IMG/VR virus record: IMGVR_UViG_3300000117_000017
Strand: one strand, 5' to 3'
DNA length: 64,000 bases
Source: an uncultured virus (IMG/VR IMGVR_UViG_3300000117_000017)
Taxonomy: Duplodnaviria > Heunggongvirae > Uroviricota > Caudoviricetes
In this document: positions 1-64,000 of the stretch, in pieces
Layout of the letters: every line of letters starts with the position of its first letter
How positions within the stretch are numbered: position 1 is the stretch's first letter
Translations under genes and position numbers: made by a program
Notes under the pieces: model-generated
What the model saw: the letters and a program-made list of their open reading frames with translations, nothing else
Told to the model about the DNA's origin: nothing
The model's database searches: none

Positions 1-291
1 ATCAAAAACACTCCATGTGCCTGTATTAGTTTGGTAAGTAGCAGTGTTAAAGTTAATCAATACTTTAGATGAACTTGAACTTGGTGTTATAGCAAGCACT
101 AAACCTGTTGAGGCATAGCTAGTAGAATTCATAGTTACTTGTGTCAGTGTGTTATGTTGTAATACCTGTATTACCTGCCCCGGTGCAACTATCGATCCTG
201 CAGCTCCACTTATCTTATGTCCACTCGCAACGTTTATAGTATTACTACTACTCGCCGAACCTTGTATATTTTGAACTGTTAAACTACTCAT
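1..291 (-). CDS. Tail-fibre-associated protein (partial, runs off window start); paralogue of 4036..4563
   Basis: Manual translation MSSLTVQNIQGSASSSNTINVASGH...PGQVIQV...STSYASTGLVLAITPSSSSSKVLI matches motifs in 4036..4563. Confidence 0.7.
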   Translation of the reverse strand, partial: MSSLTVQNIQGSASSSNTINVASGHKISGAAGSIVAPGQVIQVLQHNTLTQVTMNSTSYASTGLVLAITPSSSSSKVLINFNTATYQTNTGTWSVFD

Positions 292-293
292 TA

Positions 294-1700
294 TTATAAC
301 TCCGATGCAAATGCTAATCTTGAATCAGCTGATTTTGACCTTATGATACCACTATAAGAGGTTGTTCCACTTACATTACCAGTAGCATAAAGAGTTGCAC
401 TATTTTTATTAACTTGCAAAAGAACCCAACCACCATCAAAATCATCACTTGGGTTTTCCATATTAAAATGAGCAGTGCCACTCGATGTAACTACTGTTGG
501 GTTTGCTCTCATTTCTACTGGAAAATCAATGTATGTTCTTATTTGACCAGATGATATATATGTTCCTATTCCTACTGGTTGGCTATTGCCATTTATTTTT
601 TGAAAATAATATCTTCTACACAAAGCTAATTCTTCTCCAAATGACCTATGCTCAAATGGTGTGGCTTGTGAGCCTACTTCTAGTTGTAAGCCAGTTAGAT
701 ACCATTCATTAGCTGTGTTATCTGCTATGTTAATATTTGAACCTGCATTTCTATCTGCGTCTGAAGATGCTTCCCAAGCAGTTGGAACTGCACCACTTGT
801 ATAGTTAGAGCCTGACCCTACTGGAAATTCTATGGTTAATTCTGATGTGTTGTCATTTGCAATAGAGCCTGACGTATCACCATCAAAAGTTATAGTTTTG
901 CGTTCCCAAGTATTTGCACTGCTAATTGCATAAGTAGCACCTATAATTCTACTATTAGCATCTCTTAAATTAACTTGCATATTTCCAGTTTTATTAGATT
1001 TTACAAAAAAACTTAATGTTACTTTTTCAGCACTAGATGTACCCTTTTTTAATTGTTGTAAATTCTGACCCTCAATTCTATAAAACAACTGAAATACATC
1101 CCCTGATGCAGGAGAAGCATCTGCTGTAGTACAATCTAATTTTAAAGAATTGCCAAAGCCATCAGGTGCATCTGTGCTTTGGGTTAAAGTAAATGCACCG
1201 AGTCCACTAAATTCTGTAAGAAATCTATCTAAAGTGTAAATGTTATCTGATACCGAGAATGAAGTTCCTCTCTGCGATATTTGCATACCCCCATTAATAA
1301 CAATATTCCTTCGCCCACCGATCTGTCCACCATTTATTGACGGCGTATTTACAGTACCACTTGTAGTAATATTTCCTGTTGATGTGATTGTCTGTGACGT
1401 AGTTATAGTTGATGCAGTTATCGCGGCATCAACCGGTAATCCTGCAGTTTGAATTGCTTTACCTTGAAATATTACATAGAAACTATCTGATGCATTTACC
1501 GCACCAGTCATTGTTAATGTTGTATTATTTGCTGTATATGCTACTGTAGGTTCTTGTCTCGTATTATTTACAAAGACTTCAATATCAGAAGCTTGTGATA
1601 CACTTTGTTGTAGTGTATATGATGTACCACCGTTTCCAGTAATTGTTTGCTTCTGGAAACTTACATGCTGAGTTGCTGGTTTTTGACCTAGTGTTGACAA
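294..1700 (-). CDS. Tail fibre/adhesin with carbohydrate-binding-like domain
   Basis: RRNIVINGGMQISQRG ... LEVGSQATPFEHRSFGEELALCRRY motifs typical of marine phage fibre proteins; T/S/G-rich. Confidence 0.7.
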   Translation of the reverse strand: MSTLGQKPATQHVSFQKQTITGNGGTSYTLQQSVSQASDIEVFVNNTRQEPTVAYTANNTTLTMTGAVNASDSFYVIFQGKAIQTAGLPVDAAITASTITTSQTITSTGNITTSGTVNTPSINGGQIGGRRNIVINGGMQISQRGTSFSVSDNIYTLDRFLTEFSGLGAFTLTQSTDAPDGFGNSLKLDCTTADASPASGDVFQLFYRIEGQNLQQLKKGTSSAEKVTLSFFVKSNKTGNMQVNLRDANSRIIGATYAISSANTWERKTITFDGDTSGSIANDNTSELTIEFPVGSGSNYTSGAVPTAWEASSDADRNAGSNINIADNTANEWYLTGLQLEVGSQATPFEHRSFGEELALCRRYYFQKINGNSQPVGIGTYISSGQIRTYIDFPVEMRANPTVVTSSGTAHFNMENPSDDFDGGWVLLQVNKNSATLYATGNVSGTTSYSGIIRSKSADSRLAFASEL

Positions 1701-1701
1701 T

Positions 1702-2043
1702 TTATGTTTGCTCCACGAACGATACTATAATATCTAATGAATCTGAATCTGATGAAACTGCTTTTAATATATTACCTGTTTGCATTATAATTTTATGATC
1801 ACCACCTACAATGACTTCAGTACCTCCTGGAGATATTGTTGCATTCTTAACGATGTGTGTAACTTGTCCTGCTGCACCGCTTGAGTCTTGAATACCTGCA
1901 CTAAAGTTTACATTATTGTTCGATAAAACGTTTGCGGCTGACATACCTATAACTATTGTTTTAGTAGCACTCGGACAAGTATATAATGTAGCAGAATCTG
2001 TACTTAATTGTGTATGCAATAAATTTTTTAAAGTATTTGCCAT
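1702..2043 (-). CDS. Small virion structural protein (beta-rich)
   Basis: 113-aa ORF tightly packed in the fibre operon; LYTCP..TKTIV motif. Confidence 0.6.
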   Translation of the reverse strand: MANTLKNLLHTQLSTDSATLYTCPSATKTIVIGMSAANVLSNNNVNFSAGIQDSSGAAGQVTHIVKNATISPGGTEVIVGGDHKIIMQTGNILKAVSSDSDSLDIIVSFVEQT

Positions 2044-2046
2044 TTG

Positions 2047-2244
2047 TTATCCTCCGAAAATCAATGAATTAAGCAAAGCCTGATTATCGGCAATTGTTGT
2101 TACTTCTGAAGAATCAGTAGAAATTACTAAAACCTGTGCTGAATCGAGTAATCCCGGAACTTCGATAGTTCTATCTATGTTGATTTTATTATCAACTACC
2201 GTGATTGCTTGTCCGAAATCTGCTAATTCTCTTGCTTTTGTCAT
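2047..2244 (-). CDS. Small virion protein
   Basis: MTKARELAD N-terminus typical of phage fibre-associated proteins; late promoter directly upstream. Confidence 0.6.
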   Translation of the reverse strand: MTKARELADFGQAITVVDNKINIDRTIEVPGLLDSAQVLVISTDSSEVTTIADNQALLNSLIFGG

Positions 2245-2249
2245 GTTAC

Positions 2250-2257
2250 TATTTATA
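2250..2257 (-). promoter_or_regulatory. T4-type late promoter TATAAATA
   Basis: Exact consensus on the minus strand, 5 nt upstream of the ATG at 2244. Confidence 0.75.
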
Positions 2258-2261
2258 CCTT

Positions 2262-2441
2262 TTAATCAGCTTCTTCTATTGTATTTCCTTCAGCTACCCA
2301 TTCTTGGATTGCTTGGTAGTCTGTATTTTCTAAATTTATTGGCACACAAAGTACAATATTGCTATCATTTAATTCTACTCTAATACCTGTTGGCTCTGTT
2401 TCAGAACCATAATGATAATATTTTGCTTTTTTAATGTTCAT
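2262..2441 (-). CDS. Putative tail fibre assembly chaperone (59 aa, below ORF-track cutoff)
   Basis: Manual translation MNIKKAKYY...VPINLENTDYQAIQEWVAEGNTIEEAD; paralogue of 5297..5473; follows a fibre gene. Confidence 0.7.
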   Translation of the reverse strand: MNIKKAKYYHYGSETEPTGIRVELNDSNIVLCVPINLENTDYQAIQEWVAEGNTIEEAD

Positions 2442-2450
2442 CTTTATCCC

Positions 2451-3527
2451 CTATAGTTCTGCATTGAAAGATATTCTGCCATTGCTTTGACAATGAAAAC
2501 GACCATAGCTACCTTGTGTTCCAGATACACTTTGGTTTGGATATAAAAGTTGATTTATATTTGAAGTAGTATAGGCAACTGTAAAGTCATTAAAAGTTAC
2601 AGGCAAGTTATTATGTGTTGTAACACCATAATAACCACTACCAGACGTTTGTACTAATGTTGGTCCAGTTCTCATTGGTACTGGAAACTGAACAACAACG
2701 TCTGGAAAGGTACTACTCTGATAGCCACCACCTCCAATTAATTCATTCCCACTTGCAAATTCACAAAAGTATCTCTGACACAAAGCTAGTTCTTCCCCAA
2801 ATGACCTATGCTCAAATGCTGTGGCTTGAGATCCAACTTCAAGCTGAACTCCAGCAACACCCATAGTGAACGTACTTGACCCCGCACATAAAATATTTAA
2901 TCCAAGACCATTCAATCCTCCAGCTGGCACAGTCCATGATGCCGTATATTTAACCCAATTACCTGTAAGAGTGCCTAAATTTTGTTCTGATATTGTTGTG
3001 CTTGAACCCCAACTATCTGCACTTCCAGCATATGCTAAACTCACATATAATGTCGTAGCATTAGATACATTTTTAGCTAAAAAACTCGCTGTAACAGTTT
3101 TACCTGACATATGTTGCACGTTTTTGCTTTCAACTCTTTGACTAACTATCGGATTACCTGATGTAGCACTAACAGTTATAGCAGTTGGAAACTCGGTTGG
3201 TGTGTTACTTGTTATCACGGCAGAAGCGCTACAACCTGATAATCTAAATCTATCAACGAAATATCCTGATGTAATTCCTGATGTGGCTCCTCTTTGATTT
3301 ACAGCCATAGCGCCATTAATAATAAGATTTCTTCTCCCACCTATTTGTCCACCGTTTATCGATGGTAAAGTAATATCACCACTAAATGTTGGAGTACCAC
3401 TCATTGTAGTTGCGTTAAGTGTTCCTACAGTTGCGCTATCCGCAATACTGATTTTATTTCCAGTAGGTATCGTTATCGTTGAAGACTGCGCACCTTGTAA
3501 CTGATCTGTTTTAACTATACCTGTCAT
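2451..3527 (-). CDS. Tail fibre/adhesin paralogue 2
   Basis: Shares GGRRNLIINGAM and LEVGSQAT.FEHRSFGEELALCQRY with 294..1700. Confidence 0.7.
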   Translation of the reverse strand: MTGIVKTDQLQGAQSSTITIPTGNKISIADSATVGTLNATTMSGTPTFSGDITLPSINGGQIGGRRNLIINGAMAVNQRGATSGITSGYFVDRFRLSGCSASAVITSNTPTEFPTAITVSATSGNPIVSQRVESKNVQHMSGKTVTASFLAKNVSNATTLYVSLAYAGSADSWGSSTTISEQNLGTLTGNWVKYTASWTVPAGGLNGLGLNILCAGSSTFTMGVAGVQLEVGSQATAFEHRSFGEELALCQRYFCEFASGNELIGGGGYQSSTFPDVVVQFPVPMRTGPTLVQTSGSGYYGVTTHNNLPVTFNDFTVAYTTSNINQLLYPNQSVSGTQGSYGRFHCQSNGRISFNAEL

Positions 3528-4039
3528 GCTAAGTCTCCAAATCCTACTATCATTGCATTTATATCATAATTTCCTGAGTTAGATTCGTTGTCTCTACCAT
3601 AACTTGGAAAACTGGTAGTGTTTCTACCTGCGAAACAGCAATGTTCGTGATAACCTCCACATCCTGAAACAAGAGTATAAACACTATTACCCATATTAGA
3701 TGTAATGTTACATGTATGTACACCCGTACCACCATCAGTTATACTTGAAATATTTATTTGATCATTAATTGAAGCATTTTCTGCATAGTTTACAAAAAGT
3801 TTTGCAACACTTCTTCTAAGAAGTAATGAAGTTCCACCACCATCTGACGTAAAGACCGCGTTAGTTCCTATAGTATGAACACCTGTAACCGCAAGTGTAC
3901 CGCCTACAGTTGCGTTACTAGTTATACCAAGAGTACCGCCTACAGTTGCGTTACTAGTTACAGCAAGAGTATCACCCGTAGGTACAGTTATAGTTGTTCC
4001 AGACCTTGCCGTTATTTCATTTACTTCAATCTTACTCAT
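3524..4039 (-). CDS. Tail-fibre-associated protein
   Basis: TSNATVGGTL repeats; NISSITDGGTG motif; 4-nt overlaps with both neighbours. Confidence 0.6.
   Translation of the reverse strand: MSKIEVNEITARSGTTITVPTGDTLAVTSNATVGGTLGITSNATVGGTLAVTGVHTIGTNAVFTSDGGGTSLLLRRSVAKLFVNYAENASINDQINISSITDGGTGVHTCNITSNMGNSVYTLVSGCGGYHEHCCFAGRNTTSFPSYGRDNESNSGNYDINAMIVGFGDLA
3897..3960. repeat. Coding tandem duplication: 28-bp identical unit with 36-bp period
   Basis: GTACCGCCTACAGTTGCGTTACTAGTTA at 3897-3924 and 3933-3960. Confidence 0.85.
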
Positions 4040-4563
4040 TGTGCGATCTCCATTAGAACTATTCGAGTAGGAACTCCTATATCGTTGTTATCAGCTCTTC
4101 CACCTAAAGCTGCAGTAGCATTCGCGGCTTTCATAAATATTTTATAAGTAGTAGCCGATGTCGTAGATGGAGAATCTAAAAACGTTTGGCCAAATCCTGA
4201 ATAATGATAACCTGAATTTGCTTCTTGTAGCATTGAACTAAATTCATTATTAGAACTTCCAGTACCACTACCTATTTCAGTGTCTTCTCTTTTAAGAATT
4301 ATTGTAGTTCTATTGCCAGCGGCACTATTACCCATTACTCCCGTAACGATTATTAAAACTTTTGAAGAAGTACTACTAGGAGTTATACTAGCTGATACAC
4401 CTATGTCAGCATAACTTGTAGATGTAGTAGTTATCCTAGAAGTCGTGCCTCCCGCAGTAACTTGCAAGACATGACCTGGTGCTTGTAATACATTTCCATT
4501 CGGTATCTCAATAGTGCTACCGTGGCTTGCCTGAATTTTATCTGTTTTTAATATGCTTACCAT
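4036..4563 (-). CDS. Tail-fibre-associated protein
   Basis: PGHVLQV...SASITPSSTSSKVLI...FLDSPSTTSATTYK motifs common in marine phage fibre clusters. Confidence 0.65.
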   Translation of the reverse strand: MVSILKTDKIQASHGSTIEIPNGNVLQAPGHVLQVTAGGTTSRITTTSTSYADIGVSASITPSSTSSKVLIIVTGVMGNSAAGNRTTIILKREDTEIGSGTGSSNNEFSSMLQEANSGYHYSGFGQTFLDSPSTTSATTYKIFMKAANATAALGGRADNNDIGVPTRIVLMEIAQ

Positions 4564-4566
4564 TTT

Positions 4567-5073
4567 TTATCCTACTAAAAATCCACTAAAATAACTTCTT
4601 ATTGGAACATACTCAGATGTTGTACCACTCGCTCGAATTTCTATATAAGTTCCTTGTGAGTACTGATATGTCCAAGTAGTACCTATTGTTTCATCATTTG
4701 CATCGCCATCATTTCTAAATACTCTAATTAGTGGAAATCCACTTTCTCTAAATTCACTTCCACTATGATAAATTGACCATGATGCTGAATTTGAAGTTTG
4801 TTTAATATATAAGTTAAACTGAAAACAATATACACCTGTAATCGGCACTGTAAATCTTCCGTTTGAAGTATCGTAATGACCACCTATATTATGATCTGTT
4901 GCATCTAGCTCAGTAACAATACCGCCACTACTAACTGATTGCCACGTTCCAGTAGTTCCATGTGCAAAGAATGATGGTTTAGCTGGCTGTAAAATTCTGC
5001 CTGTAGCATCAATAGTTGCTGCAGCTGTTCCATTCGGATGTTGTATACTCTGTGTTCCTAAAATACTGGTCAT
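4567..5073 (-). CDS. C1q-like domain protein (putative receptor binding)
   Basis: PSFFA...NIGGHYDTSNGRFTVPITGVYCF...FSGFLVG is the gC1q pattern. Confidence 0.75.
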   Translation of the reverse strand: MTSILGTQSIQHPNGTAAATIDATGRILQPAKPSFFAHGTTGTWQSVSSGGIVTELDATDHNIGGHYDTSNGRFTVPITGVYCFQFNLYIKQTSNSASWSIYHSGSEFRESGFPLIRVFRNDGDANDETIGTTWTYQYSQGTYIEIRASGTTSEYVPIRSYFSGFLVG

Positions 5074-5297
5074 ACTATCGTTAACACTCCGTTAATTTTT
5101 AAGTTTACATCTGAATCAATACTATATGGACCTACCACCATCGCACGTTCTGCAGAATCAATAGTGACGTTTACTCCTAAGTTTGCATAATTTATTGCAA
5201 AACTCTGTTTGATACCCTTACCACCTGTAACTAAAACTGCAGGTGAAGCAGAATCGCCATCAGGATATTGTATTGCTTTTACACCTATTGTACTCAT
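5070..5297 (-). CDS. Small virion protein; C-terminus paralogous to 7219..7605
   Basis: VGPYSIDSDVNLKINGVLTIV versus VGPFNVDSGVTITVNGTLMVV. Confidence 0.6.
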   Translation of the reverse strand: MSTIGVKAIQYPDGDSASPAVLVTGGKGIKQSFAINYANLGVNVTIDSAERAMVVGPYSIDSDVNLKINGVLTIV

Positions 5298-5473
5298 TAA
5301 TCGGCTTCCTCTATTGTATTACCTTTAGATACCCATTTTAAGTACTCTTGATAATCTCTGTTATCTTCACTAATTGGAATAAAAGCTCCATCTTCTTTTC
5401 TTAAAATATATTCTACAGGCTTGCCACCTAATTCTACGGGATCGTTCCCAAGTGATTTATAAGTATATGACAT
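5297..5473 (-). CDS. Putative tail fibre assembly chaperone (58 aa)
   Basis: Manual translation MSYTYKSLG...FIPISEDNRDYQEYLKWVSKGNTIEEAD; paralogue of 2262..2441. Confidence 0.7.
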   Translation of the reverse strand: MSYTYKSLGNDPVELGGKPVEYILRKEDGAFIPISEDNRDYQEYLKWVSKGNTIEEAD

Positions 5474-5475
5474 CG

Positions 5476-6636
5476 TTAAAGCTCCGCATCGTATTGTCCC
5501 GATTCCATAAAATAATTATGAGCAGCATCATAAGATGAAAGTACATAAAACTTACCAACATTTGTACTCAGACTATTAGAGGAAAAACTTGCATTAAATG
5601 TTGCTGTAGCTGTTGGAAAAGCTCTCATAGTAACTGGAAAAAAATCGTGTATCATTTTGTAACTATTATGATATTGACAGCCTCTTGGACCAGAACTACT
5701 ATTTATATTATGTTTATAAAAATACCTCTGACACAAAGCTAGTTCTTCCCCAAATCCTCTATGCTCAAATTCTGTTGCTTGAGAGCCTACTTCCATTTGA
5801 ACTCCAGTAAGAAAGAACGTAGCAGAAGTACTCTCAAATATTGAATTACCACTACTACTAATTTGTGTACTGTTTCCATCAGCATTCCATGATGTTCCTA
5901 ATGTACCGCTTGTATAATTAGAACCCCCATGTAAATAAAATCTTAACATTAATTGTGCAGTATTATTATTTGGAATAACTCCAGTAGTATCGCCTGGAAA
6001 TGTTACAGTCTGTCTTACCCAAGAAGTTGTGACTGGAAAAGTTGCTCCAATTTTTCTACCAGTAGTTCCCTCATATAAACCAACTGTATATGTTGCAGAG
6101 TCATGTCCTTTTACATAAAAAGAAACGGTAACTGGTTTTGCACTTGAAGTTCCTTTTGCTAAACCTTGTGCATCTTGACCTTCCATTTTATATTCTAACC
6201 TAAATCTTTCTGCAGCTGCTATTGAAGTGTCCGCTGTAGTACAAGCAAATTTTAAACAATTTTGAAATCCGGGTAAGTCTGAGATTGCAGTTTGTGTCAT
6301 TGTTAAACGACCAGCTGAATTTAAATTTGTATCACAGTACCATCTATCTAGAGTAAAATAATTATCTGCAGCACCTACACCAGTTGAACTCGTACCTCTC
6401 TGTGCCACTTGCATTGCGCCATTGATAATCATATTCCTTCGTCCACCGACCTGACCGCCGTTTATCGACGGAGTTGTTATCGTACCGGTCGCGGTTGCGT
6501 TCGTGACATTAGCCGTAGTAATTGCAGCCGTAGTAATATTAGCCGTAGTAATAGCTGCACTTCCACTACTATCAATCGTAATAGAATTAGTTCCGTTTGG
6601 ATACTGTATCTTTTTTATTCCAAGTGTACTCGTCAT
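5476..6636 (-). CDS. Tail fibre/adhesin paralogue 3
   Basis: Same anchor motifs as 294..1700; ITTAN/ITTAA pentapeptide stalk. Confidence 0.7.
   Translation of the reverse strand: MTSTLGIKKIQYPNGTNSITIDSSGSAAITTANITTAAITTANVTNATATGTITTPSINGGQVGGRRNMIINGAMQVAQRGTSSTGVGAADNYFTLDRWYCDTNLNSAGRLTMTQTAISDLPGFQNCLKFACTTADTSIAAAERFRLEYKMEGQDAQGLAKGTSSAKPVTVSFYVKGHDSATYTVGLYEGTTGRKIGATFPVTTSWVRQTVTFPGDTTGVIPNNNTAQLMLRFYLHGGSNYTSGTLGTSWNADGNSTQISSSGNSIFESTSATFFLTGVQMEVGSQATEFEHRGFGEELALCQRYFYKHNINSSSGPRGCQYHNSYKMIHDFFPVTMRAFPTATATFNASFSSNSLSTNVGKFYVLSSYDAAHNYFMESGQYDAEL
6511..6552. repeat. 15-bp-period coding tandem repeat (3 copies)
   Basis: AGCCGTAGTAAT at 6511, 6526 and 6541, encoding ITTAx repeats. 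Confidence 0.8.
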
Positions 6637-6703
6637 ATTGTTATCCTAAATTATGCTCTTATGCGTGTGTGCTATGTTTTGCACACTTAGTTTACAATTC
6701 ATT

Positions 6704-7222
6704 CTAAACTCCTATCAACTTATATGCACCAAATGATATTGTGTCTGCTTCAAATCTAGCATCACCATTAGTTACAGTATTAAGATAAACATACATTTCT
6801 AAATAGTCAGAACTACCATTCATGTCTACTACTAGGGAAAGACTAAGACCATATCTATGAGACTTAGAACTAGAATGTCCTTGTGAACTTGTTTTTAATA
6901 GCCTTGAGCCATTTTTATAAATACTGATATTACCATTATACATATCGTAATTAGTAGTGCTTTGTATGCTTCCTGTAATATTCACAAAATATTTACCTGC
7001 CGTGGTAGGAGTAAACCTATCTGATGCAAAGTTATTATCTGTGTCGAAGTCTTCAGTAAATCCAGTTACTTTAGTATCTGTATTATCAGAAAATTGAAAA
7101 GCATTTAGATTCCTTGCTTGAAATGCAGGTGTATTAGTCATTGCAATTGTTGCAATGCTAAACGAACCTGCTTGATTTGTAATAGCGTCAGTCTTTACTG
7201 TATTTACTTTTAAATCACTCAT
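6704..7222 (-). CDS. C1q-like domain protein
   Basis: TPAFQA...FDTDNNFASDRFTPTTAGKYF...DYLEMY...FGAYKL. Confidence 0.7.
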   Translation of the reverse strand: MSDLKVNTVKTDAITNQAGSFSIATIAMTNTPAFQARNLNAFQFSDNTDTKVTGFTEDFDTDNNFASDRFTPTTAGKYFVNITGSIQSTTNYDMYNGNISIYKNGSRLLKTSSQGHSSSKSHRYGLSLSLVVDMNGSSDYLEMYVYLNTVTNGDARFEADTISFGAYKLIGV

Positions 7223-7605
7223 ACTACCATCAATGTCCCGTTAACTGTTATTGTCACACCTGAGTCTACATTAAATGGACCTACTAATAATCCATTACTA
7301 TTTGAATCGATAATGTGGCTTCTCGATAAATTTTTTGGATTTGTTCTCAAATCTGCTGCAATCTTTCCTGTAATTGTAGTTGTTGTTATAATTGTATTTA
7401 TACTGGCTGAGTCTGCAGCATCTTGTCGTAGAGCTATGTATGCAGAGTCAACTTGAAATCCAATAGCTGAATCAATCATAGACTGAGTTGCGGCAGAATC
7501 TGTACCCGCAGTTTGTCTAAATTGAATATAATCAGAATCTATCAAACCTTTTACATGTGTATCAACATTTGTATGTAAGTTGAATGCTTGAATTTTCGTT
7601 GCCAT
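7219..7605 (-). CDS. Virion protein with Asp-Ser-rich repeats
   Basis: Shares TDSxATQxMIDSxIGFQVDSAYIxLRQ with the 1939-aa fibre. Confidence 0.6.
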   Translation of the reverse strand: MATKIQAFNLHTNVDTHVKGLIDSDYIQFRQTAGTDSAATQSMIDSAIGFQVDSAYIALRQDAADSASINTIITTTTITGKIAADLRTNPKNLSRSHIIDSNSNGLLVGPFNVDSGVTITVNGTLMVV

Positions 7606-10600
7606 TATGCAGGTGTCCTTATTTCTCTAAGTTTAAAACTTACATTTGTTTTTGTTGGTTTAAGTTTTAACCTTACATTACCACTATTTATATCCGCATC
7701 AAAAGTACCAAGTGTTGAATCGAGTAATACTTGTCCGTATGTCGTCATGGCTACAGTTGATCCATTATGTGTTAATAATATTTCTTCTGCGTGATAACTA
7801 CTACTTGCATCATGTTCGAGTTGTGCAATATATTTCATTGTTCTAAAACTTGCGGCTGCAAATGTATGAATAACTTGACCTGAATCTGTTGAAGTTAAAT
7901 CAGAATCAATTGCTCTTATTCCATTTATTTCTACAGTTGTTGCTTTAGCGAGTGATACAACTTCTACAATACTTCCTGTACTTACAGCTGAATCAAATAC
8001 AATCGATGTTCCATCAGTTGCAGTAAAATCTTTTCCAGTTGCAAGTCTTGCGCCGTTTAAGTATACTTCTACTTTACCGACATCATATGCCAATGTTGTT
8101 CCAGATGAATCAGCACCACTCACAGAATCCGATAACGCACCTAATGTGTAGAGATAAGGTTTATAATCTCTTAATATTAAGTTAGTAGAATGTAACTGAT
8201 GAGTTCGAACTTCAATTTCAGAAGATGAATCGGGTGCAGAATCAAGTGTTAATGTACTTCCTGATATGCTATATGTATTTGTGTGTTGTAATAGACCATT
8301 GACAAATACAAATGCATCATCAGAATCAGCCGGAGTATCTGTTAATGTAAATACTTTAGTTGAATTATTGCCAGAGAAACTACTTGTTGATACACTGTTA
8401 ATAGTTCCAGTAGTACCACCTCCGCTACCAACAGATGATTGTCTTAATTGAATATAAGCTGAATCAACTTGAAATCCAATTGATGAATCTATCATTGCTT
8501 GTGTTGCAGAAGAATCAGTACCAGATGATATTGTGATAGTTTTTGTTGCGCCAGATCCTGTTGCAGTTACACTGGTACCTACAAAGTTTAACGTTGTTGC
8601 GGCGGTTGATAAAGAAGATCCTTCTTCTTGTACGGTGATTGCACCACCCGATTGTCTAAGTTGAATGTAAGCAGAATCAATTAATTGTATAACTGCAGCA
8701 GAATCGATATTTCCACTTAATGCAGTTACAGAAGCAAATGATAAGTTACCACTACCATCTGTTCTAATTACATGATTATTCAAACCATCAGATGTTGGAA
8801 ATAATAATCCAGCAGCAGTTAATCTTGTAAATTTTGCGGAGTCTGCAGATATTTCACCTGTTACATTTACGCCAGAATCTGTTGTTGCTAATCTTGCAAG
8901 ATTATTAAAGAATAATGATACTGCACCGCCTGATAATGCTGTAATTTGACTTTCAGTACCTGCTGCATTTTGAACTGTTAAGTTATTTGTCTGAAGTTGT
9001 AAAGAACCTGTTCCAGCATCTTGAATTACACTATGACTTCCAGTATGGAATATTTTTAAATCACTATCATTACCGACTGATAATTTAGCTAAACCTCCTG
9101 CAGCTCCTCCATCAGGTGCTTGTATTCCATTAGCATTCATAAGTGTTATTGTTGCAGCAGAATCAGTTCCCGGTGATTGTCTTGCTTGTACATATGCAGA
9201 ATCGATAAGAGCAATTGCTTCTGCAGAATCGATACTTATTGCTTGTACTCTTGCATTTGTATAATAGAGATTAGTTTGTTCAGGAATATCTGCGGTACTT
9301 ACTTGGTTTGTACCTGTACCAAAATCGATATGTGTATCATCTATTCCATCAGCTTTAAGTGTTACTGCTCCTGATGAGACATCAAAGTGATCACTACTAA
9401 AAGATGCGATACCTTTATTAGATGATGTAGCATCTTCACCTGATATAGTACCACCTGATACATCGATACCTTCACCAGCTGCAAGATAACTTGCAACTCT
9501 TGCATCAGTATAATAAAGATTACTTCCTTCAGTTAAGTTTGATGTAGTAAATCCAGTTAAGTTGCGTGTTCCAATTACGAGTGCATGACCCATGTACCCG
9601 TGAGCAGAGCATTGATAATGTAGTACTGGAGGTGTAGCCTCCGTTACTGTGATTCTTGCATATGTTGCTGCAGTTGATACACCGGTAGTGTATTGTGTAG
9701 TTTTTGCTGCATCATAGTAGAATCTAAATGGATGACTTGACATATCACTTGAACTTAAGTTAAACTGATATGTTCTTCCAATTTGTAATTGAATTATTGG
9801 AGAATATGTGCCGTCAATTACGTATTTATTAGTACTACCTTGACCATTATAAACATGATCAGCAGTTTGTGTTGCAACTGTTACAGCAAATTCTTTTGTT
9901 ACTGCTGTATGTTGATTTCGTTCAACCGCAGTATTTGCAGAATCTTTTGCAAAGAAATAATCACTATCAAAGTTTTCTTTTGTATAAACTGATTCAACAT
10001 CAAAGGTAAATTGTCCTGTTCCTGAGTTATATGTTAAATCTCCACCAGCAGAGAATAAACCTCTTATTTCTGATGAATCAACTGAAATATTACCATCTGC
10101 TAAATCGATACCGTGACCACCCGCAAAGTGTGCTCTTACTTCACTTGCATTTGGTCCTGTGTATGTAAATATACCAGTAGCAGAATCATATGAGAAGCTT
10201 CCATCACCACCAGCATCGATTCCTATTAAAGCACTTCTTGCTGCAGAATCTGCTCTTGCCACTGTGTAATAAAGATTAGTTTGTTCTGGAATATCAGCTG
10301 TACTTACTTGATTTGTGCCTGTTCCAAAGTCGATATGAGTATCATCAATACCATCTGCTTTGATTGTAACTGCACCTGATGATACATCAAAATGATCACT
10401 ACTAAAAGAAGCTATACCTTTGTTTGATGCAGTAGCATCTTCTCCAGATATTTCACCAGAAGATATGTCAATACCTTCGCCGGCAGTTATATGAGCTCTT
10501 ACTTCAGAAGCAGAAGGACCAGTGTATGTAAAGATACCAGTTGCAGAATCATAACCGAATGAACCGTCTCCACCTGCGTCAACCGCAACTAGTGCACTTC

Positions 10601-13424
10601 TTGCTGCGCTATCAGCACGAGCTTCCGTGTAGTATAAATTAGTTTGTTCAGGAATATCTGCAGTACTTACTTGATTTGAACCTGTACCGAAGTCAATGTG
10701 TGTATCATCTATTCCATCAGCTTTAATACTTACTGCACCAGATGAAACACTAAAATGTTCTGTATTGAATGACGCTATACCTTTATTAGATGTAGTTGCA
10801 TCTTCACCTGAAATTTCTCCAGATGATATATCAATACCTTCACCAGCTGTGATATGTGCTCTTACTTCTGAAGCACTCGGGCCAGTATATGTAAATATAC
10901 CTGTAGCCGAATCATAACCAAATGATCCATCACCACCTGCATCTACCGCAACTAAAGAACTTCGAGCGGCTGAATCTGCTCGAGCTGTAGTATAATATAA
11001 ATTCGTTCCTTCAGATAAATCAGATGTAGACTTAGCGTTAAAGTCTGAATCAAATCCTAAGAAAGATCCTTGAAATGGTTTATTAAATACAAACTTATCA
11101 CCAGTTGCAGCATATGTTATTGTAGCACCTGCACCATTTATTGTGATACCCGCACCGTCTGCGGCTGCAGCATTTCCAGCAGAATCTGCAAGGACTATAT
11201 TTTTATCATTAATTGAAACTGTAGTTGAATTGATAGTTGTTTGTGTACCTTCAACTTGCAAATTACCAAGAATTTGTACGGTACCGGTATTATCACCAAT
11301 TGCAGCAGGATCAATTACAAAATTAGCAGGACCTCTTAATTGGTTAAATGTAGGATTAGCTGAAGAATCTAATGGTTGAGGAGCTCGTATTTCACCAGTA
11401 CCACTATTATATGTAATACCATTAGTTCCACTAAAATGCGCACGTACTTCTGATGCACTTGGTCCAGTGTATGTAAGAATTCCTGTAGAATTATTATAAG
11501 CTAAACTTCCATCACCACCTGCGTCAGTTACAGTTATGAATCCTCTTATTTGTTGTCTAAATAAGCTTGTAAGTTCTGCAGAATCAATTTTAATATCGCC
11601 GGAAGTAATTGCAATACCAGATCCTCCGGTAAAGTGTGCTCTTACTTCACTTGCATTTGGACCAGTATACGTAAATTGTCCGGTAGCACTATCATATGCA
11701 AAGCTTCCATCACCGCCTGCATCAACAGTATTTAAATAACCTCTTATTGTTTGTCTATATAAACTCGTTAATTCACTTGAATCAATTTTAACATCACCAG
11801 ATGTAATTGCAATACCCGTTCCACCTGTGAAATGAGCTCGTGTTTCGGATGCACTTGGTCCTGTATATGTAAATTTACCTGTAGCAGAATCGTAACTAAA
11901 TGATCCGTCACCTCCAGCATCGATTCCTAATAATGCGCTTCTTGCTGCACTATCAGCTCTTGTGTCAGTATAATATAAGTTAGTTCCTTCAGATAGATTT
12001 GTAGTTGAATTTGCATCAAATGCAGAATCAATATCGGAATCAACTCTTGATTTTAAGTAGTATAGATTAGTGCCTTCCGGCAATTGTCCGGTATTTGCAT
12101 CACCTAAATCAGAATCAAAATTAGCTTTAGTGTAAACCTGTTCTACATCAAATGTAAATTCACCGGTTCCAGAATTATATGTTAAATCACCGCCAGCTGA
12201 AAACATTCCTCTTACAGTTTGTCTATATAAACTTAATAATTCTGCAGAATCAAGTCTTATTACACCTGTTCCGTTATTATATCCAATACCATCGCCACCA
12301 CTGAAATGTGCACGTACTTCAGAAGCTGAAGGTCCGGTATAAGTAAATTTACCAGTTGCAGAATCATAAGTAAAACTACCATCACCACCCGCATCTGTTA
12401 CATTAAGATGAGCTCTTACTTCTGTTGGAGAAGGTCCAGTGTATGTAATTAATCCTGTGACATTGTTATATGTAAATGATCCATCGCCACCTGCATCAAC
12501 TGCACTAATATAACTTCGAATGTCTTGTCTAAAATACGCGGATAATTCTGAAGAATCTATATTGATTGTATCACTTGCTGAATCATAAGCAATACCAGTT
12601 CCACCTGCAAGTGCATCACCTAAATCTGATTCAAAATTATCTCTTGTATAAACTTGTTCTACATCAAATGTAAATTGGCCTGAGCCGGAATTATATGTTA
12701 AATCTCCACCAGCACTAAAATAACCACGAATATCTTGTTTGAAATTTGCTTCTAATTCTGCAGAGTCAATTCTTATTGTATCTGTGGCAGAATCATATGC
12801 TATACCTACGCCACCATCAAGTGCTGAACCTAAGTCTGAGTCAAAATTTGACTTAGTGTAAACTTGTTCTACATCAAACTCAAATCTACCAGATGTAGAG
12901 TCATAACTTAAATCGCCGCCTGAGCTAAAGTAACCTCTTATTTGTTGAATAGATCCTGCTAAATCGATATTTACCGCAGTGCCTGTGCTGTCTTTAACAC
13001 TAAAATCACCGCCGGAATCTTTAAGGTTTATACCTCCAAGATGTATTGTAGATCCACTTAAATATAAATCTCTAAATTTCTTGGCGCTGTCGCCTAAGTC
13101 AAATGAACTATCTAATGTAGGAACAATGTGGCCTTTTGTTGTAAGACCTGTTACAACTGGTGTTTTATCGGAATCTATAGCAATGATTAATTTATCATTA
13201 CCAGGCGAGTATTCTCTTGCTAATCCTTGACCGACATCGAATGTAAAGTTCTTAAATGCTGCTTCAGAAGAATCAAATACGAGTATTTGTCCATCCGATT
13301 TAGTGGATACGTCAAAGTCCGTGAATTCATCGATAGATAGTGTTTCTCTGGCAGTTGTTACTGGAGTTCCGAGTACTATCTTTTTTATGAAGGTCTGTTG
13401 ACCTACTGTTACTTTAATTGACAC
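7605..13424 (-). CDS. Long tail fibre / large repetitive virion protein (1939 aa)
   Basis: Many DAGGDGSFxYDSATGxFTYTGPSASEVRAH and EGTNLYYT repeats; C-terminal FRTMKYIAQL...EEILLTHNG...TYG domain seen in marine T4-like fibres. Confidence 0.8.
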   Translation of the reverse strand: MSIKVTVGQQTFIKKIVLGTPVTTARETLSIDEFTDFDVSTKSDGQILVFDSSEAAFKNFTFDVGQGLAREYSPGNDKLIIAIDSDKTPVVTGLTTKGHIVPTLDSSFDLGDSAKKFRDLYLSGSTIHLGGINLKDSGGDFSVKDSTGTAVNIDLAGSIQQIRGYFSSGGDLSYDSTSGRFEFDVEQVYTKSNFDSDLGSALDGGVGIAYDSATDTIRIDSAELEANFKQDIRGYFSAGGDLTYNSGSGQFTFDVEQVYTRDNFESDLGDALAGGTGIAYDSASDTINIDSSELSAYFRQDIRSYISAVDAGGDGSFTYNNVTGLITYTGPSPTEVRAHLNVTDAGGDGSFTYDSATGKFTYTGPSASEVRAHFSGGDGIGYNNGTGVIRLDSAELLSLYRQTVRGMFSAGGDLTYNSGTGEFTFDVEQVYTKANFDSDLGDANTGQLPEGTNLYYLKSRVDSDIDSAFDANSTTNLSEGTNLYYTDTRADSAARSALLGIDAGGDGSFSYDSATGKFTYTGPSASETRAHFTGGTGIAITSGDVKIDSSELTSLYRQTIRGYLNTVDAGGDGSFAYDSATGQFTYTGPNASEVRAHFTGGSGIAITSGDIKIDSAELTSLFRQQIRGFITVTDAGGDGSLAYNNSTGILTYTGPSASEVRAHFSGTNGITYNSGTGEIRAPQPLDSSANPTFNQLRGPANFVIDPAAIGDNTGTVQILGNLQVEGTQTTINSTTVSINDKNIVLADSAGNAAAADGAGITINGAGATITYAATGDKFVFNKPFQGSFLGFDSDFNAKSTSDLSEGTNLYYTTARADSAARSSLVAVDAGGDGSFGYDSATGIFTYTGPSASEVRAHITAGEGIDISSGEISGEDATTSNKGIASFNTEHFSVSSGAVSIKADGIDDTHIDFGTGSNQVSTADIPEQTNLYYTEARADSAARSALVAVDAGGDGSFGYDSATGIFTYTGPSASEVRAHITAGEGIDISSGEISGEDATASNKGIASFSSDHFDVSSGAVTIKADGIDDTHIDFGTGTNQVSTADIPEQTNLYYTVARADSAARSALIGIDAGGDGSFSYDSATGIFTYTGPNASEVRAHFAGGHGIDLADGNISVDSSEIRGLFSAGGDLTYNSGTGQFTFDVESVYTKENFDSDYFFAKDSANTAVERNQHTAVTKEFAVTVATQTADHVYNGQGSTNKYVIDGTYSPIIQLQIGRTYQFNLSSSDMSSHPFRFYYDAAKTTQYTTGVSTAATYARITVTEATPPVLHYQCSAHGYMGHALVIGTRNLTGFTTSNLTEGSNLYYTDARVASYLAAGEGIDVSGGTISGEDATSSNKGIASFSSDHFDVSSGAVTLKADGIDDTHIDFGTGTNQVSTADIPEQTNLYYTNARVQAISIDSAEAIALIDSAYVQARQSPGTDSAATITLMNANGIQAPDGGAAGGLAKLSVGNDSDLKIFHTGSHSVIQDAGTGSLQLQTNNLTVQNAAGTESQITALSGGAVSLFFNNLARLATTDSGVNVTGEISADSAKFTRLTAAGLLFPTSDGLNNHVIRTDGSGNLSFASVTALSGNIDSAAVIQLIDSAYIQLRQSGGAITVQEEGSSLSTAATTLNFVGTSVTATGSGATKTITISSGTDSSATQAMIDSSIGFQVDSAYIQLRQSSVGSGGGTTGTINSVSTSSFSGNNSTKVFTLTDTPADSDDAFVFVNGLLQHTNTYSISGSTLTLDSAPDSSSEIEVRTHQLHSTNLILRDYKPYLYTLGALSDSVSGADSSGTTLAYDVGKVEVYLNGARLATGKDFTATDGTSIVFDSAVSTGSIVEVVSLAKATTVEINGIRAIDSDLTSTDSGQVIHTFAAASFRTMKYIAQLEHDASSSYHAEEILLTHNGSTVAMTTYGQVLLDSTLGTFDADINSGNVRLKLKPTKTNVSFKLREIRTPA
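10130..11010. repeat. Internal tandem repeat of about 363 bp (121 aa) in the long fibre
   Basis: RADSAARS block recurs at about 10249, 10612 and 10975; a further partial copy lies at about 9250-9480. Confidence 0.8.
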
Positions 13425-13435
13425 TACTCATTACC

Positions 13436-13789
13436 TCACTTAGTAACTGATGGAGTTATTTGTACCCTGCCTTCGAGAATTCTTTCAATAATTGTGTTAC
13501 CGCTAGCACTATCAACATTGGATAATTCTACATCATATACGTGTCTGCCTGCTTTTAAAGCATCAGTTTGTGTGTTAGTGAGTGATAATGTTGCTATTCC
13601 GCCAGAAGAATTAGTTACTACACTAGTAAATGCAATTGCTTCGCCAGCACTGTCATTATAGTTTTTCTTAAGTCTTGCTGTTAATGTGTGACCCGTAAGA
13701 TTTTTTGCTGTACCATTTTTATCTACTAAATGTAGTTCTATGGTTGCGTCAGATCCTTGATCTATTGTGAACTCTTGATATGTGGCCAT
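13436..13789 (-). CDS. BppU-N-like fibre/baseplate adaptor protein
   Basis: IDQGSD...LSLTNTQT.AL.AGRHVYDVEL...RILEG.V.ITPSVT pattern. Confidence 0.6.
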   Translation of the reverse strand: MATYQEFTIDQGSDATIELHLVDKNGTAKNLTGHTLTARLKKNYNDSAGEAIAFTSVVTNSSGGIATLSLTNTQTDALKAGRHVYDVELSNVDSASGNTIIERILEGRVQITPSVTK

Positions 13790-13843
13790 GAAATACTCCG
13801 GTTGATTTCTTTGTCGGACGATATCGCCCCTGCCATTTTAAAC

Positions 13844-13880
13844 TATTTATACAAATTAAGTTTTATAAGTGTTATAAATA
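13844..13880. promoter_or_regulatory. Back-to-back T4-type late promoters
   Basis: TATAAATA on the minus strand at 13844-13851 (fibre operon) and on the plus strand at 13873-13880 (glycosyltransferase island). Confidence 0.75.
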
Positions 13881-13885
13881 AATTT

Positions 13886-14437
13886 ATGAATATTATATTA
13901 TTAAAACACGGTACTAAATATAGTGCTGATGATGTAAATGAAATTTATCATTCTCTAAAAGATTATACTTCTGCAAATTTTTATTGTTTCACTGAAGATA
14001 AAACAAATGTAATTATAGATTGCATTGACATTCCAAAGAAACCTAAACTTATGAGGTGGTGGAATAAAATGCATTTATTTAGAGAAGACTTTGAAATAGA
14101 AGGTAAGTGCGTATTATTTGATCTAGATATCAAAATACTTTCCGATCCATTCCCATATATAAACAATATTGACTGGAACTACCCTACATTCATGAGAGAC
14201 GGTTGGAAAAAAGATAAGTTCTTTAGCGAGCATGCATATGATACAGAATTAAATAGCTCAGTTCTTGCTTGGACGTCTAAACAAAATTCTTATATTTGGA
14301 ATATCTTTAGTAAAAACATAGATTACCATACACGAAAATATAAAGGAATTGACAGATTTTTTTGGCATGAAAAGATACAGTGGAGAAACTTTGACAATGG
14401 AATATATAACACCATCGATGTATCGAAAGATACTTAA
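13886..14437 (+). CDS. Glycosyltransferase-like protein (GT-A, DxD)
   Basis: KHGTKYS..DV, FYCFTED, WWNKMHLF, VLFDLDI, LNSSVLAW motifs; start moved to the ATG just after the late promoter. Confidence 0.7.
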   Translation: MNIILLKHGTKYSADDVNEIYHSLKDYTSANFYCFTEDKTNVIIDCIDIPKKPKLMRWWNKMHLFREDFEIEGKCVLFDLDIKILSDPFPYINNIDWNYPTFMRDGWKKDKFFSEHAYDTELNSSVLAWTSKQNSYIWNIFSKNIDYHTRKYKGIDRFFWHEKIQWRNFDNGIYNTIDVSKDT

Positions 14438-15041
14438 TATTATAACTGACATCTATACTACGACAACTTACGATAAAGAATCTTTTGGAGGCGATTTATT
14501 TAGACTTAAAGATGTACTCGATTCTTTTAGTGAGGGTCAAATTATGAATAAAGTGTGGGCAGTAGAAGAATTAAATAAGTTAATTGACAGTGAATACAAA
14601 GAATGCGTGGTAATAGGAAGCTGGTATGGTTTGTTCTCACATTTGTTCGCTGAATCTGGATTTAAAAATAAAATACTTAACATAGAATTAGATGAAGTTT
14701 GTAATAAGATTGCGCGAAAATTAAGGATGCACGATAATATTCATTTTAAAACAATAGATGGTTTAGAAGACTTTTTAAATCATAATTATTATGATAGAAT
14801 ACTCGTGTGCACAGCGTGCGAACACATAGACGATGAAGAACTATCTTTTGTTTTACAACAAAAACATCCAAACATGATAGTTTGTTTACAATCTAATAAT
14901 TATTATGAAGTTGATAGCCATATTAACTGTAAAGATAATTTAGAAGATTTTATAAAAAGCATTTCTTTAAAAAACGTATTATATTCTGGAACAAAGAGAC
15001 ACAAAGATGAATACGATAGATTTATGATAATCGGCAAATGA
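14397..15041 (+). CDS. Class I SAM-dependent methyltransferase-like protein
   Basis: VVIGSWYG glycine loop, NIELD acidic motif, CTACEHI; GGAG RBS upstream of ATG 14397. Confidence 0.65.
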   Translation: MEYITPSMYRKILNIITDIYTTTTYDKESFGGDLFRLKDVLDSFSEGQIMNKVWAVEELNKLIDSEYKECVVIGSWYGLFSHLFAESGFKNKILNIELDEVCNKIARKLRMHDNIHFKTIDGLEDFLNHNYYDRILVCTACEHIDDEELSFVLQQKHPNMIVCLQSNNYYEVDSHINCKDNLEDFIKSISLKNVLYSGTKRHKDEYDRFMIIGK

Positions 15042-15937
15042 GAGTTATATTTAGCATTTACATAGATTTTAATAATGATGACTTTGAGGAAGATCATGAT
15101 TATCAAAAAAATATTAAAAATAAAAATGAATTTAAAAACAATTATAATTTTTTAAAACATAAACAAGAGAACTACGCTCGTAAATTAGGTATAACCTATA
15201 TATTATATGAAGACGACGAGAAGTGGAGAGCTTACAGAAAACACTTTGAAGATAATTATCCTTTTATCTCTAAGTACAATATAATTAATTTTTATAAAAT
15301 ACATATCATGTATGATTTATGCAAAACTTATGATGAAATACTGTACATTGATTTTGATGTAGTGCCATTAACTCAAGATAATATTTTTGACAACATAGAC
15401 GTTGCAAATGGTATTGCTTGCAAAGTTAATCATGAAAGAAATCCAGAAAGTTATTTGACTTTCTTAAGTCCTAAGATTATTAAAGAAAGAGAGAAAGCTT
15501 TTTTAAAAACTGGTAGAACTTTTTCTGAACGAGATCCTAAAGCTAAATATTGGAACTGTAGAGCTTTACTAATGGAAGAAGGACTAAGTGGTAACAATGA
15601 TGTATATAATACTGGAATTGTTTTAGCGAATAAAGATAATTTAAAAAAATTAAATTATTTTAAAAATTTTAATGACACCTTAGAATTTATGCACAGAATA
15701 AAAAATGAAGAAGGATTTTGGCCTAAGTTTATACAAAATTGTTTTGGATACGATAACGAAACATTATTTAGCTTTAAGATGAAAATTAATAATGTCAACT
15801 TAATAGAACTAGATGATGTTTGGCATTTTCCTTACAGAAAAAAAATTAATTATATACCTAAAGAAACTAAATTCGTGCACGCAATTAACAAGAATTTTAA
15901 ATTTATTAAAGCATATGCCAAAAAATATCATTTATAG
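15038..15937 (+). CDS. Glycosyltransferase (GT8/GT34-like GT-A fold)
   Basis: K...YDEILYIDFDVV (DxD), YNTGIV, DNETLFS, WH...KFVH motifs. Confidence 0.75.
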   Translation: MRVIFSIYIDFNNDDFEEDHDYQKNIKNKNEFKNNYNFLKHKQENYARKLGITYILYEDDEKWRAYRKHFEDNYPFISKYNIINFYKIHIMYDLCKTYDEILYIDFDVVPLTQDNIFDNIDVANGIACKVNHERNPESYLTFLSPKIIKEREKAFLKTGRTFSERDPKAKYWNCRALLMEEGLSGNNDVYNTGIVLANKDNLKKLNYFKNFNDTLEFMHRIKNEEGFWPKFIQNCFGYDNETLFSFKMKINNVNLIELDDVWHFPYRKKINYIPKETKFVHAINKNFKFIKAYAKKYHL

Positions 15938-16712
15938 TATATGGTCAGATTTAACAGAACAACATTCATCTGTAAATGATTATAAAAAAGAATCAATTAA
16001 AAAATACAAAGAAAAGTTAATTGAATTGCAAAAGAATTATGCATACTTTTGTAAAGCTGATTATGAAGTATTTACGCCTAAGTCAACAGATTACACGAAC
16101 GTTCAGTTCGATAAGATATTTAAGCTTGAAGAACTTACTAAGTACTATGACAACGTAGTATATTTTGACATGGATATAGTTCCTATTACTAAAAAAAATA
16201 TATTTAAAAGTTTTAACTTTAATAAAATTGGCGTGTACGATTATACTGTAAAAATAAATAATAGGGAAACCATAAAGCACATATCAGAAACTACTAAAGA
16301 TAAAAAATGTATTTCTCCTATGATGATGTATTCTAAAGTTTGTGCTAAGAACGCCATGTTGATGATAGACGATATAATTGGAAATGAAAATATTGTCAAC
16401 ACTGGTGTAGTATGCGCAAATAAAAAATCTGCAGAAGAACTATCTTTTACAGAAAGAATGAATGATATGAATAAAAAATTAAGTATTGCTATTAACGATA
16501 ATTTATATCCAGAGTTAATGTCAAAAGCGTGGATAAAAAATAATGAAGTTTATCTTTCTTATCTTTTAGAAAGATACAACATAGATTTTAATAATATAGG
16601 AATACAATGGAATTATATTTTAGACGATATCGTAACTAAAGTAACGTCTGGCGTACATTTAATACACCAAGTAAATAAGGATTTTCATGAAACAATCTCT
16701 AGACTCAAGTAA
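15915..16712 (+). CDS. Glycosyltransferase, paralogue of 15038..15937
   Basis: YDNVVYFDMDIV, VNTGVV, NNEVYLS, QWN...LIHQVNK. Confidence 0.75.
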   Translation: MPKNIIYSIWSDLTEQHSSVNDYKKESIKKYKEKLIELQKNYAYFCKADYEVFTPKSTDYTNVQFDKIFKLEELTKYYDNVVYFDMDIVPITKKNIFKSFNFNKIGVYDYTVKINNRETIKHISETTKDKKCISPMMMYSKVCAKNAMLMIDDIIGNENIVNTGVVCANKKSAEELSFTERMNDMNKKLSIAINDNLYPELMSKAWIKNNEVYLSYLLERYNIDFNNIGIQWNYILDDIVTKVTSGVHLIHQVNKDFHETISRLK

Positions 16713-17832
16713 ATTTAAAAGTTGGAGACCATATTATAATATAGTTTTAGACACAACGACGTATTGTAACGCAAAATGTCCTCAATGTCATAGAATAAAC
16801 TCTACTGAAGGCGCAAAGTTATCTTTTACTGGGAATGTAATAAAAGAACTTCCATTGATACACGTGCCTTTTGAAAAAATAAAAAAGACGTTTACTCAAC
16901 AAGAACTATTAAAATATCATTCTATACAACTTTGTCCTACATGGGGAGATCACATGATGCATCCTCACGCTGCTGAGATTGTGGAACATTTCTTAAGTTC
17001 TAGTTGGCGTATAATAGTTACTATAAACACTAATGGAAGCATGAGAGATGAATTATATTGGTGGAAACTTTGTTCTTTGGCGATAAAACATAAATCACGA
17101 TATCATAGTAAAAGACTACACATTGTTTTTGCAGTAGATGGTATCGATCAAGATATGCACGGTCTTTATAGAAGAAATACTAATCTACAAAAAGTGTTAG
17201 ACCACGTAAAGATATGTTCCGAGTTTAAAGAAACAGTTCTAGTTGAAACTCAGACCGTATTATTTAAGCACAATCAAGACTACTTAGAAGAAATTACTAA
17301 GTTATGTAAAGAACACGGAGCTGAAAAACATTCGTCAGTTATAAGTGATAGGTTTGGTGAAGACGATCCACAAGTTGAAAATCGTAACGTATACACTTTT
17401 TACGATGAGAACAACACAAAACTAAGTTTAAATAAAGTGACTGAAGATTGGACAGATGAATTTAAAAAACGTGGAGCTCAAATAAACAGAACTACAATAG
17501 CAGATTTAGATAATAAACCAACTTGTGGCTGGTCGTTAACTAATACGTTAAATATTAATTTTGATGGAAACGTCTGGCCGTGTTGTTTTTTTGGAAACTT
17601 TTCTGTTATGAACAAGAAAAGCTGGATGAAGCAACACCCTTTTGCTCGAAAGTATTACGATTATAATAACAATATTTATGAAAATAAATTAGAAGATATA
17701 CTAAAAAATGATTGGTGGAAAGAGTTACCTTACGTAATACAATCTGAGAATCCAATAAGAAACTGTGTTTACAGCTGTTCAAATAAGTATAAAGAAGGCC
17801 AGTTTAGATTAACTCATAGACAACGCGATTAA
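16687..17832 (+). CDS. Radical SAM enzyme with SPASM/twitch domain
   Basis: CNAKCPQC (CxxxCxxC), INTNGS, AVDG, and C-terminal C...DGNVWPCC...CxxxC. Confidence 0.85.
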   Translation: MKQSLDSSKFKSWRPYYNIVLDTTTYCNAKCPQCHRINSTEGAKLSFTGNVIKELPLIHVPFEKIKKTFTQQELLKYHSIQLCPTWGDHMMHPHAAEIVEHFLSSSWRIIVTINTNGSMRDELYWWKLCSLAIKHKSRYHSKRLHIVFAVDGIDQDMHGLYRRNTNLQKVLDHVKICSEFKETVLVETQTVLFKHNQDYLEEITKLCKEHGAEKHSSVISDRFGEDDPQVENRNVYTFYDENNTKLSLNKVTEDWTDEFKKRGAQINRTTIADLDNKPTCGWSLTNTLNINFDGNVWPCCFFGNFSVMNKKSWMKQHPFARKYYDYNNNIYENKLEDILKNDWWKELPYVIQSENPIRNCVYSCSNKYKEGQFRLTHRQRD

Positions 17833-18288
17833 TGTGGCTTCTTTAATAGTCTTTGCTTGTCTCAATTCTTTTTTCTTACTTGCCTTTGTAGATTTTTTAA
17901 TAGCAGGTGTCTCGAATAATTGCAGTTTGTAAAGAAATAGTTTTTCTTTATCTCTTTCTGCGTCAAACTCATTAAATAAAAATTGAGCTAAAGCTTTATG
18001 AACATCAGTGTGTTGCTCATTAAAATCGTATATTAATCCTCTATCTTTTGCCAGTGTGATAACAGTATCTTCAAATGCTTCATGCTGTTCTCTAATATGT
18101 TTGTACGTTGCTTCGTGCAAGTTATCAATATCAATATGAGTTAATAGATTTTCAAAATTAGGATCACCTTCTTTAGCTTCAATGTATTCAACTCTTTCTA
18201 CTTTCCCATCAGTCCAAAACGATTCAACTATTGTTCTTTCGTTATTTGAAAAATGTGCTCTTACAAATTCATGTCCAGGGATTGCCAT
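17809..18288 (-). CDS. Hypothetical protein
   Basis: 159-aa ORF with AGGAG RBS at the end of the minus-strand structural operon. Confidence 0.6.
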   Translation of the reverse strand: MAIPGHEFVRAHFSNNERTIVESFWTDGKVERVEYIEAKEGDPNFENLLTHIDIDNLHEATYKHIREQHEAFEDTVITLAKDRGLIYDFNEQHTDVHKALAQFLFNEFDAERDKEKLFLYKLQLFETPAIKKSTKASKKKELRQAKTIKEATLIALSMS

Positions 18289-18290
18289 AA

Positions 18291-19214
18291 TTAACTCCTT
18301 GCAATTTTTAAAAAGTATGTACTTACAGTTTGTGCTGTACCATTAGGAAATTCTTGAGTACGATAATCATTGGCATTCACAAACCTTGTTTGATAATTTC
18401 CTGCTCCGTCAAGACGTGTATCTACCATACCAGTCCCTCTATTAGCTCCGCTTCCATTTATAGAATAAGTAATTCTAGAACCTGCAGTGTTTACTGTATG
18501 ATGTCTCATTTCAGCTAATAACATTGCATCAAGATTAGCATCAGTATATATTTGTAAATCATTACCACTCGTTATTTGCAGAGGTGATTGAAAACTTGTA
18601 GCAACAGTTTGATTAGTTCGAAATAAATAGTAGTTAGTTATTGTCGTAGGTTGATCTTGTGTTTCACCAATTCCGCCTGCAGTATAAGCCGATACATTTG
18701 CTATTGTGTCAGTAAAAACGGGGGTTGAAGATATTAAAGTGTTAAGAGATAAAGAAGTTGCAGTATGTATTCTAAACGTACCACCTCTGTCATTTCCATC
18801 AACTAGCGTACCTATAGCAGCATTTATAATAGTATCAAACACATCAGTAGCGCTCATGGCTCTTATATCTGTGCCGTCGTAGTACACAGGATAGAATTTA
18901 TTATTAGTGTCTGTAGGAGTGCTTACGCTTGAATTAGCTTGATTTATCTTATCATAAACTATTGGAGTTACTTGAGAAACATTAGGAGTCTCGCCGGCCG
19001 TATCAAAATTAGTAACATCTGTTGTGGATGCACCAGCTTGCATTCTGGTATCTGACATACTGTCCAAACTTCCAGAACTTCCAACAACTGTAAGTAGAGC
19101 AGAAGGATTAGATCCATAAACATAAACGGCTCGCTGTTGTAAGTCTAACAGCTGTGCCGAAGACATTTCTTGAAGACTGCTTCCATCCCAATATAAAGGA
19201 CTTACAACCGCCAT
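18291..19214 (-). CDS. Virion structural protein with internal repeat
   Basis: P(L/V)YxDG..(L/I)xxMS repeated; T/S-rich; in the structural operon. Confidence 0.6.
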   Translation of the reverse strand: MAVVSPLYWDGSSLQEMSSAQLLDLQQRAVYVYGSNPSALLTVVGSSGSLDSMSDTRMQAGASTTDVTNFDTAGETPNVSQVTPIVYDKINQANSSVSTPTDTNNKFYPVYYDGTDIRAMSATDVFDTIINAAIGTLVDGNDRGGTFRIHTATSLSLNTLISSTPVFTDTIANVSAYTAGGIGETQDQPTTITNYYLFRTNQTVATSFQSPLQITSGNDLQIYTDANLDAMLLAEMRHHTVNTAGSRITYSINGSGANRGTGMVDTRLDGAGNYQTRFVNANDYRTQEFPNGTAQTVSTYFLKIARS

Positions 19215-19218
19215 GATA

Positions 19219-19824
19219 TTAGGCCCCTGCGCCGTGTATCGTTTTTAGTGTGCTTCCTGCTGAATTTTTTATTAATAACGTTGATAGTGTTTTTAATTGA
19301 ACTGAACCTACAGCGTCATCTGCAATCTTTGCCGTTGTTACTTGTAAGTCTCCAATATGAATAGTGTCAATTGATCCATCAGTATAATGTTCTGAATTTA
19401 CAGCATTATCAGCAAGTTTTGTTCCATCTATTGCATCTGCAGCAACTTTAGCTAAAGTAACTGAAAGTGGTTCAAGCATTGATGAATTAATAGTATTTGA
19501 AGGTATAAAGAATCTGCCTTCACTCGAATCAAAGCCAATTCCATTTGCACTGTCTTTTTGAAAGTTAGACATAATGCTTGTTTCACCAGAATCTGCTCTG
19601 ATTAAAGCAAGCACTTCAGCTGAGTCCATAGCGTTAGCTTGAATTAAACTTATAACATCAGCCGAATCAACTTTATCTTGAATATTGATCTCATTTATTG
19701 CTGCGACTAAATTTGTTGCAGTGGTACTCAGTGTAGCTACATCACCTAGGTTGCTAGCTATTGTATTTGTCTTAGTAACTAGAGTAGTTACCGGATCTGA
19801 TAATAATATTTCAGTGACTGCCAT
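19219..19824 (-). CDS. Short fibre/neck-appendage-like protein
   Basis: TATNLVAAINE and VTxAKIADDAV repeats typical of phage fibres. Confidence 0.6.
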   Translation of the reverse strand: MAVTEILLSDPVTTLVTKTNTIASNLGDVATLSTTATNLVAAINEINIQDKVDSADVISLIQANAMDSAEVLALIRADSGETSIMSNFQKDSANGIGFDSSEGRFFIPSNTINSSMLEPLSVTLAKVAADAIDGTKLADNAVNSEHYTDGSIDTIHIGDLQVTTAKIADDAVGSVQLKTLSTLLIKNSAGSTLKTIHGAGA

Positions 19825-20026
19825 CTTTTCCCTCTATTAATTTCTGTAACATAGATTTCATTTCAGTAACATCGTTTTTTAAATCTTCAAAATCTTTTTC
19901 TTTTTGTCTTCTTTCAAGCTTTCTTTTTCTTGCCGCACTGATCTCATCTTTATTTATATTCAAAATAGCTCCTGTAGATGTATCTCTTACTAAGTTGCCG
20001 TTTCCTTCAACTTTTAAATATTTCAT
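19811..20026 (-). CDS. Conserved T4-like hypothetical protein
   Basis: KVEG.GNLVRD..TGAILN plus coiled coil; typical position after VrlC-like genes. Confidence 0.6.
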   Translation of the reverse strand: MKYLKVEGNGNLVRDTSTGAILNINKDEISAARKRKLERRQKEKDFEDLKNDVTEMKSMLQKLIEGKDGSH

Positions 20027-21609
20027 TACGCGCTCAATGCTATAGCGCGTAATGAAGATATTGATGGAACAAGTGCTTGGTTAGTACTTCTAAATACTAT
20101 TTTTAATTGAAATTTAGTAAATGCTGCTATATCTCCGCCTTGGCCTCCTATAAGATACGTGTATTCTCTAAAAATGCTAGGGTTTTCATCAGTTGGAATA
20201 ACTGTTTCTTGAGATGCTAAGATAAAATTTTGTGTCACTATAGAAGTATCGGCATCAGCTGTTCTAAAATAAACTTGAAAATCAGCAGTCGATGGTCTGT
20301 TAGCAGACAACAATACTTTTAATCCTACAGCTTCTTCATTTAAAACTATTGTCTTAGTTAAATGTTTAGCTGCACTGCTTCCACCTCTCGCTGAAGTTTC
20401 GTCTACATATGCTAATGGAACATTGTGATTATCTAATATAGTTTCATTTTGTTTGTCAATTATATTACTTATTAGTCCTACAGAAGTTCTTTGTAAATCT
20501 AACATAGGTGCCATATTAGAATCAGCATTTACTATTGAAATATTAAAATCTAGAGACTTTATTCCAGCACCAATATCACTTGTTTCAGCACTGTCATGAG
20601 CTATCATCATTAAAGTACTTTTAGTATTGTTTTCATTAATTTGCACAGATTCAAATGATGATTGTTTTTGAAATGCTGTCTCAATTCCTGCGTAAGATTT
20701 TCCGGTAGTAGTTTTAACACTAGCATTAAATTGCTGGCCTGCAGGTATTAACGCAGCTATTGATGGATATATGTTATTATACAATATATTTTTAGTAGAT
20801 TGAATAATAGTTCCTCCACCGAAAGCATCTGAATCTGCAGCAGAATCTGATGTGAAAGTATAACCAGTGTGATCAATTGCTGTAATAGTATGACGCTGAT
20901 TTAATGTTGAAGCAGATATTCCGCCTACACCTGCAGAATCAACACCAGATAAAGTTATAGGTTGACCAACTTGCATACCATGATTAGCATGAGTCACTCT
21001 TACTGTTTGCGATGTTGAAATAGTTTTTAAAGGATTTGGATTAAGTAGTTGCTTAGGAACTGGCGCATTATGTAATGCTATAGTCGCAGTTGAATGTTTA
21101 AATTTTGCTTGATATATTTTAAAAGTTAAATCTTGATTTTGTGAAGGAGTGAATGTTGAGCCATTTTGTGAATAGAATAAACTTCCTAATACAGGTTGTT
21201 TATTTACACGCTTCTCTGTAGAACCTACTACAAAATCATTAATTTCAGCTATATAAATTTCATAATCTTTTGAATCTGCTATGACTACTAATGCATATTC
21301 ATTTAATCCTTTCAAATACGTAGGCTCATCAAATTCAAATGTAGTTGCTGTAGTAGCATCTGCAGATATACTTGCTCCACCTGAAAACGTACTACCCGGT
21401 AATGATTTTATAGTTCCTGGGATTATAGTGTTCGATGAAGGAAACCCATTAACCATAGGCCTAATTTGTACTTGTATCGGAGCGTTTTCATCAGCTGCTT
21501 TAAAAAATAAATCTACTTTAGTGCAATAAATTCCTGCAGGATCATCGATGTAAAACGATTGAGCTATTGGTTGCTTTCCAACTCTATATCCGGTTGATGT
21601 TACTGACAT
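20026..21609 (-). CDS. C-terminal half of VrlC/DUF4815-like structural protein
   Basis: PIAQSF...TKVDLFF...GSLFYSQNGSTFT.SQNQDLTF...FQLKIV...LRAIAL. Confidence 0.7.
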   Translation of the reverse strand: MSVTSTGYRVGKQPIAQSFYIDDPAGIYCTKVDLFFKAADENAPIQVQIRPMVNGFPSSNTIIPGTIKSLPGSTFSGGASISADATTATTFEFDEPTYLKGLNEYALVVIADSKDYEIYIAEINDFVVGSTEKRVNKQPVLGSLFYSQNGSTFTPSQNQDLTFKIYQAKFKHSTATIALHNAPVPKQLLNPNPLKTISTSQTVRVTHANHGMQVGQPITLSGVDSAGVGGISASTLNQRHTITAIDHTGYTFTSDSAADSDAFGGGTIIQSTKNILYNNIYPSIAALIPAGQQFNASVKTTTGKSYAGIETAFQKQSSFESVQINENNTKSTLMMIAHDSAETSDIGAGIKSLDFNISIVNADSNMAPMLDLQRTSVGLISNIIDKQNETILDNHNVPLAYVDETSARGGSSAAKHLTKTIVLNEEAVGLKVLLSANRPSTADFQVYFRTADADTSIVTQNFILASQETVIPTDENPSIFREYTYLIGGQGGDIAAFTKFQLKIVFRSTNQALVPSISSLRAIALSA

Positions 21610-21612
21610 ATT

Positions 21613-24600
21613 TTAACTCGCCTTTTTTAATAATTGTTTATATTGGCCATGAACTGTGTAAATGTTATTGTTACAATACACATCAAAGCTTTCATTAGTT
21701 GTTCCTATATAAACTGTAGGAATAATTTTTTCAATAAAATCTATGGTTTCTACTTTTACGCCATTTATATAGTTACCAATTTCAACCTCTTCTGTTCTCT
21801 TCCAACCTAAGTTAGTTAAAACAGGGTGATCATTAGTTATTTTTAATTCATTATTAATTATGTAATAAGCATTTCTCATGTGTTTTTGCATAACCTCTGT
21901 CACTAAGCTTCCAGAAACAATATCTCCTACTTTAACATTTACCACTGTCGATAACACACCATTCAACATTACTAACATATCTTCTAATAGACATGCCACA
22001 CCATAACCGTTATCATCAGTATAACCGTGTTCATCACCATTCATGCCGCCGCCAGGACCATCGTCTTGATTATTATTAGTATAGGTAGGTATACCTAAGT
22101 GCACACCTACTTTAGATGCAATGGCGTTATTGATTGCATTGATTGCATTTGAGTGTGACAGGTACCCAGATTTTGGTGCTGGATCGGTATAGTTTAGCCC
22201 ATATCCATTTGCATCAGCATAATTGCTAAATTGTTGATCAATTAAGCCTAAACTCACTACGGCTGTAGCTAAGTTAACACCCCAATCATCAGTGACTGGT
22301 GATTTATGGTCTCCACCCTCGTTATATGATATTAAACCTCCAGTTTGCACTATGACTCGAGTAGACTCATATGTAGCTTGTTTAGTGTCTAAAAACCCTT
22401 GCGAAGTGTAGTTAGTTGAAGCCATTGCTGCAGCATCAGTCTCTTTGTCTACACTTATATCTAACACTTTAAATTCTCTAGTTCCAGTTCGTATTCTAGT
22501 TGTATCATTGTTTGGCACTATAAATGATCCAGAAACTGTTCCATTTGCATCTGTAACGAGTGTTGAAGATCCTGATGGGTGTATTGTTACATCACTTAGT
22601 GTATTACCAAAATCAGAATCTGTGTCTGAATAATGTTGGAACAAAGTAGGACCGCCGCCACCGTTTGTTAAGCTTGTAATATTGACTCCGTCTAAGAAAG
22701 TAAATACTCGTGTATTAGGTCTTAAACCTTCAGCTCTAAAATAAACTTTTCTTGATCTCATAAAATTTGCTGTTGTAGTTTCAATAATTCTATCATTTAC
22801 TATATTCAACAACGTTTCTCCAGTTGCAACTGCAGGAACAGCATCTTTACCACTATTTCCAGCCCAGTTTGCGATGTGATCATTAAATTGATAAGCGGGT
22901 ATAGGTGAAATAAGAGTGCCTCCTTGAATTATCTTGTCAGGAACTCTTTCTACATCTCTCCATTCATCAGAAGAAGGTGACAGTGTAATTGTTCCTTCAT
23001 ATATAGTAACTGAAAACGGATTAACTTTAACAGCTTTACTTGCTGTTGTCTGATTTATGTATTCACTTTGATCATACTTTATATAAACGTTATCACCTCT
23101 TTTTATAGTGTTAGTAGATGATGCTGAATCATATGTTAATCGTATTTGATCATGTCTTGTCATAGGCCTTACTACTCGATTTGTAAAATCAGTTGAAGCT
23201 CTATATTCATACGGCACTGACATTTCTGCACCGCGATGATCTTTAAATGCATCTACAAAAAAGCCACTCTTAGTTCTATCATTTCCAGAAGAATCTAAAA
23301 CTTGTAAATATTTAGTATCAGTTTCTAATAAATTTAATGTAGTTGTTTCTTCAAGTCTCTCTACTCTGTTTTCTAATTTACCTATATCTTTCATAGTAAA
23401 TCTTTTAAAATTGTATTTTGATAAAGACACGTCAGAATCATTTAGTACACCAGGATTCATTATTATATCATATAATGGTAAACTACCATCTGGAGTTACA
23501 GGCAAAATCGGATTAAATCCAGGAGCTCCGAATACAAAATCTAATTTTGAGTTTTTATCTATGACTAGTTTTGCTGGAGTAGCTAAATTGTAAGTAACAT
23601 CTGCAGTTATAGTGCTTCCATCTTGAGGAGTTTCTAACATAGTTGCACCACTGGTATTAAAGTTTCCAGCAGAATCTGATACTGACCTAAAATCTATGAC
23701 ATCTCTTAAATTTATTAACTGGCCTCCACCTAAATTATAATTAGGTATTTTATCATAATCAACTTGACCAGCATACGAATTTACAGAAAAGTAATCTCCA
23801 CCGCCAGTTGGATCAAAGAATTTGTATTTCATAGAAACACTTCCAGACGGCGCCGATTGACCTGATCTTAATATTAGTCTACCAACATCATAATGTGATG
23901 GGCGTTGACCGTTGTCAACAATAAACCTCGTTGCATAGCTTTCATTACTGTCAGATGCATTAACAATTTCATCTACTTCATAAATATCTGCACGTTTCAT
24001 ATTAACAAATTTAAAACCTGCACCATCTGATTCAACAGTATTTGTTAAAGTCATATTTGTCAATGTTTTAGTTTTAGGAGTTGTTTGTGTTTTACTTACA
24101 AATGCTGCGAGTTCTATATTAGAAGAACTTGAAATAGTTGCAACATCTGCAGCTGTTCCAAAGTTTGCAGTACCACCTGTTGGTGCTGAAGCACTAGGTG
24201 TTAAAGAATATGAAGGTGTAGCTGCCGATACATCACTATCTGCCTTTGCAAAAACAAAATCACCTGTCTGTGTATAAATTTCTCCAGCTGTTGTTAATCC
24301 CGTAAGTGTTACTACACCCGAACCATTTGCAGACAGAGTTGGAAATCTTCTTTGAGCTGTGTAAGTTAAATCTGATAGAGCTGTAGGCCTTGGATTAGGT
24401 AATGAGAAAAAATTATATTTTTCATAAGGTTCTTTTAGTACACCTTTAGAGTTTTCAAGTGTAATATTAAAAAAGTTACTAGTAGATGTGCCTATACTTT
24501 TGACATCTCTAAAAACTTCGCCAGAATTAAGATTAATATCTATGAGATGCATTTTTAAATTAGTACCACTTTTAGTTATTGCTTTAACTCGTGCTGTACC

Positions 24601-25827
24601 AATTGTACTTCCACCATGCGTGACAGCTGATCTTAAATTCATTTCTTCTAATTGATTGAAGTTTGGTATACCTTTTGTTTTTCCTAAACCGCTATGTGCC
24701 ACATCTACAAATACATATGCTCCATGAGTTGCACCCACTGGTTCGTTGTTTACAGTGGTCGTTACAGCTGGTTTTGTTATTCTAAAGGTTGAAGGTTTTG
24801 TTACAATTGATCTAAAACCTCTAACCACTGCAACACCGTCACTAACATTTAAAAGTAAATGTGTGTTTTGTGAATCTAAGTCAAATCTAGCAGAGAAAGG
24901 TTTGACTATATAATCACCAGAATTCTCTTCTATTCTCTTTGCAATAAGTTCATTAGGTATATTATATGAATTTGTTGTGGCAACTGCACTATATATCTGA
25001 CCTTTTTTAATTGTTGCAACATGAACAAAGTTATCACTTGATGTCATTTCACTACGTTCAGCTATTGTAAGCGTTATACGATATCTATCAGCGCCTGGAG
25101 CAGAAACATTCGGAACACTTCCTTGATTATCGTATAATGCATTGTTATCACTTGCAGTTACAACGTCTTCAACTGTTTTAAATCCGATATCAGTATCTGG
25201 TATATCAGTATATTTTGATATTATCTTAGATTGATCTTGAGTTAATACAAAATTACCTCTTACATAATATATACCGCCTAAAGCCGTAACTTGTGTTCCT
25301 TTTCCAGTTGATGGATCTGCTATTGTAGAAAGTTTTACTTTTAAATCAGTTCCGTCTGACACATCCATTACTTCGTTACCAGACATTCGTTGTGTTACAA
25401 CATCAGTGCTGCCTTGAGCTGAACTTGTGTTTGTGTACTTAACATAAAGAGTTGCAGGATCACTGCCTACTGCAGCAACCACTTCTAGTATTGTTGCAAC
25501 TATTGATGAAGTTTGCCCTGTTACAGTTTTACCTACAAGTGTTGTTATATCTGTTGGTAAAACATGCGATGGATCAGTTGTATCGAGTTTTATAAATTCA
25601 TATTGAGGATTTACATTTACTCCGCCTGGTTTTACTACAGCACCTTCTTTAAATACGTTATTACCAAATCTTTCTATTTGACTTTGCAATATCGTTTGAA
25701 GTTGTGTTAACTCTCTTGCTTGTAATCCAACACCTGTATTGAATAATATTCTATGATAGTTATCACTATCACGAAAATCATCTTTATATGTGGTTGCTAA
25801 ACTGGTTTCTGTGAATGTTGTCGCCAT
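21613..25827 (-). CDS. N-terminal half of VrlC/DUF4815-like structural protein with C-terminal Hint domain
   Basis: YHRILF..G..LQARELTQLQTILQ, APGADRY, RFTMKDIGKLE.RV..LE, KSGFFVD.F motifs; Hint blocks in the last ~126 aa. Confidence 0.8.
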   Translation of the reverse strand: MATTFTETSLATTYKDDFRDSDNYHRILFNTGVGLQARELTQLQTILQSQIERFGNNVFKEGAVVKPGGVNVNPQYEFIKLDTTDPSHVLPTDITTLVGKTVTGQTSSIVATILEVVAAVGSDPATLYVKYTNTSSAQGSTDVVTQRMSGNEVMDVSDGTDLKVKLSTIADPSTGKGTQVTALGGIYYVRGNFVLTQDQSKIISKYTDIPDTDIGFKTVEDVVTASDNNALYDNQGSVPNVSAPGADRYRITLTIAERSEMTSSDNFVHVATIKKGQIYSAVATTNSYNIPNELIAKRIEENSGDYIVKPFSARFDLDSQNTHLLLNVSDGVAVVRGFRSIVTKPSTFRITKPAVTTTVNNEPVGATHGAYVFVDVAHSGLGKTKGIPNFNQLEEMNLRSAVTHGGSTIGTARVKAITKSGTNLKMHLIDINLNSGEVFRDVKSIGTSTSNFFNITLENSKGVLKEPYEKYNFFSLPNPRPTALSDLTYTAQRRFPTLSANGSGVVTLTGLTTAGEIYTQTGDFVFAKADSDVSAATPSYSLTPSASAPTGGTANFGTAADVATISSSSNIELAAFVSKTQTTPKTKTLTNMTLTNTVESDGAGFKFVNMKRADIYEVDEIVNASDSNESYATRFIVDNGQRPSHYDVGRLILRSGQSAPSGSVSMKYKFFDPTGGGDYFSVNSYAGQVDYDKIPNYNLGGGQLINLRDVIDFRSVSDSAGNFNTSGATMLETPQDGSTITADVTYNLATPAKLVIDKNSKLDFVFGAPGFNPILPVTPDGSLPLYDIIMNPGVLNDSDVSLSKYNFKRFTMKDIGKLENRVERLEETTTLNLLETDTKYLQVLDSSGNDRTKSGFFVDAFKDHRGAEMSVPYEYRASTDFTNRVVRPMTRHDQIRLTYDSASSTNTIKRGDNVYIKYDQSEYINQTTASKAVKVNPFSVTIYEGTITLSPSSDEWRDVERVPDKIIQGGTLISPIPAYQFNDHIANWAGNSGKDAVPAVATGETLLNIVNDRIIETTTANFMRSRKVYFRAEGLRPNTRVFTFLDGVNITSLTNGGGGPTLFQHYSDTDSDFGNTLSDVTIHPSGSSTLVTDANGTVSGSFIVPNNDTTRIRTGTREFKVLDISVDKETDAAAMASTNYTSQGFLDTKQATYESTRVIVQTGGLISYNEGGDHKSPVTDDWGVNLATAVVSLGLIDQQFSNYADANGYGLNYTDPAPKSGYLSHSNAINAINNAIASKVGVHLGIPTYTNNNQDDGPGGGMNGDEHGYTDDNGYGVACLLEDMLVMLNGVLSTVVNVKVGDIVSGSLVTEVMQKHMRNAYYIINNELKITNDHPVLTNLGWKRTEEVEIGNYINGVKVETIDFIEKIIPTVYIGTTNESFDVYCNNNIYTVHGQYKQLLKKAS

Positions 25828-25839
25828 ATTAATATCCTA

Positions 25840-27210
25840 TTATAGTGTAACTACTACTTTAATATCTTCTGTTTGTGTAGAAGTTCTAATAACTGGTGCT
25901 CTATTTTCTATATATAAAACTTCTCCAGAAGTGTTAATGTATAACTCATTTGAATCTGCAACTACAGCAATTGTTCCGGTTTGACTTCCTTCGTCAGTAA
26001 GAGTATCTCCTACTGAGAACGGTGTATAACCGGTACTGTCGGTTTGATGATAGTAAACTTTCATACTAGAGGCAGCAAAATTTACTTTTTCATTAACGTA
26101 TGCTTTTGCTGGTGGTGTTAAGCTATTTGTAATCAATTCGTCAATAGATAATTGATTTCCAAAAGCTGAATCCACTTGTAAATATTTTAAAGCTTTAGCA
26201 GTAGTTGCAGTAAGAATTGTTCCATTAGCTGAGTCAGTACGTGGATTTCTAATCAACATTACTTGTCTGTAGTCTTGACTAGTTCCTGTTAAAAAATCTC
26301 CATTTTCTGTTCCAGCTGGTTTAGAGTTAAACATCAATGATGTAGCTTTCAATTCATCTCTTGGATCTGCACCAATTCCATCAGGTGGACCGAGCACAGC
26401 TCTTGCTGTTGCACCGCTTCCACCGCCACTTGAAATTGTAACTGTTGCATTTGTAAAATTCTTCCCTGAACCTGCACTTTCATTTAACATGTCAATCTTA
26501 ACAATTTTTTCACCTGATACAATTGCAGTTGCTTGTGCACTATCACCTATAGCGCCACCGTTTCCTGTTATTGTAACAATAGGAGTGCCTGTGTATCCTG
26601 ACCCTTGATTCTCTACTACAATATTAAGTATTCTACCTGCATCTGCAGAGTCTTGCGCAGCTTTTTGTTGTATTTCAAACGTATCGCTGGCAGTGGTTAC
26701 AAGTTTAACTGGAATAAAGTTAGCCGATAAGAATGCAGCTGTATCACTACCAGATAATCCATATAAAAACCTCCAAGTGTACCCATCTGAAGTTTTAAAT
26801 GGTTTTGGTGATGTGCCAGTAGGTTTAACTGTTGATTTATTTATAGTACCAGTTCCGCTTTTGCTTTGCTGTAAACAAATATAAACATGGTTATCTTCAG
26901 TAAGAACATAATAAGTATTTGATGGTATTGTGCTATAATCGTCATCATAACCGCTATATTCGCTACCAGAGCTCCAATTGTGTCTTGGTATTACAAAGGA
27001 TGTTGAGCCTACAGCTTTTACGGATTGTAAAGCATTTTGTGCTTCTCTTATTGTTTTAGGTGTATCTGTCGGCGTTGGAACAGTTTCGGTTGAGTTCCAT
27101 TGATCATTTTTTCCAATACCTATATAATATCTTGCAGTTAAACCTGAAGCTTCATCAAATATTTTTTGCATGAATTGTTTTTTAAACGAGTCTGTTATTA
27201 TTGCTGACAT
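25840..27210 (-). CDS. gp8: Baseplate wedge subunit gp8
   Basis: IPRHNW.SG..Y, YVLT....VYICL, DGYTWRFLY, SGEVLYIENR.P..R...QTEDIK. Confidence 0.85.
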   Translation of the reverse strand: MSAIITDSFKKQFMQKIFDEASGLTARYYIGIGKNDQWNSTETVPTPTDTPKTIREAQNALQSVKAVGSTSFVIPRHNWSSGSEYSGYDDDYSTIPSNTYYVLTEDNHVYICLQQSKSGTGTINKSTVKPTGTSPKPFKTSDGYTWRFLYGLSGSDTAAFLSANFIPVKLVTTASDTFEIQQKAAQDSADAGRILNIVVENQGSGYTGTPIVTITGNGGAIGDSAQATAIVSGEKIVKIDMLNESAGSGKNFTNATVTISSGGGSGATARAVLGPPDGIGADPRDELKATSLMFNSKPAGTENGDFLTGTSQDYRQVMLIRNPRTDSANGTILTATTAKALKYLQVDSAFGNQLSIDELITNSLTPPAKAYVNEKVNFAASSMKVYYHQTDSTGYTPFSVGDTLTDEGSQTGTIAVVADSNELYINTSGEVLYIENRAPVIRTSTQTEDIKVVVTL

Positions 27211-27220
27211 ATTCTATTCC

Positions 27221-28153
27221 TTATGATACCGTTACTTCGCCTTGGTTACCTATTAAGAACCAATTAGTTCCATCCCAAATACAGGTACAACCATCATTTT
27301 GTGCTAATACAAACTTAGTGCCTTGAGCAAAATTTGCAGGTGTAACATGCATTGCACCTGCACCTTTATTTGTAAAAATTTTATATTCACCTACTGTTGT
27401 TCCATCAGCTAATGATACATCTAGTTGAGAACTTTTATTTCCTATTATTAAAGTTGCTGCTGTACTTGCCGCACCGTTTGCAGTTATAGTTGAAGAACTA
27501 AAAGCTGCCTTATTTAATTCTACCGAACCTGTACCTTTAGGTGCCATTATAATATTTAAATTAGCTCCACCTCCTGTTGCAGAAAGTGTAGGACCAGTAG
27601 TTGATGCACCGTTTGCAATTGTTAATTCGTTTACTGCACTTCCAGTTTTTACAAATTTAATTAATTCGTTACCTGTTGAATCTGATATTTGTGTACCAAT
27701 TTTCGGATTATTTATTAATGGTGAAGATAATGTTTTATTAGTTAATGTATCTGTTGTGGCTCTTCCTATAAGTGTATCTGTTGATGTAGGTAGAGTTAAT
27801 GTTCCTGTATTCTTTATTGATGCGATTATTGGTGCTGTTAGTGTTTTGTTAGTTAACGTCTGAATTGCATTGTCAAGTGTAATAATTCCTGTAGAATCTG
27901 GTAATGTAATAACATTGTCCTGTGTAGCGTTTGTTGCTTTTAATCTTGTTTCAAAATCATTGGCACTTGAACCTTCAAATGTTACTGCATCATTTTCTAA
28001 AGTGATTTGTGTTGATAAGTTACTACTATCACCTCCACCGAGTAATGCATATACTTCAGCAAAGTTTGAATTTATCTTTGTTCCGGCTTGTCGTAATGTA
28101 TCACCATTACCGTCATTAGCTGAACTGCCTATACCAATATTTTGTCTAGTCAT
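27221..28153 (-). CDS. Baseplate gp9/gp10-like tail fibre connector
   Basis: N-terminus RQNIGIG..ANDGNGDTLRQAGTKINSNF matches the T4 gp9/gp10 N-terminal motif; TLTNKTL repeats. Confidence 0.75.
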   Translation of the reverse strand: MTRQNIGIGSSANDGNGDTLRQAGTKINSNFAEVYALLGGGDSSNLSTQITLENDAVTFEGSSANDFETRLKATNATQDNVITLPDSTGIITLDNAIQTLTNKTLTAPIIASIKNTGTLTLPTSTDTLIGRATTDTLTNKTLSSPLINNPKIGTQISDSTGNELIKFVKTGSAVNELTIANGASTTGPTLSATGGGANLNIIMAPKGTGSVELNKAAFSSSTITANGAASTAATLIIGNKSSQLDVSLADGTTVGEYKIFTNKGAGAMHVTPANFAQGTKFVLAQNDGCTCIWDGTNWFLIGNQGEVTVS

Positions 28154-28173
28154 TTAATCTTCCTAATAAGTTC

Positions 28174-28181
28174 TATTTATA
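28174..28181 (-). promoter_or_regulatory. T4-type late promoter TATAAATA
   Basis: Intergenic exact consensus; context TTCTATTTATACATAAAAA identical to the site at 31533. Confidence 0.8.
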
Positions 28182-28195
28182 CATAAAAATAATCG

Positions 28196-29179
28196 TTATG
28201 TGTTAAAAGATGAATCGAACTGTGCGTTATCCATTGTCTCAAGAGTAAGTGAGAAATCTGGTGCAGCTGCTTCAGCACTATCACCTAATGCACCAACAAA
28301 GTCTTTTCCTTGGCCACTATCATCAAATGTAAATGAATTAGGCGTAATGATTTCTTCAACGTTTCTATAAAATCCCTGAAGTTGTAAAGCAGTAAGTGAC
28401 TGATATACACTAATTTTTTGGTCAAGGCCTACTCTGATAGATGTTCCATCAGAATCAAGCAGTGCAGTCATTTGTGTAAATGGTACAAATGCTGATCCAA
28501 TTCCAATGCCTTCTAGTACTCTAGATGCACTATCGAGATTTGCTAATGGTGCAGATGCATTTCCTATAGCTTCAGTGTCTGTTACAACACTTCCTGCAAT
28601 GTAAAACCCTGCAGGATGCACAAACTTTTTATATAGTTCTATCCAAGTGGTTTGCGATAATGGGCTTTTTATTAATATAGAATAAACCTGGTATAGCGCA
28701 TTATTTCTAATAAGTTTATTTGATTCTGCACCAATTCTGCTTAGTGGTCCAGCAGAATCATGGCCTACCGTAAATATATCTCTCTTTGGATATTCTACTT
28801 CTGCATTTTGTTGAAAGAAAGCTCTAAAAAATTCTTCAATTGAAAACCTACTACCTTTAGTTCTATGTAATTCGTGTATTCTTTGTGCATAAAAATTAGG
28901 ATCAGTGAAGTTGTCACCAGTGTTGCCTGCAGCTATTTCTGATATCAATGTACTTAAAAGCTTTGAAGGTACTTCTTGAGTATCACGTGTTTGATATATT
29001 TGTCTTAGTTGATTATCAAAGGAACTAACATCATCTGAATCTAAGTAGTCATAATACTTTTCTAAAAAAGTGACGAGCTTTGGAAAATCTTGTGTAAAAA
29101 ATTCAGGTAAAGCATCACGTACTTTTCTATGGATAAAGTTACGTGGTCTACGATTTTGATGATATTTAATTTCAGCCAT
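28196..29179 (-). CDS. Baseplate wedge gp7-like (short form)
   Basis: LPEFF...FLEKYY, TKGS..SIE.FFR.FF, YQVYSILIKS, VHPAGF; follows gp6. Confidence 0.65.
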   Translation of the reverse strand: MAEIKYHQNRRPRNFIHRKVRDALPEFFTQDFPKLVTFLEKYYDYLDSDDVSSFDNQLRQIYQTRDTQEVPSKLLSTLISEIAAGNTGDNFTDPNFYAQRIHELHRTKGSRFSIEEFFRAFFQQNAEVEYPKRDIFTVGHDSAGPLSRIGAESNKLIRNNALYQVYSILIKSPLSQTTWIELYKKFVHPAGFYIAGSVVTDTEAIGNASAPLANLDSASRVLEGIGIGSAFVPFTQMTALLDSDGTSIRVGLDQKISVYQSLTALQLQGFYRNVEEIITPNSFTFDDSGQGKDFVGALGDSAEAAAPDFSLTLETMDNAQFDSSFNT

Positions 29180-31035
29180 TAGTAACTCGAACTCGTTGTG
29201 CTATTAGAACTTCCACCCAGAGAAACTTGAGTTTCTTGATAGTCAAGTACCGCAGATGCCTTTGAAGCTGCAGCATCAATATCTAAAACAGTAGCTCTCA
29301 GTGGTCGTATTGTACTTTGATTTGCAGGTGTGGCTGAGAATTTAATTGCATCTCCTGAAAAACTTGTAGGATTGAATCCAACTAAATCAACTCTTCCAGC
29401 TACAGTATTGTAAGAACCTATGTTATCAACTGCTACTACTCCATCGGTGTTTACTATCTGTAAAACATTAGAGTTTAGCCTATTTTCAATTGTACATTCT
29501 CTTGAATTGAAAATAAATCTTGAAGATGTTATAATTTTAAATGTATCATTTGATGCAGCCAATGCTACAGGAAATGTTATATTATAATTTTTAGCTATGC
29601 CTACAGATGGTATCAACTTTTGTTGAACTTTTATTGTCATTTTTGTGTTTAATATAGCTTCGTCTATATCATCAATAATAGTTAATAAATTTGATCTTCT
29701 AAACACACTTCCAAATTTTTTTAAGTTATTTGCAAAGAATGTATTGATGTTTGTTTGTATTAAATCTTGTGTAGCACCTGACGTACTACTAGTTAAATCC
29801 GGATCAAAATTAAATGTAGTAGTTAATTCTAAAAATGTAGTTTGTGGATCTATAAACACCGTATCGATACTAGCAACTGCAAAATTATCCGTTAACTCAC
29901 TTATGATTCGCGTTTTAACGTCTAACTGAGTTGCATCATCAACATCTGATTTAAATTTTGTTGACACGTACACTCTACCGTAAACAGGAGGATCGTTGTC
30001 TGCTCCGCCCCAAGATGTAACATCATCGATGTATGATCCATAATTAGTTAAAATTTGTGCAGTGTAATCTTCAGCTGTTACCATTCGTCTTTGAGATGTA
30101 AAATATAAAGGAGCATTTTGTCTGATTGATTCTATGCCTTCTCTAAATGATCCACCAGCTGCAGCCGATGTAGTAGTACTTACAACATTAACACCACTCA
30201 CTTGTGCTGTTGTTGAAAAGATACTTGCTCCGTTAGCATCAGGTCCTTTTGTAGATAAGTAATCTATTACAATTTTATTACCTGCTTCTGGAGCTTTTCC
30301 TGTGCTTATACCATCTCCAAATATTACTTCATAATACCCGTTAGGTACTTCTTTAATTTGATAATGTGTGGAAGCAGCAGTTATTCTAGTTGCCTCTTTA
30401 ATGTTAGTGTAAGTATCAAAGGTAGAACCACCTGCATCATCAAATACTCTAACACGTATTGTAGTCGTATCCATAGTTAAATCAGGTATGACATATATCT
30501 GTGAATCAGTTGTGTCGCCTACAAAGAATGTTTTTGTTTTTTCTATTCCTTCATAAATTGGAATATCCGATAAGCCTTGAGATGTTTTAAATATGTATGT
30601 TCCTGACGAATTAGGCACTGCAGTATATGCTTCTCTTGTTTGAAAAGTATAACTAACACTGTCTATTGAAGTGGTGAATTGTGTATTTCTTGGTAAAGTA
30701 ATAAGGCTCGGTCTGTTAGCAGCATCTGCTATAGTGATGGTGATTGCAAGTTTAGCTAGTGATGAAGCATAAGATCTTGGAACATAACCTAAAGCTTCTG
30801 CATGAGATATAATAGAACTTCTTAATTGTGCAGTATTTAAAAAACTTTCATTAAGTGCAAAGTTAGTTGTCAATCCATTAAAGTGTGTATTGTAAGCTAA
30901 TACATCTAGTATGTTACTTAAACCAGAAGCTTCAAAATCATAATCAGCAAATTCACTTTGTCTTTTAAAGTAATCTTTAAGTCGTGTTTTGATACTATCG
31001 AAATCGAGATCTGTTGATGTTATTGTTGTTGCCAT
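29179..31035 (-). CDS. gp6: Baseplate wedge subunit gp6
   Basis: LDFD.IK..LK, DYDFEASGLS.ILDVLAYNTH, SQRRMVTAEDY, WGG.DNDPP.YG.V. Confidence 0.92.
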   Translation of the reverse strand: MATTITSTDLDFDSIKTRLKDYFKRQSEFADYDFEASGLSNILDVLAYNTHFNGLTTNFALNESFLNTAQLRSSIISHAEALGYVPRSYASSLAKLAITITIADAANRPSLITLPRNTQFTTSIDSVSYTFQTREAYTAVPNSSGTYIFKTSQGLSDIPIYEGIEKTKTFFVGDTTDSQIYVIPDLTMDTTTIRVRVFDDAGGSTFDTYTNIKEATRITAASTHYQIKEVPNGYYEVIFGDGISTGKAPEAGNKIVIDYLSTKGPDANGASIFSTTAQVSGVNVVSTTTSAAAGGSFREGIESIRQNAPLYFTSQRRMVTAEDYTAQILTNYGSYIDDVTSWGGADNDPPVYGRVYVSTKFKSDVDDATQLDVKTRIISELTDNFAVASIDTVFIDPQTTFLELTTTFNFDPDLTSSTSGATQDLIQTNINTFFANNLKKFGSVFRRSNLLTIIDDIDEAILNTKMTIKVQQKLIPSVGIAKNYNITFPVALAASNDTFKIITSSRFIFNSRECTIENRLNSNVLQIVNTDGVVAVDNIGSYNTVAGRVDLVGFNPTSFSGDAIKFSATPANQSTIRPLRATVLDIDAAASKASAVLDYQETQVSLGGSSNSTTSSSY

Positions 31036-31509
31036 TTATCTTAACCTTGTTAAATTTAATTCTACTGAATCTTGTTGTAAAGTAGCTACTATTAAAAAAT
31101 TTACTTTAACTCTTACTTCGTGCATATCTGGACTTACTACGCTCGTAATATTTATTACTCGAGCTCTCGGTTCAAACGCTTCAATGGCGCTTGCAATATC
31201 ACTCTCTAAATTTACATCATCTATTTCAGTGCTCAATCTAAACAGCATGGCAGAAAGGTTACCACCAAACCTATGCATAAAAGGTCTTTCAGTAAAATTA
31301 GTTAATAGTAAATTTCTCACTGCTTGTTTTACAGCGGCTCCACTTGTTTTTTTAAAAACATCTGCAGGTAAATTTATGCCATCACTATCTAATCCTATAA
31401 ATTTTGCAGCAAATGATAGATCAATATCTTGATCAACACGTTTTCGCGAAACAGCTATAGTGTTTTTATTAAGATTTCCATCTTCATTCGAAAAAACTCT
31501 TGTAGGCAT
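31036..31509 (-). CDS. gp25: Baseplate wedge subunit gp25
   Basis: AVKQAVRNLLLT...ERPF...FG, IEAFEPR, L.RLR. Confidence 0.85.
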   Translation of the reverse strand: MPTRVFSNEDGNLNKNTIAVSRKRVDQDIDLSFAAKFIGLDSDGINLPADVFKKTSGAAVKQAVRNLLLTNFTERPFMHRFGGNLSAMLFRLSTEIDDVNLESDIASAIEAFEPRARVINITSVVSPDMHEVRVKVNFLIVATLQQDSVELNLTRLR

Positions 31510-31532
31510 TCTGTTTCCTTAAGTATTTGTTC

Positions 31533-31540
31533 TATTTATA
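31533..31540 (-). promoter_or_regulatory. T4-type late promoter TATAAATA
   Basis: Intergenic exact consensus upstream of gp25. Confidence 0.8.
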
Positions 31541-31550
31541 CATAAAAACA

Positions 31551-32501
31551 TCAGTAATTTCCTAAGCCTGCAGATGATGAGCCGGAACTAGTTCCACCAC
31601 TTGAAGAAGTACTTACTTCATTAGAAGGATATAGTGTGTATATATTTGCATTATAATCTGACTTAGCATGATTTTGATTTGATAGAGGCATATAGAATTC
31701 TATTTCCGGATATTCTGTAAATGTGTGCTTGTGGAATGATTCACCAACTTTACTACTATCTAAATAAATCGGATAGAAATAACCTTTTTGGTCTGATGTA
31801 CTTCCAAAATTACTTGTACCATAAACTGCATAAGGTTTAGATTCATCTAATGGCTGTGGTGCAGATGAAGTTGTTGTTTCTTCTTCACCAACTTCTAAAA
31901 ATTCACCTGTGGCTTGAACAGCATTATTAAATCTTGTTTCAATAACTTCATTATATGTTACATTCCATGGTGCTATTATTTCAGGCATGATTAGCACTAT
32001 ATCAACATGCAATCTACCATTTGTATTGTAGCTGTCATAGTTTAATATTATCTTATCATAATCTATATTATTTTTAAGATAAACCGCAAGATCGAATGTT
32101 TTATCAAATGCTATTTCTCCATCATCACCAATCAATTCATACACTACAGCTCTTCCATTTGTTTTTAAGTAATTTATACCATCTGTTACATCTAAATCTT
32201 CGTTTGGCCCTTCTCTATAAAAACCTTCAGATACTACTAATCTAAAATTTTCAAAACCTTTTGCACCTCGTAAACCCGGTGATGAATTTATTGATTGCAT
32301 TACTTGAGCATGTAAGTAATATTGTTTAGCTAATAACAGTTTATCAGGAGTTGCTAAATGATTTAAACTACTAGGATCACTGTAACTACCTAAAAATTTA
32401 GATAGTGTAATACTATGTGCTAATCGTGTACGTCCTGTTATTTCAGATTGAAAAGTTGGATCGTATTGAGAATCAGGTAATATATCTTGTGTACGTGCCA
32501 T
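31551..32501 (-). CDS. Hypothetical baseplate-hub-region protein
   Basis: 316-aa ORF coupled to the gp5C-like gene. Confidence 0.55.
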   Translation of the reverse strand: MARTQDILPDSQYDPTFQSEITGRTRLAHSITLSKFLGSYSDPSSLNHLATPDKLLLAKQYYLHAQVMQSINSSPGLRGAKGFENFRLVVSEGFYREGPNEDLDVTDGINYLKTNGRAVVYELIGDDGEIAFDKTFDLAVYLKNNIDYDKIILNYDSYNTNGRLHVDIVLIMPEIIAPWNVTYNEVIETRFNNAVQATGEFLEVGEEETTTSSAPQPLDESKPYAVYGTSNFGSTSDQKGYFYPIYLDSSKVGESFHKHTFTEYPEIEFYMPLSNQNHAKSDYNANIYTLYPSNEVSTSSSGGTSSGSSSAGLGNY

Positions 32502-33871
32502 TATGTGTTGTATACTTTCGATTTAGGATTAGAAGGTCCCATAGGTTCATTTCCTCTTTGTGATTTATCTTTAATACTTACAGACTTTCCAAATTTTGGT
32601 GGAATAGTATTTGCAAAATCTTTTGAAACCAATCCTTCTGATATAACCTCACCAACAAATGTTTCATTAGCAAGAGTCTTAGGATCACGTAACTTTGATC
32701 GAGTAGATTTTGCATTCAAATCAGTCACGGTTATTCCGCCATAGTTTCTACTTCTATCAACTGTAAATTTTAAATCATCAAACGTATCTATTTCAACTTG
32801 TCTAACACCATATTCTGGATTAGCTAACGCAGAATTTATTTCAGTTGATGTTGGTCTTGCTGTTTGAACAGTATCAGTTGCAGTGTTTGTTGGAGCTGAT
32901 GCAGATCCGCTTGCGCCGATAGCTCCTGCTGTTCCAGATTTTTGAGCTTCAACTGCTTTATCAGCTGTGCCTTTAACATCACCATGAAATGTTGGTGCAG
33001 TTACACCATTAGTAAAAGTTGATGATTTGCCGAATATATTTTGTGAATAAAAAGTTACTTGATCGCCACCTATTGTTCCAGTGTTTCCAACTGCAGTTAA
33101 ACTTGTTGCAGTAATGTTTATATCTGGTGAAGATGTAATTATCTTTTGTTCACTTGTCATAACTAATTGTCCGCCAGCATCTAATTCAATTATGCCTTGA
33201 ACATTGTTTTCATAATTACCTTTAACTATTTGGTTTTTATCACTTAAGACTGTTTGTGTATCTGTACCTAAAACCGTTTCAGCTTTGTTTTGACCTATGT
33301 CTGTAGTTTTATTTTTAGTGACGCTTTGTATTGAATTACTTTTTATTATTTCTTCTTTATCACCTACAACGTTTACATTAAAATCACCACCAACTTCTAA
33401 ATCAAAATCACCTGCAACTTTCATTTTTAAATTACCATTATATACTACTTCACCATCGCCTTCAACTATGACTTTTTCATTGGCCGCTACAATTCTTAAT
33501 GCATTATTTGTAGAACTATAAATTACAGTTCCGTCTGCACGCATCTCTACGCCTGAACCAGTTCTATGTCGAATCATAACTCTTTCACGGCCATTAGTAT
33601 CATCATATTCTATTATATGACCTGATGCAGTTTCTTTGACTTGATTTTCTGGATATTGTGTAGAAGGCTCATCATTTAATTCTAAATCAACACCAGGCAC
33701 ACTTCCACCAATATACACATTTGCAACACGTGTACCACGTGCAATATTGTTTACTCCAGAAACACCTACGTATTCTTTCCTAGGAAATCTTTTATCTGGG
33801 TCTGATCTTCCATCATCTGGATTTTTTATAGATTCAAATTCTCTAGGATCTATATCATCAATTTCAGCCAT
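32501..33871 (-). CDS. gp5 C-terminal (beta-helix needle)-like protein
   Basis: YPENQV.ET.SGHIIEYDDT.G.ER..IRHRTGS followed by VxGD repeats. Confidence 0.8.
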   Translation of the reverse strand: MAEIDDIDPREFESIKNPDDGRSDPDKRFPRKEYVGVSGVNNIARGTRVANVYIGGSVPGVDLELNDEPSTQYPENQVKETASGHIIEYDDTNGRERVMIRHRTGSGVEMRADGTVIYSSTNNALRIVAANEKVIVEGDGEVVYNGNLKMKVAGDFDLEVGGDFNVNVVGDKEEIIKSNSIQSVTKNKTTDIGQNKAETVLGTDTQTVLSDKNQIVKGNYENNVQGIIELDAGGQLVMTSEQKIITSSPDINITATSLTAVGNTGTIGGDQVTFYSQNIFGKSSTFTNGVTAPTFHGDVKGTADKAVEAQKSGTAGAIGASGSASAPTNTATDTVQTARPTSTEINSALANPEYGVRQVEIDTFDDLKFTVDRSRNYGGITVTDLNAKSTRSKLRDPKTLANETFVGEVISEGLVSKDFANTIPPKFGKSVSIKDKSQRGNEPMGPSNPKSKVYNT

Positions 33872-35973
33872 TAAGTACTCCTATTTTGTTTTAAAGTAGA
33901 ACCAAGAGTTTTAACACTATTTGCATCTGTATTAACTTTGTTAACAATATTATTAATCAACTTATTGTTTTCTTTCATTTTAGCTTGAGCTGCTTTGTAA
34001 TCTGTGTCGAAATTTGCTTTTAAATCTCCATCAGGTAAATTTTCAGCACCAAATTTATCACTTATTGCATTTTTGCTATCACCGTTTAAAGATGCTAACG
34101 CAGCACCTGCTTTCTTAAACATTCCATTAATATCGTTATTAAATCTTTTACTTTCTGCAAGATCCGTAATAGTTTTATTTGCCTCTGCATAAGATACAGG
34201 TTTTTGTATTGTTGATGATGTTTTAGCAATAGTTGCAGGTCTTGTTACTGCCGTTTGAAGCTTCGGTGGAAACTCATCAAGATCAGTAAGATCGTCATAC
34301 CTATACACAAATCTATATTTAGATTTTACATTTTGTCTTACATCAAAAGTATTTACTACACGATCACTTGCTTCACTTGTACCATATACACCACAATCTG
34401 GAAATACTGTAAACCAAGCTTTTAAAAATCTATCATATGTTTCAAATTGTTTAGCGTTAGGAGGTGATCCGCCAGAAAGTATACTTAGTTGTGCACCAGT
34501 TTTATAAAATCTTGGATATGCTATAGGTGTACGAGTTTTATCTATTGGTCTTCCTCTCTGTAAACTTCCATCTGTTAAAATTAAATAATGAGAGTTTATT
34601 CCATATTCGTTAGGTCTTATTGATATTCTTTCAAGTGCGGTTTCTGCTGCAGTTTTACCGTCAGCAGCTGTATTTGTATTTTCGATTTCTCTTGTTAATA
34701 CACGTAATTGGGCTTTTTTAACTCTTTCTTGCATATCTTTAGCATTAGCTTTTTCTGGAAGACCGGTGTATTTTTTAGGTTCATGAATAAACAATCCTCC
34801 TATAAAATCATCACCATCATTCTTTGGACCTCTATTACAATTTTTAAATTCTGTGATTAATTCTTCTACGGAACTAACGAAAGTAAATTCATAACTTTCA
34901 GGTGTTGCGTATCCAGCAAATGCATTTTGATCTTGCAATACATATGATATTTTCGGTGTACTAACACTTACTAAGTTTCCTCTACTCATGTAATCAGCTA
35001 CATTAGTTTGACTTCCACCAGATTCAATTAAATCTAAAGCGGCACCAGCAATTCCAGATATTCCATTTTTAATATCACCAAATGCACTTGATACTTTATT
35101 CAACAAACCAGCTACAAATTGCGCACCTAAATTTTGTTTACTTCTACCTAATCCAGAAAATGCTGCAAGTGGATTTAAGTTAAAGCCTGCTGAATTCAAT
35201 TTGTCTTTTAATTTATCTTTATAAATCTTGGATGAAGTTTGCACAGCAACTGTTGAAGGATTGTTTTCTGGTTTTAAAGATTCAATAGTCCTTGATGGAC
35301 TTATAGAAACATTTGATGCATATGTTCTTATTTTCTCTGGAGAAAGATTTGAAAAGTTTTTTTGCATTTGTTTAAGTAAAGATGCTGGAGATCCACTAGT
35401 AACTATTTTTTTCAATGAACCTGAAGCTGCAGGTGCAACACCGAATATACTCGTGAGTTGAGATGCATTAGTAGTATTTAATGTTAAACTTCCATCACCC
35501 GCTGATCCTGTTAGTTTAACTGGCATTGCTCTTTTAGTTATTGTTTCGCTTTCTTTAGCAAATGGTGTTAAAGATTTAAATCCATTGACTTCTTTTAAAT
35601 TACCAATGGTTGTACCTTCGTTACTAATTTTATTAGTTTGTGTATTTTCTAATTTTGTAGAAAAGAAAGGTTGATTGTTTTTAGCAGCTCGATTAACATC
35701 TTCTTTTGTAATCAACTGACCAAACTGATCTCTTTGTGCAAAACCAGTTTCTGAAAATGAAACTTCAACTTTATCAACTGCACGGATTAAATTTATTATA
35801 CCTGCAACTTCATTATACTTATATAAACCATCAAGATCTTGATACTGAGGACTTTTTAAACCTAAAACTTTAATTTGTTCTGGAGTATAATCAAGTCTAC
35901 TTCTTACACTATGAAGAAGAGCTCCAGGAGGTATTTGAAGCTTATTAGAATTTAAAAATATTTTAGTTGCCAT
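33871..35973 (-). CDS. Hub-associated protein with degenerate amidase_2/PGRP-like domain
   Basis: FIH...GINSHYLILTDGSLQRGRP...NAKQFE resembles N-acetylmuramoyl-L-alanine amidase motifs. Confidence 0.5.
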   Translation of the reverse strand: MATKIFLNSNKLQIPPGALLHSVRSRLDYTPEQIKVLGLKSPQYQDLDGLYKYNEVAGIINLIRAVDKVEVSFSETGFAQRDQFGQLITKEDVNRAAKNNQPFFSTKLENTQTNKISNEGTTIGNLKEVNGFKSLTPFAKESETITKRAMPVKLTGSAGDGSLTLNTTNASQLTSIFGVAPAASGSLKKIVTSGSPASLLKQMQKNFSNLSPEKIRTYASNVSISPSRTIESLKPENNPSTVAVQTSSKIYKDKLKDKLNSAGFNLNPLAAFSGLGRSKQNLGAQFVAGLLNKVSSAFGDIKNGISGIAGAALDLIESGGSQTNVADYMSRGNLVSVSTPKISYVLQDQNAFAGYATPESYEFTFVSSVEELITEFKNCNRGPKNDGDDFIGGLFIHEPKKYTGLPEKANAKDMQERVKKAQLRVLTREIENTNTAADGKTAAETALERISIRPNEYGINSHYLILTDGSLQRGRPIDKTRTPIAYPRFYKTGAQLSILSGGSPPNAKQFETYDRFLKAWFTVFPDCGVYGTSEASDRVVNTFDVRQNVKSKYRFVYRYDDLTDLDEFPPKLQTAVTRPATIAKTSSTIQKPVSYAEANKTITDLAESKRFNNDINGMFKKAGAALASLNGDSKNAISDKFGAENLPDGDLKANFDTDYKAAQAKMKENNKLINNIVNKVNTDANSVKTLGSTLKQNRST

Positions 35974-36824
35974 TATACGTTCACCAATTTATCGAATACT
36001 TCTTTTGCGTAGCTTATTCTTTTTTCTGTATGTGCAAATTGTTTATTAGGTCTTTCATAATTATCTTGAAATAATTCTGCTGCTCTTTTGACTGTAGTTG
36101 ATTTTCTTAATGGGCCATCACCTAGGTAGTTAAATGTTTCTAACTCGTACTTAGTAAATAATAACTGTGCGCCTAGTGTTAAATGATCTAAACCTAAGTT
36201 AGCTGAATATTCTCTTAGTTGACCTAGTCTATTACCGGCTGCTTGCGCTGGATTCCATTGTGCTATTCCAACTGAACCTTCGCCTTGAAATCCTGATACT
36301 GTTGTTGGATCCAGTGATGGACCACATTCTACACAAAAGTTACCTATAATACCACAAGCTTGTTCTACAGTATAATCACCACCTTCTTCTGAAACAAAGA
36401 AATTAAATGCTTTTTCAATGTTAGTGTTTCCATCTAAATCCAAGTCTATATTCCCTATTCCAGATTTTTTATTAAACGATGGATATGATGGATCAGCATC
36501 ACCGCTTTGGTTTGCATAAGTTTCTATCTTAGGTATTGACCCTATAACTAAAGGCAATTGCGAATTTCTTCCATCTAAAAATATACCATACACCTGCGCT
36601 CTTGGTTTTAAACTACTATTAGCGCCTAAACCCGAACTACCGCCTTCTGTTACAGGTATTGCGACTTGTGCCCAAGGTAAGTCTACATTAGGTATTAATG
36701 TAGTATCTGGAGTATGTATACCTTGTATACGAACTTTAACTCTATCGAGTTTAAGTGGATCATTTACATCTATAACTAATCCTATAAACCATCTATTGTG
36801 ATCACCATAAAAGATTTGACTCAT
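35973..36824 (-). CDS. gp5: gp5 N-terminal OB domain fused to phage tail lysozyme domain
   Basis: WFIG.V.DVNDPLKL.RVKVRI.G.H, LPWA, G.FLDG..SQ.P.VIGS; then GIIGNF.VE, GIAQW, F...YERP. Confidence 0.8.
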   Translation of the reverse strand: MSQIFYGDHNRWFIGLVIDVNDPLKLDRVKVRIQGIHTPDTTLIPNVDLPWAQVAIPVTEGGSSGLGANSSLKPRAQVYGIFLDGRNSQLPLVIGSIPKIETYANQSGDADPSYPSFNKKSGIGNIDLDLDGNTNIEKAFNFFVSEEGGDYTVEQACGIIGNFCVECGPSLDPTTVSGFQGEGSVGIAQWNPAQAAGNRLGQLREYSANLGLDHLTLGAQLLFTKYELETFNYLGDGPLRKSTTVKRAAELFQDNYERPNKQFAHTEKRISYAKEVFDKLVNV

Positions 36825-38173
36825 AATGAAAAATCCTCTTCTAACGAAGCAAGTCTACCACACAGCAACGTAGTATTGTAAAAAGATTCAAATGCGTGTT
36901 TTGCTGAAACAATTACATAATCACCTGATTTTTTAGTATCAAATTTTATTATGTCGCTCCCTTGTGCTGAGCTTTCATTATCTACAAATAATATTCTTAT
37001 AATTTTTCCTATCGTATAGTTTTCATCTCCAGTTAAAAACTCTCTGCCTTTTACAGTTATTTCAATAGGTGATTTACTTAAAAACGATTTTAAAGCTCCT
37101 GATATTATTTTCTTTTTATGATTTCCTGCATTGTCATCATCGTGTAAACTTTTAAAATTTTGTAGTCCATTTACATATGCACCTGATTGTGATATCTGTG
37201 TTATAGATCTGGCGTTATATGTGGAAATATTTTTATCATTTAACTTATATTCAGGTGCATATACATATCTTTCGTTTCTACCACCTAATAAATTATTAGA
37301 AGCTAGTTCTTGAAACACGTCTTCTACATCAAACTTAACTCTGTATGGCACTGCTGTCATAGTATTATAAAAATAGTATTCTGCTCCAACAAACCCGTCG
37401 TCTATAAGTGAATGTAGATTTTCTGTGTCTGCTATTTTAAAATTTAAAATATTATAATGTTTAGCATTACTGATAGCGTTTGTAGCTAAGCTAGGTGCGT
37501 ATATAAACGGAGTTGCAGTGTTAATTACTTGATCTTCTAATATTGAACCTAAATCTCTCATTATTAAATTATCAGTTCCTAATACTGAATACAAATAATA
37601 CGGCATACCAGTTTGACTTAATGCTCGTGATTTTAACCAATTGCTTGCTTCTATAGGATTTAAATTTGGTATTATAACTTTTAAATTACTTATTAACTCA
37701 TCACCTAAAACTAAAAGTTCTCTATCAAGGTATTCACTCATAATTTTACTAATGATAGAGCCTGGACTACCAGTGTAAGACCTACTTATATTTTGTAATG
37801 ACGATTTAAATGTATGATATTCTATGCAATGAATCATAACAGAATCTGAAGCTTCATCGATTTTTACAATTTTTTCTATTCTATCAATTAAAAATTCTTT
37901 TGTAATAAAAGATCCTTCATTAATCTCTTCAGCTTGAGTTAGTGATAGTGTTAACTTTTCTCCACCTTGGAAGTCTATATCTTGAACTATATTGTTAGTA
38001 TCTACAAAAACAACCTCAGCCGTTAAGTACGAATTATCGATATGTTCGAATATCTGAAATGAAGATATTAGTCTTTTAACATCAGCTTCAAAATTAGGAG
38101 ATCGATCACTGTTGGTTATAACCGCAGATATTATTTGATAGTCAGTTTGAGCATCAATTGCAAATTCAGACAC
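36821..38173 (-). CDS. Baseplate hub protein (gp27-like)
   Basis: Position between gp53 and gp5; FQIFEHI, SG.YVI...KH.F motifs. Confidence 0.6.
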   Translation of the reverse strand: MSEFAIDAQTDYQIISAVITNSDRSPNFEADVKRLISSFQIFEHIDNSYLTAEVVFVDTNNIVQDIDFQGGEKLTLSLTQAEEINEGSFITKEFLIDRIEKIVKIDEASDSVMIHCIEYHTFKSSLQNISRSYTGSPGSIISKIMSEYLDRELLVLGDELISNLKVIIPNLNPIEASNWLKSRALSQTGMPYYLYSVLGTDNLIMRDLGSILEDQVINTATPFIYAPSLATNAISNAKHYNILNFKIADTENLHSLIDDGFVGAEYYFYNTMTAVPYRVKFDVEDVFQELASNNLLGGRNERYVYAPEYKLNDKNISTYNARSITQISQSGAYVNGLQNFKSLHDDDNAGNHKKKIISGALKSFLSKSPIEITVKGREFLTGDENYTIGKIIRILFVDNESSAQGSDIIKFDTKKSGDYVIVSAKHAFESFYNTTLLCGRLASLEEDFSL

Positions 38174-38174
38174 A

Positions 38175-38918
38175 TTATTCTCTTATTGCTTTTTTGTAAC
38201 TAGTCACTAATGTATTTATTAGGTTAGGTCTTATGACTCTTATCAGCCTTAAGCCTTCATTTACATTGTAGTAAGCTTGTTCATTAGTTATTTCGTTTTT
38301 AGTTGCACCAGGAGCCAGCAAATTTCCGTCACTATCAACACCTAGATCAACAATTCCACCTGAAGTGTCAGTATAATAGTTGGCTGCGTTATGTTCATCG
38401 GATGCAGAAACAATCGATAACGATTCAAGAGTACTTGCACTATTCGTAGAAGTAACTGTTTCACCTGATGTTGAAAAAGAAACTTTACCTTCAATTACAA
38501 TTTGACCTAAATCAAGATTTCTTCTTATGATTTTTCCTGATGCACCAGAAGTATTACCTGAAACAGTTTGACCAACTTTAAACTTAGTTGAAATATTTTC
38601 TCTAGTAGTTAATACTGTGTTTGGAAATATCTTTTTAATATATGTTTGAAATTCGTTATTAATTAAAGGCCAACCTTGTTGTCTTATATTGTCGTTTAAC
38701 AGGTAAAATGTCCAGTAATGCAGAGGTGTATCATAAAGTTCTATAGAGACTTGATCTGGTCTATATCCTTCTTGTATATTATAAAAAGTTAAAAAAGATA
38801 TATCATCTTTTATTTGATCTACAACATCTACGTATTTACTTAAATTTTGTGTTATTACTGGACCAGCTTCGTTACCATAACGGTAATTAAGTTTTTGAAA
38901 ATTTTTAAAGTATTGCAT
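38175..38918 (-). CDS. gp53: Baseplate wedge subunit gp53
   Basis: MQYF..F, Y.IQEG.RPDQVS..LY....HYW...L.N....WP, NE..R.I.VI.P. Confidence 0.85.
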   Translation of the reverse strand: MQYFKNFQKLNYRYGNEAGPVITQNLSKYVDVVDQIKDDISFLTFYNIQEGYRPDQVSIELYDTPLHYWTFYLLNDNIRQQGWPLINNEFQTYIKKIFPNTVLTTRENISTKFKVGQTVSGNTSGASGKIIRRNLDLGQIVIEGKVSFSTSGETVTSTNSASTLESLSIVSASDEHNAANYYTDTSGGIVDLGVDSDGNLLAPGATKNEITNEQAYYNVNEGLRLIRVIRPNLINTLVTSYKKAIRE

Positions 38919-40315
38919 TAGTAACCATTCCTAACATCTTTTTGATTAAGTGTTTTATGCTCCACAAAGCTTAAAGTTAAATCTATTTCATTTGGTGCAC
39001 CATCTCTTCTCATTGCTCCACCAGTTGGGTTAACTGTCGTACTTACTGTTCTCAAGTAACACTTATGTATTTTAGGAATATTCCTATTGTTACTGCCATT
39101 ATACCTAAAATCTATTTGAAACATATTTGGAAATTTAAATCCAATATCAGCTGTGCCAATACTATACACGTCTGGATACATTTGTTCTCTAAAATGTTTT
39201 ACAATTTGTCTTACTTCTTCAGATTCACGTTGAGATCTAGCTATCATTTTAAATTGAAATGTAAATTCTCTTAAGCCTACACCCCTAAATAACGCTCTTA
39301 TATTAGGATTAATAATTGTTCTATTTTGTAGTGTTAAAGCATTAGCTACACCTGATGAAACACTATTAACTTTATCAATCGCTCGAGCTGCACCTAACTT
39401 AAACGCAGTATTGCCTAATTCATCATTACCAGTAGCAACATCAATAATACTAGTGAAAGATTTACCTGCTTCGCTGATTGCTGCTTCTAATGCGCCTTGG
39501 CCGCCTTGAACTGCAGCTTCAACACCTGCACCTAAAGCTCCAAGCGGTGCATTGTCATATTGCGCGTTGTCGTTAAATTGCATTGTAAGAGGAAAGTACA
39601 TATCTACTACAGGCGCACCTTGAACTTTGTGAGGAGTTAATTGTCCAGATAGAGTATTACCTATGAAACGCACTTCATCAGATTTTTTTAAATCTGATAG
39701 TTTATTATTATATGCGTCTTTTATATAACCAAGTCCTCTGTCTGTTCTTGCACTTATAGATGTGTCTGTAGTTGTGGCTTGTGGACCAGAAGCGTCTGCA
39801 TTATTATTGCTTTTTCCTACTTGTGTTGCAATAGCTCCACCGTATGCTCCAGGGCTAAGCCTAGGTGCTGTTTCTCTAAAGTCATCTACTACGAGTTGAC
39901 CTTTTTCATCTGCAGATTTTGCAACGGATTTAGTACCTTTAGTGTTATCAGTAGCTATTTTGTTAAATCGTTTTTGTGTAGTTCCATCTTGATTCGATTT
40001 CATTTCAAACATTGTAAATTGAACTCGTGCTTGATATGCACCGCCTTCAGTTTCAAGTGGATATTTTAAATCGGTTTTGCTACCACGACCAAATAAACCT
40101 CCTAAAAGATCTTGTGTTGCATCTAATAATCCAGATATATCTGGAGCATCTACACTTTTAATTGCTTCACCTGCTTCGTTTATAGCTTTACCACCAGGGC
40201 CAAATGGTGATAAGCTCGACGTTGTGTCATTAACACTACCAGCTATAGTTTCTCCATTAGGTCCGATTTTACTAAGAGCCGTTGATGAAAGTCCTGTTAA
40301 TCCGATATCTGACAT
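38918..40315 (-). CDS. gp48: Baseplate tail tube cap gp48
   Basis: NP....LF.GV.LREFTFQFKM.ARS..ES, FP..F.I, CYL.., LTLSF.E. Confidence 0.8.
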   Translation of the reverse strand: MSDIGLTGLSSTALSKIGPNGETIAGSVNDTTSSLSPFGPGGKAINEAGEAIKSVDAPDISGLLDATQDLLGGLFGRGSKTDLKYPLETEGGAYQARVQFTMFEMKSNQDGTTQKRFNKIATDNTKGTKSVAKSADEKGQLVVDDFRETAPRLSPGAYGGAIATQVGKSNNNADASGPQATTTDTSISARTDRGLGYIKDAYNNKLSDLKKSDEVRFIGNTLSGQLTPHKVQGAPVVDMYFPLTMQFNDNAQYDNAPLGALGAGVEAAVQGGQGALEAAISEAGKSFTSIIDVATGNDELGNTAFKLGAARAIDKVNSVSSGVANALTLQNRTIINPNIRALFRGVGLREFTFQFKMIARSQRESEEVRQIVKHFREQMYPDVYSIGTADIGFKFPNMFQIDFRYNGSNNRNIPKIHKCYLRTVSTTVNPTGGAMRRDGAPNEIDLTLSFVEHKTLNQKDVRNGY

Positions 40316-40351
40316 GATAATCCTTATAGATATAATTAAATATTATTTTTC

Positions 40352-40359
40352 TATTTATA
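40352..40359 (-). promoter_or_regulatory. T4-type late promoter TATAAATA
   Basis: Exact consensus in the divergent gp48/gp4 intergenic region. Confidence 0.75.
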
Positions 40360-40368
40360 ACAAAAAAC

Positions 40369-40872
40369 ATGGCTTATTCAGGTAGATATACAATCAAAAA
40401 TGCATCCAAGTACAAGGGTGACACAGCCAATATAATATATAGGTCGTTGTGGGAGAAGGCTGCATTTCAGTGGTGCGACAAGAATCCTAAAGTAAAGCAA
40501 TGGAGTTCTGAAGAAATTGTAGTGCCATATTACTATGAAGTAGATAAAAAATATCACAGGTATTTTGTTGACATGAAAATAGTATTTGAAGATAAAACAT
40601 TACTAGTAGAAATAAAACCTGAGAAAGAAACGCTTCCGCCCGCGGGCCCGCGAAGAACTAAGCAGTATATTTCTGAAGGATTATCTTATGTAAAGAATAT
40701 GAATAAGTGGGAAGCCGCAACTGAATATGCAAGAGATAGAGGTTGGGTGTTTCAAATATGGACGGAGAAGACATTACAAGAAATGAAGTTGTTAAAAGGA
40801 CCGGTTCCGGGTAAACTGAAGAAGCTTACACCATATAAACCTTTTCGAAAAAAGCGTAGAAAAAAGTTATAA
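40369..40872 (+). CDS. gp4: Head completion nuclease gp4
   Basis: YSGRY...N..KYKGD...IIYRSLWE, WSSEE, HRYFVD, EIKP, NKW.AA. Confidence 0.9.
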   Translation: MAYSGRYTIKNASKYKGDTANIIYRSLWEKAAFQWCDKNPKVKQWSSEEIVVPYYYEVDKKYHRYFVDMKIVFEDKTLLVEIKPEKETLPPAGPRRTKQYISEGLSYVKNMNKWEAATEYARDRGWVFQIWTEKTLQEMKLLKGPVPGKLKKLTPYKPFRKKRRKKL

Positions 40873-40875
40873 ATA
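40868..40875 (+). promoter_or_regulatory. T4-type late promoter TATAAATA
   Basis: Exact consensus 5 nt before the gp2 ATG. Confidence 0.75.
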
Positions 40876-40880
40876 GTCTT

Positions 40881-41471
40881 ATGAGTAACTTATTTCAAAA
40901 ATTAGAACTTGAAGCTTTTAGAGCAGGTATTAATCCTCGTACACAAGAATCACGCGAATGGTTTCGTAAAAGAATTCAAAGACTTACGAGAGTTAACCGT
41001 GATGCTTTAATGAGAGAAGATGAAATTAATCGTAGAGCATCTCATAGTTATGGTTCTATGTTTATGTACTTTTATGATCCTAAGCATAAAGACAAATTGC
41101 CTTTCTATGATAGGTTTCCATTAACAATACCAGTTGAACCGGCTCCTGGCGGATTCAGAGGAATAAATTTACATTATCTTCCTCCAGTATTAAGAGCAAA
41201 GTTTTTAGATGCATTATTAGATGCAACCAATAACAAAAAATATGATGAATCAACGAGATTTAAATTAACATACGATTTGTTAAAAGGTGCACGTAAAATG
41301 AGATATTTTCAACCGTGTTTTAAACATTATTTGCTTGCACATGTTAAATCACGTTTTGCAGAAGTACCTGCACCTGAATGGGAAATAGCAGCATTTCTAC
41401 CAACTGCACAATGGGAGAAAGCAAGTGCTGGAACAGTTTATACAGATTCAAGAAAGAAAGTAAATGGCTAA
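40881..41471 (+). CDS. gp2: DNA end protector gp2
   Basis: YDPKHKDKLPFYDRFPL, GINLHYLPP..RAKFL, PCFKHYL..HV.S. Confidence 0.9.
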   Translation: MSNLFQKLELEAFRAGINPRTQESREWFRKRIQRLTRVNRDALMREDEINRRASHSYGSMFMYFYDPKHKDKLPFYDRFPLTIPVEPAPGGFRGINLHYLPPVLRAKFLDALLDATNNKKYDESTRFKLTYDLLKGARKMRYFQPCFKHYLLAHVKSRFAEVPAPEWEIAAFLPTAQWEKASAGTVYTDSRKKVNG

Positions 41472-42144
41472 TAGTATTGAAGATCTTAAAGCATTAATGA
41501 ACACTAAGTTAGGTTTTGCAAGACCTAATAAATTTTTAGTTACATTACCATCTGTAGGTGTAGGAGGCGGTTTACTAAATGGATTGATAGGTGCATTTAG
41601 TGCAATGGGTGGAGGAGCAAGTCCAAGAGAATTGAATATATTATGTTCAAACGCAACTATGCCAGCAAAACAAGTACTCACTAATGATAGAAGAATTGGA
41701 ATGGAATTTCAAAAAGTAGCTTACGGATATGCTGTAGATGATGTAAGCATGACATTTTATTTAATGAATGATTACGGGATAAAAGATTATTTTGATAGTT
41801 GGAGAAGTACAATACTCGATGAGTTTGGCCAAGCATCTAACTACAAGAACGAATATGCTAAAACAGTAACTATACATCAATTAAGACAACCATTAAAAGG
41901 TTTTAGCAAACAAGTCGGGCCAATAAGATTTAATGCTGGTCTCGGCGGAGGAAGTGTCTATTCAGTAGATTTACTTGAAGCTTTTCCAATAGCATCAAGT
42001 GCGATTGAATTGAACAATGAACTCGACGGTTTAGTGCAATTAACAGTTACATTTGCATATACAAACTGGAGAAGAGCTAGTGGTGGACAAAACTTTATCA
42101 ACATGGATATTGATACACCTCTTGGCGGAATTGATATAATATAA
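41464..42144 (+). CDS. gp54: Tail tube initiator gp54-like
   Basis: GFARPNKF.V, LC....MP, YFDSW, Y..EY, L.EAFP, LTVTFAY..W. Confidence 0.7.
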   Translation: MANSIEDLKALMNTKLGFARPNKFLVTLPSVGVGGGLLNGLIGAFSAMGGGASPRELNILCSNATMPAKQVLTNDRRIGMEFQKVAYGYAVDDVSMTFYLMNDYGIKDYFDSWRSTILDEFGQASNYKNEYAKTVTIHQLRQPLKGFSKQVGPIRFNAGLGGGSVYSVDLLEAFPIASSAIELNNELDGLVQLTVTFAYTNWRRASGGQNFINMDIDTPLGGIDII

Positions 42145-42154
42145 GGAGTGAAAC

Positions 42155-42871
42155 ATGGCGTTGCCAATATTATCTAATGATAAACCAATGTATGAGGTAG
42201 TAGTACCTTCATCACAAGAAACATTTAAATTTAGACCGTTTCTTGTAAAAGAGCAGAAAAGTTTATTGATTGCTTTTGAATCACAAGACAATAAACAAAT
42301 TTTAACGACTATGCTAAATTGTATAGAATCGTGTGTGCCGGGTATAGACTTAAAAAAATTAGCTACATTTGATATGGATTATGTTTTTACACAAATAAGA
42401 GCTAAATCTGTAGGTGAAAAAAGCACTATATTGACAAAATGCACAGAGTGTGAAGAAGAAAATAAAGTTGAAGTAAACTTAGAGCAAATCAAAATGGGAA
42501 AAGCTGAACTCAAAAACACTCTTATTCCTATAACAGATACAATAAATGTACAAATGAAATATCCTACTTATGTAGATATTGTACAACAACCTAATATTAT
42601 GAAAGAAGATGCATCACAAGTTGAAGTTTTATTTCAGTCTATAAAATCTTGTATGCACGCAGTTCAGACCGGTGAAGATAACATCATTATAAGTCAAGAA
42701 CCTATTGAAGAAGTTGAAAAGTTTGTTAATTCATTGACGAACCAACAGCTTGAAAAAATCACTGAGTTTGTTAATGACATGCCTACACTAGAACATAAAG
42801 AAAAATTTAAGTGTGAAAAGTGCGGACATGATAATACATTAGCATTGAAAGGGTTACAAGATTTTTTTTAA
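42155..42871 (+). CDS. gp26: Baseplate hub assembly protein gp26
   Basis: MALP....P.YE...PS....KFRPFLVKEQK.LL.A, FD.DY.F..IRAKSVGE, CxxC pairs, GLQDFF end. Confidence 0.88.
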   Translation: MALPILSNDKPMYEVVVPSSQETFKFRPFLVKEQKSLLIAFESQDNKQILTTMLNCIESCVPGIDLKKLATFDMDYVFTQIRAKSVGEKSTILTKCTECEEENKVEVNLEQIKMGKAELKNTLIPITDTINVQMKYPTYVDIVQQPNIMKEDASQVEVLFQSIKSCMHAVQTGEDNIIISQEPIEEVEKFVNSLTNQQLEKITEFVNDMPTLEHKEKFKCEKCGHDNTLALKGLQDFF

Positions 42872-43050
42872 TTAACCTCTCTCATGAAACTTTGGAAAAC
42901 TTTTTTAAGACCAATTTTTTAATGATGCAACATTTTAATTATTCTTTAACAGAATTAGAAGGAATGTTACCGTGGGAGAGAGAGGTATATTTAATGTTAC
43001 TTAATGATCATTTAGAAGAAAAAGCTCGAATAGAACAAACACGAGGATAG
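42868..43050 (+). CDS. gp51: gp51-like hub assembly catalyst; open in the -1 frame from the gp26 stop (first ATG at 42922)
   Basis: Manual translation LINLSHETLENFFKTNFLMMQHFNYSLTELEGMLPWEREVYLMLL; the YSLTELE.M.PWERE.Y motif is gp51-like. Confidence 0.8.
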   Translation, partial: LINLSHETLENFFKTNFLMMQHFNYSLTELEGMLPWEREVYLMLLNDHLEEKARIEQTRG

Positions 43051-43054
43051 AAAA

Positions 43055-44683
43055 ATGACAGCAACACTAGCAGATGTCAACACAACCTTAGGCATTACTA
43101 ATATAGCGTTATCAAGTGTAGTCTCTGAACAGAAAGAAACCAATAAAGGTATCTCTGCTTTTGTAGACTTCATTAAAGATAAAGATGCAGATGATGCACG
43201 TAGAGCGTTAGAAGATTCTCGAGAATCTAAGCCTATATTAAAAAGCATAGGTGGTGGAGCTTCTGCAATAGGAGGCGGATTAGTATCAGCCGGCAAATCA
43301 ACTTTTGGATTTGGTAAAGGACTTCTCAGCAAGCTTGCAATTCCTGCAGGATTTGTTGGTGGGTTTTTAACAAGTTTACTTTCTTCTAAGTTACTTAGAG
43401 GAGGTATTGCTGGTTTAGGATTTATGTTTGGTGATCAAATAGCAGAAATGTTAACTGGTCCTAATGCTAAAAAAGAAGTTAAAGATCAACTAGCAGGTGC
43501 AATTAAAGGTGGCGCTCTTGGATTTTTACTTGGACCAAAGTTTGCAGCTATTGGTTTTGTTTTAGGTGGATTAATTAAAAATGATAAAATAGATAAAGAA
43601 GCAGGTGATCTAGTAAAAACTTTAGAAGATATGAAAATTACACTACCATCATTAAGTGGAATATTTAAATCTATTAACACCGGTGTTGCCGATGGTCTTA
43701 AAGGTATTAATGCTGTGCTAAAAGGTAACTTTAGTGTGGATTCTACTGTTGATGCATTAAAGCTTTTAGGTGGAGCTGCTTTTTTGATATCACCGGCAGG
43801 ATCGTTGTTCTTACTTAAAGGAATGGCAAAAAGCAGAGTTGGCAGAGTATTAATGGCTATAGCTGGTTTAGGTGTTGCAGCAAATAGTATATTTGGTGGT
43901 GATTCAAAACAAGCTACAAGTAATCCAAACGAAATGAGAGCTAATGAAGCAAAGCCTGTAGGAGGAGATGTTGGTGGATTATCAAGTATTTTTAGTTTAG
44001 ATAATATAATTGGTGTAGGTACTGCAGCTTATTTAGGTAAGCAATTATATGATCTTGGAACAGGCGCATTAGGTTTATTTAAAAAATTCGGTAAGTTTGG
44101 AAAAGTTACTGACACTGCAACAGACGCAGTAAACGTAATGCAACAAGCTAACAAAGGCCCTGGTTTTTTTAAAACAATGGCGAATTCTCTTAAATCAGGA
44201 GCTAGTAAATTTGGTATGCTCATGACGAGAGCCGGACCTATAGCCTTACCATTAGCAGCTATAGGTGGTTTACTATACGTATTAAATAATAAAGAATCAT
44301 CTGAAAAACTGGCAATGTCTAATAGAGCTACAGAATCTTCAGGTAAGATTACTGGAGAAGCTAAAGAGTTTTTCAAAGGAACAACTGCATATATGGATGA
44401 CGCTCTTGGCGCTAAAACTCTTACAGAGTTTACGCCAAATCAATATGCAAGAGGTGCTGGTATTATAAAAAATACTTCGAGATTATCAGATTACTTTAAA
44501 AATCTACCACCAGTCGCATCTACAATGGATCCAACTGGTAACGGCGGAAATGTTATTTCCACAAACACAGTAAATTCAGGTAATGTATACAACAGCGCCG
44601 GCTTTGCTATTAACTCAGCCGGCGCCAATGATCCTAGAAATATGTTTGGTAAATCCAGCGCTAATGCAACTGGTTTATTCTAA
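43055..44683 (+). CDS. Tape measure / gp29-like protein
   Basis: G/A/L-rich with hydrophobic stretches; follows gp26-gp51; 542 aa. Confidence 0.6.
   Translation: MTATLADVNTTLGITNIALSSVVSEQKETNKGISAFVDFIKDKDADDARRALEDSRESKPILKSIGGGASAIGGGLVSAGKSTFGFGKGLLSKLAIPAGFVGGFLTSLLSSKLLRGGIAGLGFMFGDQIAEMLTGPNAKKEVKDQLAGAIKGGALGFLLGPKFAAIGFVLGGLIKNDKIDKEAGDLVKTLEDMKITLPSLSGIFKSINTGVADGLKGINAVLKGNFSVDSTVDALKLLGGAAFLISPAGSLFLLKGMAKSRVGRVLMAIAGLGVAANSIFGGDSKQATSNPNEMRANEAKPVGGDVGGLSSIFSLDNIIGVGTAAYLGKQLYDLGTGALGLFKKFGKFGKVTDTATDAVNVMQQANKGPGFFKTMANSLKSGASKFGMLMTRAGPIALPLAAIGGLLYVLNNKESSEKLAMSNRATESSGKITGEAKEFFKGTTAYMDDALGAKTLTEFTPNQYARGAGIIKNTSRLSDYFKNLPPVASTMDPTGNGGNVISTNTVNSGNVYNSAGFAINSAGANDPRNMFGKSSANATGLF
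44595..44625 (-). terminator. Putative terminator hairpin for the gp32 transcript, inside the 3' end of the convergent gene
   Basis: GCGCCGGCT-N13-AGCCGGCGC, a 9-bp GC-rich stem about 55 nt past the gp32 stop; weak U-tract. Confidence 0.4.
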
Positions 44684-45567
44684 GCATCTTCCTTTGCTAA
44701 CTTAGCAAAATAAGACATTGTATCTTCATCCTCAGAACTGATTTCTTCAACAGTAACGGGCTCCATTGCAGCTACTGGATCATTCATCTTGATTTCTTCT
44801 TTTACTGAATATGAACCTGCATTTATTTGCTCACCAAGAACTCTCATCAATTTAGTTTTAAGTTCATCATATGTCTTGTAGTTCTTTGGATTAGTGAACT
44901 CAGTAATATCGTGCATTTGATTATACACTTCTTCAAGTTTAGCTTCATCACTTTCAAGAAAAGCTGATGGAGAAGCAAACTCTGACTTATCATAGTTTCT
45001 ATAACCTTCTACATTTCTTATCTTAAGTTTGAAGTTTGCACCTTCCCAAAAATCAAATGCATCCATTGGAGTTTCATCTGCAAACTCCGGATTCATCTTA
45101 TCCATAATCTTATCGAAGATTTTCTTTCCAAATTTATATAGAAATACTTTACCTTCGTTTTGAGGTGCTGATGGATCTTGAACTACATATATGTTAGTAG
45201 CATAATGTAATCTTCTTTTTTGAGATCTTGCTTTTTCTTTATCAGCATCAATGCCTGAATTCCAAAGCTTTGAATTTAATTCACCGACTGGATCAGTTTG
45301 ACCTATTGATGTAAGTGAATTTTCAATATACCATAAACCAGTAGGGCCTTTAAAACCGTGATCCCAATATCTTACAAATGGTATTGCACCATCTTTACCG
45401 GGAAGGAATCTGATAACGGCATAACCATTACCTGCTTTATCAACTGTAGGTTTCCACACTCTTTCATCTACGTAGGACTTTTGTTCTCCTCCGCCGACAG
45501 ATTGTGCTGCTTCTATAATTTTATTGATGTTGGAACCGCGATTGCGTTTTAATGTTTCAAATGACAT
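44680..45567 (-). CDS. gp32: Single-stranded DNA-binding protein gp32
   Basis: DERVWKP..DKAGNGYAVIRFLP, WYIENSL, GKVFLYKFGKKIFDKI, FDFWEGANFKLK, acidic tail. Confidence 0.95.
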   Translation of the reverse strand: MSFETLKRNRGSNINKIIEAAQSVGGGEQKSYVDERVWKPTVDKAGNGYAVIRFLPGKDGAIPFVRYWDHGFKGPTGLWYIENSLTSIGQTDPVGELNSKLWNSGIDADKEKARSQKRRLHYATNIYVVQDPSAPQNEGKVFLYKFGKKIFDKIMDKMNPEFADETPMDAFDFWEGANFKLKIRNVEGYRNYDKSEFASPSAFLESDEAKLEEVYNQMHDITEFTNPKNYKTYDELKTKLMRVLGEQINAGSYSVKEEIKMNDPVAAMEPVTVEEISSEDEDTMSYFAKLAKEDA

Positions 45568-45632
45568 AGTATTGTCTCCTTATTTGCTGAAATATTAACT
45601 GTATTATTGCATTGTGTAGTATTATATATACA

Positions 45633-45875
45633 CTACTCAAATAGTGATAAGTCAATGGAATTCTTTTTTGGTAAAAAGTTTAAATCCATTGCCTCTGCTT
45701 CAAGCTTATCTTTAATAATAGGTGATATAAACTTTCTGATATCTTCTATTTCGATATCATTAGTTTCACACACTTTTATTATAGCGTCCATATAAGGTAT
45801 CTTAAGTTCAGCTACTGTACTTTCGATAAGCTTTGTAAATTTAGACTTTGTTAAAAATTGTTCTTCTATTTTCAT
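45633..45875 (-). CDS. gp33: Late transcription coactivator gp33
   Basis: F...IE..V......YMDAII..CE...IE.E...K.IS...K.KLE.EA..LNFLP. Confidence 0.85.
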   Translation of the reverse strand: MKIEEQFLTKSKFTKLIESTVAELKIPYMDAIIKVCETNDIEIEDIRKFISPIIKDKLEAEAMDLNFLPKKNSIDLSLFE

Positions 45876-47020
45876 TTGTCTAAAACCCTTAATAAGATTG
45901 TATCTTTGTTGATTCTACCATTAGGTACTTTTGTTTTTGTAGTTATATGAAGCCTCCAAAGATCATCAATTTGTTTTGTAGTCCTCGTTAAGAATGATGG
46001 TAAGAAATCTAGAGGCTTACGTAAACATACGGTTCTACTTAAACCTTTTGTAAAATTCTTAATAGTTGAACCTGAAATTTCAAATCCATTAGTACTATCA
46101 GTAACATATTCAGTAACCATCTTACTTTTAGTATTGAACGTATACAATCTAGTTTTAGTTGGTATTTGAATAGGATTAATTGATACAATCTTAAAATCAT
46201 TATCTTCTTTTTTATATTGCATTTTAGCAACCTGTTTATCAACTGCCTTAATGCCTTTAACTTTGACATTACGTGATGCTTTAGTTGCTGATCTTATTCT
46301 TTCAAGATCTTCAAGCATTGCTTTACATGCTTTAATTCGGTAATTGAGAGTTGACCTTTTTAGGTGGGAGTAACCTTCAACTGCTTGGTCACATCGTTTA
46401 TGATAAGCATCCTCATAATCAAGGAGCCAACCCTCAATCCAAGGCTTAACGTAACTTATTGCAGTATTTGTTAAGCCATGAAACTTGAATCTATCGTATA
46501 TGTTAATAGTAGTATCGTCACCATCGATCCACTGATCTTCTAGTTCAAGTAATTCTTGCATAATAGTATTATTAATTTTTCTTTTTAATTTTTCTTGTGG
46601 TGATAGAGTAATTACATTACTTTTTTCTTTTAGTTCTTTTTTCTTATCATTGAGTATAACTTTACCTTCTTCAATGAGAGGTATCGTTTTGTCAAATAAA
46701 TGATTTAAAAATTCTGCGGCAGTTTCTGATTCATAAGTTTTATTCAACTCATTGTTATACCAAAATGCAGTAGCAGCATGATGAGTATATGTAAACTTCC
46801 ATTCTGGATTAGCTAGTATATACTTTGAAGGTTGTGGAAAGTTTTTCTTAACCCACGTTTTAACTTGATTAATACAATCTTTCTTATCTACATTAATATG
46901 AAAATAATCTTTAACTGCGTTGAAACCTTTATCAATAGGTACACCAGCTAAACCAGTACGAGCTCTTGCTCTCATTGTTTTCTTTTTAGATTTTTTACCT
47001 TTTAGTGCTTGTAGTCCCAT
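45872..47020 (-). CDS. Conserved T4-like hypothetical protein
   Basis: EGYSHL, SINP, FNTK, LRKP, NGRINKDTILLRV motifs; GGAG RBS. Confidence 0.65.
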   Translation of the reverse strand: MGLQALKGKKSKKKTMRARARTGLAGVPIDKGFNAVKDYFHINVDKKDCINQVKTWVKKNFPQPSKYILANPEWKFTYTHHAATAFWYNNELNKTYESETAAEFLNHLFDKTIPLIEEGKVILNDKKKELKEKSNVITLSPQEKLKRKINNTIMQELLELEDQWIDGDDTTINIYDRFKFHGLTNTAISYVKPWIEGWLLDYEDAYHKRCDQAVEGYSHLKRSTLNYRIKACKAMLEDLERIRSATKASRNVKVKGIKAVDKQVAKMQYKKEDNDFKIVSINPIQIPTKTRLYTFNTKSKMVTEYVTDSTNGFEISGSTIKNFTKGLSRTVCLRKPLDFLPSFLTRTTKQIDDLWRLHITTKTKVPNGRINKDTILLRVLDK

Positions 47021-47033
47021 ATTAAACTCCCAT

Positions 47034-47279
47034 TTATATGTTGTTGTTTTCGATGTAATTAAGTGTTGCGCTTCTTACCATAGTTGGATATTCACCAAGA
47101 TAAGTGCCGGCATGTAACATTTCTTTAGTTACTAAGTGTTTATGCATGTGTTCTATATTATCATAGTTAGCAAGTATGTCTTTACCTAACTGATCAAACT
47201 CATGATCTGTTATTAAGTTAGTGTTAAGTTGATAATACGCATAAGAACACATTAGATATTTAGCTATTGGATTCTTCAT
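47034..47279 (-). CDS. Stand-alone NAD-dependent ligase domain Ia-like protein
   Basis: SYAYYQLNTNLITDHEFDQL resembles LigA Ia YY......ISD.EYD.L. Confidence 0.5.
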   Translation of the reverse strand: MKNPIAKYLMCSYAYYQLNTNLITDHEFDQLGKDILANYDNIEHMHKHLVTKEMLHAGTYLGEYPTMVRSATLNYIENNNI

Positions 47280-47467
47280 TACTGAAGATCCAATACTGAT
47301 TGTGCTACAGAATCAGTGTAAAACTTATCCTGATGAGCAATGTTGATTTTAGTAGATATAGCAACTGCCAATCCACTATTTCGATCTAGAAGCTTTTGAG
47401 CAAACTCATCTTGCTCTTCAGCTGACATGTATTCTAATTGATCGATGATTTTATTATAATTGAACAT
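47279..47467 (-). CDS. Hypothetical early protein
   Basis: GGGAG RBS, directly behind a sigma70-type promoter. Confidence 0.6.
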   Translation of the reverse strand: MFNYNKIIDQLEYMSAEEQDEFAQKLLDRNSGLAVAISTKINIAHQDKFYTDSVAQSVLDLQ

Positions 47468-47501
47468 AATTTAAACTCCCATTTAATTATTTAATAGATA
47501 T

Positions 47502-47543
47502 ATTATACACCAGTTTTACAGAAATGTAAAGGAAAAAATGCAT
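47502..47543 (-). promoter_or_regulatory. Early sigma70-type promoter, copy 1
   Basis: ATGCATTTTTTCC-TTTACA-17 nt-TATAAT. Confidence 0.8.
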
Positions 47544-47553
47544 AAAATGCAAA

Positions 47554-47916
47554 TTAATTTCTCCTCATTGTTGAGTACTCTTTAGGATCTGCATTTTTAG
47601 TTACAGGTACCATGTTAGATTTATGCATGGTGGCAATGCCTGTAATGAACGTACCTGTGTATGCATTTGTTTTAGACTTACCAACAACTTTACCGGTGTA
47701 GTTGCTTGTTGGTAGAGAACGTGAATGCTCTTTATAATTAGGAGCACTGATTCCAGAATCTTTATTTTTATTCTTAAGCTGAGATGGATGTACACCACGT
47801 GCCATTAGCCACTTATCGTGTTCAGCTTGAGCTTTTTGCCAACCTGCTTTACGAAAAGGCTTTTTCTTTTTAGTACTATTATTGTTGTAGTAAATTGGTA
47901 ATAGATGCATTGTCAT
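47554..47916 (-). CDS. Conserved hypothetical protein
   Basis: YTG..I.GIATMHKSN.VPV motif common in T4-like phages. Confidence 0.65.
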   Translation of the reverse strand: MTMHLLPIYYNNNSTKKKKPFRKAGWQKAQAEHDKWLMARGVHPSQLKNKNKDSGISAPNYKEHSRSLPTSNYTGKVVGKSKTNAYTGTFITGIATMHKSNMVPVTKNADPKEYSTMRRN

Positions 47917-48127
47917 TTTTCACAGCTCCAAATAATTTATTTAAATCGACATAACCATAGTTGATGGCAAACAGTATTGCAACTATTATCATAATAACAA
48001 CTGCATTACGGAAGAACCAACCAACTATGGAAAAGAATACTCCTACAATCAATGCTCCAGCTACCGCGAAGAAGAGGAGTTGAAAATATAGTGGTAGCAT
48101 TGATTGTATCTCAGAAGGACTAGGCAT
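47879..48127 (-). CDS. Small membrane protein (2 TM)
   Basis: Two hydrophobic stretches. Confidence 0.6.
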   Translation of the reverse strand: MPSPSEIQSMLPLYFQLLFFAVAGALIVGVFFSIVGWFFRNAVVIMIIVAILFAINYGYVDLNKLFGAVKNDNASITNLLQQ

Positions 48128-48317
48128 ATAGCTCTAGCTCCTTTTGTGCTTCCTCAGGTGTGGCAAAGTAACCACTATACCTGTTGTAGGGCTGGATAAA
48201 TCCTTCGGAATTATCTATCTTACCCACATACCAACCGGCAGCTGAGGCCATAACGATGGCTTCTGATACGCCATCATTATCGAATTGAATGTCTTTGATT
48301 TCTTTAGTAAATTGCAT
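48120..48317 (-). CDS. Hypothetical early protein
   Basis: GGAG RBS behind promoter copy 2; SAAGWYVG...PY.R.SGYF.T.EEA. Confidence 0.6.
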   Translation of the reverse strand: MQFTKEIKDIQFDNDGVSEAIVMASAAGWYVGKIDNSEGFIQPYNRYSGYFATPEEAQKELELYA

Positions 48318-48354
48318 TTTAGTTTCTCCGCTTTTTTGATTATTTAATAGATAT

Positions 48355-48396
48355 ATTATACCATAGTTTTTATGGTTTGTAAAGGAAAAAATGCAT
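48355..48396 (-). promoter_or_regulatory. Early sigma70-type promoter, copy 2
   Basis: ATGCATTTTTTCC-TTTACA-17 nt-TATAAT, with downstream ATATCTATTAAATAAT identical to copy 1. Confidence 0.8.
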
Positions 48397-48426
48397 TTAA
48401 GTTAAAAAAAGTTATTAACATGTTAA

Positions 48427-48633
48427 TTACGTCTTGTATCTTTGAATATCGTTAGGACCAGAGATGCTAGGCATCTCCGGGCTTTTATTCCAATTAAAGA
48501 TATTTTGATTTTTAGCTTCTTCAAGCTCTTCAGTTAATTCTTTAATGCGCTTATACAAGGCATATTTTTCTTTAACTTCTTCAGCTATCTGCTTTTCTAA
48601 TAATTCAATTTTAGTGAATAGTTTCATCGTCAT
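48427..48633 (-). CDS. Hypothetical coiled-coil protein
   Basis: 68-aa ORF in an early operon. Confidence 0.5.
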   Translation of the reverse strand: MTMKLFTKIELLEKQIAEEVKEKYALYKRIKELTEELEEAKNQNIFNWNKSPEMPSISGPNDIQRYKT

Positions 48634-48808
48634 CTTCTAAATCCAATTTAAATACGAATTCCATTCCATTATCATTATGAGCTTGATGAACCATTTCTCC
48701 AAGCGTATAATTTTCATCTTCAACAGTAAAGACGATTTCATTTTCTTCGTCAAACTTTTTTAGTTTTTCTTTTTTAAAATTTATTACATTTGATTTTTTC
48801 TTAGTCAT
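48611..48808 (-). CDS. Hypothetical acidic protein
   Basis: AGGAG RBS; NVINF motif. Confidence 0.55.
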   Translation of the reverse strand: MTKKKSNVINFKKEKLKKFDEENEIVFTVEDENYTLGEMVHQAHNDNGMEFVFKLDLEDDDETIH

Positions 48809-48817
48809 TTATTTCTC

Positions 48818-49090
48818 CTATTTAAAGCTCCAGCCGATATTGGCTTTAGCCCAATCATTTCCCATGTCTTCAATGATAGCTAACACAGCATTGTCTCTTG
48901 GTAATGTGTCCATTTCTGAAAGTTTATTTTCAGCTCTGTTAAATTTACCACCAAGTATGTGTGTAAGAACTGCGGCTGTATCAGCTGCGTCTTGAGTGTA
49001 CATGGATGCCATGTCTTCTTTAATGGCCCACTTGGACTTTGACTGTTTTGTGTAATCTTTAACTAGGTTTTTTAAATTTTTAAATGACAT
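48818..49090 (-). CDS. Hypothetical early protein
   Basis: GAGGAG RBS before ATG 49090 (MSFKNL), behind promoter copy 3. Confidence 0.6.
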   Translation of the reverse strand: MSFKNLKNLVKDYTKQSKSKWAIKEDMASMYTQDAADTAAVLTHILGGKFNRAENKLSEMDTLPRDNAVLAIIEDMGNDWAKANIGWSFK

Positions 49091-49122
49091 TATAAACTCC
49101 TCTTTTATCATTTTATAGTACT

Positions 49123-49164
49123 ATTATACTACAGTTTTACGTAAATGTAAAGGAAAAAATGCAT
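49123..49164 (-). promoter_or_regulatory. Early sigma70-type promoter, copy 3
   Basis: ATGCATTTTTTCC-TTTACA-17 nt-TATAAT. Confidence 0.8.
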
Positions 49165-49182
49165 TTTATTTAAAATAAATTA

Positions 49183-49584
49183 TTAACTTGTTAAATGTTT
49201 TGCATGTATTTTACAACCTATAAAGTTATTGTAATAATCTTTACGTAATAGAACATCATTATCAAACTGCATCTTTGCTTCATGATAAGACATTTCACCT
49301 TTTGTTTTACAGAGTTTTATTATTTCTCTTTTAAACTTTTCGGTTCCGCGTTCTTCCACAAGTTTGCATACTTCATTTGATGAACCGTAGTATTGTTTCC
49401 AATCAGATTCAATACGCGTTCGTACTCTTCTCTTACGTGTTTTAGTGATGGGGAGGGTCTTGGGTTTCCAGAAGTTCTTCTTTCCAATATATTTTTTGTT
49501 AGTGTCAAGTTCGGTAATTTGGTAAACAAATCCTTGGTATTCCTCTGGTGCTATATTATATTCTTCATTATTAAAAATCCACAT
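49183..49584 (-). CDS. GIY-YIG-like nuclease family protein
   Basis: GFVY.IT......KYIGKK, W..YYGSS, F.REI, E, YYN. Confidence 0.75.
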   Translation of the reverse strand: MWIFNNEEYNIAPEEYQGFVYQITELDTNKKYIGKKNFWKPKTLPITKTRKRRVRTRIESDWKQYYGSSNEVCKLVEERGTEKFKREIIKLCKTKGEMSYHEAKMQFDNDVLLRKDYYNNFIGCKIHAKHLTS

Positions 49585-49706
49585 TATTGTTCAACTTCTT
49601 TAGCTTCAGCTCTTCTTCCGCAAATAGAACAGAATATAGGTTTTTCTTCTGAAGCAACATAAGAAACATTGTCACATTCTTCACACTCGATCTCGTAATC
49701 CTTCAA
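49584..49706 (-). CDS. Small zinc-ribbon protein (40 aa, TTG start)
   Basis: Manual translation KDYEIECEECDNVSYVASEEKPIFCSICGRRAE; two CxxC. Confidence 0.55.
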   Translation of the reverse strand: MKDYEIECEECDNVSYVASEEKPIFCSICGRRAEAKEVEQ

Positions 49707-49887
49707 TGATCTCTCTCTTTCTTTTGTCGGATGCTTTGAACCACTCAGCTATTTCATGAGTAGTTCTTCCACATCCTATGCATGTGTCATTTTCGACTTT
49801 ACATATTTTCACACAAGGTGAGATAATGTTAGAAATCGATTTCACAGGCGCCACCTGCACAGGCGGCTGCAGCGAGTGTATCAACAT
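49681..49887 (-). CDS. DUF1289-like cysteine-rich protein (true start probably downstream)
   Basis: SPCVKICK....CIGCGRT..EI.EW. Confidence 0.65.
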   Translation of the reverse strand: MLIHSLQPPVQVAPVKSISNIISPCVKICKVENDTCIGCGRTTHEIAEWFKASDKRKREIIEGLRDRV

Positions 49888-52042
49888 CAGTATACTTCTT
49901 TTCTGTTATATCTTCTTTCCAATCAATCTGTTTTAAGTTTGATTGTATTTTTTTCCATTTGTGTAATAGGTATGCATCTTTCAAACAACCTTCAGAAACT
50001 TTCTTGTCTCCATCACAATAGTTATTTGCAAAGTTTTCAAACCTACGTACCCAATCTTTTCTTGCAGAATTTTCTGAAGATTCTACTGATAGATCTAAAC
50101 CAAAACCATTTGCGGTTGAACAAGCATCCCATAAATTTGGAAATACTTTAAGAGCATCAACCACTAAACCAGATGCAAATATTGATGCATCGCCATATTT
50201 CTTAACCATAGTTTTAGAATCGATAACACCAGTGTTTGGTGCTTGATTATAATCTTTATCGCCAGTCATTGCTAAGAATGAAATTCCTGCAAATGCATCA
50301 CGGTTTTCATAAACATATTTTTCTACGTTATCCCAATCATCTACAATGATTGTATTAGATACGTTATGTCTTATACCTTTGTCTGCACAAAGTTCTTCAT
50401 TAGTTCCAGTTTCAACCCAATGCTTTTGAGCTTTCTTAACAAGTTCAAGATGTTTAATACCTAATAAATCATCTTTATACATAGAACCTTTTTTAGGTAG
50501 TATTGGAAATGAAACAACGACATCAGTTCCTGTTGATGACCAAACAGATTCCTCAACCATGTAAGGATTAGTTTTCATAATAGCTTGAGTTATTTCTGAT
50601 TCTTTATTCATTTGAACATTTCTTATATACATATTAGAATGTTCTGCGTGAATACCTGAAGCGGTCTGTAGTAATACAGATGCGTTACCACTTGGCTTTA
50701 CACAAGTAGTTCTTGCTGCTGGATTAATACCTATTATTTGCGCAACTTCTCTGTTAACTTCTTTAACAATCTTTGCACCTTTTTCTAATATCTTTTCATC
50801 GAAAAGAATATCAGGATTATTCATCCATCCCGTAATCGAGACTCCAAGCAATGCTTCTCTATCAAATATCAATTTAGAAGTATCGGTTAAAAACTTAAAG
50901 TCTGTGTACCCTGCTTGTAGGGTACCGAGGATAGACGCAGCTCGGCATGCCTTATAGAAGTCTTCCTCGGTATTGCATTTCCCTCCGTTGATTTCAGTAA
51001 GGTTACATCCTTGCCAACCTGACTTTTTATTAATCTGCGGATACATACCAATCTCTACACATGGATTTGTAGTATGTTCTGTAGACTCAACGAAAACGAA
51101 TCCTGGTTCACCGAATTGCTTGACTGATTCCATAATCTTGCCAAACTCTTCTGGTGTGGTCTTATCTCTCACAATAACTGCAGAGTTATTAGACCTTCCT
51201 CTTTGAGGATTATCCATGAACCAATTGCCAGTTTTTGCATTCATCATTTCTTCATCATCAGGCGAAAAAAGACAAATGGTTGCTGACCTACGTACACCTC
51301 CAGACAATACCGCATCAGCTGCATGCATTGTTATATCGTATGCGTTTATAGGTTTAATTGCTATTGGTTCTTTGGAATCTAATACAATACCTTGAAGTAA
51401 GTGTTCTATTTTATCTAGTGATTTACGTAAACCTTCTGGCCCTGGTGCTTTAAAGCCACCAGATATTTTTGCGCCTTTAGGCCTTATTTGCGATAAATCA
51501 AAGAATACTCTTCTTCCTTCGTAGTCTGGATATTTACCTCCACCAACGAAAAAAGATGACATAAGAATGTCTAAAGCTGAAGCCCAACCTTCAATTGAAT
51601 CTTCAACTATATAACCTTTCGCTTGTTTAGTTCTGTTTTGTATTTTAGGTAGTTTTTTGATATGATGTTTCTGTACAGAAAATCCTGCACCTGCACCACA
51701 TAACAATATGTAGAACACTTCACCAAAAAACTCCGGTCTGTTAATATACGAAGATGTACAATTATACATCCTCATTTGATGTTTCATTAATTGATCACCG
51801 CCAAATTGTAAAGCTCTTTGAGCACCAAGAACTCGCTGCTCTTTATAAGCACTTCGAGCTTCTTCTACAAACGGCTGTAGTCTATTATTATTAGTAATAT
51901 AATGTTGTTCGTGCATATCAATTACACGATCCACAGCCTCATCCCAAGTTTCGTATCTGCGGTCACTCTCTATAAAACGTGAATAACCTTCGTAAAACTT
52001 AGTTTGAGACAAAAAATTCCTTGTGTCAACAGATTGTTGCAT
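49829..52042 (-). CDS. nrdJ: Class II (adenosylcobalamin-dependent) ribonucleotide reductase
   Basis: MYNC, GGVRRSA, TNPCVEI, CNLTE, TTCVKPSG, C-terminal CAGGAC; no nrdB adjacent. Confidence 0.85.
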   Translation of the reverse strand: MQQSVDTRNFLSQTKFYEGYSRFIESDRRYETWDEAVDRVIDMHEQHYITNNNRLQPFVEEARSAYKEQRVLGAQRALQFGGDQLMKHQMRMYNCTSSYINRPEFFGEVFYILLCGAGAGFSVQKHHIKKLPKIQNRTKQAKGYIVEDSIEGWASALDILMSSFFVGGGKYPDYEGRRVFFDLSQIRPKGAKISGGFKAPGPEGLRKSLDKIEHLLQGIVLDSKEPIAIKPINAYDITMHAADAVLSGGVRRSATICLFSPDDEEMMNAKTGNWFMDNPQRGRSNNSAVIVRDKTTPEEFGKIMESVKQFGEPGFVFVESTEHTTNPCVEIGMYPQINKKSGWQGCNLTEINGGKCNTEEDFYKACRAASILGTLQAGYTDFKFLTDTSKLIFDREALLGVSITGWMNNPDILFDEKILEKGAKIVKEVNREVAQIIGINPAARTTCVKPSGNASVLLQTASGIHAEHSNMYIRNVQMNKESEITQAIMKTNPYMVEESVWSSTGTDVVVSFPILPKKGSMYKDDLLGIKHLELVKKAQKHWVETGTNEELCADKGIRHNVSNTIIVDDWDNVEKYVYENRDAFAGISFLAMTGDKDYNQAPNTGVIDSKTMVKKYGDASIFASGLVVDALKVFPNLWDACSTANGFGLDLSVESSENSARKDWVRRFENFANNYCDGDKKVSEGCLKDAYLLHKWKKIQSNLKQIDWKEDITEKKYTDVDTLAAAACAGGACEIDF

Positions 52043-52077
52043 TTTCTTACCTCTTATCTTTTTTGATTGTTGTATCT

Positions 52078-52108
52078 ATTATATATTAAAAAACAACTTT
52101 TGTAAAGG
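52078..52108 (-). promoter_or_regulatory. sigma70-type promoter for nrdJ
   Basis: CC-TTTACA-17 nt-TATAAT. Confidence 0.7.
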
Positions 52109-52110
52109 AC

Positions 52111-52335
52111 TTATTCACCATCTTTTGAAAAATATTTTTCAATCATTTCAATTCTATCATATGCTGCTGCCATCTTATCGAGTTCTGCCATGACAGCTTC
52201 AGTAATATCACTGTGTTCTCCAATACCTGCTGGCATTGTTTGATATACACTAATGTTAGCTTTATGAACTTCAAGTTCTCCTTCAGCTTGTTTCTTAGCT
52301 GCTAGTATTATTTGATCGCCTACTTTCATAATCAT
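52111..52335 (-). CDS. Conserved hypothetical protein
   Basis: HKANI.VY...PAGIGEHSDI.EA...EL motif common in marine T4-like phages. Confidence 0.7.
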   Translation of the reverse strand: MIMKVGDQIILAAKKQAEGELEVHKANISVYQTMPAGIGEHSDITEAVMAELDKMAAAYDRIEMIEKYFSKDGE

Positions 52336-52338
52336 CTC

Positions 52339-52923
52339 CTATATAATTTTTGCGTTCACTTTTCTGTGTTTGTTCCAAGCAACGAATCCACCTATTCTTA
52401 ATGCCCAATAAGCTAATTTATTTAATAGATGAAATCCATTTTGTTCGATATTTATATCACGAAATATTAGATCTGCTTTTTTCTGAGTAATATTTCCTAT
52501 AGTTTTCTTTTTATTTATTTTCAATAATGTTTCATACTTGTATGCAAAGTCATGTACTAGTCCACCCATTAACAATACACCTGTAGGTGATAGCCATGTA
52601 TGTAAGAATTTTGGAATAGATGCACCGTCAAAAGTAAATCCTGCAGGAATGACATACCAGTCTCCTTCAATTCTATAAGTCCAGTCTTCTGCAACTTTCC
52701 AATTACGTGTACCTATTAGCCACATCCATATTGCTCCCCAAAAACCTTTACCTGCTGTGGGTATTGCAATAGGTTGTAGCTTTGGCATTTCTTTATATTC
52801 AAATCCAATGATAACATCATCACAATCAACGCCAAACATATTAATTATAAGACCTATAATAATTAATATTCCAACTACTGTAAATTGCCACCAAGTAACA
52901 AGTTGATCTATTACGAATTCCAT
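52339..52923 (-). CDS. DUF1353-like protein with N-terminal TM helix
   Basis: IPAGF.FDGASIP, LVHD.AY, ..KAD.IF, Y.A.R.GG..AW. Confidence 0.7.
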   Translation of the reverse strand: MEFVIDQLVTWWQFTVVGILIIIGLIINMFGVDCDDVIIGFEYKEMPKLQPIAIPTAGKGFWGAIWMWLIGTRNWKVAEDWTYRIEGDWYVIPAGFTFDGASIPKFLHTWLSPTGVLLMGGLVHDFAYKYETLLKINKKKTIGNITQKKADLIFRDINIEQNGFHLLNKLAYWALRIGGFVAWNKHRKVNAKII

Positions 52924-53285
52924 TACTTTTTCTCCTCTTTAGGTTTTACTGCTTCTTCATAGTAAAAAATAATTTGGTTCTGTTGTTCTATATATCTTTT
53001 TATTTGCTCGAAATTAATTGCTAAATTTTTAAATGATTGTGGATCTAAACCGTATATTACAAATTCACCCATACCAGCTTTGACTTTCTTTATAACTTCT
53101 GGTAAGTTCTTTTCAGTTATCACTATAACCTTAACATCCAACATCTGTATAGGCTTAACTTTCTGTGCTACAGCAATAGTAGGAGTTATAACCTTTTCAA
53201 CAGTTACTATTTCTTTTTCTGGTTTCCAACTACAACTACTTAGTAGCAGCGTTGATGCCACCAAACATTTTGTTAACCTGTTCAT
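52923..53285 (-). CDS. o-spanin (Rz1-like lipoprotein)
   Basis: Signal with lipobox LLSSC; overlaps the 3' end of the i-spanin. Confidence 0.7.
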   Translation of the reverse strand: MNRLTKCLVASTLLLSSCSWKPEKEIVTVEKVITPTIAVAQKVKPIQMLDVKVIVITEKNLPEVIKKVKAGMGEFVIYGLDPQSFKNLAINFEQIKRYIEQQNQIIFYYEEAVKPKEEKK

Positions 53286-53610
53286 TAATTCTCTCTTCTT
53301 GACCTATGGGATCTGCTAAGCTATTTTTAATTATATCAGTTTTAGCAAGTAGGTTTGAAATCTTCTTGTTATTTTCTTCGGCGATAGTTAACTTGTTATT
53401 TAAGTCTTTAGTTAACTTAATTTGCTTTTGCATATTTTCTTGTAGTGATTTTATTGTAGAATCTTTTGACTTAACTGCAACTTCAAGTTTTGCATTATTA
53501 TCTCGAAGTGTAGCCATACGTTGCATAGTGTCATTGTAAATAAAGTAAGCACCATAGCCAATACCTGCTAGTATAGCAAGCACAAATATAAAGATGTATA
53601 GCCTAGCCAT
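53236..53610 (-). CDS. i-spanin (Rz-like)
   Basis: N-terminal TM followed by a long coiled coil. Confidence 0.7.
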   Translation of the reverse strand: MARLYIFIFVLAILAGIGYGAYFIYNDTMQRMATLRDNNAKLEVAVKSKDSTIKSLQENMQKQIKLTKDLNNKLTIAEENNKKISNLLAKTDIIKNSLADPIGQEERINEQVNKMFGGINAATK

Positions 53611-54139
53611 GATCTTCTATATATTTTCTAAATCGTTTTAGCATAACTGGAAATTTATCTTTGCGTCTTCTTCTATCATGCACGTAGTTTGGACCCATAG
53701 CTGTTGCAGCCGGGTTGGGTATAGACGCTGTGCTTGTAGACGGAACATCTTCACTTGCAGCTTGAGCAGATGCCATGTTTTCAGGAGATGGTGCACCCTT
53801 CTCACCTTTCTTTCTCATCTTTTTTCCAGATGCTCGACGCATACGAATGTTGTGCCATAGACCTAAATTCTTTTCTTCTATATTTTCTTTTTGCATAGCT
53901 TCTATCTTCTCCATTTCGTCTGTAGCTTCATGCATATCTGTGTTCGCACTTTTGCCAGATTGTTTAACTACTCTTAAAGGATTACCAATTAACCGTTCAT
54001 ATTTCTTATGTGCAGCTTTTGCCTTTTCTTCAGAACTGTAATAAGCAAACACGTATCGAGATTTTGGAGCACTCGGTTGTACTAACATATGTGTATATGG
54101 TTTTACTTTAGTACCTTTTTGCCTACCAGCTATTCTCAT
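53603..54139 (-). CDS. Basic protein, putative internal head protein
   Basis: EE.NLGLWHNI..RRA.GKKMRKKGEKGAP module; Glu-bounded segments. Confidence 0.55.
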   Translation of the reverse strand: MRIAGRQKGTKVKPYTHMLVQPSAPKSRYVFAYYSSEEKAKAAHKKYERLIGNPLRVVKQSGKSANTDMHEATDEMEKIEAMQKENIEEKNLGLWHNIRMRRASGKKMRKKGEKGAPSPENMASAQAASEDVPSTSTASIPNPAATAMGPNYVHDRRRRKDKFPVMLKRFRKYIEDHG

Positions 54140-54717
54140 CTAATTAACTCACTTGCAGTTACATATACTTGTTTGTTAGTGTTTACATGTAATGCTTCAT
54201 ATATATCTACACCAAACACATCACCTATAGGATAACATTCATCTTGTATTCTTACTTGATCTTTTGGCCAAACAAGTTCTGCACAAGATTCGTTTATAAG
54301 TTTAGCATTCTTAATTCTATAGATGCCGGGTGATAACTGTTTTTCATCTAATAAAAACCATTCATTCTTCTCATTTAAAAAATCTAATACTTCAATATTA
54401 CATTTCTTACAAATATCTTCTATTCCTTTTTGTCCGACTTTTTCTTTAATGAGGAAAAGCGCTGACGCAAAAGATCCGAGTTTACTTCCACCTCCTGGAA
54501 GTTTTGCAACGAGCCTTTTAAGGTTAGCGGCAAGGCGAATAAAAGGAGTATAAGCAGACTTTTTTTCATCGTCGTTCAATTTTACATCTTTCTGTCTTTT
54601 GCCATTTTCATCAATGATACCTAATTTATAAGCATCCCAATCTTTCCAATCCATAGCCATCATGCGTATAAATCTAAAAGTGTATGTTATGTCTGCTGCT
54701 CTTTTAAGTATTCCCAT
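54136..54717 (-). CDS. Conserved T4-like hypothetical protein
   Basis: YTFRFI......W..WDAYKLGIIDENG, AYT.F.RL..NLKRL, ASALFLIKE. Confidence 0.7.
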   Translation of the reverse strand: MGILKRAADITYTFRFIRMMAMDWKDWDAYKLGIIDENGKRQKDVKLNDDEKKSAYTPFIRLAANLKRLVAKLPGGGSKLGSFASALFLIKEKVGQKGIEDICKKCNIEVLDFLNEKNEWFLLDEKQLSPGIYRIKNAKLINESCAELVWPKDQVRIQDECYPIGDVFGVDIYEALHVNTNKQVYVTASELIR

Positions 54718-55085
54718 TAAATTTTCCTCAAAGCATCAACCACATTAGGGTCCATCATAATTCCTGTATATTGATCATTTTTAATATAATTTAAAAATAT
54801 TAAAAATGGTTTTACTACTGGCCAGTGCTTTTCTTCTAATTTTAAATCTAATATATTTAAAGCAGCTTCAATACCAAACATATTAAAAATCACTATTAAA
54901 TGATTTAATACAAGTCGTTCAGATAGTTCGTCTGATTCTATATAACGATTCAACAATCTCTTAACATATTTGAATCTTTTCAAATCTTCATTGAAATCAT
55001 CTATATCAGAAAACCTAGGGTTACTATAATGCTTAGCGGCATACAGTAACAAATTCTTTTCAGTTAGTTCTTTAAATATTAGCAT
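54717..55085 (-). CDS. Conserved T4-like hypothetical protein
   Basis: YAAKHY.NP, F.EDLKRFKY.KRLL.RY, ERL.LNHLI..FN.FG. Confidence 0.75.
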   Translation of the reverse strand: MLIFKELTEKNLLLYAAKHYSNPRFSDIDDFNEDLKRFKYVKRLLNRYIESDELSERLVLNHLIVIFNMFGIEAALNILDLKLEEKHWPVVKPFLIFLNYIKNDQYTGIMMDPNVVDALRKI

Positions 55086-55103
55086 AAAATTATATATTCA
55101 AAT

Positions 55104-55439
55104 TTAAAGTACTTCTTTAAGCTCCTGAATTAAATCTGCCTTATTTTTTCTTCTATCAAGTTCAACACCGTGTTCGCGTCCTACTGCTTCAAGTTCTATC
55201 TTTGTCATAGATCCTAACTCACTTGGAAGTGTATCATCTACAATAAGTTCTGCTTTGGCTTCTTCCATTGTTGTAGGAGATTCCTTTAGCATAGCGACTG
55301 TAGGTTTAACACCGTAAAATTCATCTATTTGATCACTTGTTATTTTCCTTGAAACTAATAGTTCATTTGTTCTAGGATGTCTCCAACCAGATGGAGTAGG
55401 TACTGCATCTTTCTGAAAGTTAGGTGGTAATATGGCCAT
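55104..55439 (-). CDS. Hypothetical protein with C-terminal Rho-N/HeH-like motif
   Basis: MTKIELEA.GREHGVELDRRKNKADLI. Confidence 0.55.
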   Translation of the reverse strand: MAILPPNFQKDAVPTPSGWRHPRTNELLVSRKITSDQIDEFYGVKPTVAMLKESPTTMEEAKAELIVDDTLPSELGSMTKIELEAVGREHGVELDRRKNKADLIQELKEVL

Positions 55440-55454
55440 AATTAGTTTTTCCTT

Positions 55455-56495
55455 TTACTTATAAATTTCAGGATGCATAGTTTTATGATCCCCATCATAG
55501 TGTTTCTTTAAATATTTTTGTAAGTTAGCTTTTGTACCAGTTGCATCTACTGCGTATGGACCAGCTTTTGGATTTTTCTTAATAGTTATACCGTGCTTCT
55601 TTTCATGGCTACCGGTTTTACCTGTAGTATGATCGATATCAACAGTATGTATTTTATTCATGTCTTCTACCGTCGCAACTGCATCTAATAAAGTATTAGA
55701 TATTTTACTACCGAACATTCCGTATTCTTCAGCTGTTACTATCTTTGCAGATGGGTCATTTACTGGGGTTGCACTAGGTTTAATACTAAGATCACCTTTG
55801 TTCTGATCACCTTTTCTCATCTTCTTTCCGGGTGCACTTTTCTTAATAGCATCTGCAGTATCTTTTGCAGCTTTCATACCATCGGCTTCAACAGTCTTTG
55901 GTGTTTTCATCATATCCATTGCGCCTTTAGAAGACTTTTGTTTTTCATCATACTCTTCAGGTTTAGTTGCGCCTTTATAATGAGCTGCTCTATCACCTTC
56001 GTATAATGATAATAATTTTTCTCTAAAGGTCATTGTACTTTCTTTCTGATCTGCAATCTTAGTTGCTAAGTCTTTTTTCATAGTAACCGGATGAGTTTTT
56101 CCGCCAAAGCTGAAATTCTTTTTTCCATCTTTTGCAGCTGCCGCTGCCGCACCATGAAAAGCTGTTCTTTCGTTTGCAGGAATATCTTCAGGTATATGAT
56201 ACTTGACACTTTCAGATTTTACTGATTCTTTTTTTGCTCTTGAATCATAATGATCTTTATGCTTATCATGAGTTCTATCATACTGAGGTAATTTATCATA
56301 GTCATGACCATCTTTTTTAGCAAGTTCTTTTGCTTTTTGTAAATGATAATAACCGTGATCACCTGCAGTTTTACCTATAGATTCTTTTTTTTCTTTTTTC
56401 TTAACTCTTTCACCTGTTGCATAATGATAATCATCAGCTTCTTTTAGGACCTCGTTATTGGCCCTATGTTTTCTGAATGGATTTGTGTTAAACAT
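55455..56495 (-). CDS. Basic modular protein, putative internal head protein
   Basis: K/H-rich modules separated by KEA/KES/EE; internal MTFREKLLSLYE. Confidence 0.55.
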   Translation of the reverse strand: MFNTNPFRKHRANNEVLKEADDYHYATGERVKKKEKKESIGKTAGDHGYYHLQKAKELAKKDGHDYDKLPQYDRTHDKHKDHYDSRAKKESVKSESVKYHIPEDIPANERTAFHGAAAAAAKDGKKNFSFGGKTHPVTMKKDLATKIADQKESTMTFREKLLSLYEGDRAAHYKGATKPEEYDEKQKSSKGAMDMMKTPKTVEADGMKAAKDTADAIKKSAPGKKMRKGDQNKGDLSIKPSATPVNDPSAKIVTAEEYGMFGSKISNTLLDAVATVEDMNKIHTVDIDHTTGKTGSHEKKHGITIKKNPKAGPYAVDATGTKANLQKYLKKHYDGDHKTMHPEIYK

Positions 56496-56507
56496 TGTTG
56501 TCTCCTT

Positions 56508-56864
56508 TTACATCCACATGTGGGCCACATAGGCTCCTACTGCAGCAACCATTGCCGCGTATACCACTTTATTTATAATACCGACAGTTCTTGCGTTATC
56601 GTCAACCGCCTTTTGAATATCGTCTAATTTTATTGATAACTTATTGAGTCTATCTCTCATGTTATCATGGTCATCTTGCAATGCTATAATCTTCTCCTCT
56701 GCTCTGGCTAAAGAAATCATAGCGTCCGCTAATTTATCTATCTTACTTTCGATTCTATCGAGTCTAGCGGCATTTGTTTGAGAAGTTTCTGACACTATAG
56801 ACACTGCTTCGGATTTAGCCATTTCTAACTCCATCCTTAATTGTTTTATGAGATCCTTGTCCAT
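56508..56864 (-). CDS. Coiled-coil protein with C-terminal TM helix
   Basis: RLDRIESKIDKL.DAMISLARAEEKI; hydrophobic C-terminus. Confidence 0.6.
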   Translation of the reverse strand: MDKDLIKQLRMELEMAKSEAVSIVSETSQTNAARLDRIESKIDKLADAMISLARAEEKIIALQDDHDNMRDRLNKLSIKLDDIQKAVDDNARTVGIINKVVYAAMVAAVGAYVAHMWM

Positions 56865-56939
56865 AAATATATTTATTAGTTAACATGTTATTTACACTAA
56901 TATAAACTTGTCTTTTATTTACTGTCAGGTTTTTGACAC

Positions 56940-57077
56940 TCATTTTCCTTGACCTCTATATTTTTTTAAACTTCTTCTTTTATGTTTATTCATAGTTGAA
57001 GTTATAGGTTTACGACCGATTGTAGTTCCATGCTTATTAGGTTCATGTGTTGAAACTGGTTTAAACATCTTTGCCAT
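56940..57077 (-). CDS. Small basic protein (45 aa)
   Basis: MAK...STMNKHKRRSLKKYRGQGK; start moved to ATG 57077. Confidence 0.6.
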   Translation of the reverse strand: MAKMFKPVSTHEPNKHGTTIGRKPITSTMNKHKRRSLKKYRGQGK

Positions 57078-57078
57078 A

Positions 57079-57243
57079 TTATTCAGACTTCCATATTGTC
57101 CACACACCATAAGCAATTGCAATACCTGCTGCAATTTTAGCTAACGGTGATAAAAATAAAATCATAAGACCAAGAGCAATACATACTGCTCCATCCATAC
57201 TTGTTCTTTCTTTAATTCTTTTGTTTATCCAACCTTTGACCAT
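57079..57243 (-). CDS. Small 2-TM membrane protein (holin candidate, 54 aa)
   Basis: Manual translation MVKGWINKRIKERTSMDGAVCIALGLMILFLSPLAKIAAGIAIAYGVWTIWKSE. Confidence 0.6.
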   Translation of the reverse strand: MVKGWINKRIKERTSMDGAVCIALGLMILFLSPLAKIAAGIAIAYGVWTIWKSE

Positions 57244-57554
57244 TACCATTTCTCCTTGTCTGCCCAGTACGCAGCTGACATCTTTCCTTTAGCGATGTTC
57301 TTGCCATGACGAGCTTTAAATGATTTACGTCTTGCTTTTTGTTTATCAGACTCTCCTTTTTTAGGAGCTCCTGCAGTGGTTACACCTTGTTGACCAAATC
57401 TTATAGTTTTTACTTTGTCTCCGTCTTTTGCTACAACAATGTGACTACTGGTAGGATGGCTTGGTGTTCGTTTGGCTTTATTAAATCCGGCAACACCAGC
57501 TCTTTTAATTCTAGGATCTTTTTCTTCGATAAACTTTTTAAAACTTAAAGTCAT
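57243..57554 (-). CDS. Basic protein with capsid-targeting-like N-terminus
   Basis: MTLSFKKFIEE; K.IRFGQQG, RRKSFKARH, SAAYWADK.KW. Confidence 0.7.
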   Translation of the reverse strand: MTLSFKKFIEEKDPRIKRAGVAGFNKAKRTPSHPTSSHIVVAKDGDKVKTIRFGQQGVTTAGAPKKGESDKQKARRKSFKARHGKNIAKGKMSAAYWADKEKW

Positions 57555-58312
57555 TTCTTTTTCCTTTTTTTATTATCAGGGTGTCCTTTACCGCCGTCTT
57601 TACGAGTAGCCCATACAGCACGTTGTTGAGCCATAGACACATAACCTTCTTCTTTTTCGCCAGGAGTTACTTTCTTCATAAGCTTTACAGATTCTGGTGT
57701 ACCATAATCATATTTGTATTCTTTAACTTCTCTACCTTGTGCTTTATCTCTATATGCTTTCTTAACTTTAGATACTTCTATTCTATCAACATCTTTTATT
57801 AATGAAGGCTGTTTAACAATCTTACGTAACTGTTGTTTAAGTTCGCCAGGAGTTTTAGCTTTCATGTACATTGTTGGAAGACCATCAATCTCTACTTTAA
57901 AGTTTGTATCTTCTTTCTTTAAAGCTCTTTTAGCAAGTGCTATTTTAGTGTCATCAGCTTTTTTTGTTACTGTAAGGACATCAGCTTTCTTTTGCATGTC
58001 TTTCGCATCTTTACCCATGGTTCTAAACATTAAAGGTTTCTTCTTAGTGCTAGGACCTACTAATGCTCTTTGAACTCCAGCTTTAAACTTTTTCCTCATA
58101 GATAATTCTTTGACACTACGATTCATTTGACCAAAGAGTTTTAAAGTATTACCCATAAGCTTAGCTTCTTGTGGTCCACGCTTAGCATCAAGATACGCGG
58201 CAATCGCCATGTCTCTTCGTTTCTTTTCGCTTTTACCTTTAAACTGCGGTGCTTTAGATTTCTTAAAATCTTTGATGTAAGAACCGATTCCGTCTTTTGG
58301 ATCTAGTGGCAT
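57551..58312 (-). CDS. Basic modular protein, putative internal head protein
   Basis: YIKDF.KS.APQFKGKS..KRR.MAIAAY module, then further Glu-bounded modules. Confidence 0.6.
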   Translation of the reverse strand: MPLDPKDGIGSYIKDFKKSKAPQFKGKSEKKRRDMAIAAYLDAKRGPQEAKLMGNTLKLFGQMNRSVKELSMRKKFKAGVQRALVGPSTKKKPLMFRTMGKDAKDMQKKADVLTVTKKADDTKIALAKRALKKEDTNFKVEIDGLPTMYMKAKTPGELKQQLRKIVKQPSLIKDVDRIEVSKVKKAYRDKAQGREVKEYKYDYGTPESVKLMKKVTPGEKEEGYVSMAQQRAVWATRKDGGKGHPDNKKRKKK

Positions 58313-58320
58313 CAGTACCT

Positions 58321-58566
58321 CTACTTTGCATTCATTGCTTTTGTCATCTGAGTGATGACTCGTTTCATATCGCTCTTTGGAATTTGAATATGTTTACCCT
58401 TGCCTCTTCCATAATTGATTTGAAAGCTTGGTCCTTTTTTACCAGCGAACCTATCAATCTGAAAACCAGTAATGTCGTCAGTGTACATATTTGTAGCTTC
58501 TTCTAACTCAGCTGCTTCATCAATTAAGTTTTGCTTAACTTCTTCTATCGCTCTTCTTAAGCTCAT
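58321..58566 (-). CDS. Hypothetical protein with putative cleaved acidic leader
   Basis: MSLRRAIEEV..NLIDE...LEEA. Confidence 0.55.
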   Translation of the reverse strand: MSLRRAIEEVKQNLIDEAAELEEATNMYTDDITGFQIDRFAGKKGPSFQINYGRGKGKHIQIPKSDMKRVITQMTKAMNAK

Positions 58567-59411
58567 CTTTTCATACTCCCTATTTTTTTCTTAGTACCAA
58601 AATCTTTAGTATCAGCTTTGGATATCATACCTTTGATACCTGCTCCAGGATCTGCTTTTCCGTGATAGCCATCAGCATAACCGGGTGGAAGTTTTTTTAC
58701 TTTACCACCTTTCATTTTAAATGCTGCAATAGCTGCGTCATGTGCTTTCTTTTCTGAATCAGACATTGCTTCTTTTTTCATAAGCCTGTTTGTAGCTCTA
58801 TCGATACCACGTACTCTCATTGAAGCTTTTCTTTCAGGACCTTTATTGTAATCTTGATCTTTATGCTTACCACCTAATTTGCCTATAGCATCTTGTGTAG
58901 AATCATCTCTACCTTTTTGAAATACATCTCTTGAGGCTTTGCCAATATAATTCTTTGCAAGATTCTTTGATATTTCATTTACTTTAGATTCGTTTTGTTT
59001 TCTTAAAACTGCTGCAACTTGAGGATGTTTATCAATATCTTTGGAGATTTTATTCATAGCTTTTACAGCACCAGTCATATTTCCTTTTTTATATCGAGGA
59101 TCAGATGCTATACCAATTGCTTGTTTAACATGTTTAGCGTCGTGCGCTTCATCTACAGATTCTTTTTTACCTTTACCGCTGAGGTCTGAATCGGCACCGT
59201 AGTAAGTACCTTTACCTTTTCCAATATAAGAATTGACTCTTGCCATTGCCCACTGTTGAGGTGTGGTTCCTGGCCTGTGACCGGTTTTCCAAGCTGCCAT
59301 TCCTCTATTATATACTTTCTTTAAAGTACCATAAGATATGCCAGACTTTGCCGATTTTTTCTTGAGTCCTTCGTTTTCGAATAACTCTTGATGGGTTGAA
59401 AATTTAAGCAT
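58563..59411 (-). CDS. Basic modular protein (DUF5824-like N-terminal module)
   Basis: KSGISYGTLKKVYNRG.AAW.TGHRPG.TPQQWA.ARVNS. Confidence 0.65.
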   Translation of the reverse strand: MLKFSTHQELFENEGLKKKSAKSGISYGTLKKVYNRGMAAWKTGHRPGTTPQQWAMARVNSYIGKGKGTYYGADSDLSGKGKKESVDEAHDAKHVKQAIGIASDPRYKKGNMTGAVKAMNKISKDIDKHPQVAAVLRKQNESKVNEISKNLAKNYIGKASRDVFQKGRDDSTQDAIGKLGGKHKDQDYNKGPERKASMRVRGIDRATNRLMKKEAMSDSEKKAHDAAIAAFKMKGGKVKKLPPGYADGYHGKADPGAGIKGMISKADTKDFGTKKKIGSMKR

Positions 59412-60594
59412 TAGCTTTACTCCTGTTTTTAATTTTTCTAACTTTAGCTCGATCTAACATTCTAGCATGTTTAATCTTATCAACTATTTTTTCTCTTTCA
59501 ATTTTTTTCTTAGCGAGGTCTACAGCATCTTCACCATACATTCTTCTATACTTTAAAGTATGTTTACTTGGTTTAGTTTTAGCTGTTGCATCACCAGGTG
59601 CTTTCTTGTATGCTGCCGGATTATCATCCGACATTTTAGCGTGTTTTTTGAAATGTGAAAGTCTTTTAGTCTTAGTAGATTTCGAAAGACCTTTGAAGTA
59701 TGGAGCCGGTTGAGTACCGGGTGCTTTCTTTACATCAGGATCTTGCTTTACTTTCTTCGGTGCTTCTTGTTTCTTTTCTACTAATTCAATATCAGTTAAC
59801 CATTTTCTATAAGACCTACCATTTGATTCTACAATGACATAATTACTTCCAAGATTGGTAACAGTAGCGAGTTCGTCACTGCCCATGAAAGCAACACTGT
59901 CACCAATATTAAACAGAGTTCCTTTAACATATGCCTCTCTTTCTTCAGAGACTGGAGTAAAGTGTAATGTAGTTTTATATTCTTTTTGTTCTTTTAATCC
60001 CATTCCACGACGTACTTCATTATATACTTTCTTAGCTTCATTATTCGAAACACTTCTAGGTAACCCTTGTGAGAATTGTGTAAAGTCTCCTTTACTCGCC
60101 AAATTTCTCATCTTTGATGCTGACATACCTGATACGTCATCTGCATCTGGATCACGGTCTCCAGCTGAAATTACGTTTATTTTGTTAAACTTATAAAGTC
60201 CATGTCTTCCTTTTACACCATTGTATTTTTCTAATAACTTTTTAAATTCATTAATCCTGTCTGAGCCAACAACCATATTGATATTCTTATATCCTTCTGA
60301 ATATAATTTAGTTGCTGCATCAAATACATTCTTAACTTTCTTATCAAGCATTACACTTCTGGCGTGCTTTGGAAAAAATTTACGGACCGTCTTAATTTTA
60401 TAATTATAGTTCAAAGGGTTTTTCTTGTTATCTGTAGATTGAGATAGATACACTCTGTATGGGTTACTACCTGATTTTTTAGATAACTCATTCATTAACT
60501 TTTCATGACCCGATGTAGGTGGATTCATACGTCCAAAAGTAAAGTATACAGTTTTGTCTTCTTCAATAAGAAATGATCTAAACGAATTTATCAT
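59404..60594 (-). CDS. HIGH-superfamily nucleotidyltransferase (cytidyltransferase-like)
   Basis: FTFGRMNPPTSGHEKL, KNPL, MVVGSDR, SAG.RDPD, MSASKMR. Confidence 0.8.
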   Translation of the reverse strand: MINSFRSFLIEEDKTVYFTFGRMNPPTSGHEKLMNELSKKSGSNPYRVYLSQSTDNKKNPLNYNYKIKTVRKFFPKHARSVMLDKKVKNVFDAATKLYSEGYKNINMVVGSDRINEFKKLLEKYNGVKGRHGLYKFNKINVISAGDRDPDADDVSGMSASKMRNLASKGDFTQFSQGLPRSVSNNEAKKVYNEVRRGMGLKEQKEYKTTLHFTPVSEEREAYVKGTLFNIGDSVAFMGSDELATVTNLGSNYVIVESNGRSYRKWLTDIELVEKKQEAPKKVKQDPDVKKAPGTQPAPYFKGLSKSTKTKRLSHFKKHAKMSDDNPAAYKKAPGDATAKTKPSKHTLKYRRMYGEDAVDLAKKKIEREKIVDKIKHARMLDRAKVRKIKNRSKANA

Positions 60595-61514
60595 TAACCT
60601 TTTTTCCTCTGTACTTCTTTCTTACGAACGTCTTTAAACTTGCGTTTAGCTAATCTATTAATCCTTTGTTTTAACGCTGGCTTATCAAGTCTCTTTTCAA
60701 TTTCTTGTTTTCTTGCAAATGTAAGCTCGCTTTTAGGTATGCCTCGAGTTAATTTCTTTGCAATTTCATTACGTGCTTGTCTTCGTGATCTTTTTTCAAG
60801 AGTCTTTTTATTAGCCATCTTTCTCATGGCTCTTTGACGACCAATCTTAATTCTTGTTTTTAATCTCTTCATCAATCGAGATTTCTTCATTCTCTGTTGT
60901 AGGTTTAAGGCTTCATCAACATCTACTTCTTCTTTTGGCATTTCATCTGGCCATGTAGCTTCGTCAATTGATTCTTCTTTCATTAAACCGTTTAAGCTTT
61001 CTCTAGGATACATTCTAAATACTTTAGCACGAGCTTTATCAATGTACTTTTTCTTATTACGTTCGTAATCACCAGGATTTTTTGCTAGTGTTCTAGCGTG
61101 TTTAGTTATGTCAGATGGTTTAGTTGGTTTAAGAACTGAAGGAGAAGAAGCTTCGCTTTTAGCTTTTTTCTTTTTCAAATTAGCTGGATGTAATGGATGT
61201 TTAATACCATAAGGAGATTCAGGATTAGGATCTGCTTTTTTTGGTCTACCTTTTAAATCATTAGGATCTACAATTGCTTCTTTTTTAATAACTTCTTTAT
61301 CAGTCTTAACCATGCGTATGCCGACTTTACCGTCAGGCTTTATATATTTTTCTGGTTTTCTATCTGCTGATTGTACGCTCTCATTTCCGTGATATTGCTT
61401 CTTACGTTTCTGAGCGTAGTATTTCACTTCATCTGATTCGCCTGGCTTATAATCCGCAGACGTCATATGTTTAAAATCTAATGGTGCCATTAGTTCCTCC
61501 CCGGCTTGTCCCAT
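60594..61514 (-). CDS. Highly basic modular protein
   Basis: C-terminal DEAL..QQR.K..R.M.R module; Glu-bounded segments; true start probably ATG 61490. Confidence 0.6.
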   Translation of the reverse strand: MGQAGEELMAPLDFKHMTSADYKPGESDEVKYYAQKRKKQYHGNESVQSADRKPEKYIKPDGKVGIRMVKTDKEVIKKEAIVDPNDLKGRPKKADPNPESPYGIKHPLHPANLKKKKAKSEASSPSVLKPTKPSDITKHARTLAKNPGDYERNKKKYIDKARAKVFRMYPRESLNGLMKEESIDEATWPDEMPKEEVDVDEALNLQQRMKKSRLMKRLKTRIKIGRQRAMRKMANKKTLEKRSRRQARNEIAKKLTRGIPKSELTFARKQEIEKRLDKPALKQRINRLAKRKFKDVRKKEVQRKKG

Positions 61515-62719
61515 CCTTTTATAATTTCTGGTGAAAAGTTGGCATATGAGAATTCCATACGATCAACGATTTTCACTGCATCACCACCAAGTTTGTCAAT
61601 GGCCACATACCCTTCTTGACCCGTTACCTTATACCCATCACGAGTCTTAAGAAACGTTTGTGCGCCATTAAGCTTATTAAGTATATTTATAATTTTTAAT
61701 TTTGCTAGAACTATAGATTTCTGTAATTCAAACATCATTTCCAAACTTATTTTGTTTTGTGGTGAAAAGAATTTAAGTATTTCATTTAATTTTTGTTGTT
61801 GAGCAGTTTTACCTTTTTCGCTCTTTCTTTTATCTATCTCTTTTTGAAACTTCAATTTTATGTGTGATATTAACTTCGCAACGTGGGTTTTGGTATTACC
61901 AATGACTTCACCTTTTCGTACAAAAGAATTATTAAACGTTTCAATAAGCTGAGCAATGTTATTGTTGTTTTCGAGAGTACGTAAGGTAGTACTAGAAATT
62001 TTATTAAAAATCCTGCCAGCATTACTAAGATGTGCATTAACTTCCTCCGTATCTTTTTTAGTCATTGTAAATTGAGTCATGTCTCTGAGCATTGCATCTT
62101 GTGACCAAACATTTTTAGTGTTTTTAAACTTAGTAGTATCTACACCGTAAGAAGCTTTCATTGTTTCAAATGTGTTACCTGTGTATGTAGTGTGCCAAAC
62201 TATTCCAATCTTTGCAGCTTTAACTTTCTTAGCAGCTTCAGTTCCAGCCGGCACTGCATATACAATTGTATTAGGATGAAAAGTGACATAAGGTTTACCT
62301 TTTAACTTTTTAGTTTTAACATCACTTGAATCAAATAAGAAGTCACCTTGTACTACACCTTTGATACCGAGTTCAGGCAAATACTTTAATGCGGCTTTGA
62401 GTTTAGCATTAAGATCACCACCAGTATCGTCGTCAACGTCAGAATTAGTTTTATATACTTTTGGCGTGGCGTTGAAGATGCCTTTCTTAGCCACAAAAAA
62501 TTTACCGTCGCGAGGATCAGTACCAGCGAAAACAGCGGGTGCACCGTCCCACTTAACACTAACGTTTCCATCTTTAACTCCTGCTAACATGTCTCTTAAT
62601 GAACGTAAAGCAAGTATAGCTTGCCTAGTTCCATCTACACCACCGTAAAGAACTTTGTCTTCGATGTGAGTCATGTGTGTATTCTTTTGTTCTGTTATAT
62701 ATTCTTTAAATTTAATCAT
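61490..62719 (-). CDS. DUF6267-like protein with ATP-dependent ligase/nucleotidyltransferase motifs
   Basis: MIKFKEYITE leader; KNTHMTHIED; VKWDG, QGD, EGYV, VKIV. Confidence 0.65.
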   Translation of the reverse strand: MIKFKEYITEQKNTHMTHIEDKVLYGGVDGTRQAILALRSLRDMLAGVKDGNVSVKWDGAPAVFAGTDPRDGKFFVAKKGIFNATPKVYKTNSDVDDDTGGDLNAKLKAALKYLPELGIKGVVQGDFLFDSSDVKTKKLKGKPYVTFHPNTIVYAVPAGTEAAKKVKAAKIGIVWHTTYTGNTFETMKASYGVDTTKFKNTKNVWSQDAMLRDMTQFTMTKKDTEEVNAHLSNAGRIFNKISSTTLRTLENNNNIAQLIETFNNSFVRKGEVIGNTKTHVAKLISHIKLKFQKEIDKRKSEKGKTAQQQKLNEILKFFSPQNKISLEMMFELQKSIVLAKLKIINILNKLNGAQTFLKTRDGYKVTGQEGYVAIDKLGGDAVKIVDRMEFSYANFSPEIIKGWDKPGRN

Positions 62720-63999
62720 TCGTAAACCTTTGCGTAAATTGATGATATGTCTAGTTTAGAACCAGCATAATTCACCATGTCTGTTACAACCAAATCTGCT
62801 TTGCCGTTTCTCATATTATCAACTAAATGAAACAACACATGTATTGAAGCAATTTTACTATGCACTTCATTTGCTAACTTTGTAGTTAAGCCTTCCATGA
62901 ATTCTTCTTTACTAACTGTAGGATGTATCTTCTTAACCATATTGTAGATTGGTAATGCATTACGAGACTTTTCACCTTGTTTGTTTAATTCCAATGCTGT
63001 TCTTTTAAGATCTGCGTTTGAAGGTAGTGTTTTACCGATCCTTCTTTTAATTGAATCGGTTATTTGTGCGTAGCCTCCGCCACCACCTCTTGCAGTTTTT
63101 AATTCTAGTTCAAATGTTAAAGCAGCAAATTGCGATTTATTACGTATTGCAGCTTTACCTCCGTCAAACTCGATGTTAGCAGCTTTACCTCTCCAGAATT
63201 CAGAACCTTTTTTAGCAAAGGTTGCCATCAATCGTCCGCCTTTAAACTTATGAACATCTAAACTTTCATCTTTATTTTCTATAGAAAGTTTTATTCCTTT
63301 TTTAGATTGAACCTTTTTTAATGAAATACCTACTAATTTTCTTGATTCAAATAGTTTAACAAGTGTTTTATTTAGTTCCTGAATAGAACCTTTTGGTAGT
63401 TTGCTGGCTATTGATTTATCAGTAGTTGCCCATATGTCACCAGGGTTCCATTTGTCATTACTTAACTTATTCATTTGAGAATTTTTAAGAGCTTCATCTT
63501 TTACTTTATAAATGTCATTCATAACTTTATCATCACGGTGGAATGACATATTTTTATTAATTAAATTTTTCTTTAGTAATTCTTGTGCTGTCCAATAACC
63601 CGACCAATGCCATGATGCATCTAGACTCATAACCTGTTCAAATGTAGCACCTTTCACTGAAATTGCATTATAGGCTTTTTCAAGATCAGATGGCTGGATA
63701 GACTCAAAGGATGCACGGGTATTGTTCACCATATACGCGCAGTAAACACATTGTGTAATTTCAGCAAAAGCGGTTTGCTGCGTTCCGCCACCAGAACCTC
63801 CGGTAGCTCCACCGAATACATTTGATTTACCGATTTCATTTGATTTAATTGTGCCGGCATTTGTTTCAAACTCTTGTGTTTTCTTTTCTTTTTCTAAACG
63901 ATCAATTGCTTCTCTATTTGCTGGTGTATTCTTTATTATTATTTCTTTGCCTGCAATAGAAGGAATAGCTTCACCAGCTTTAACGATCTTTCTTAGTAT
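62716..63999 (-). CDS. PD-(D/E)xK-like protein (partial; frame stays open to the window edge)
   Basis: DKWNPGDIW...LVGISLKK; frame upstream of ATG 63732 is open (ILRKIVK...FGGATGGSGGGTQQTAFAE..QC). Confidence 0.55.
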   Translation of the reverse strand: MLRKIVKAGEAIPSIAGKEIIIKNTPANREAIDRLEKEKKTQEFETNAGTIKSNEIGKSNVFGGATGGSGGGTQQTAFAEITQCVYCAYMVNNTRASFESIQPSDLEKAYNAISVKGATFEQVMSLDASWHWSGYWTAQELLKKNLINKNMSFHRDDKVMNDIYKVKDEALKNSQMNKLSNDKWNPGDIWATTDKSIASKLPKGSIQELNKTLVKLFESRKLVGISLKKVQSKKGIKLSIENKDESLDVHKFKGGRLMATFAKKGSEFWRGKAANIEFDGGKAAIRNKSQFAALTFELELKTARGGGGGYAQITDSIKRRIGKTLPSNADLKRTALELNKQGEKSRNALPIYNMVKKIHPTVSKEEFMEGLTTKLANEVHSKIASIHVLFHLVDNMRNGKADLVVTDMVNYAGSKLDISSIYAKVYE

Positions 64000-64000
64000 A

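Follow-up and report, generated by a model that had tools for sequence, protein, structure and literature searches.

Asp-Ser motifs are over-represented in the outer tail proteins of an uncultured marine T4-like phage and may form a lineage-specific sequence tag

The DNA studied comes from an uncultured marine T4-like phage, and the window, that is the whole stretch analysed, comprises 64,000 nt. Positions 1702-29179 encode the 21 minus-strand proteins (7,629 aa) that form the protein set, in which the dipeptide Asp-Ser (DS) was counted and compared with per-protein composition-preserving shuffles (500 rounds). The features of this region are listed with their observed and expected DS.

1702..2244, minus strand: two small proteins of 113 aa and 65 aa; 4 and 2 DS against 0.7 and 0.5 expected
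5070..5297, minus strand: 75-aa protein; 3 DS against 0.5
7219..7605, minus strand: small fibre-associated protein, 128 aa; 7 DS against 1.0
7605..13424, minus strand: repetitive tail fibre, 1939 aa, with PHROG matches to tail fibre and structural proteins; 54 DS (28 of them DSA) against 19.5
13436..13789, minus strand: 117-aa protein, phrog_1084, L-shaped tail fibre assembly-like; 2 DSA against 0.6 DS expected
17809..19214, minus strand: conserved 159-aa and 307-aa proteins, not DS-rich (0 and 1 DS), which flank the island described below in relatives too
19219..19824, minus strand: fibre-like protein, 201 aa; 5 DS against 1.9, conserved in orthologues
within 20026..25827, minus strand: VrlC, 1404 aa, with DUF4815 (E 1.6e-47); 9 DS against 8.4
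within 20026..25827, minus strand: separate 527-aa protein resembling the VrlC C-terminus; 6 DS against 2.9
25840..27210, minus strand: gp8 baseplate wedge; 7 DS against 2.8, in variable loops
27221..28153, minus strand: gp9/gp10-like connector; 3 DS against 1.3
28196..29179, minus strand: gp7-like baseplate wedge protein, 327 aa; 7 DS against 2.1

The sequence-only reading had drawn attention to DS in the fibre, the 128-aa, 75-aa and 201-aa proteins, gp8 and the gp7-like protein, and every one of its counts was exact, including those of the contrast proteins NrdJ (49829..52042; 3 DS, as DSI, DSK and DSK) and gp32 (44680..45567; none). It was also right that roughly half of the fibre sites are DSA and that the three adhesin paralogues are not enriched (2 against 2.5, 2 against 0.8 and 2 against 1.3 expected).

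The 21 proteins contain 115 DS where 51.1 are expected (sd 6.8, z 9.4), a total reached in none of the 500 shuffles, and DS ranks first among all dipeptides with an expectation above 5. When the fibre is left out 61 DS are found against 31.4, again with 0/500 shuffles as high. In the same shuffles the controls proposed in the earlier reading were flat or low: SD was not enriched (56 against 51.1), nor was DT (42 against 55.5, ratio 0.76), and ES was depleted (16 against 26.6). Collapsing the repeats, which masks 1,095 of the 1,939 aa of the fibre, leaves 82 DS against 38.1 (Poisson P 4.5e-10), with 24 against 7.5 in the fibre itself and 58 against 30.6 in the set without it. The top tripeptide is DSA, with 55 occurrences against 4.6 (12x), or 34 against 3.2 after repeat masking. 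The residue following DS had been described as mostly A, S, D or G; Ala is indeed the commonest, followed by Asp and Ser, whereas Gly is not enriched at this position in the 21 proteins (0.5-0.6x). Leu, Val and Met follow DS only once, twice and once, so that I/L/V/M account for about 3-4 of the 115 sites. A tandem DSDS occurs a single time, in 1702..2043, the sites being otherwise isolated.

The excess is confined to the outer virion proteins (outer baseplate and fibre), where it is spread over different folds and local contexts. DSA is absent from the other 46 proteins of the window (29179-64000; 11,144 aa), in which 3.6 would be expected, and DS shows no excess in the inner baseplate (29179-40315; 11 against 21.3) or in the proteins beyond 40369 (19 against 25.0). 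Moreover, the 128-aa protein and the C-terminal part of the fibre have a DS-rich helical segment in common.

Such an excess might be a by-product of composition, of repeats or of a signal in the DNA, for example selection of GANTC methylation sites, which are contained in GAY-TCN. This pattern codes for 90 of the 115 DS, TCN is preferred for Ser after Asp (78% against 62%, p 0.0007), and in-frame GANTC is found 99 times against 88.6 in synonymous-codon shuffles. However, the excess outlasts both the composition-preserving shuffles and the repeat masking, and in the other two frames GANTC is not enriched (8 and 5 against 9.4 and 9.7 expected). In addition, Glu-Ser can also encode GANTC and is depleted, 25 DS sites are encoded by AGY, and all six Ser codons are used. 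A by-product of this kind is largely refuted and has hardly any probability left; the observation made in the earlier reading is confirmed, and the excess is genuine and directional and concerns the amino-acid sequence.

The local context of the sites bears on a second explanation, in which DS is a purely structural or physicochemical motif that is not modified: a helix N-cap, an Asx-turn, a cation-binding or solubility element, or a building style of fibrous proteins in this lineage. A helix N-capping box with a hydrophobic staple is found, for example, in the Asp-Ser-Leu that starts helix II of acyl carrier proteins. One subset of sites, DSAExxxLI, looks like such N-caps, with Glu enriched at +3 and hydrophobic residues at -1 and +7/+8, and in a predicted model of low confidence (pLDDT 56.5) two of five DS lie exactly at helix starts; the model of the gp7-like protein (pLDDT 42) was too poor to be used. 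In 57% of all DS sites Asp follows a hydrophobic residue or Ala, against 32-38% in controls, which hints at a semi-buried structural setting. In a beta-turn repeat of the fibre DSA alternates with NNV/NNS (6 against 2 copies) in an Asx-turn-like manner, with D/N and S/N exchanged, and DAGGDGSF loops have a faint EF-hand-like look that is not significant (E 0.5). The DS positions of the gp7-like, 201-aa and 527-aa proteins are also conserved without turnover, most of those in the gp7-like protein being kept down to about 30% identity. Nevertheless, the context downstream of DS is helix-like in just 22 of 114 sites (turn-like in 50, other in 42). Asp residues elsewhere are distributed in nearly the same way, and no rise in helix propensity is seen downstream of DS. 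The sites are not significantly nearer to indels, taken as a proxy for loops (15/35 against 61/170, p 0.45). An N-capping box would account for no more than roughly one site in five and would leave the lineage-specific differences described next unexplained.

The excess is missing in relatives that have homologous proteins or fibre modules, namely HTVC008M, C48C1, Roseobacter phage CRP-207 and Syn9. The outer proteins of HTVC008M contain 56 DS against 50.8 expected. The fibre of CRP-207 shares the repeat module of the window's fibre and has T-A, S-A and N-S at the window's DS positions, with 2 DS against 3.7 and no DSA; likewise the fibre of Syn9 has 7 DS against 7.5 and no DSA. At the seven DS sites of gp8, seven motif-poor orthologues (49 cells) have DS in 1, [DEN][ST] in 3, other residues in 33 and a gap in 12, and at the 15 DS sites of VrlC and the 527-aa protein motif-poor orthologues (75 cells) have 10, 8, 52 and 5, respectively. 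Six motif-rich gp8 sequences carry 6-9 DS apiece over 25 distinct columns, so that the positions in gp8 turn over at a maintained density, and in the gp8 tree the excess is graded with the phylogeny. In a sister lineage (contigs L009, L010, L019 and L020) the top tripeptide is DSD (13-17 against 1.5-1.8 expected), and at shared columns Ala is switched to Asp. As judged from these alignments, the DS excess is shown to be a lineage trait, gained where relatives carry unrelated residues. Against a structural role alone, whose probability is nonetheless only a little below that of the best explanation given at the end, homologous folds and modules of other lineages manage without DS, gp8 sites turn over, and generic capping does not predict a switch between DSA and DSD.

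The DS-rich genes are interrupted by an island of genes on the opposite strand, which lies inside the fibre cluster; this phage has no other group of enzyme genes from VrlC to gp13/gp14.

13873..13880, plus strand: TATAAATA, T4-type late-promoter-like, 5 nt upstream of the ATG at 13886, the first of the island
13886..14437, plus strand: small GT-A-like protein, 183 aa, phrog_1962 (E 2e-6), with an invariant F-D-L-D motif
14349..15041, plus strand: methyltransferase-like protein of uncertain start, which class I MTase and protein-L-isoaspartate O-methyltransferase models match weakly
15038..15937 and 15813..16712, plus strand: two paralogous GT8-like glycosyltransferases of 299 aa each, with an invariant D-x-D
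16687..17832, plus strand: radical SAM / SPASM-domain enzyme

The claim that the island holds glycosyltransferase-like genes was borne out. For the 183-aa protein, Atlas leads point to PF03407/PF01501, and its best PDB matches, glycogenin (E 0.3) and SseK1, are weak and not significant (E 0.3-1.7). The alignment of the GT8-like family has both D105 and D107 invariant. PF01501 is matched by 4 of the 11 proteins in this family (best E 8.7e-6), neither window protein among them; PF01501 is carried by 20-23% of their Atlas neighbours, and no PDB match was obtained. The match of the methyltransferase-like protein to NF001453 (E 1.5e-4) is far under that model's cut-off.

In the earlier reading the DS[A/S/D] serines were acceptors for the late-expressed glycosyltransferases of this island (13886-17832), giving a glycan-coated tail. 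The position of the island, its three GT-A/GT8-like genes and the late-promoter-like site directly upstream of its first ATG favour this idea. The whole window has 16 such sites (TATAAATA), a total that does not exceed chance (11.5 expected). Cytoplasmic protein glycosylation by GT-A enzymes is known, and glycogenin and SseK1 are the weak matches of the small protein. The island proteins themselves have no DS excess (4 against 5.7 expected). Across relatives, whose contigs are fragments and in which the island was scored at the locus between VrlC and the fibre, the DS signal does not follow island presence. Homologues of the small GT-like, GT8-like and methyltransferase-like genes are present in L012, L013, L015, L017 and others without the DS-x signal (DSA 0-1 and DSD 0 in these four), whereas the locus lacks an island in L052 and L055, which do have the signal. 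In L005 the small GT-like gene is all that remains of the island, beside radical SAM genes that are unrelated. The small GT-A-like gene is conserved beside the 307-aa/159-aa pair in many relatives, and in its tree motif-rich phages fall into two separate clades, each sister to motif-poor ones. These observations leave the island unsupported as the writer of the tag, a role that now looks improbable, even if the fragmentary contigs mean that those phages may carry transferases elsewhere. No gene in the regions covered tracks the DS trait across relatives, the sialyltransferase/Maf-like family PF01973 was not found in the window's ORFs or in six related records, and the window yielded no enzyme family of the SdgB kind.

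Mycobacteriophage virions are reportedly glycosylated by phage-encoded glycosyltransferases (Freeman et al. 2023), with capsid and tail tube as targets, and a short sequon-like motif is not known to belong to that system. The likeness lies in the glycosyltransferase-like genes that adjoin structural genes here (the GT8-like paralogues and the small GT-A-like gene in the fibre cluster) and in the idea of a sugar-coated virion; the targets would differ, being baseplate and fibres in this phage. The locus itself resembles the hypervariable host recognition cluster of pelagimyophages, described as extending from VrlC to gp14, with tail fibres, GT8 glycosyltransferases and radical SAM cassettes (PMC7029224). 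The window and 16.5 kb beyond its start match this layout: on a near-identical contig, gp13- and gp14-like genes are found about 16 kb further out than the window's first position, and the variable region from VrlC to gp14 has fibres, GT8-like and radical SAM genes. The transferases of such clusters have been read as modifiers of the host LPS O-chain, which argues against the island as tag writer, and as far as the description was covered an Asp-Ser motif is not mentioned in it (PMC7029224).

The general protein O-glycosylation sequon of Bacteroidota, D-(S/T)-(A/I/L/V/M/T) (PMC8550257; PMC8729774), was the analogy first offered, and it holds in part: it too is a three-residue motif opening with Asp-Ser, favours Ala as third residue and occurs in many unrelated proteins. 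However, that sequon uses both Ser and Thr and allows I/L/V/M in third place, whereas here Thr is unused, these residues are almost absent, and Asp and Ser are favoured instead. The Bacteroidota system is also described as acting only on proteins exported from the cytoplasm (PMC8729774), while phage tail proteins assemble within it, and the host is probably not one of the Bacteroidota, the nearest cultured relatives infecting SAR11 (Pelagibacter) and OM43 (Methylophilales). SdgB/SdgA, which add GlcNAc to the Ser-Asp repeat adhesins of staphylococci and thereby protect them against proteolysis (PMC3794999), similarly modify a serine beside an aspartate on adhesive surface proteins, with a repeat unit resembling the DSD flavour of the sister lineage; their substrate consists of long tandem SD repeats, unlike the isolated DS found here.

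The earlier interpretation is thus partly supported: apparent selection across unrelated outer virion proteins stands, on the evidence of a directional, amino-acid-level excess with lineage-specific gains and gp8 turnover, and the island as writer does not. The best explanation, to which we give a probability of roughly 40%, is a selected linear tag with a putative reader on the outer virion proteins of a single lineage among marine T4-like phages that resemble pelagimyophages. The tag would be a short linear motif, (hydrophobic)-Asp-Ser-(Ala, less often Asp or Ser), which selection may have installed many times on outer baseplate and fibre proteins. From the sequence pattern we infer that something reads it. 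The reader would most likely be a serine-modifying enzyme that acts in the cytoplasm while the tail is being assembled or earlier, and that is encoded outside the VrlC-fibre stretch or by the host. O-glycosylation would be the leading candidate modification, although the lack of DT enrichment is unusual for an O-glycosylation sequon and counts against it. A little more tentatively, the clade may run a sequon-directed serine modification of its outer tail, in which the sequon would have diverged between sisters (Asp-Ser-Ala and Asp-Ser-Asp) and the writer would lie outside the host recognition cluster or be supplied by the host. If this is true, these phages would possess a virion-coating system that may tune adsorption, stability or escape from the proteases of hosts or grazers.

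The window belongs to a T4-like marine myovirus (~35% G+C) whose closest named relatives, at low identity, are Pelagibacter phage HTVC008M and cyanophages. The baseplate genes are followed by VrlC (DUF4815) and then by a long run of fibre genes, and the replication genes gp32 and NrdJ lie farther along.

gp48, gp53, gp5, gp25, gp6, gp7-like, gp9/10-like and gp8: baseplate genes, minus strand

Pelagimyophages have a host recognition cluster of this layout; extracts of the source paper describe it as a variable stretch that runs from VrlC to gp14 and holds fibres, GT8 transferases and radical SAM cassettes (PMC7029224). A near-identical IMG/VR contig of the same phage (L060/L061) extends 16.5 kb past window position 1, and there it encodes approximately 25 more small fibre-like or fibre-assembly genes and then gp13- and gp14-like genes at the end. 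Elsewhere in the window, a SegE-like GIY-YIG homing endonuclease gene (49183-49584) is found directly downstream of the gene encoding the B12-dependent ribonucleotide reductase. Two adjacent ORFs at 58563-60594 (282 and 396 aa) both match the 'cytidyltransferase' gp130 of HTVC008M and phrog_3041, and this gene seems to be split or rearranged in the window.

The excess of the Asp-Ser (DS) dipeptide in the outer tail proteins was confirmed, all DS counts of the sequence-only reading being exact on recount. Expectations were obtained from per-protein shuffles (500 rounds) of the 21 minus-strand proteins encoded at 1702-29179. In this set no dipeptide is more enriched than DS, which occurs 115 times against 51.1 expected (z 9.4), a count reached by none of the 500 shuffles; without the repetitive 1939-aa fibre (7605..13424, minus strand) there are 61 against 31.4. 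The control dipeptides proposed together with the claim show no excess (observed/expected 56/51.1 for SD, 42/55.5 for DT and 16/26.6 for ES), and DS is at or below expectation in the inner baseplate (11/21.3), in the plus-strand enzyme island between VrlC and the fibre (4/5.7) and in the remaining proteins (19/25.0). Repeats had been feared to inflate the fibre count, but the excess persists when a 30-residue window is masked wherever its alignment to a preceding stretch of the set scores higher than any of 150 shuffled windows (82 against 38.1, P 4.5e-10; 58 against 30.6 without the fibre). This mask removes 1,095 of the 1,939 fibre residues. The 16.5-kb extension has 51 DS against 30.6 expected, with DSA at 7/2.3 and DSD at 8/1.9; DS is missing from the gp13-like protein, and the partial (cut) gp14-like protein has 5 against 2.7.

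DSA is the top tripeptide of the outer proteins (55/4.6 overall, 34/3.2 masked and 27/2.6 without the fibre) and DSD the second (19/3.6), while the 46 proteins encoded at 29179-64000 contain no DSA at all (3.6 expected). The following residue had been described as mostly A, S, D or G; this holds for A, then for D and S, but G is not enriched. The preceding residue is hydrophobic or Ala in 57% of the sites, compared with 32-38% for control sites. The 128-aa protein had no match in the phage collection searched, nor had four unknown window proteins in PDB.

It is very improbable that the excess is an artefact or has a cause at the DNA level such as GANTC. This sequence is contained in GAY-TCN codon pairs, but all six serine codons are present at the DS sites. 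The DNA-signal idea was rejected because the other two reading frames have no excess of GANTC (8 and 5 occurrences, with 9.4 and 9.7 expected) and Glu-Ser is depleted. At 1702-29179, 78% of the serines that follow Asp use TCN codons, compared with 62% of other serines (Fisher p 0.0007), a preference that may come from descent out of Ala or Thr codons.

The decisive comparison is that with homologues outside the lineage. When the seven gp8 DS sites of the window were looked up in seven motif-poor orthologues (49 cells), DS was found once, [DEN][ST] three times, other residues 33 times and a gap 12 times; for the 15 sites of VrlC and the 527-aa VrlC C-terminal-like protein (75 cells) the corresponding figures were 10, 8, 52 and 5. 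In the C-terminal part of VrlC the counterparts of DS are GG, GA, SI, TE, NA and similar pairs. The fibre repeat module was also found in a cultured phage, Roseobacter phage CRP-207, which has T-A, S-A and N-S at the DS positions of the window, and neither the CRP-207 fibre (DS 2/3.7) nor that of Syn9 (7/7.5) has any DSA. HTVC008M shows 172/202 for the whole phage and 56/50.8 for its outer proteins, and C48C1 is DS-poor apart from one 1568-aa connector protein, in which E, D or A follows DS at 24 of 31 sites. As these homologues do without DS, the folds and modules do not need it, and the alignments indicate that it was installed in this lineage. Structural proteins of other relatives present different peptide biases, namely GN 99/40 with GNV/GNL/GNI repeats in L025, YVD 24/0.6 in L011 and SG 247/142 in L013-L017, which are probably repeat-driven.

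A structural or physicochemical rule that involves no modification is a serious rival, even if we consider it somewhat unlikely. Some sites resemble the beginning of a helix (DSAEVLALI, DSAYIQLRQ), and in the AlphaFold2 model of the 201-aa protein, a weak one (pLDDT 56.5), two of the five DS directly precede a helix. Nevertheless, the sequence context is helix-like for only 22 of 114 DS, turn-like for 50 and of another kind for 42, a spread close to that of other Asp residues, and helix propensity is the same before and after DS (0.503 vs 0.500). The model of the gp7-like protein was unusable (pLDDT 42.1), both models being too poor for exposure mapping. Compared with other D and S, DS positions show higher conservation in the gp7-like, 201-aa and 527-aa proteins and much lower conservation in gp8, where they occupy variable loops. 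With indel proximity as a proxy for loops, the association with DS was not significant. DS would have a structural role partly, at most. In the fibre (7605-13424), residues ~300-385 and the repeats contain a loop, DAGGDGSF(x)Y, which resembles the EF-hand calcium loops of calmodulin; the only matches of the fibre to PDB sequences were calmodulin-like and non-significant (E 0.5).

We consider the DS excess to be best explained, with a probability of about 40%, by selection for a short linear tag on the outer tail that a putative reader would recognise. In third position, the window's clade and its sister groups have A (enriched 3.3-5.3x), and L009, L010, L019 and L020 have D; the dipeptide measure alone classes these four as motif-poor, but the tripeptide count shows DSD as their top tripeptide (13-17 against 1.5-1.8). 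The switch from A to D occurs at shared columns, for instance VrlC columns 329 and 990, and sites unique to a clade bear that clade's own flavour. A reader with drifting specificity would produce such a switch between sister lineages, which a generic helix cap or turn does not predict.

The island comprises five plus-strand genes (13886-17832, 27-30% G+C):

13886-14437, plus strand: 183-aa small GT-like protein, invariant FDLD, match to phrog_1962 'glycosyltransferase' (E 2e-6)
14349-15041, plus strand: methyltransferase-like protein, weak matches to protein-L-isoaspartate O-methyltransferase (PIMT) models, far below cut-offs
within the island, plus strand: two paralogous 299-aa GT8-like proteins, invariant DxD
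within the island, plus strand: radical SAM/SPASM enzyme

Atlas neighbours of the small GT-like protein carry PF03407 or PF01501, and its profile found at best glycogenin in PDB (E 0.3). A GT8 match exists for four of the 11 members of the 299-aa family, the window's own two having none, and the family profile had no match in PDB. The best PIMT models (NF001453, E 1.5e-4; TIGR00080, E 0.009; PF01135, E 0.056) align over the SAM-binding part. Asp-Ser is prone to isoaspartate formation; no support was found for a connection between this and the PIMT-like matches. By Pfam, no sialyltransferase or Maf-like gene was found among the window ORFs, and PF01973 was not found in six related records (fragments of 22-36 kb). 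The T4-type late-promoter-like sequence TATAAATA ends 5 nt before the first ATG of the island (13873-13880, plus strand), and the window as a whole has no more copies of it than chance would give. The GT-like genes make the earlier label of a glycosyltransferase island fair, but with such a count 'late' is only hinted. This site and those at 2250-2257 (minus) and 40868-40875 (plus) end 5-6 nt before a same-strand ATG, a spacing that may mean late transcripts with a very short leader or none; further sites precede baseplate genes by 21-55 nt (28174, 31533, 40352 and 13844).

It had been proposed that the DS serines are acceptors for the transferases of this neighbouring island, a link that is weak and that we judge improbable, as the motif does not follow the island among the 55 related loci compared by orthologue (all contigs being fragments, presence of the island was judged at the locus, and transferases may lie elsewhere in these genomes). 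Homologues of the small GT-like, GT8-like and methyltransferase-like proteins adjoin a conserved pair of 307-aa and 159-aa proteins in many relatives, and the carriers L012, L013, L015 and L017 have no DS-x signal (DSA 0-1, DSD 0). Conversely, L052 is motif-rich (gp7-like 6/2.4, gp8 8/3.0, fibre start 10/3.0) and, on a fragment contig, has no island between VrlC and the fibre, L055 being similar. L005, with orthologues as DS-rich as those of the window, keeps only a distant small GT-like homologue (194-aa ORF, 26% identity) and carries unrelated radical SAM/SPASM genes. The tree built for the small GT-like protein places motif-rich phages in two well-supported clades, each sister to motif-poor phages. 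In the gp8 tree the excess is graded with phylogeny:

DS observed/expected in gp8
window's clade: 1.6-2.6
sister clade of the window's clade: 1.4-2.2
L009, L019, L020: 1.1-1.4
HTVC008M clade: 0.6-1.1

On this evidence the trait moves together with the structural genes, the island being exchanged independently of them. The small GT-A-like gene (13886-14437) and the 307-aa and 159-aa proteins (17809-19214) form a trio conserved among the loci L001-L033, adjoining a highly variable cassette with GT8, methyltransferase, radical SAM/SPASM, carbamoyltransferase, GDSL, nitroreductase-like or QueC-like genes depending on the relative. The 307-aa protein has six Asp-Thr, five of them kept in 20-29 of 30 orthologues. 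In the extracts of the pelagimyophage paper, the neighbouring transferases are read as modifiers of host LPS (PMC7029224).

Sequon-like tags and phage-made virion glycans are already known separately, and a full-text literature search found no short tag repeated tens of times on baseplate or fibre proteins of abundant ocean phages. The Bacteroidota O-glycosylation sequon is a partial look-alike only of the window's motif, and for the DSD flavour the closest chemical analogue is the modification of Ser-Asp repeats by SdgB/SdgA. Should the tag mark a modification, a major marine phage group would have a tail surface chemically unlike what its genes show, which would matter for host recognition, decay rates and structural work. 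Should it be structural, it would be a clean example of a lineage-specific building rule for fibrous proteins. Under either reading the motif is a simple sequence marker of the clade and makes a prediction that mass spectrometry of virions can test directly.

Follow-up and report, generated by a model that had tools for sequence, protein, structure and literature searches.

The alpha- and beta-glucosyltransferases of phage T4 have a GT-B fold, are expressed early and use DNA as their substrate. In the chlorovirus PBCV-1, the protein A064R consists of three domains, two glycosyltransferases and a methyltransferase. Among phages, the mycobacteriophages Che8, Corndog and Myrna use their own glycosyltransferases to glycosylate capsid and tail-tube proteins, as summarized in a passage of PMC12363180. 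In marine phages, GT8 and radical SAM genes have been described together, as cassettes that pelagimyophages and cyanomyophages carry in their "host recognition cluster", in the sections of Zaragoza-Solas et al. (2020; PMC7029224) that deal with this cluster. Here we analysed a 64,000-nucleotide stretch of DNA (referred to below as the window) from an uncultured virus of the Caudoviricetes (IMG/VR IMGVR_UViG_3300000117_000017), in which a cassette of this kind lies among the tail and fibre genes.

Results

Five overlapping genes face the structural genes

Five overlapping plus-strand genes, g1 to g5, occupy positions 13886-17832 of the window and interrupt a series of tail, fibre and baseplate genes that runs on the minus strand for about 40 kb. 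In the ORF listing, five plus-strand ORFs span 13757/13886 to 17832, and the flanking ORFs of at least 100 aa, between 294 and 40315, are minus-strand on either side. The starts of all five genes were refined by ortholog alignments, and that of g4 was fixed by its orthologs in two related loci, L005 and L008. This gives g1 at 13886-14437 (183 aa), g2 at 14397-15041 (214 aa), g3 at 15038-15937 (299 aa), g4 at 15915-16712 (265 aa) and g5 at 16687-17832 (381 aa), all on the plus strand, so that the ORF map and the refined starts agree with the first-pass annotation, which had described five overlapping genes interrupting the minus-strand structural genes. All four junctions overlap, by 41 nt (g1/g2), 4 nt (g2/g3), 23 nt (g3/g4) and 26 nt (g4/g5). 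Database relatives number 49 for g1, 908 for g2, 651 for g3 and 216 for g5, and orthologs of g4 occur in 48 of 61 distinct related loci, which shows that all five genes are real.

Upstream, the divergent fibre operon is headed by an LtfC-like beta-sandwich protein of 117 aa (13436-13789, minus strand), which matches phrog_1084 (2e-22), phrog_3304 (L-shaped tail fibre assembly, 2e-15) and, weakly, Pfam LtfC; next to it lies a repetitive tail-fibre protein of 1939 aa (7605-13424, minus strand; phrog_30742 tail fibre protein, E 2.6e-34). Downstream are two minus-strand genes that are conserved partners of the cassette. The first, h159 (17809-18288), encodes an acidic protein of 159 aa with no family match; it is convergent with the cassette and overlaps g5 by 24 nt. 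The second, h307 (18291-19214), belongs to the structural operon and encodes a protein of 307 aa with no Pfam, PHROG or PDB match.

No membrane segment was found in the island proteins, the maximum 19-residue Kyte-Doolittle mean being 0.96. Gtr-type O-antigen glucosylation (GtrA/B/C) relies on a membrane-embedded flippase and transferases, and the island proteins, which have no hydrophobic 19-residue segment, do not fit this type.

g1, g3 and g4 resemble GT8 glycosyltransferases

The window's own g1, g3 and g4 proteins have no Pfam glycosyltransferase family match, and their assignment comes from structure prediction and from their families. g1 matches the PHROG glycosyltransferase family phrog_1962 (E 1.3e-6), and its AF2 model (pLDDT 88.8) finds LgtC as the best Foldseek match (4e-7), followed by GlyE, UGGT, LARGE1, glycogenin and PBCV-1 A64R, with TM values of 0.49-0.64. 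Its D79-L-D81 motif is invariant at all three residues in 19 g1-family sequences, and the g1 family profile reaches glycogenin only at E 0.2. The AF2 model of g3 (pLDDT 91.4) matches LARGE1, XXYLT1, LgtC, PBCV-1 A64R and UGGT (E 5e-6 to 1e-4, TM 0.35-0.46), and every one of its best PDB matches is a GT-A enzyme, GT6 included, at a probability of 1.00. Both Asp residues of its D105-x-D107 motif are invariant in 24 g3-family sequences, nine of which match PF01501 (Glyco_transf_8) at E <= 0.01 (best 2.6e-7), and in BFVD the protein matches GT8/GT34 proteins of cyanophages and giant viruses. g4 and g3 share 24-28% identity in cross-matches (E 1e-11 to 1e-23), the DxD motif of g4 sits in FDMDIVP, and the g4 ortholog in L008 scores 25.8 bits against PF01501, above the cut-off of 24.3. 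Profile-profile comparison found no similarity between g1 and g3 (hhalign probability 2.5%).

These results support the three glycosyltransferases of the first-pass annotation: g1 and g3 are predicted to fold as GT-A, GT8-like enzymes, the fold being kept in both models, and g4 is a GT8-like paralogue of g3, for which paralogy predicts a GT-A fold. The structural neighbours of g1 and g3 include protein-directed GT8-type enzymes (glycogenin, GlyE, XXYLT1 and UGGT) as well as the PBCV-1 capsid glycosyltransferase, which favours a protein acceptor; LPS enzymes such as LgtC are also among them and count against it.

g2 has a methyltransferase fold and g5 a reduced SPASM-type domain

Searched against the PDB, the family profile of g2 (30 members) finds the methyltransferase 3dtn (E 4.7e-5), then 3mgg (0.006) and then spermidine synthases. 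Single-sequence matches of g2 to Pfam and NCBIfam methyltransferases are weak, all below cut-off. At the position of motif I, where GxGxG is expected, the sequence is G-x-W-Y-G, the second residue being G or S; W76, Y77 and G78 show little or no variation. The family profile thus backs the methyltransferase proposed on first reading, and g2 is supported as a protein with a class I SAM-methyltransferase fold and a putative methyltransferase. Spermidine synthases share the fold of class I methyltransferases.

A full SPASM domain carries a seven-Cys motif that binds two auxiliary 4Fe-4S clusters. g5 matches Pfam SPASM (PF13186, E 3.5e-5) above the cut-off (24.4 vs 21.5) and Radical_SAM (PF04055, E 1.7e-6) at 28.7 bits, just below the cut-off of 29.5; it also matches phrog_21308 (E 1.4e-23), and PF04055 is present in most of its 216 relatives with PF04055 or PF13186. 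In 20 sequences, C27, C31 and C34 of the CX3CX2C motif are invariant, and the C-terminal domain has only five invariant Cys, in the pattern CX13GX4CC...CX3C. The radical SAM/SPASM enzyme of the first-pass annotation therefore holds for the radical SAM assignment and for a SPASM-type domain, but a full seven-Cys SPASM was rejected, as the domain keeps five invariant Cys only. This composition fits one auxiliary cluster, and g5 is supported as a radical SAM enzyme with a C-terminal, reduced SPASM or twitch-like domain.

Several natural fusions connect these activities. g1-like and g2-like domains are joined in P0313 and P0392, a radical SAM domain is joined to a g2-like domain in P0431, and a GT25 ("LPS biosynthesis") domain is joined to a g2-like domain in P0429. 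In L005, an unrelated radical SAM gene takes the place of g5 at the same position. From the four overlapping junctions, the fusions and the radical SAM replacement, we infer that g1-g5 form a single shared pathway.

The product of such a pathway could be a glycosylated, methylated small molecule, or the cassette could modify a peptide in a RiPP-like manner, with a free sugar or a peptide as the substrate of g5. Domains of the SPASM type typically occur in peptide maturases, and the best NCBIfam neighbours of g5 are maturases, although all are far below cut-off. However, the overlapping operon has no space for a precursor-peptide ORF, g5 holds five auxiliary Cys and not the seven of the SPASM set, and the steady linkage to structural-module genes would be left unexplained. 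For a cyanophage radical SAM enzyme that occurs with aminosugar genes, PMC12801897 proposes antibiotic-like synthesis in the part devoted to it; for the present cassette, we consider such a product improbable.

A T4-type late-promoter box precedes the cassette

An exact TATAAATA box, the T4-type late-promoter consensus, is located at 13873-13880 on the plus strand and ends 5 nt before the g1 ATG. On the minus strand, the TATAAATA(G) box of the LtfC-like gene and its long-fibre operon lies at 13844-13851, 54 nt before the LtfC-like gene. The two exact boxes stand back-to-back, as had been noted before, and are separated by 21 bp. Position 13844, at which the first-pass annotation began its feature, belongs to the minus-strand box. 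The raw count of TATAAATA in the window is not enriched (16 vs 11.5 +/- 3.3, with 15 of 100 shuffles reaching 16), but its placement is non-random: six of the 16 fall in the 8.2% of the window that the curated gene list leaves uncovered (binomial P = 0.0012), and all six of these intergenic boxes are within its structural half. The 96-bp gap at 13790-13886 showed no sigma-70-like site.

Of the 59 distinct related loci that could be evaluated, only 7 retain the TATAAATA-N5-ATG geometry; these are the members of the window's clade and L053. More distant relatives have TATA-like boxes only, without the exact TATAAATA. The minus-strand box of the fibre operon is conserved in L003, L005 and L008. 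Mosig, the nearest cultured relative, has an annotated "sigma factor for late transcription"; for pelagimyophages, PMC7029224 states, where it deals with promoters, that late-promoter prediction failed. In some relatives the cassette genes are part of the structural strand itself: g2 and g1 lie on it between h159 and h307 in 6 of the 61 distinct loci, g1, g2 and g5 are directly downstream of h307 on the same strand in L008-type loci, and in L093 the whole cassette, consisting of g5, g1, g2 and two g3-like genes, comes immediately after h307 in the same orientation. The promoter geometry, together with relatives in which g1, g2 and g5 are inside the structural operon, suggests that the cassette is expressed late.

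This timing bears on the possible substrate. Phage glycosyltransferases are classically DNA-modifying, and the cassette enzymes might modify phage DNA bases to evade restriction, as with the glucosyl-hydroxymethylcytosine of T4. However, g1 and g3 are GT-A, GT8-like, whereas the T4 enzymes are GT-B; the late-promoter context is unfitting, as T4 makes its DNA-modifying enzymes before replication; and a scan of 47 further window proteins, in addition to the island and its three neighbours, showed no hydroxymethylase-type gene. PMC12801897, in its treatment of cyanophage glycosyltransferases, lists DNA modification as a possibility; for this cassette we regard it as very improbable, in line with the first reading, which had already disfavoured DNA.

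The cassette is an old phage module

In the synteny survey, relatives of the cassette, with identities as low as 40%, were found in the same genomic place on 61 distinct viral contigs. Each of h159 and h307 occurs alongside g3 in 52 of these 61 loci, h159 being convergent downstream of g3. Among 50,697 phage records, g3, h159 and h307 have a common phyletic pattern, being present in Pelagibacter phage Mosig only, whose larger island adds a sugar aminotransferase, an epimerase and a carbamoyltransferase. The prokaryote genome collection contains only five confirmed relatives, all on MAG contigs; other cassette genes adjoin g3 in four of these, and h307 is present in two, one of them with h159 and h527. 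The family was found on phage-like contigs only, and no recent host-derived copies were seen. The first-pass annotation had taken the cassette to be inserted, and this does not agree with a constant place, with constant partners, on so many contigs. Judged by its synteny, the cassette is an old, phage-specific and rearranging module, with no recent insertion.

Base composition had likewise been read as the mark of a foreign island. The AT-richness is real, as GC in 500-nt windows is 24-31% across 13750-16749 vs 35-41% in the fibre gene, but GC3 is not lower in the island genes (0.20-0.26) than in the flanking genes (0.13-0.23). The amino-acid make-up is skewed: K+N+I+Y+F account for 32-48% of the island enzymes vs 21-23% of the structural proteins, and G+A for 5-6% vs 16-21%. 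Therefore, the low GC of the island reflects the amino-acid composition of its proteins and does not indicate foreign origin.

The conservation of the cassette also needs to be considered in relation to the host surface. The enzymes may remodel a host envelope glycan, the LPS O-chain or the capsule, thus blocking the adsorption of competing phages or the loss of progeny on debris. In its account of pelagimyophage glycosyltransferases, PMC7029224 finds GT8 to be the commonest family and favours host O-chain modification, and PMC12801897 assumes likewise where it discusses the glycosyltransferase clusters of cyanomyoviruses. In our data, the LPS galactosyltransferase LgtC ranks first among the structural matches of g1 and fourth for g3, the fusion of a g2 relative to the GT25 domain points the same way, and the additional enzymes of the Mosig island resemble the content of an O-antigen cluster. 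However, g1 is 84-89% identical in relatives where the neighbouring fibre aligns at 33-62%, which is unexpected if the cassette tracks hypervariable host surfaces; the family's restriction to phage-like contigs also speaks against this explanation. In addition, superinfection exclusion fits poorly with the position of the late promoter and with cassette genes lying inside the structural operon, and the cassette is without membrane proteins, a flippase or a ligase. We thus consider host-glycan remodelling possible but unlikely, although less so than a small-molecule or peptide product.

Discussion

We propose that g1-g5 constitute a translationally coupled operon of soluble cytoplasmic enzymes that builds a tailored glycan. 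In the proposed process, g1, g3 and g4, as retaining-type GT-A (GT8-like) enzymes, would add sugars from the nucleotide-sugars of the host; genes for nucleotide-sugar synthesis are absent from the cassette. A sugar would then be modified by the class I methyltransferase-fold enzyme g2, and g5, with its one auxiliary-cluster domain, would perform an additional, radical-based tailoring reaction. Transcription would proceed from the T4-type late promoter, and since this promoter abuts the g1 start codon, the enzymes are probably made alongside the tail and fibre proteins. The glycan would most likely be attached to a protein of the virion or structural module whose gene is adjacent, such as h307, h159 or the fibres, resulting in glycosylated virion parts. 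As cassette neighbours, h159 and h307 are candidate acceptors on the basis of their linkage. We give an even chance to this explanation, a late glycan-building operon with a neighbouring virion or structural protein as its candidate acceptor, and the probability that the substrate is a virion protein is itself close to one half. If the proposal is true, the phage makes its own glycosylated virion parts with enzymes that are encoded among its tail-fibre genes.

Compared with known systems, the cassette shares the logic of two glycosyltransferases and a methyltransferase with A064R, which the natural g1-g2 fusions parallel, and the PDB chains of this capsid glycosylation protein rank high in the structure searches with g3 and g1. 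The likeness is at the level of fold only, at 10-14% identity and TM 0.40-0.56. Moreover, A064R belongs to a eukaryotic virus, has no radical SAM partner and has a proven acceptor, whereas here the acceptors are candidates. The mycobacteriophage systems concern another host phylum and another type of phage, and virion glycosylation has been demonstrated there and is hypothesised here. The T4 glucosyltransferases likewise belong to a T4-type phage, but differ from the present enzymes, which have a GT-A fold, a late promoter context and genes located in the structural module.

The nearest counterpart is found in the cassettes of PMC7029224, which are also downstream of VrlC among tail fibres, combine GT8 with radical SAM and occur in the marine T4-like lineage; among cultured phages, g3, h159 and h307 are carried by the Pelagibacter phage Mosig only. 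GT8/radical SAM cassettes in the pelagimyophage host recognition cluster are thus already described, and the present cassette adds to them. In that study, as far as its treatment of this cluster goes, the genes are taken collectively and assigned to host O-chain modification. To this our comparison of loci would add a defined cassette of five genes, h159 and h307 as its constant partners, the classes of its rearrangement and an exact late-promoter box.

Setting and composition of the cassette

PHROG scans recognize tail-fibre genes, baseplate wedge and hub genes (gp6, gp25, gp5, gp48 and gp53 types), gp2/gp3-type head-closure genes, gp32 and ribonucleotide reductase in the window, as well as a giant VrlC-like baseplate protein (21613-25827) with a 527-aa companion, h527, alongside. 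Against 50,697 phage records, the gp6 homologue reaches no more than 42% identity; Phage C48C1 ranks first, and OM43 and SAR11 myophages come next at 32-38%. Judged by this gene content and these gp6 matches, the source is an uncultured marine T4-like myovirus of the pelagimyophage/cyanomyophage type. Megablast found no close DNA relative of the window among the same 50,697 records, and a 22-kb fragment (G001) matched neither the island nor window positions 1-20000. The island, whole or partial, is present in seawater metagenomes of 15 studies.

Between 294 and 40315, all ORFs of at least 100 aa lie on the minus strand but for five plus-strand ORFs (13757-17832) and two shadow ORFs, in agreement with the first-pass annotation, which had described five overlapping plus-strand genes interrupting minus-strand structural genes. 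Ortholog alignments place the plus-strand starts of g1, g2, g3, g4 and g5 at 13886, 14397, 15038, 15915 and 16687, respectively, with overlaps between consecutive genes of 41, 4, 23 and 26 nt; g5 also overlaps the convergent gene h159 (159 aa; 17809-18288, minus strand) by 24 nt. None of the five proteins has a membrane segment. A terminator scan gave four sites (1.8 +/- 1.2 expected), none of them on the plus strand 3' of g5.

The island had also been called AT-rich, and the low GC is real (24-31% over 13750-16749 versus 35-41% in the fibre gene), but it does not mark the DNA as foreign. GC at third codon positions (GC3) is 0.20-0.26 in the island genes and 0.13-0.23 in the flanking genes, thus equal or higher in the island, and horizontal transfer was therefore rejected as the source of the low GC. 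The residues K, N, I, Y and F make up 32-48% of the island proteins versus 21-23% of the fibre, LtfC-like and h307 proteins, and G plus A make up 5-6% versus 16-21%. Because of this contrast, and because GC3 does not fall below the flanks, the low GC reflects the amino-acid composition of enzymes as against fibres.

Two other regions deserve mention. The 1939-aa fibre protein (7605-13424, minus strand) contains numerous internal repeats, for example recurrent DAGGDGSF.Y...TG.FTYTGPSASEVRAH units, across which metagenome contigs join with skips of 376-685 nt; this suggests copy-number variants or assembly collapse. At the right end, the minus-strand genes 59404-60594 and 61490-62719 carry the PHROG labels "cytidyltransferase" (phrog_3041, phrog_395) and phrog_455. 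Nucleotide-sugar genes, proposed there from the label on 59404-60594, were rejected as being without Pfam support: Pfam returned nothing for that gene and only DUF6267 for 61490-62719. The "cytidyltransferase" label on these genes may be unreliable.

Enzymes encoded by the cassette

The three glycosyltransferases expected of the island have GT-A fold support, g1 and g3 through their models and g4 through paralogy with g3. The g3 protein matches no Pfam or PHROG family, and its profile finds nothing in the PDB at E <= 1. It has 651 relatives; D105 and D107 are invariant in a 24-sequence alignment, 9 of whose 24 members match PF01501 (GT8). Its AlphaFold model (pLDDT 91.4) matches GT-A enzymes only, namely LARGE1, XXYLT1, LgtC, the PBCV-1 capsid glycosyltransferase, UGGT and GT6 (best E 5e-6; TM-scores 0.35-0.46), and cyanophage and giant-virus GT8/GT34 proteins are matched in BFVD. 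The g4 protein cross-matches g3 at 24-28% identity, and its ortholog in the related locus L008 exceeds the PF01501 cut-off. For g1, there is a match to phrog_1962 (annotated glycosyltransferase; E 1.3e-6), an invariant D79-L-D81 in the family, and a model (pLDDT 88.8) resembling LgtC, GlyE, UGGT, LARGE1 and glycogenin at TM 0.49-0.64. Kinship of g1 with g3 was rejected (hhalign probability 2.5%), and the two are treated as separate GT-A lineages.

A methyltransferase fold was likewise borne out: the g2 family profile matches class I methyltransferases (3dtn, 4.7e-5) and spermidine synthases, and the motif I position reads G-x-W-Y-G. In the ESM Atlas, g2 falls only among unnamed viral clusters; the nearest named clusters are methyltransferase families, and one viral cluster near g2 has Methyltransf_31 on 21% of its members. 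The radical SAM enzyme is g5, with a CX3CX2C motif, a SPASM-type domain and 216 relatives. A full SPASM domain has seven cysteines; only five auxiliary cysteines are invariant in g5. Against solved structures in the PDB, neither the single g5 sequence nor its profile gave anything better than E 0.15.

Domains of these kinds also occur joined in nature: P0313 and P0392 unite g1-like with g2-like domains, and in P0431 and P0429 a g2-like domain is attached to a radical SAM domain and to GT25, respectively. In the related locus L005, the place of g5 is taken by an unrelated 387-aa radical SAM gene (5166-6329, plus strand; phrog_14086; Pfam Radical_SAM 1e-11) whose product has an N-terminal Cys-rich region; by its sequence this gene is a non-orthologous replacement of g5. 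In L008, g5 is split into a core gene and a SPASM gene, and split forms are common among g5 relatives. From the natural fusions, the replacement in L005 and the split in L008, we infer that the cassette enzymes form one pathway.

Conservation and genomic partners

Eighty viral contigs with a g3 relative yielded 61 distinct g3 sequences at 40-100% identity. Across these 61 loci, g4 is adjacent to g3 in 48, h159 is convergent downstream in 52 (48 of 54 when only loci with 5 kb or more of sequence there are counted), and h307 (18291-19214, minus strand, in the window) is present in 52. The gene g2 is found in 50, g1 in 33 and any radical SAM gene in 42; all five families occur together in 21, and 19 have g1-g2-g3-g4 in the window's order. 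The position of g2 varies: in 32 loci it stands immediately upstream in the same orientation, in 10 it is upstream and divergent, and in 8 it sits between h159 and h307 on the structural strand; g1 is next to it in six of these 8. In one further arrangement (L093), g5, g1, g2 and two g3-like genes follow h307 co-directionally. In L008, of the 43% clade, two extra minus-strand genes (8505-9904; 165 and 301 aa) stand between the LtfC-like gene and g3; the 165-aa protein matches phrog_274 (labelled DNA endonuclease V; E 4e-6) and the 301-aa protein matches no family.

The only cultured phage with g3, h159 and h307 is the Pelagibacter phage Mosig. Its g2-like (Mosig_00090) and g3-like (Mosig_00091) genes belong to a larger island that also has radical SAM genes and genes for a sugar aminotransferase, a carbamoyltransferase and an epimerase, and this island adjoins h159 (Mosig_00095), h307 (Mosig_00097) and VrlC. 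The search of 185,579 prokaryote species genomes confirmed at least five g3 relatives among the 600 candidate stretches listed, all five on MAG contigs; among the matches listed, other cassette genes stand beside g3 on four of the five, and h307 is on two, one of them also with h159 and h527. Taken across the viral, cultured-phage and prokaryote sets, gene order identifies the cassette as an old module of the structural region, specific to phages and prone to rearrangement, and not a recent insertion. The description of the island as inserted is not supported, in view of the linkage to h159 and h307 among the 61 distinct loci and of a GC3 not below the flanks. Neither h159 nor h307 matches a family; the h307 profile finds nothing in the PDB at E <= 10, and in the ESM Atlas h307 falls only among unnamed viral clusters.

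Late-promoter boxes and expression timing

In the 96-bp gap that separates the LtfC-like gene (start 13789, minus strand) from g1 (start 13886, plus strand), each strand has an exact TATAAATA, at 13844-13851 (minus) and 13873-13880 (plus); the proposed back-to-back boxes of the island and the fibre operon are thus present. No sigma-70-like site was found within this gap. In the whole window, TATAAATA occurs 16 times versus 11.5 +/- 3.3 expected (15 of 100 shuffles reach 16), which is no enrichment; 6 of the 16 boxes fall in the 8.2% of the window outside the 60-gene list (P = 0.0012), all six in the structural half. The gap is kept in relatives whose g1-g4 proteins are 59-89% identical, with L003 and L005 showing TATAAATA, 5 nt and the g1 ATG as in the window, and the minus-strand box is retained as far as the 43% clade. 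Among 59 evaluable distinct loci, seven have an exact TATAAATA-N5-ATG before the first cassette gene, which in one of them (L053) is g3, not g1; in one more clade, TATA-like boxes (ATATATA, ATAGATA) stand 4-5 nt away from the ATG, and the remaining loci have no box. Mosig has an annotated late sigma factor. Two runs of uncertain type ("RNA?") and two metatranscriptome runs gave short contigs of relatives only, which carried no signal as to timing, strand or transcript starts. On this promoter evidence, the best-supported timing is late, and the cassette is probably co-expressed with the structural genes.

The motif ATAAATA-N5-ATG occurs four times in the window versus 1.07 +/- 1.04 expected (4 of 100 shuffles reach four), and all four matches fall on gene starts: 2244 (minus; match 2242-2256), of a 65-aa fibre-like ORF (2047-2244); 13886 (plus; 13874-13888), of g1; 40881 (plus; 40869-40883), of a gp2-like gene; and 56864 (minus; 56862-56876), of a 118-aa gene (56508-56864). 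The T4 late box spans -13 to -6. With that spacing, the 5-nt gap between box and ATG would put the transcription start on the A of the ATG, and this lineage would start several late mRNAs exactly at AUG, that is, leaderless. Our literature searches turned up no earlier account of leaderless late transcripts in marine T4-like phages.

Three intergenic late boxes lie 5' of baseplate genes (28174-28181, 31533-31540 and 40352-40359, all minus strand), with leaders of 20-36 nt and an extended consensus of a T-rich run, TG/GT and TATAAATAGAA, which would help in predicting late promoters of these phages. Exact TATAAATA boxes are useful as well, because earlier late-promoter prediction failed in pelagimyophages, according to the available text of PMC7029224. 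The leader of the LtfC-like gene (13790-13843, minus strand) is strongly conserved across the window and its equivalents in L003, L005 and L008, and contains a small GGGCG...CGUCC hairpin whose loop differs between lineages; its folding energy is not better than that of shuffles (z -1.2 to +0.9).

Substrate of the cassette

Phages of SAR11-type and other streamlined marine bacteria rank among the most abundant viruses, and the host recognition clusters of these marine phages are rich in glycosyltransferase and radical SAM genes. We propose that the enzyme set would build a tailored glycan, with h159, h307 and the fibres as candidate acceptors. Enzymes that act on proteins (glycogenin, GlyE, XXYLT1, UGGT and the PBCV-1 capsid glycosyltransferase) and the LPS enzyme LgtC are both found among the structural neighbours of g1 and g3; therefore, the fold does not decide the acceptor. 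That the substrate is a virion or structural protein we consider evenly poised between right and wrong. A host envelope glycan, to which the presence of LgtC among these neighbours points, is rather unlikely; host O-chain modification is the reading favoured for the pelagimyophage cluster genes in the available part of PMC7029224. A small molecule or peptide as product or substrate is improbable. Cyanomyovirus glycosyltransferase clusters have been read as host-surface or DNA modification (PMC12801897, available part); for this cassette, DNA as the substrate is very improbable.

To return to the virion, our fuller proposal, a tentative one falling somewhat short of even, is that the cassette attaches a methylated, radical-SAM-tailored glycan to a virion component, either h307 or the fibres. 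If so, glycans would sit on the tail or fibre proteins of this abundant group of T4-like marine phages with Gram-negative hosts, a trait unreported for the group, and the "LPS-like" genes of pelagimyophage host-recognition clusters could be reread as virion-decoration genes. Such an answer would alter the annotation of genes now counted as LPS or auxiliary metabolic genes, and would bear on how marine phages adsorb, on their host range and on how sticky their particles are. Since the cassette is conserved, phage-specific, probably late and tied to h159 and h307, the choice between virion and host envelope is testable in Mosig.

Comparison with known systems

Virion glycosylation is known in mycobacteriophages (PMC12363180, a citing paper, available part), and no proposal of it was found in the available parts of PMC7029224 or PMC12801897. 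The pelagimyophage host recognition cluster, which lies between VrlC and gp14, combines tail fibres with GT8 glycosyltransferases and radical SAM cassettes (PMC7029224, available part), and the island shares with it GT8 and radical SAM genes set among tail fibres. Because such cassettes have already been described there, the general kind of the island is known. This analysis adds the resolved five-gene cassette with its partners, the promoter evidence, the corrected reading of an "AT-rich insertion" and a testable virion-glycosylation hypothesis.
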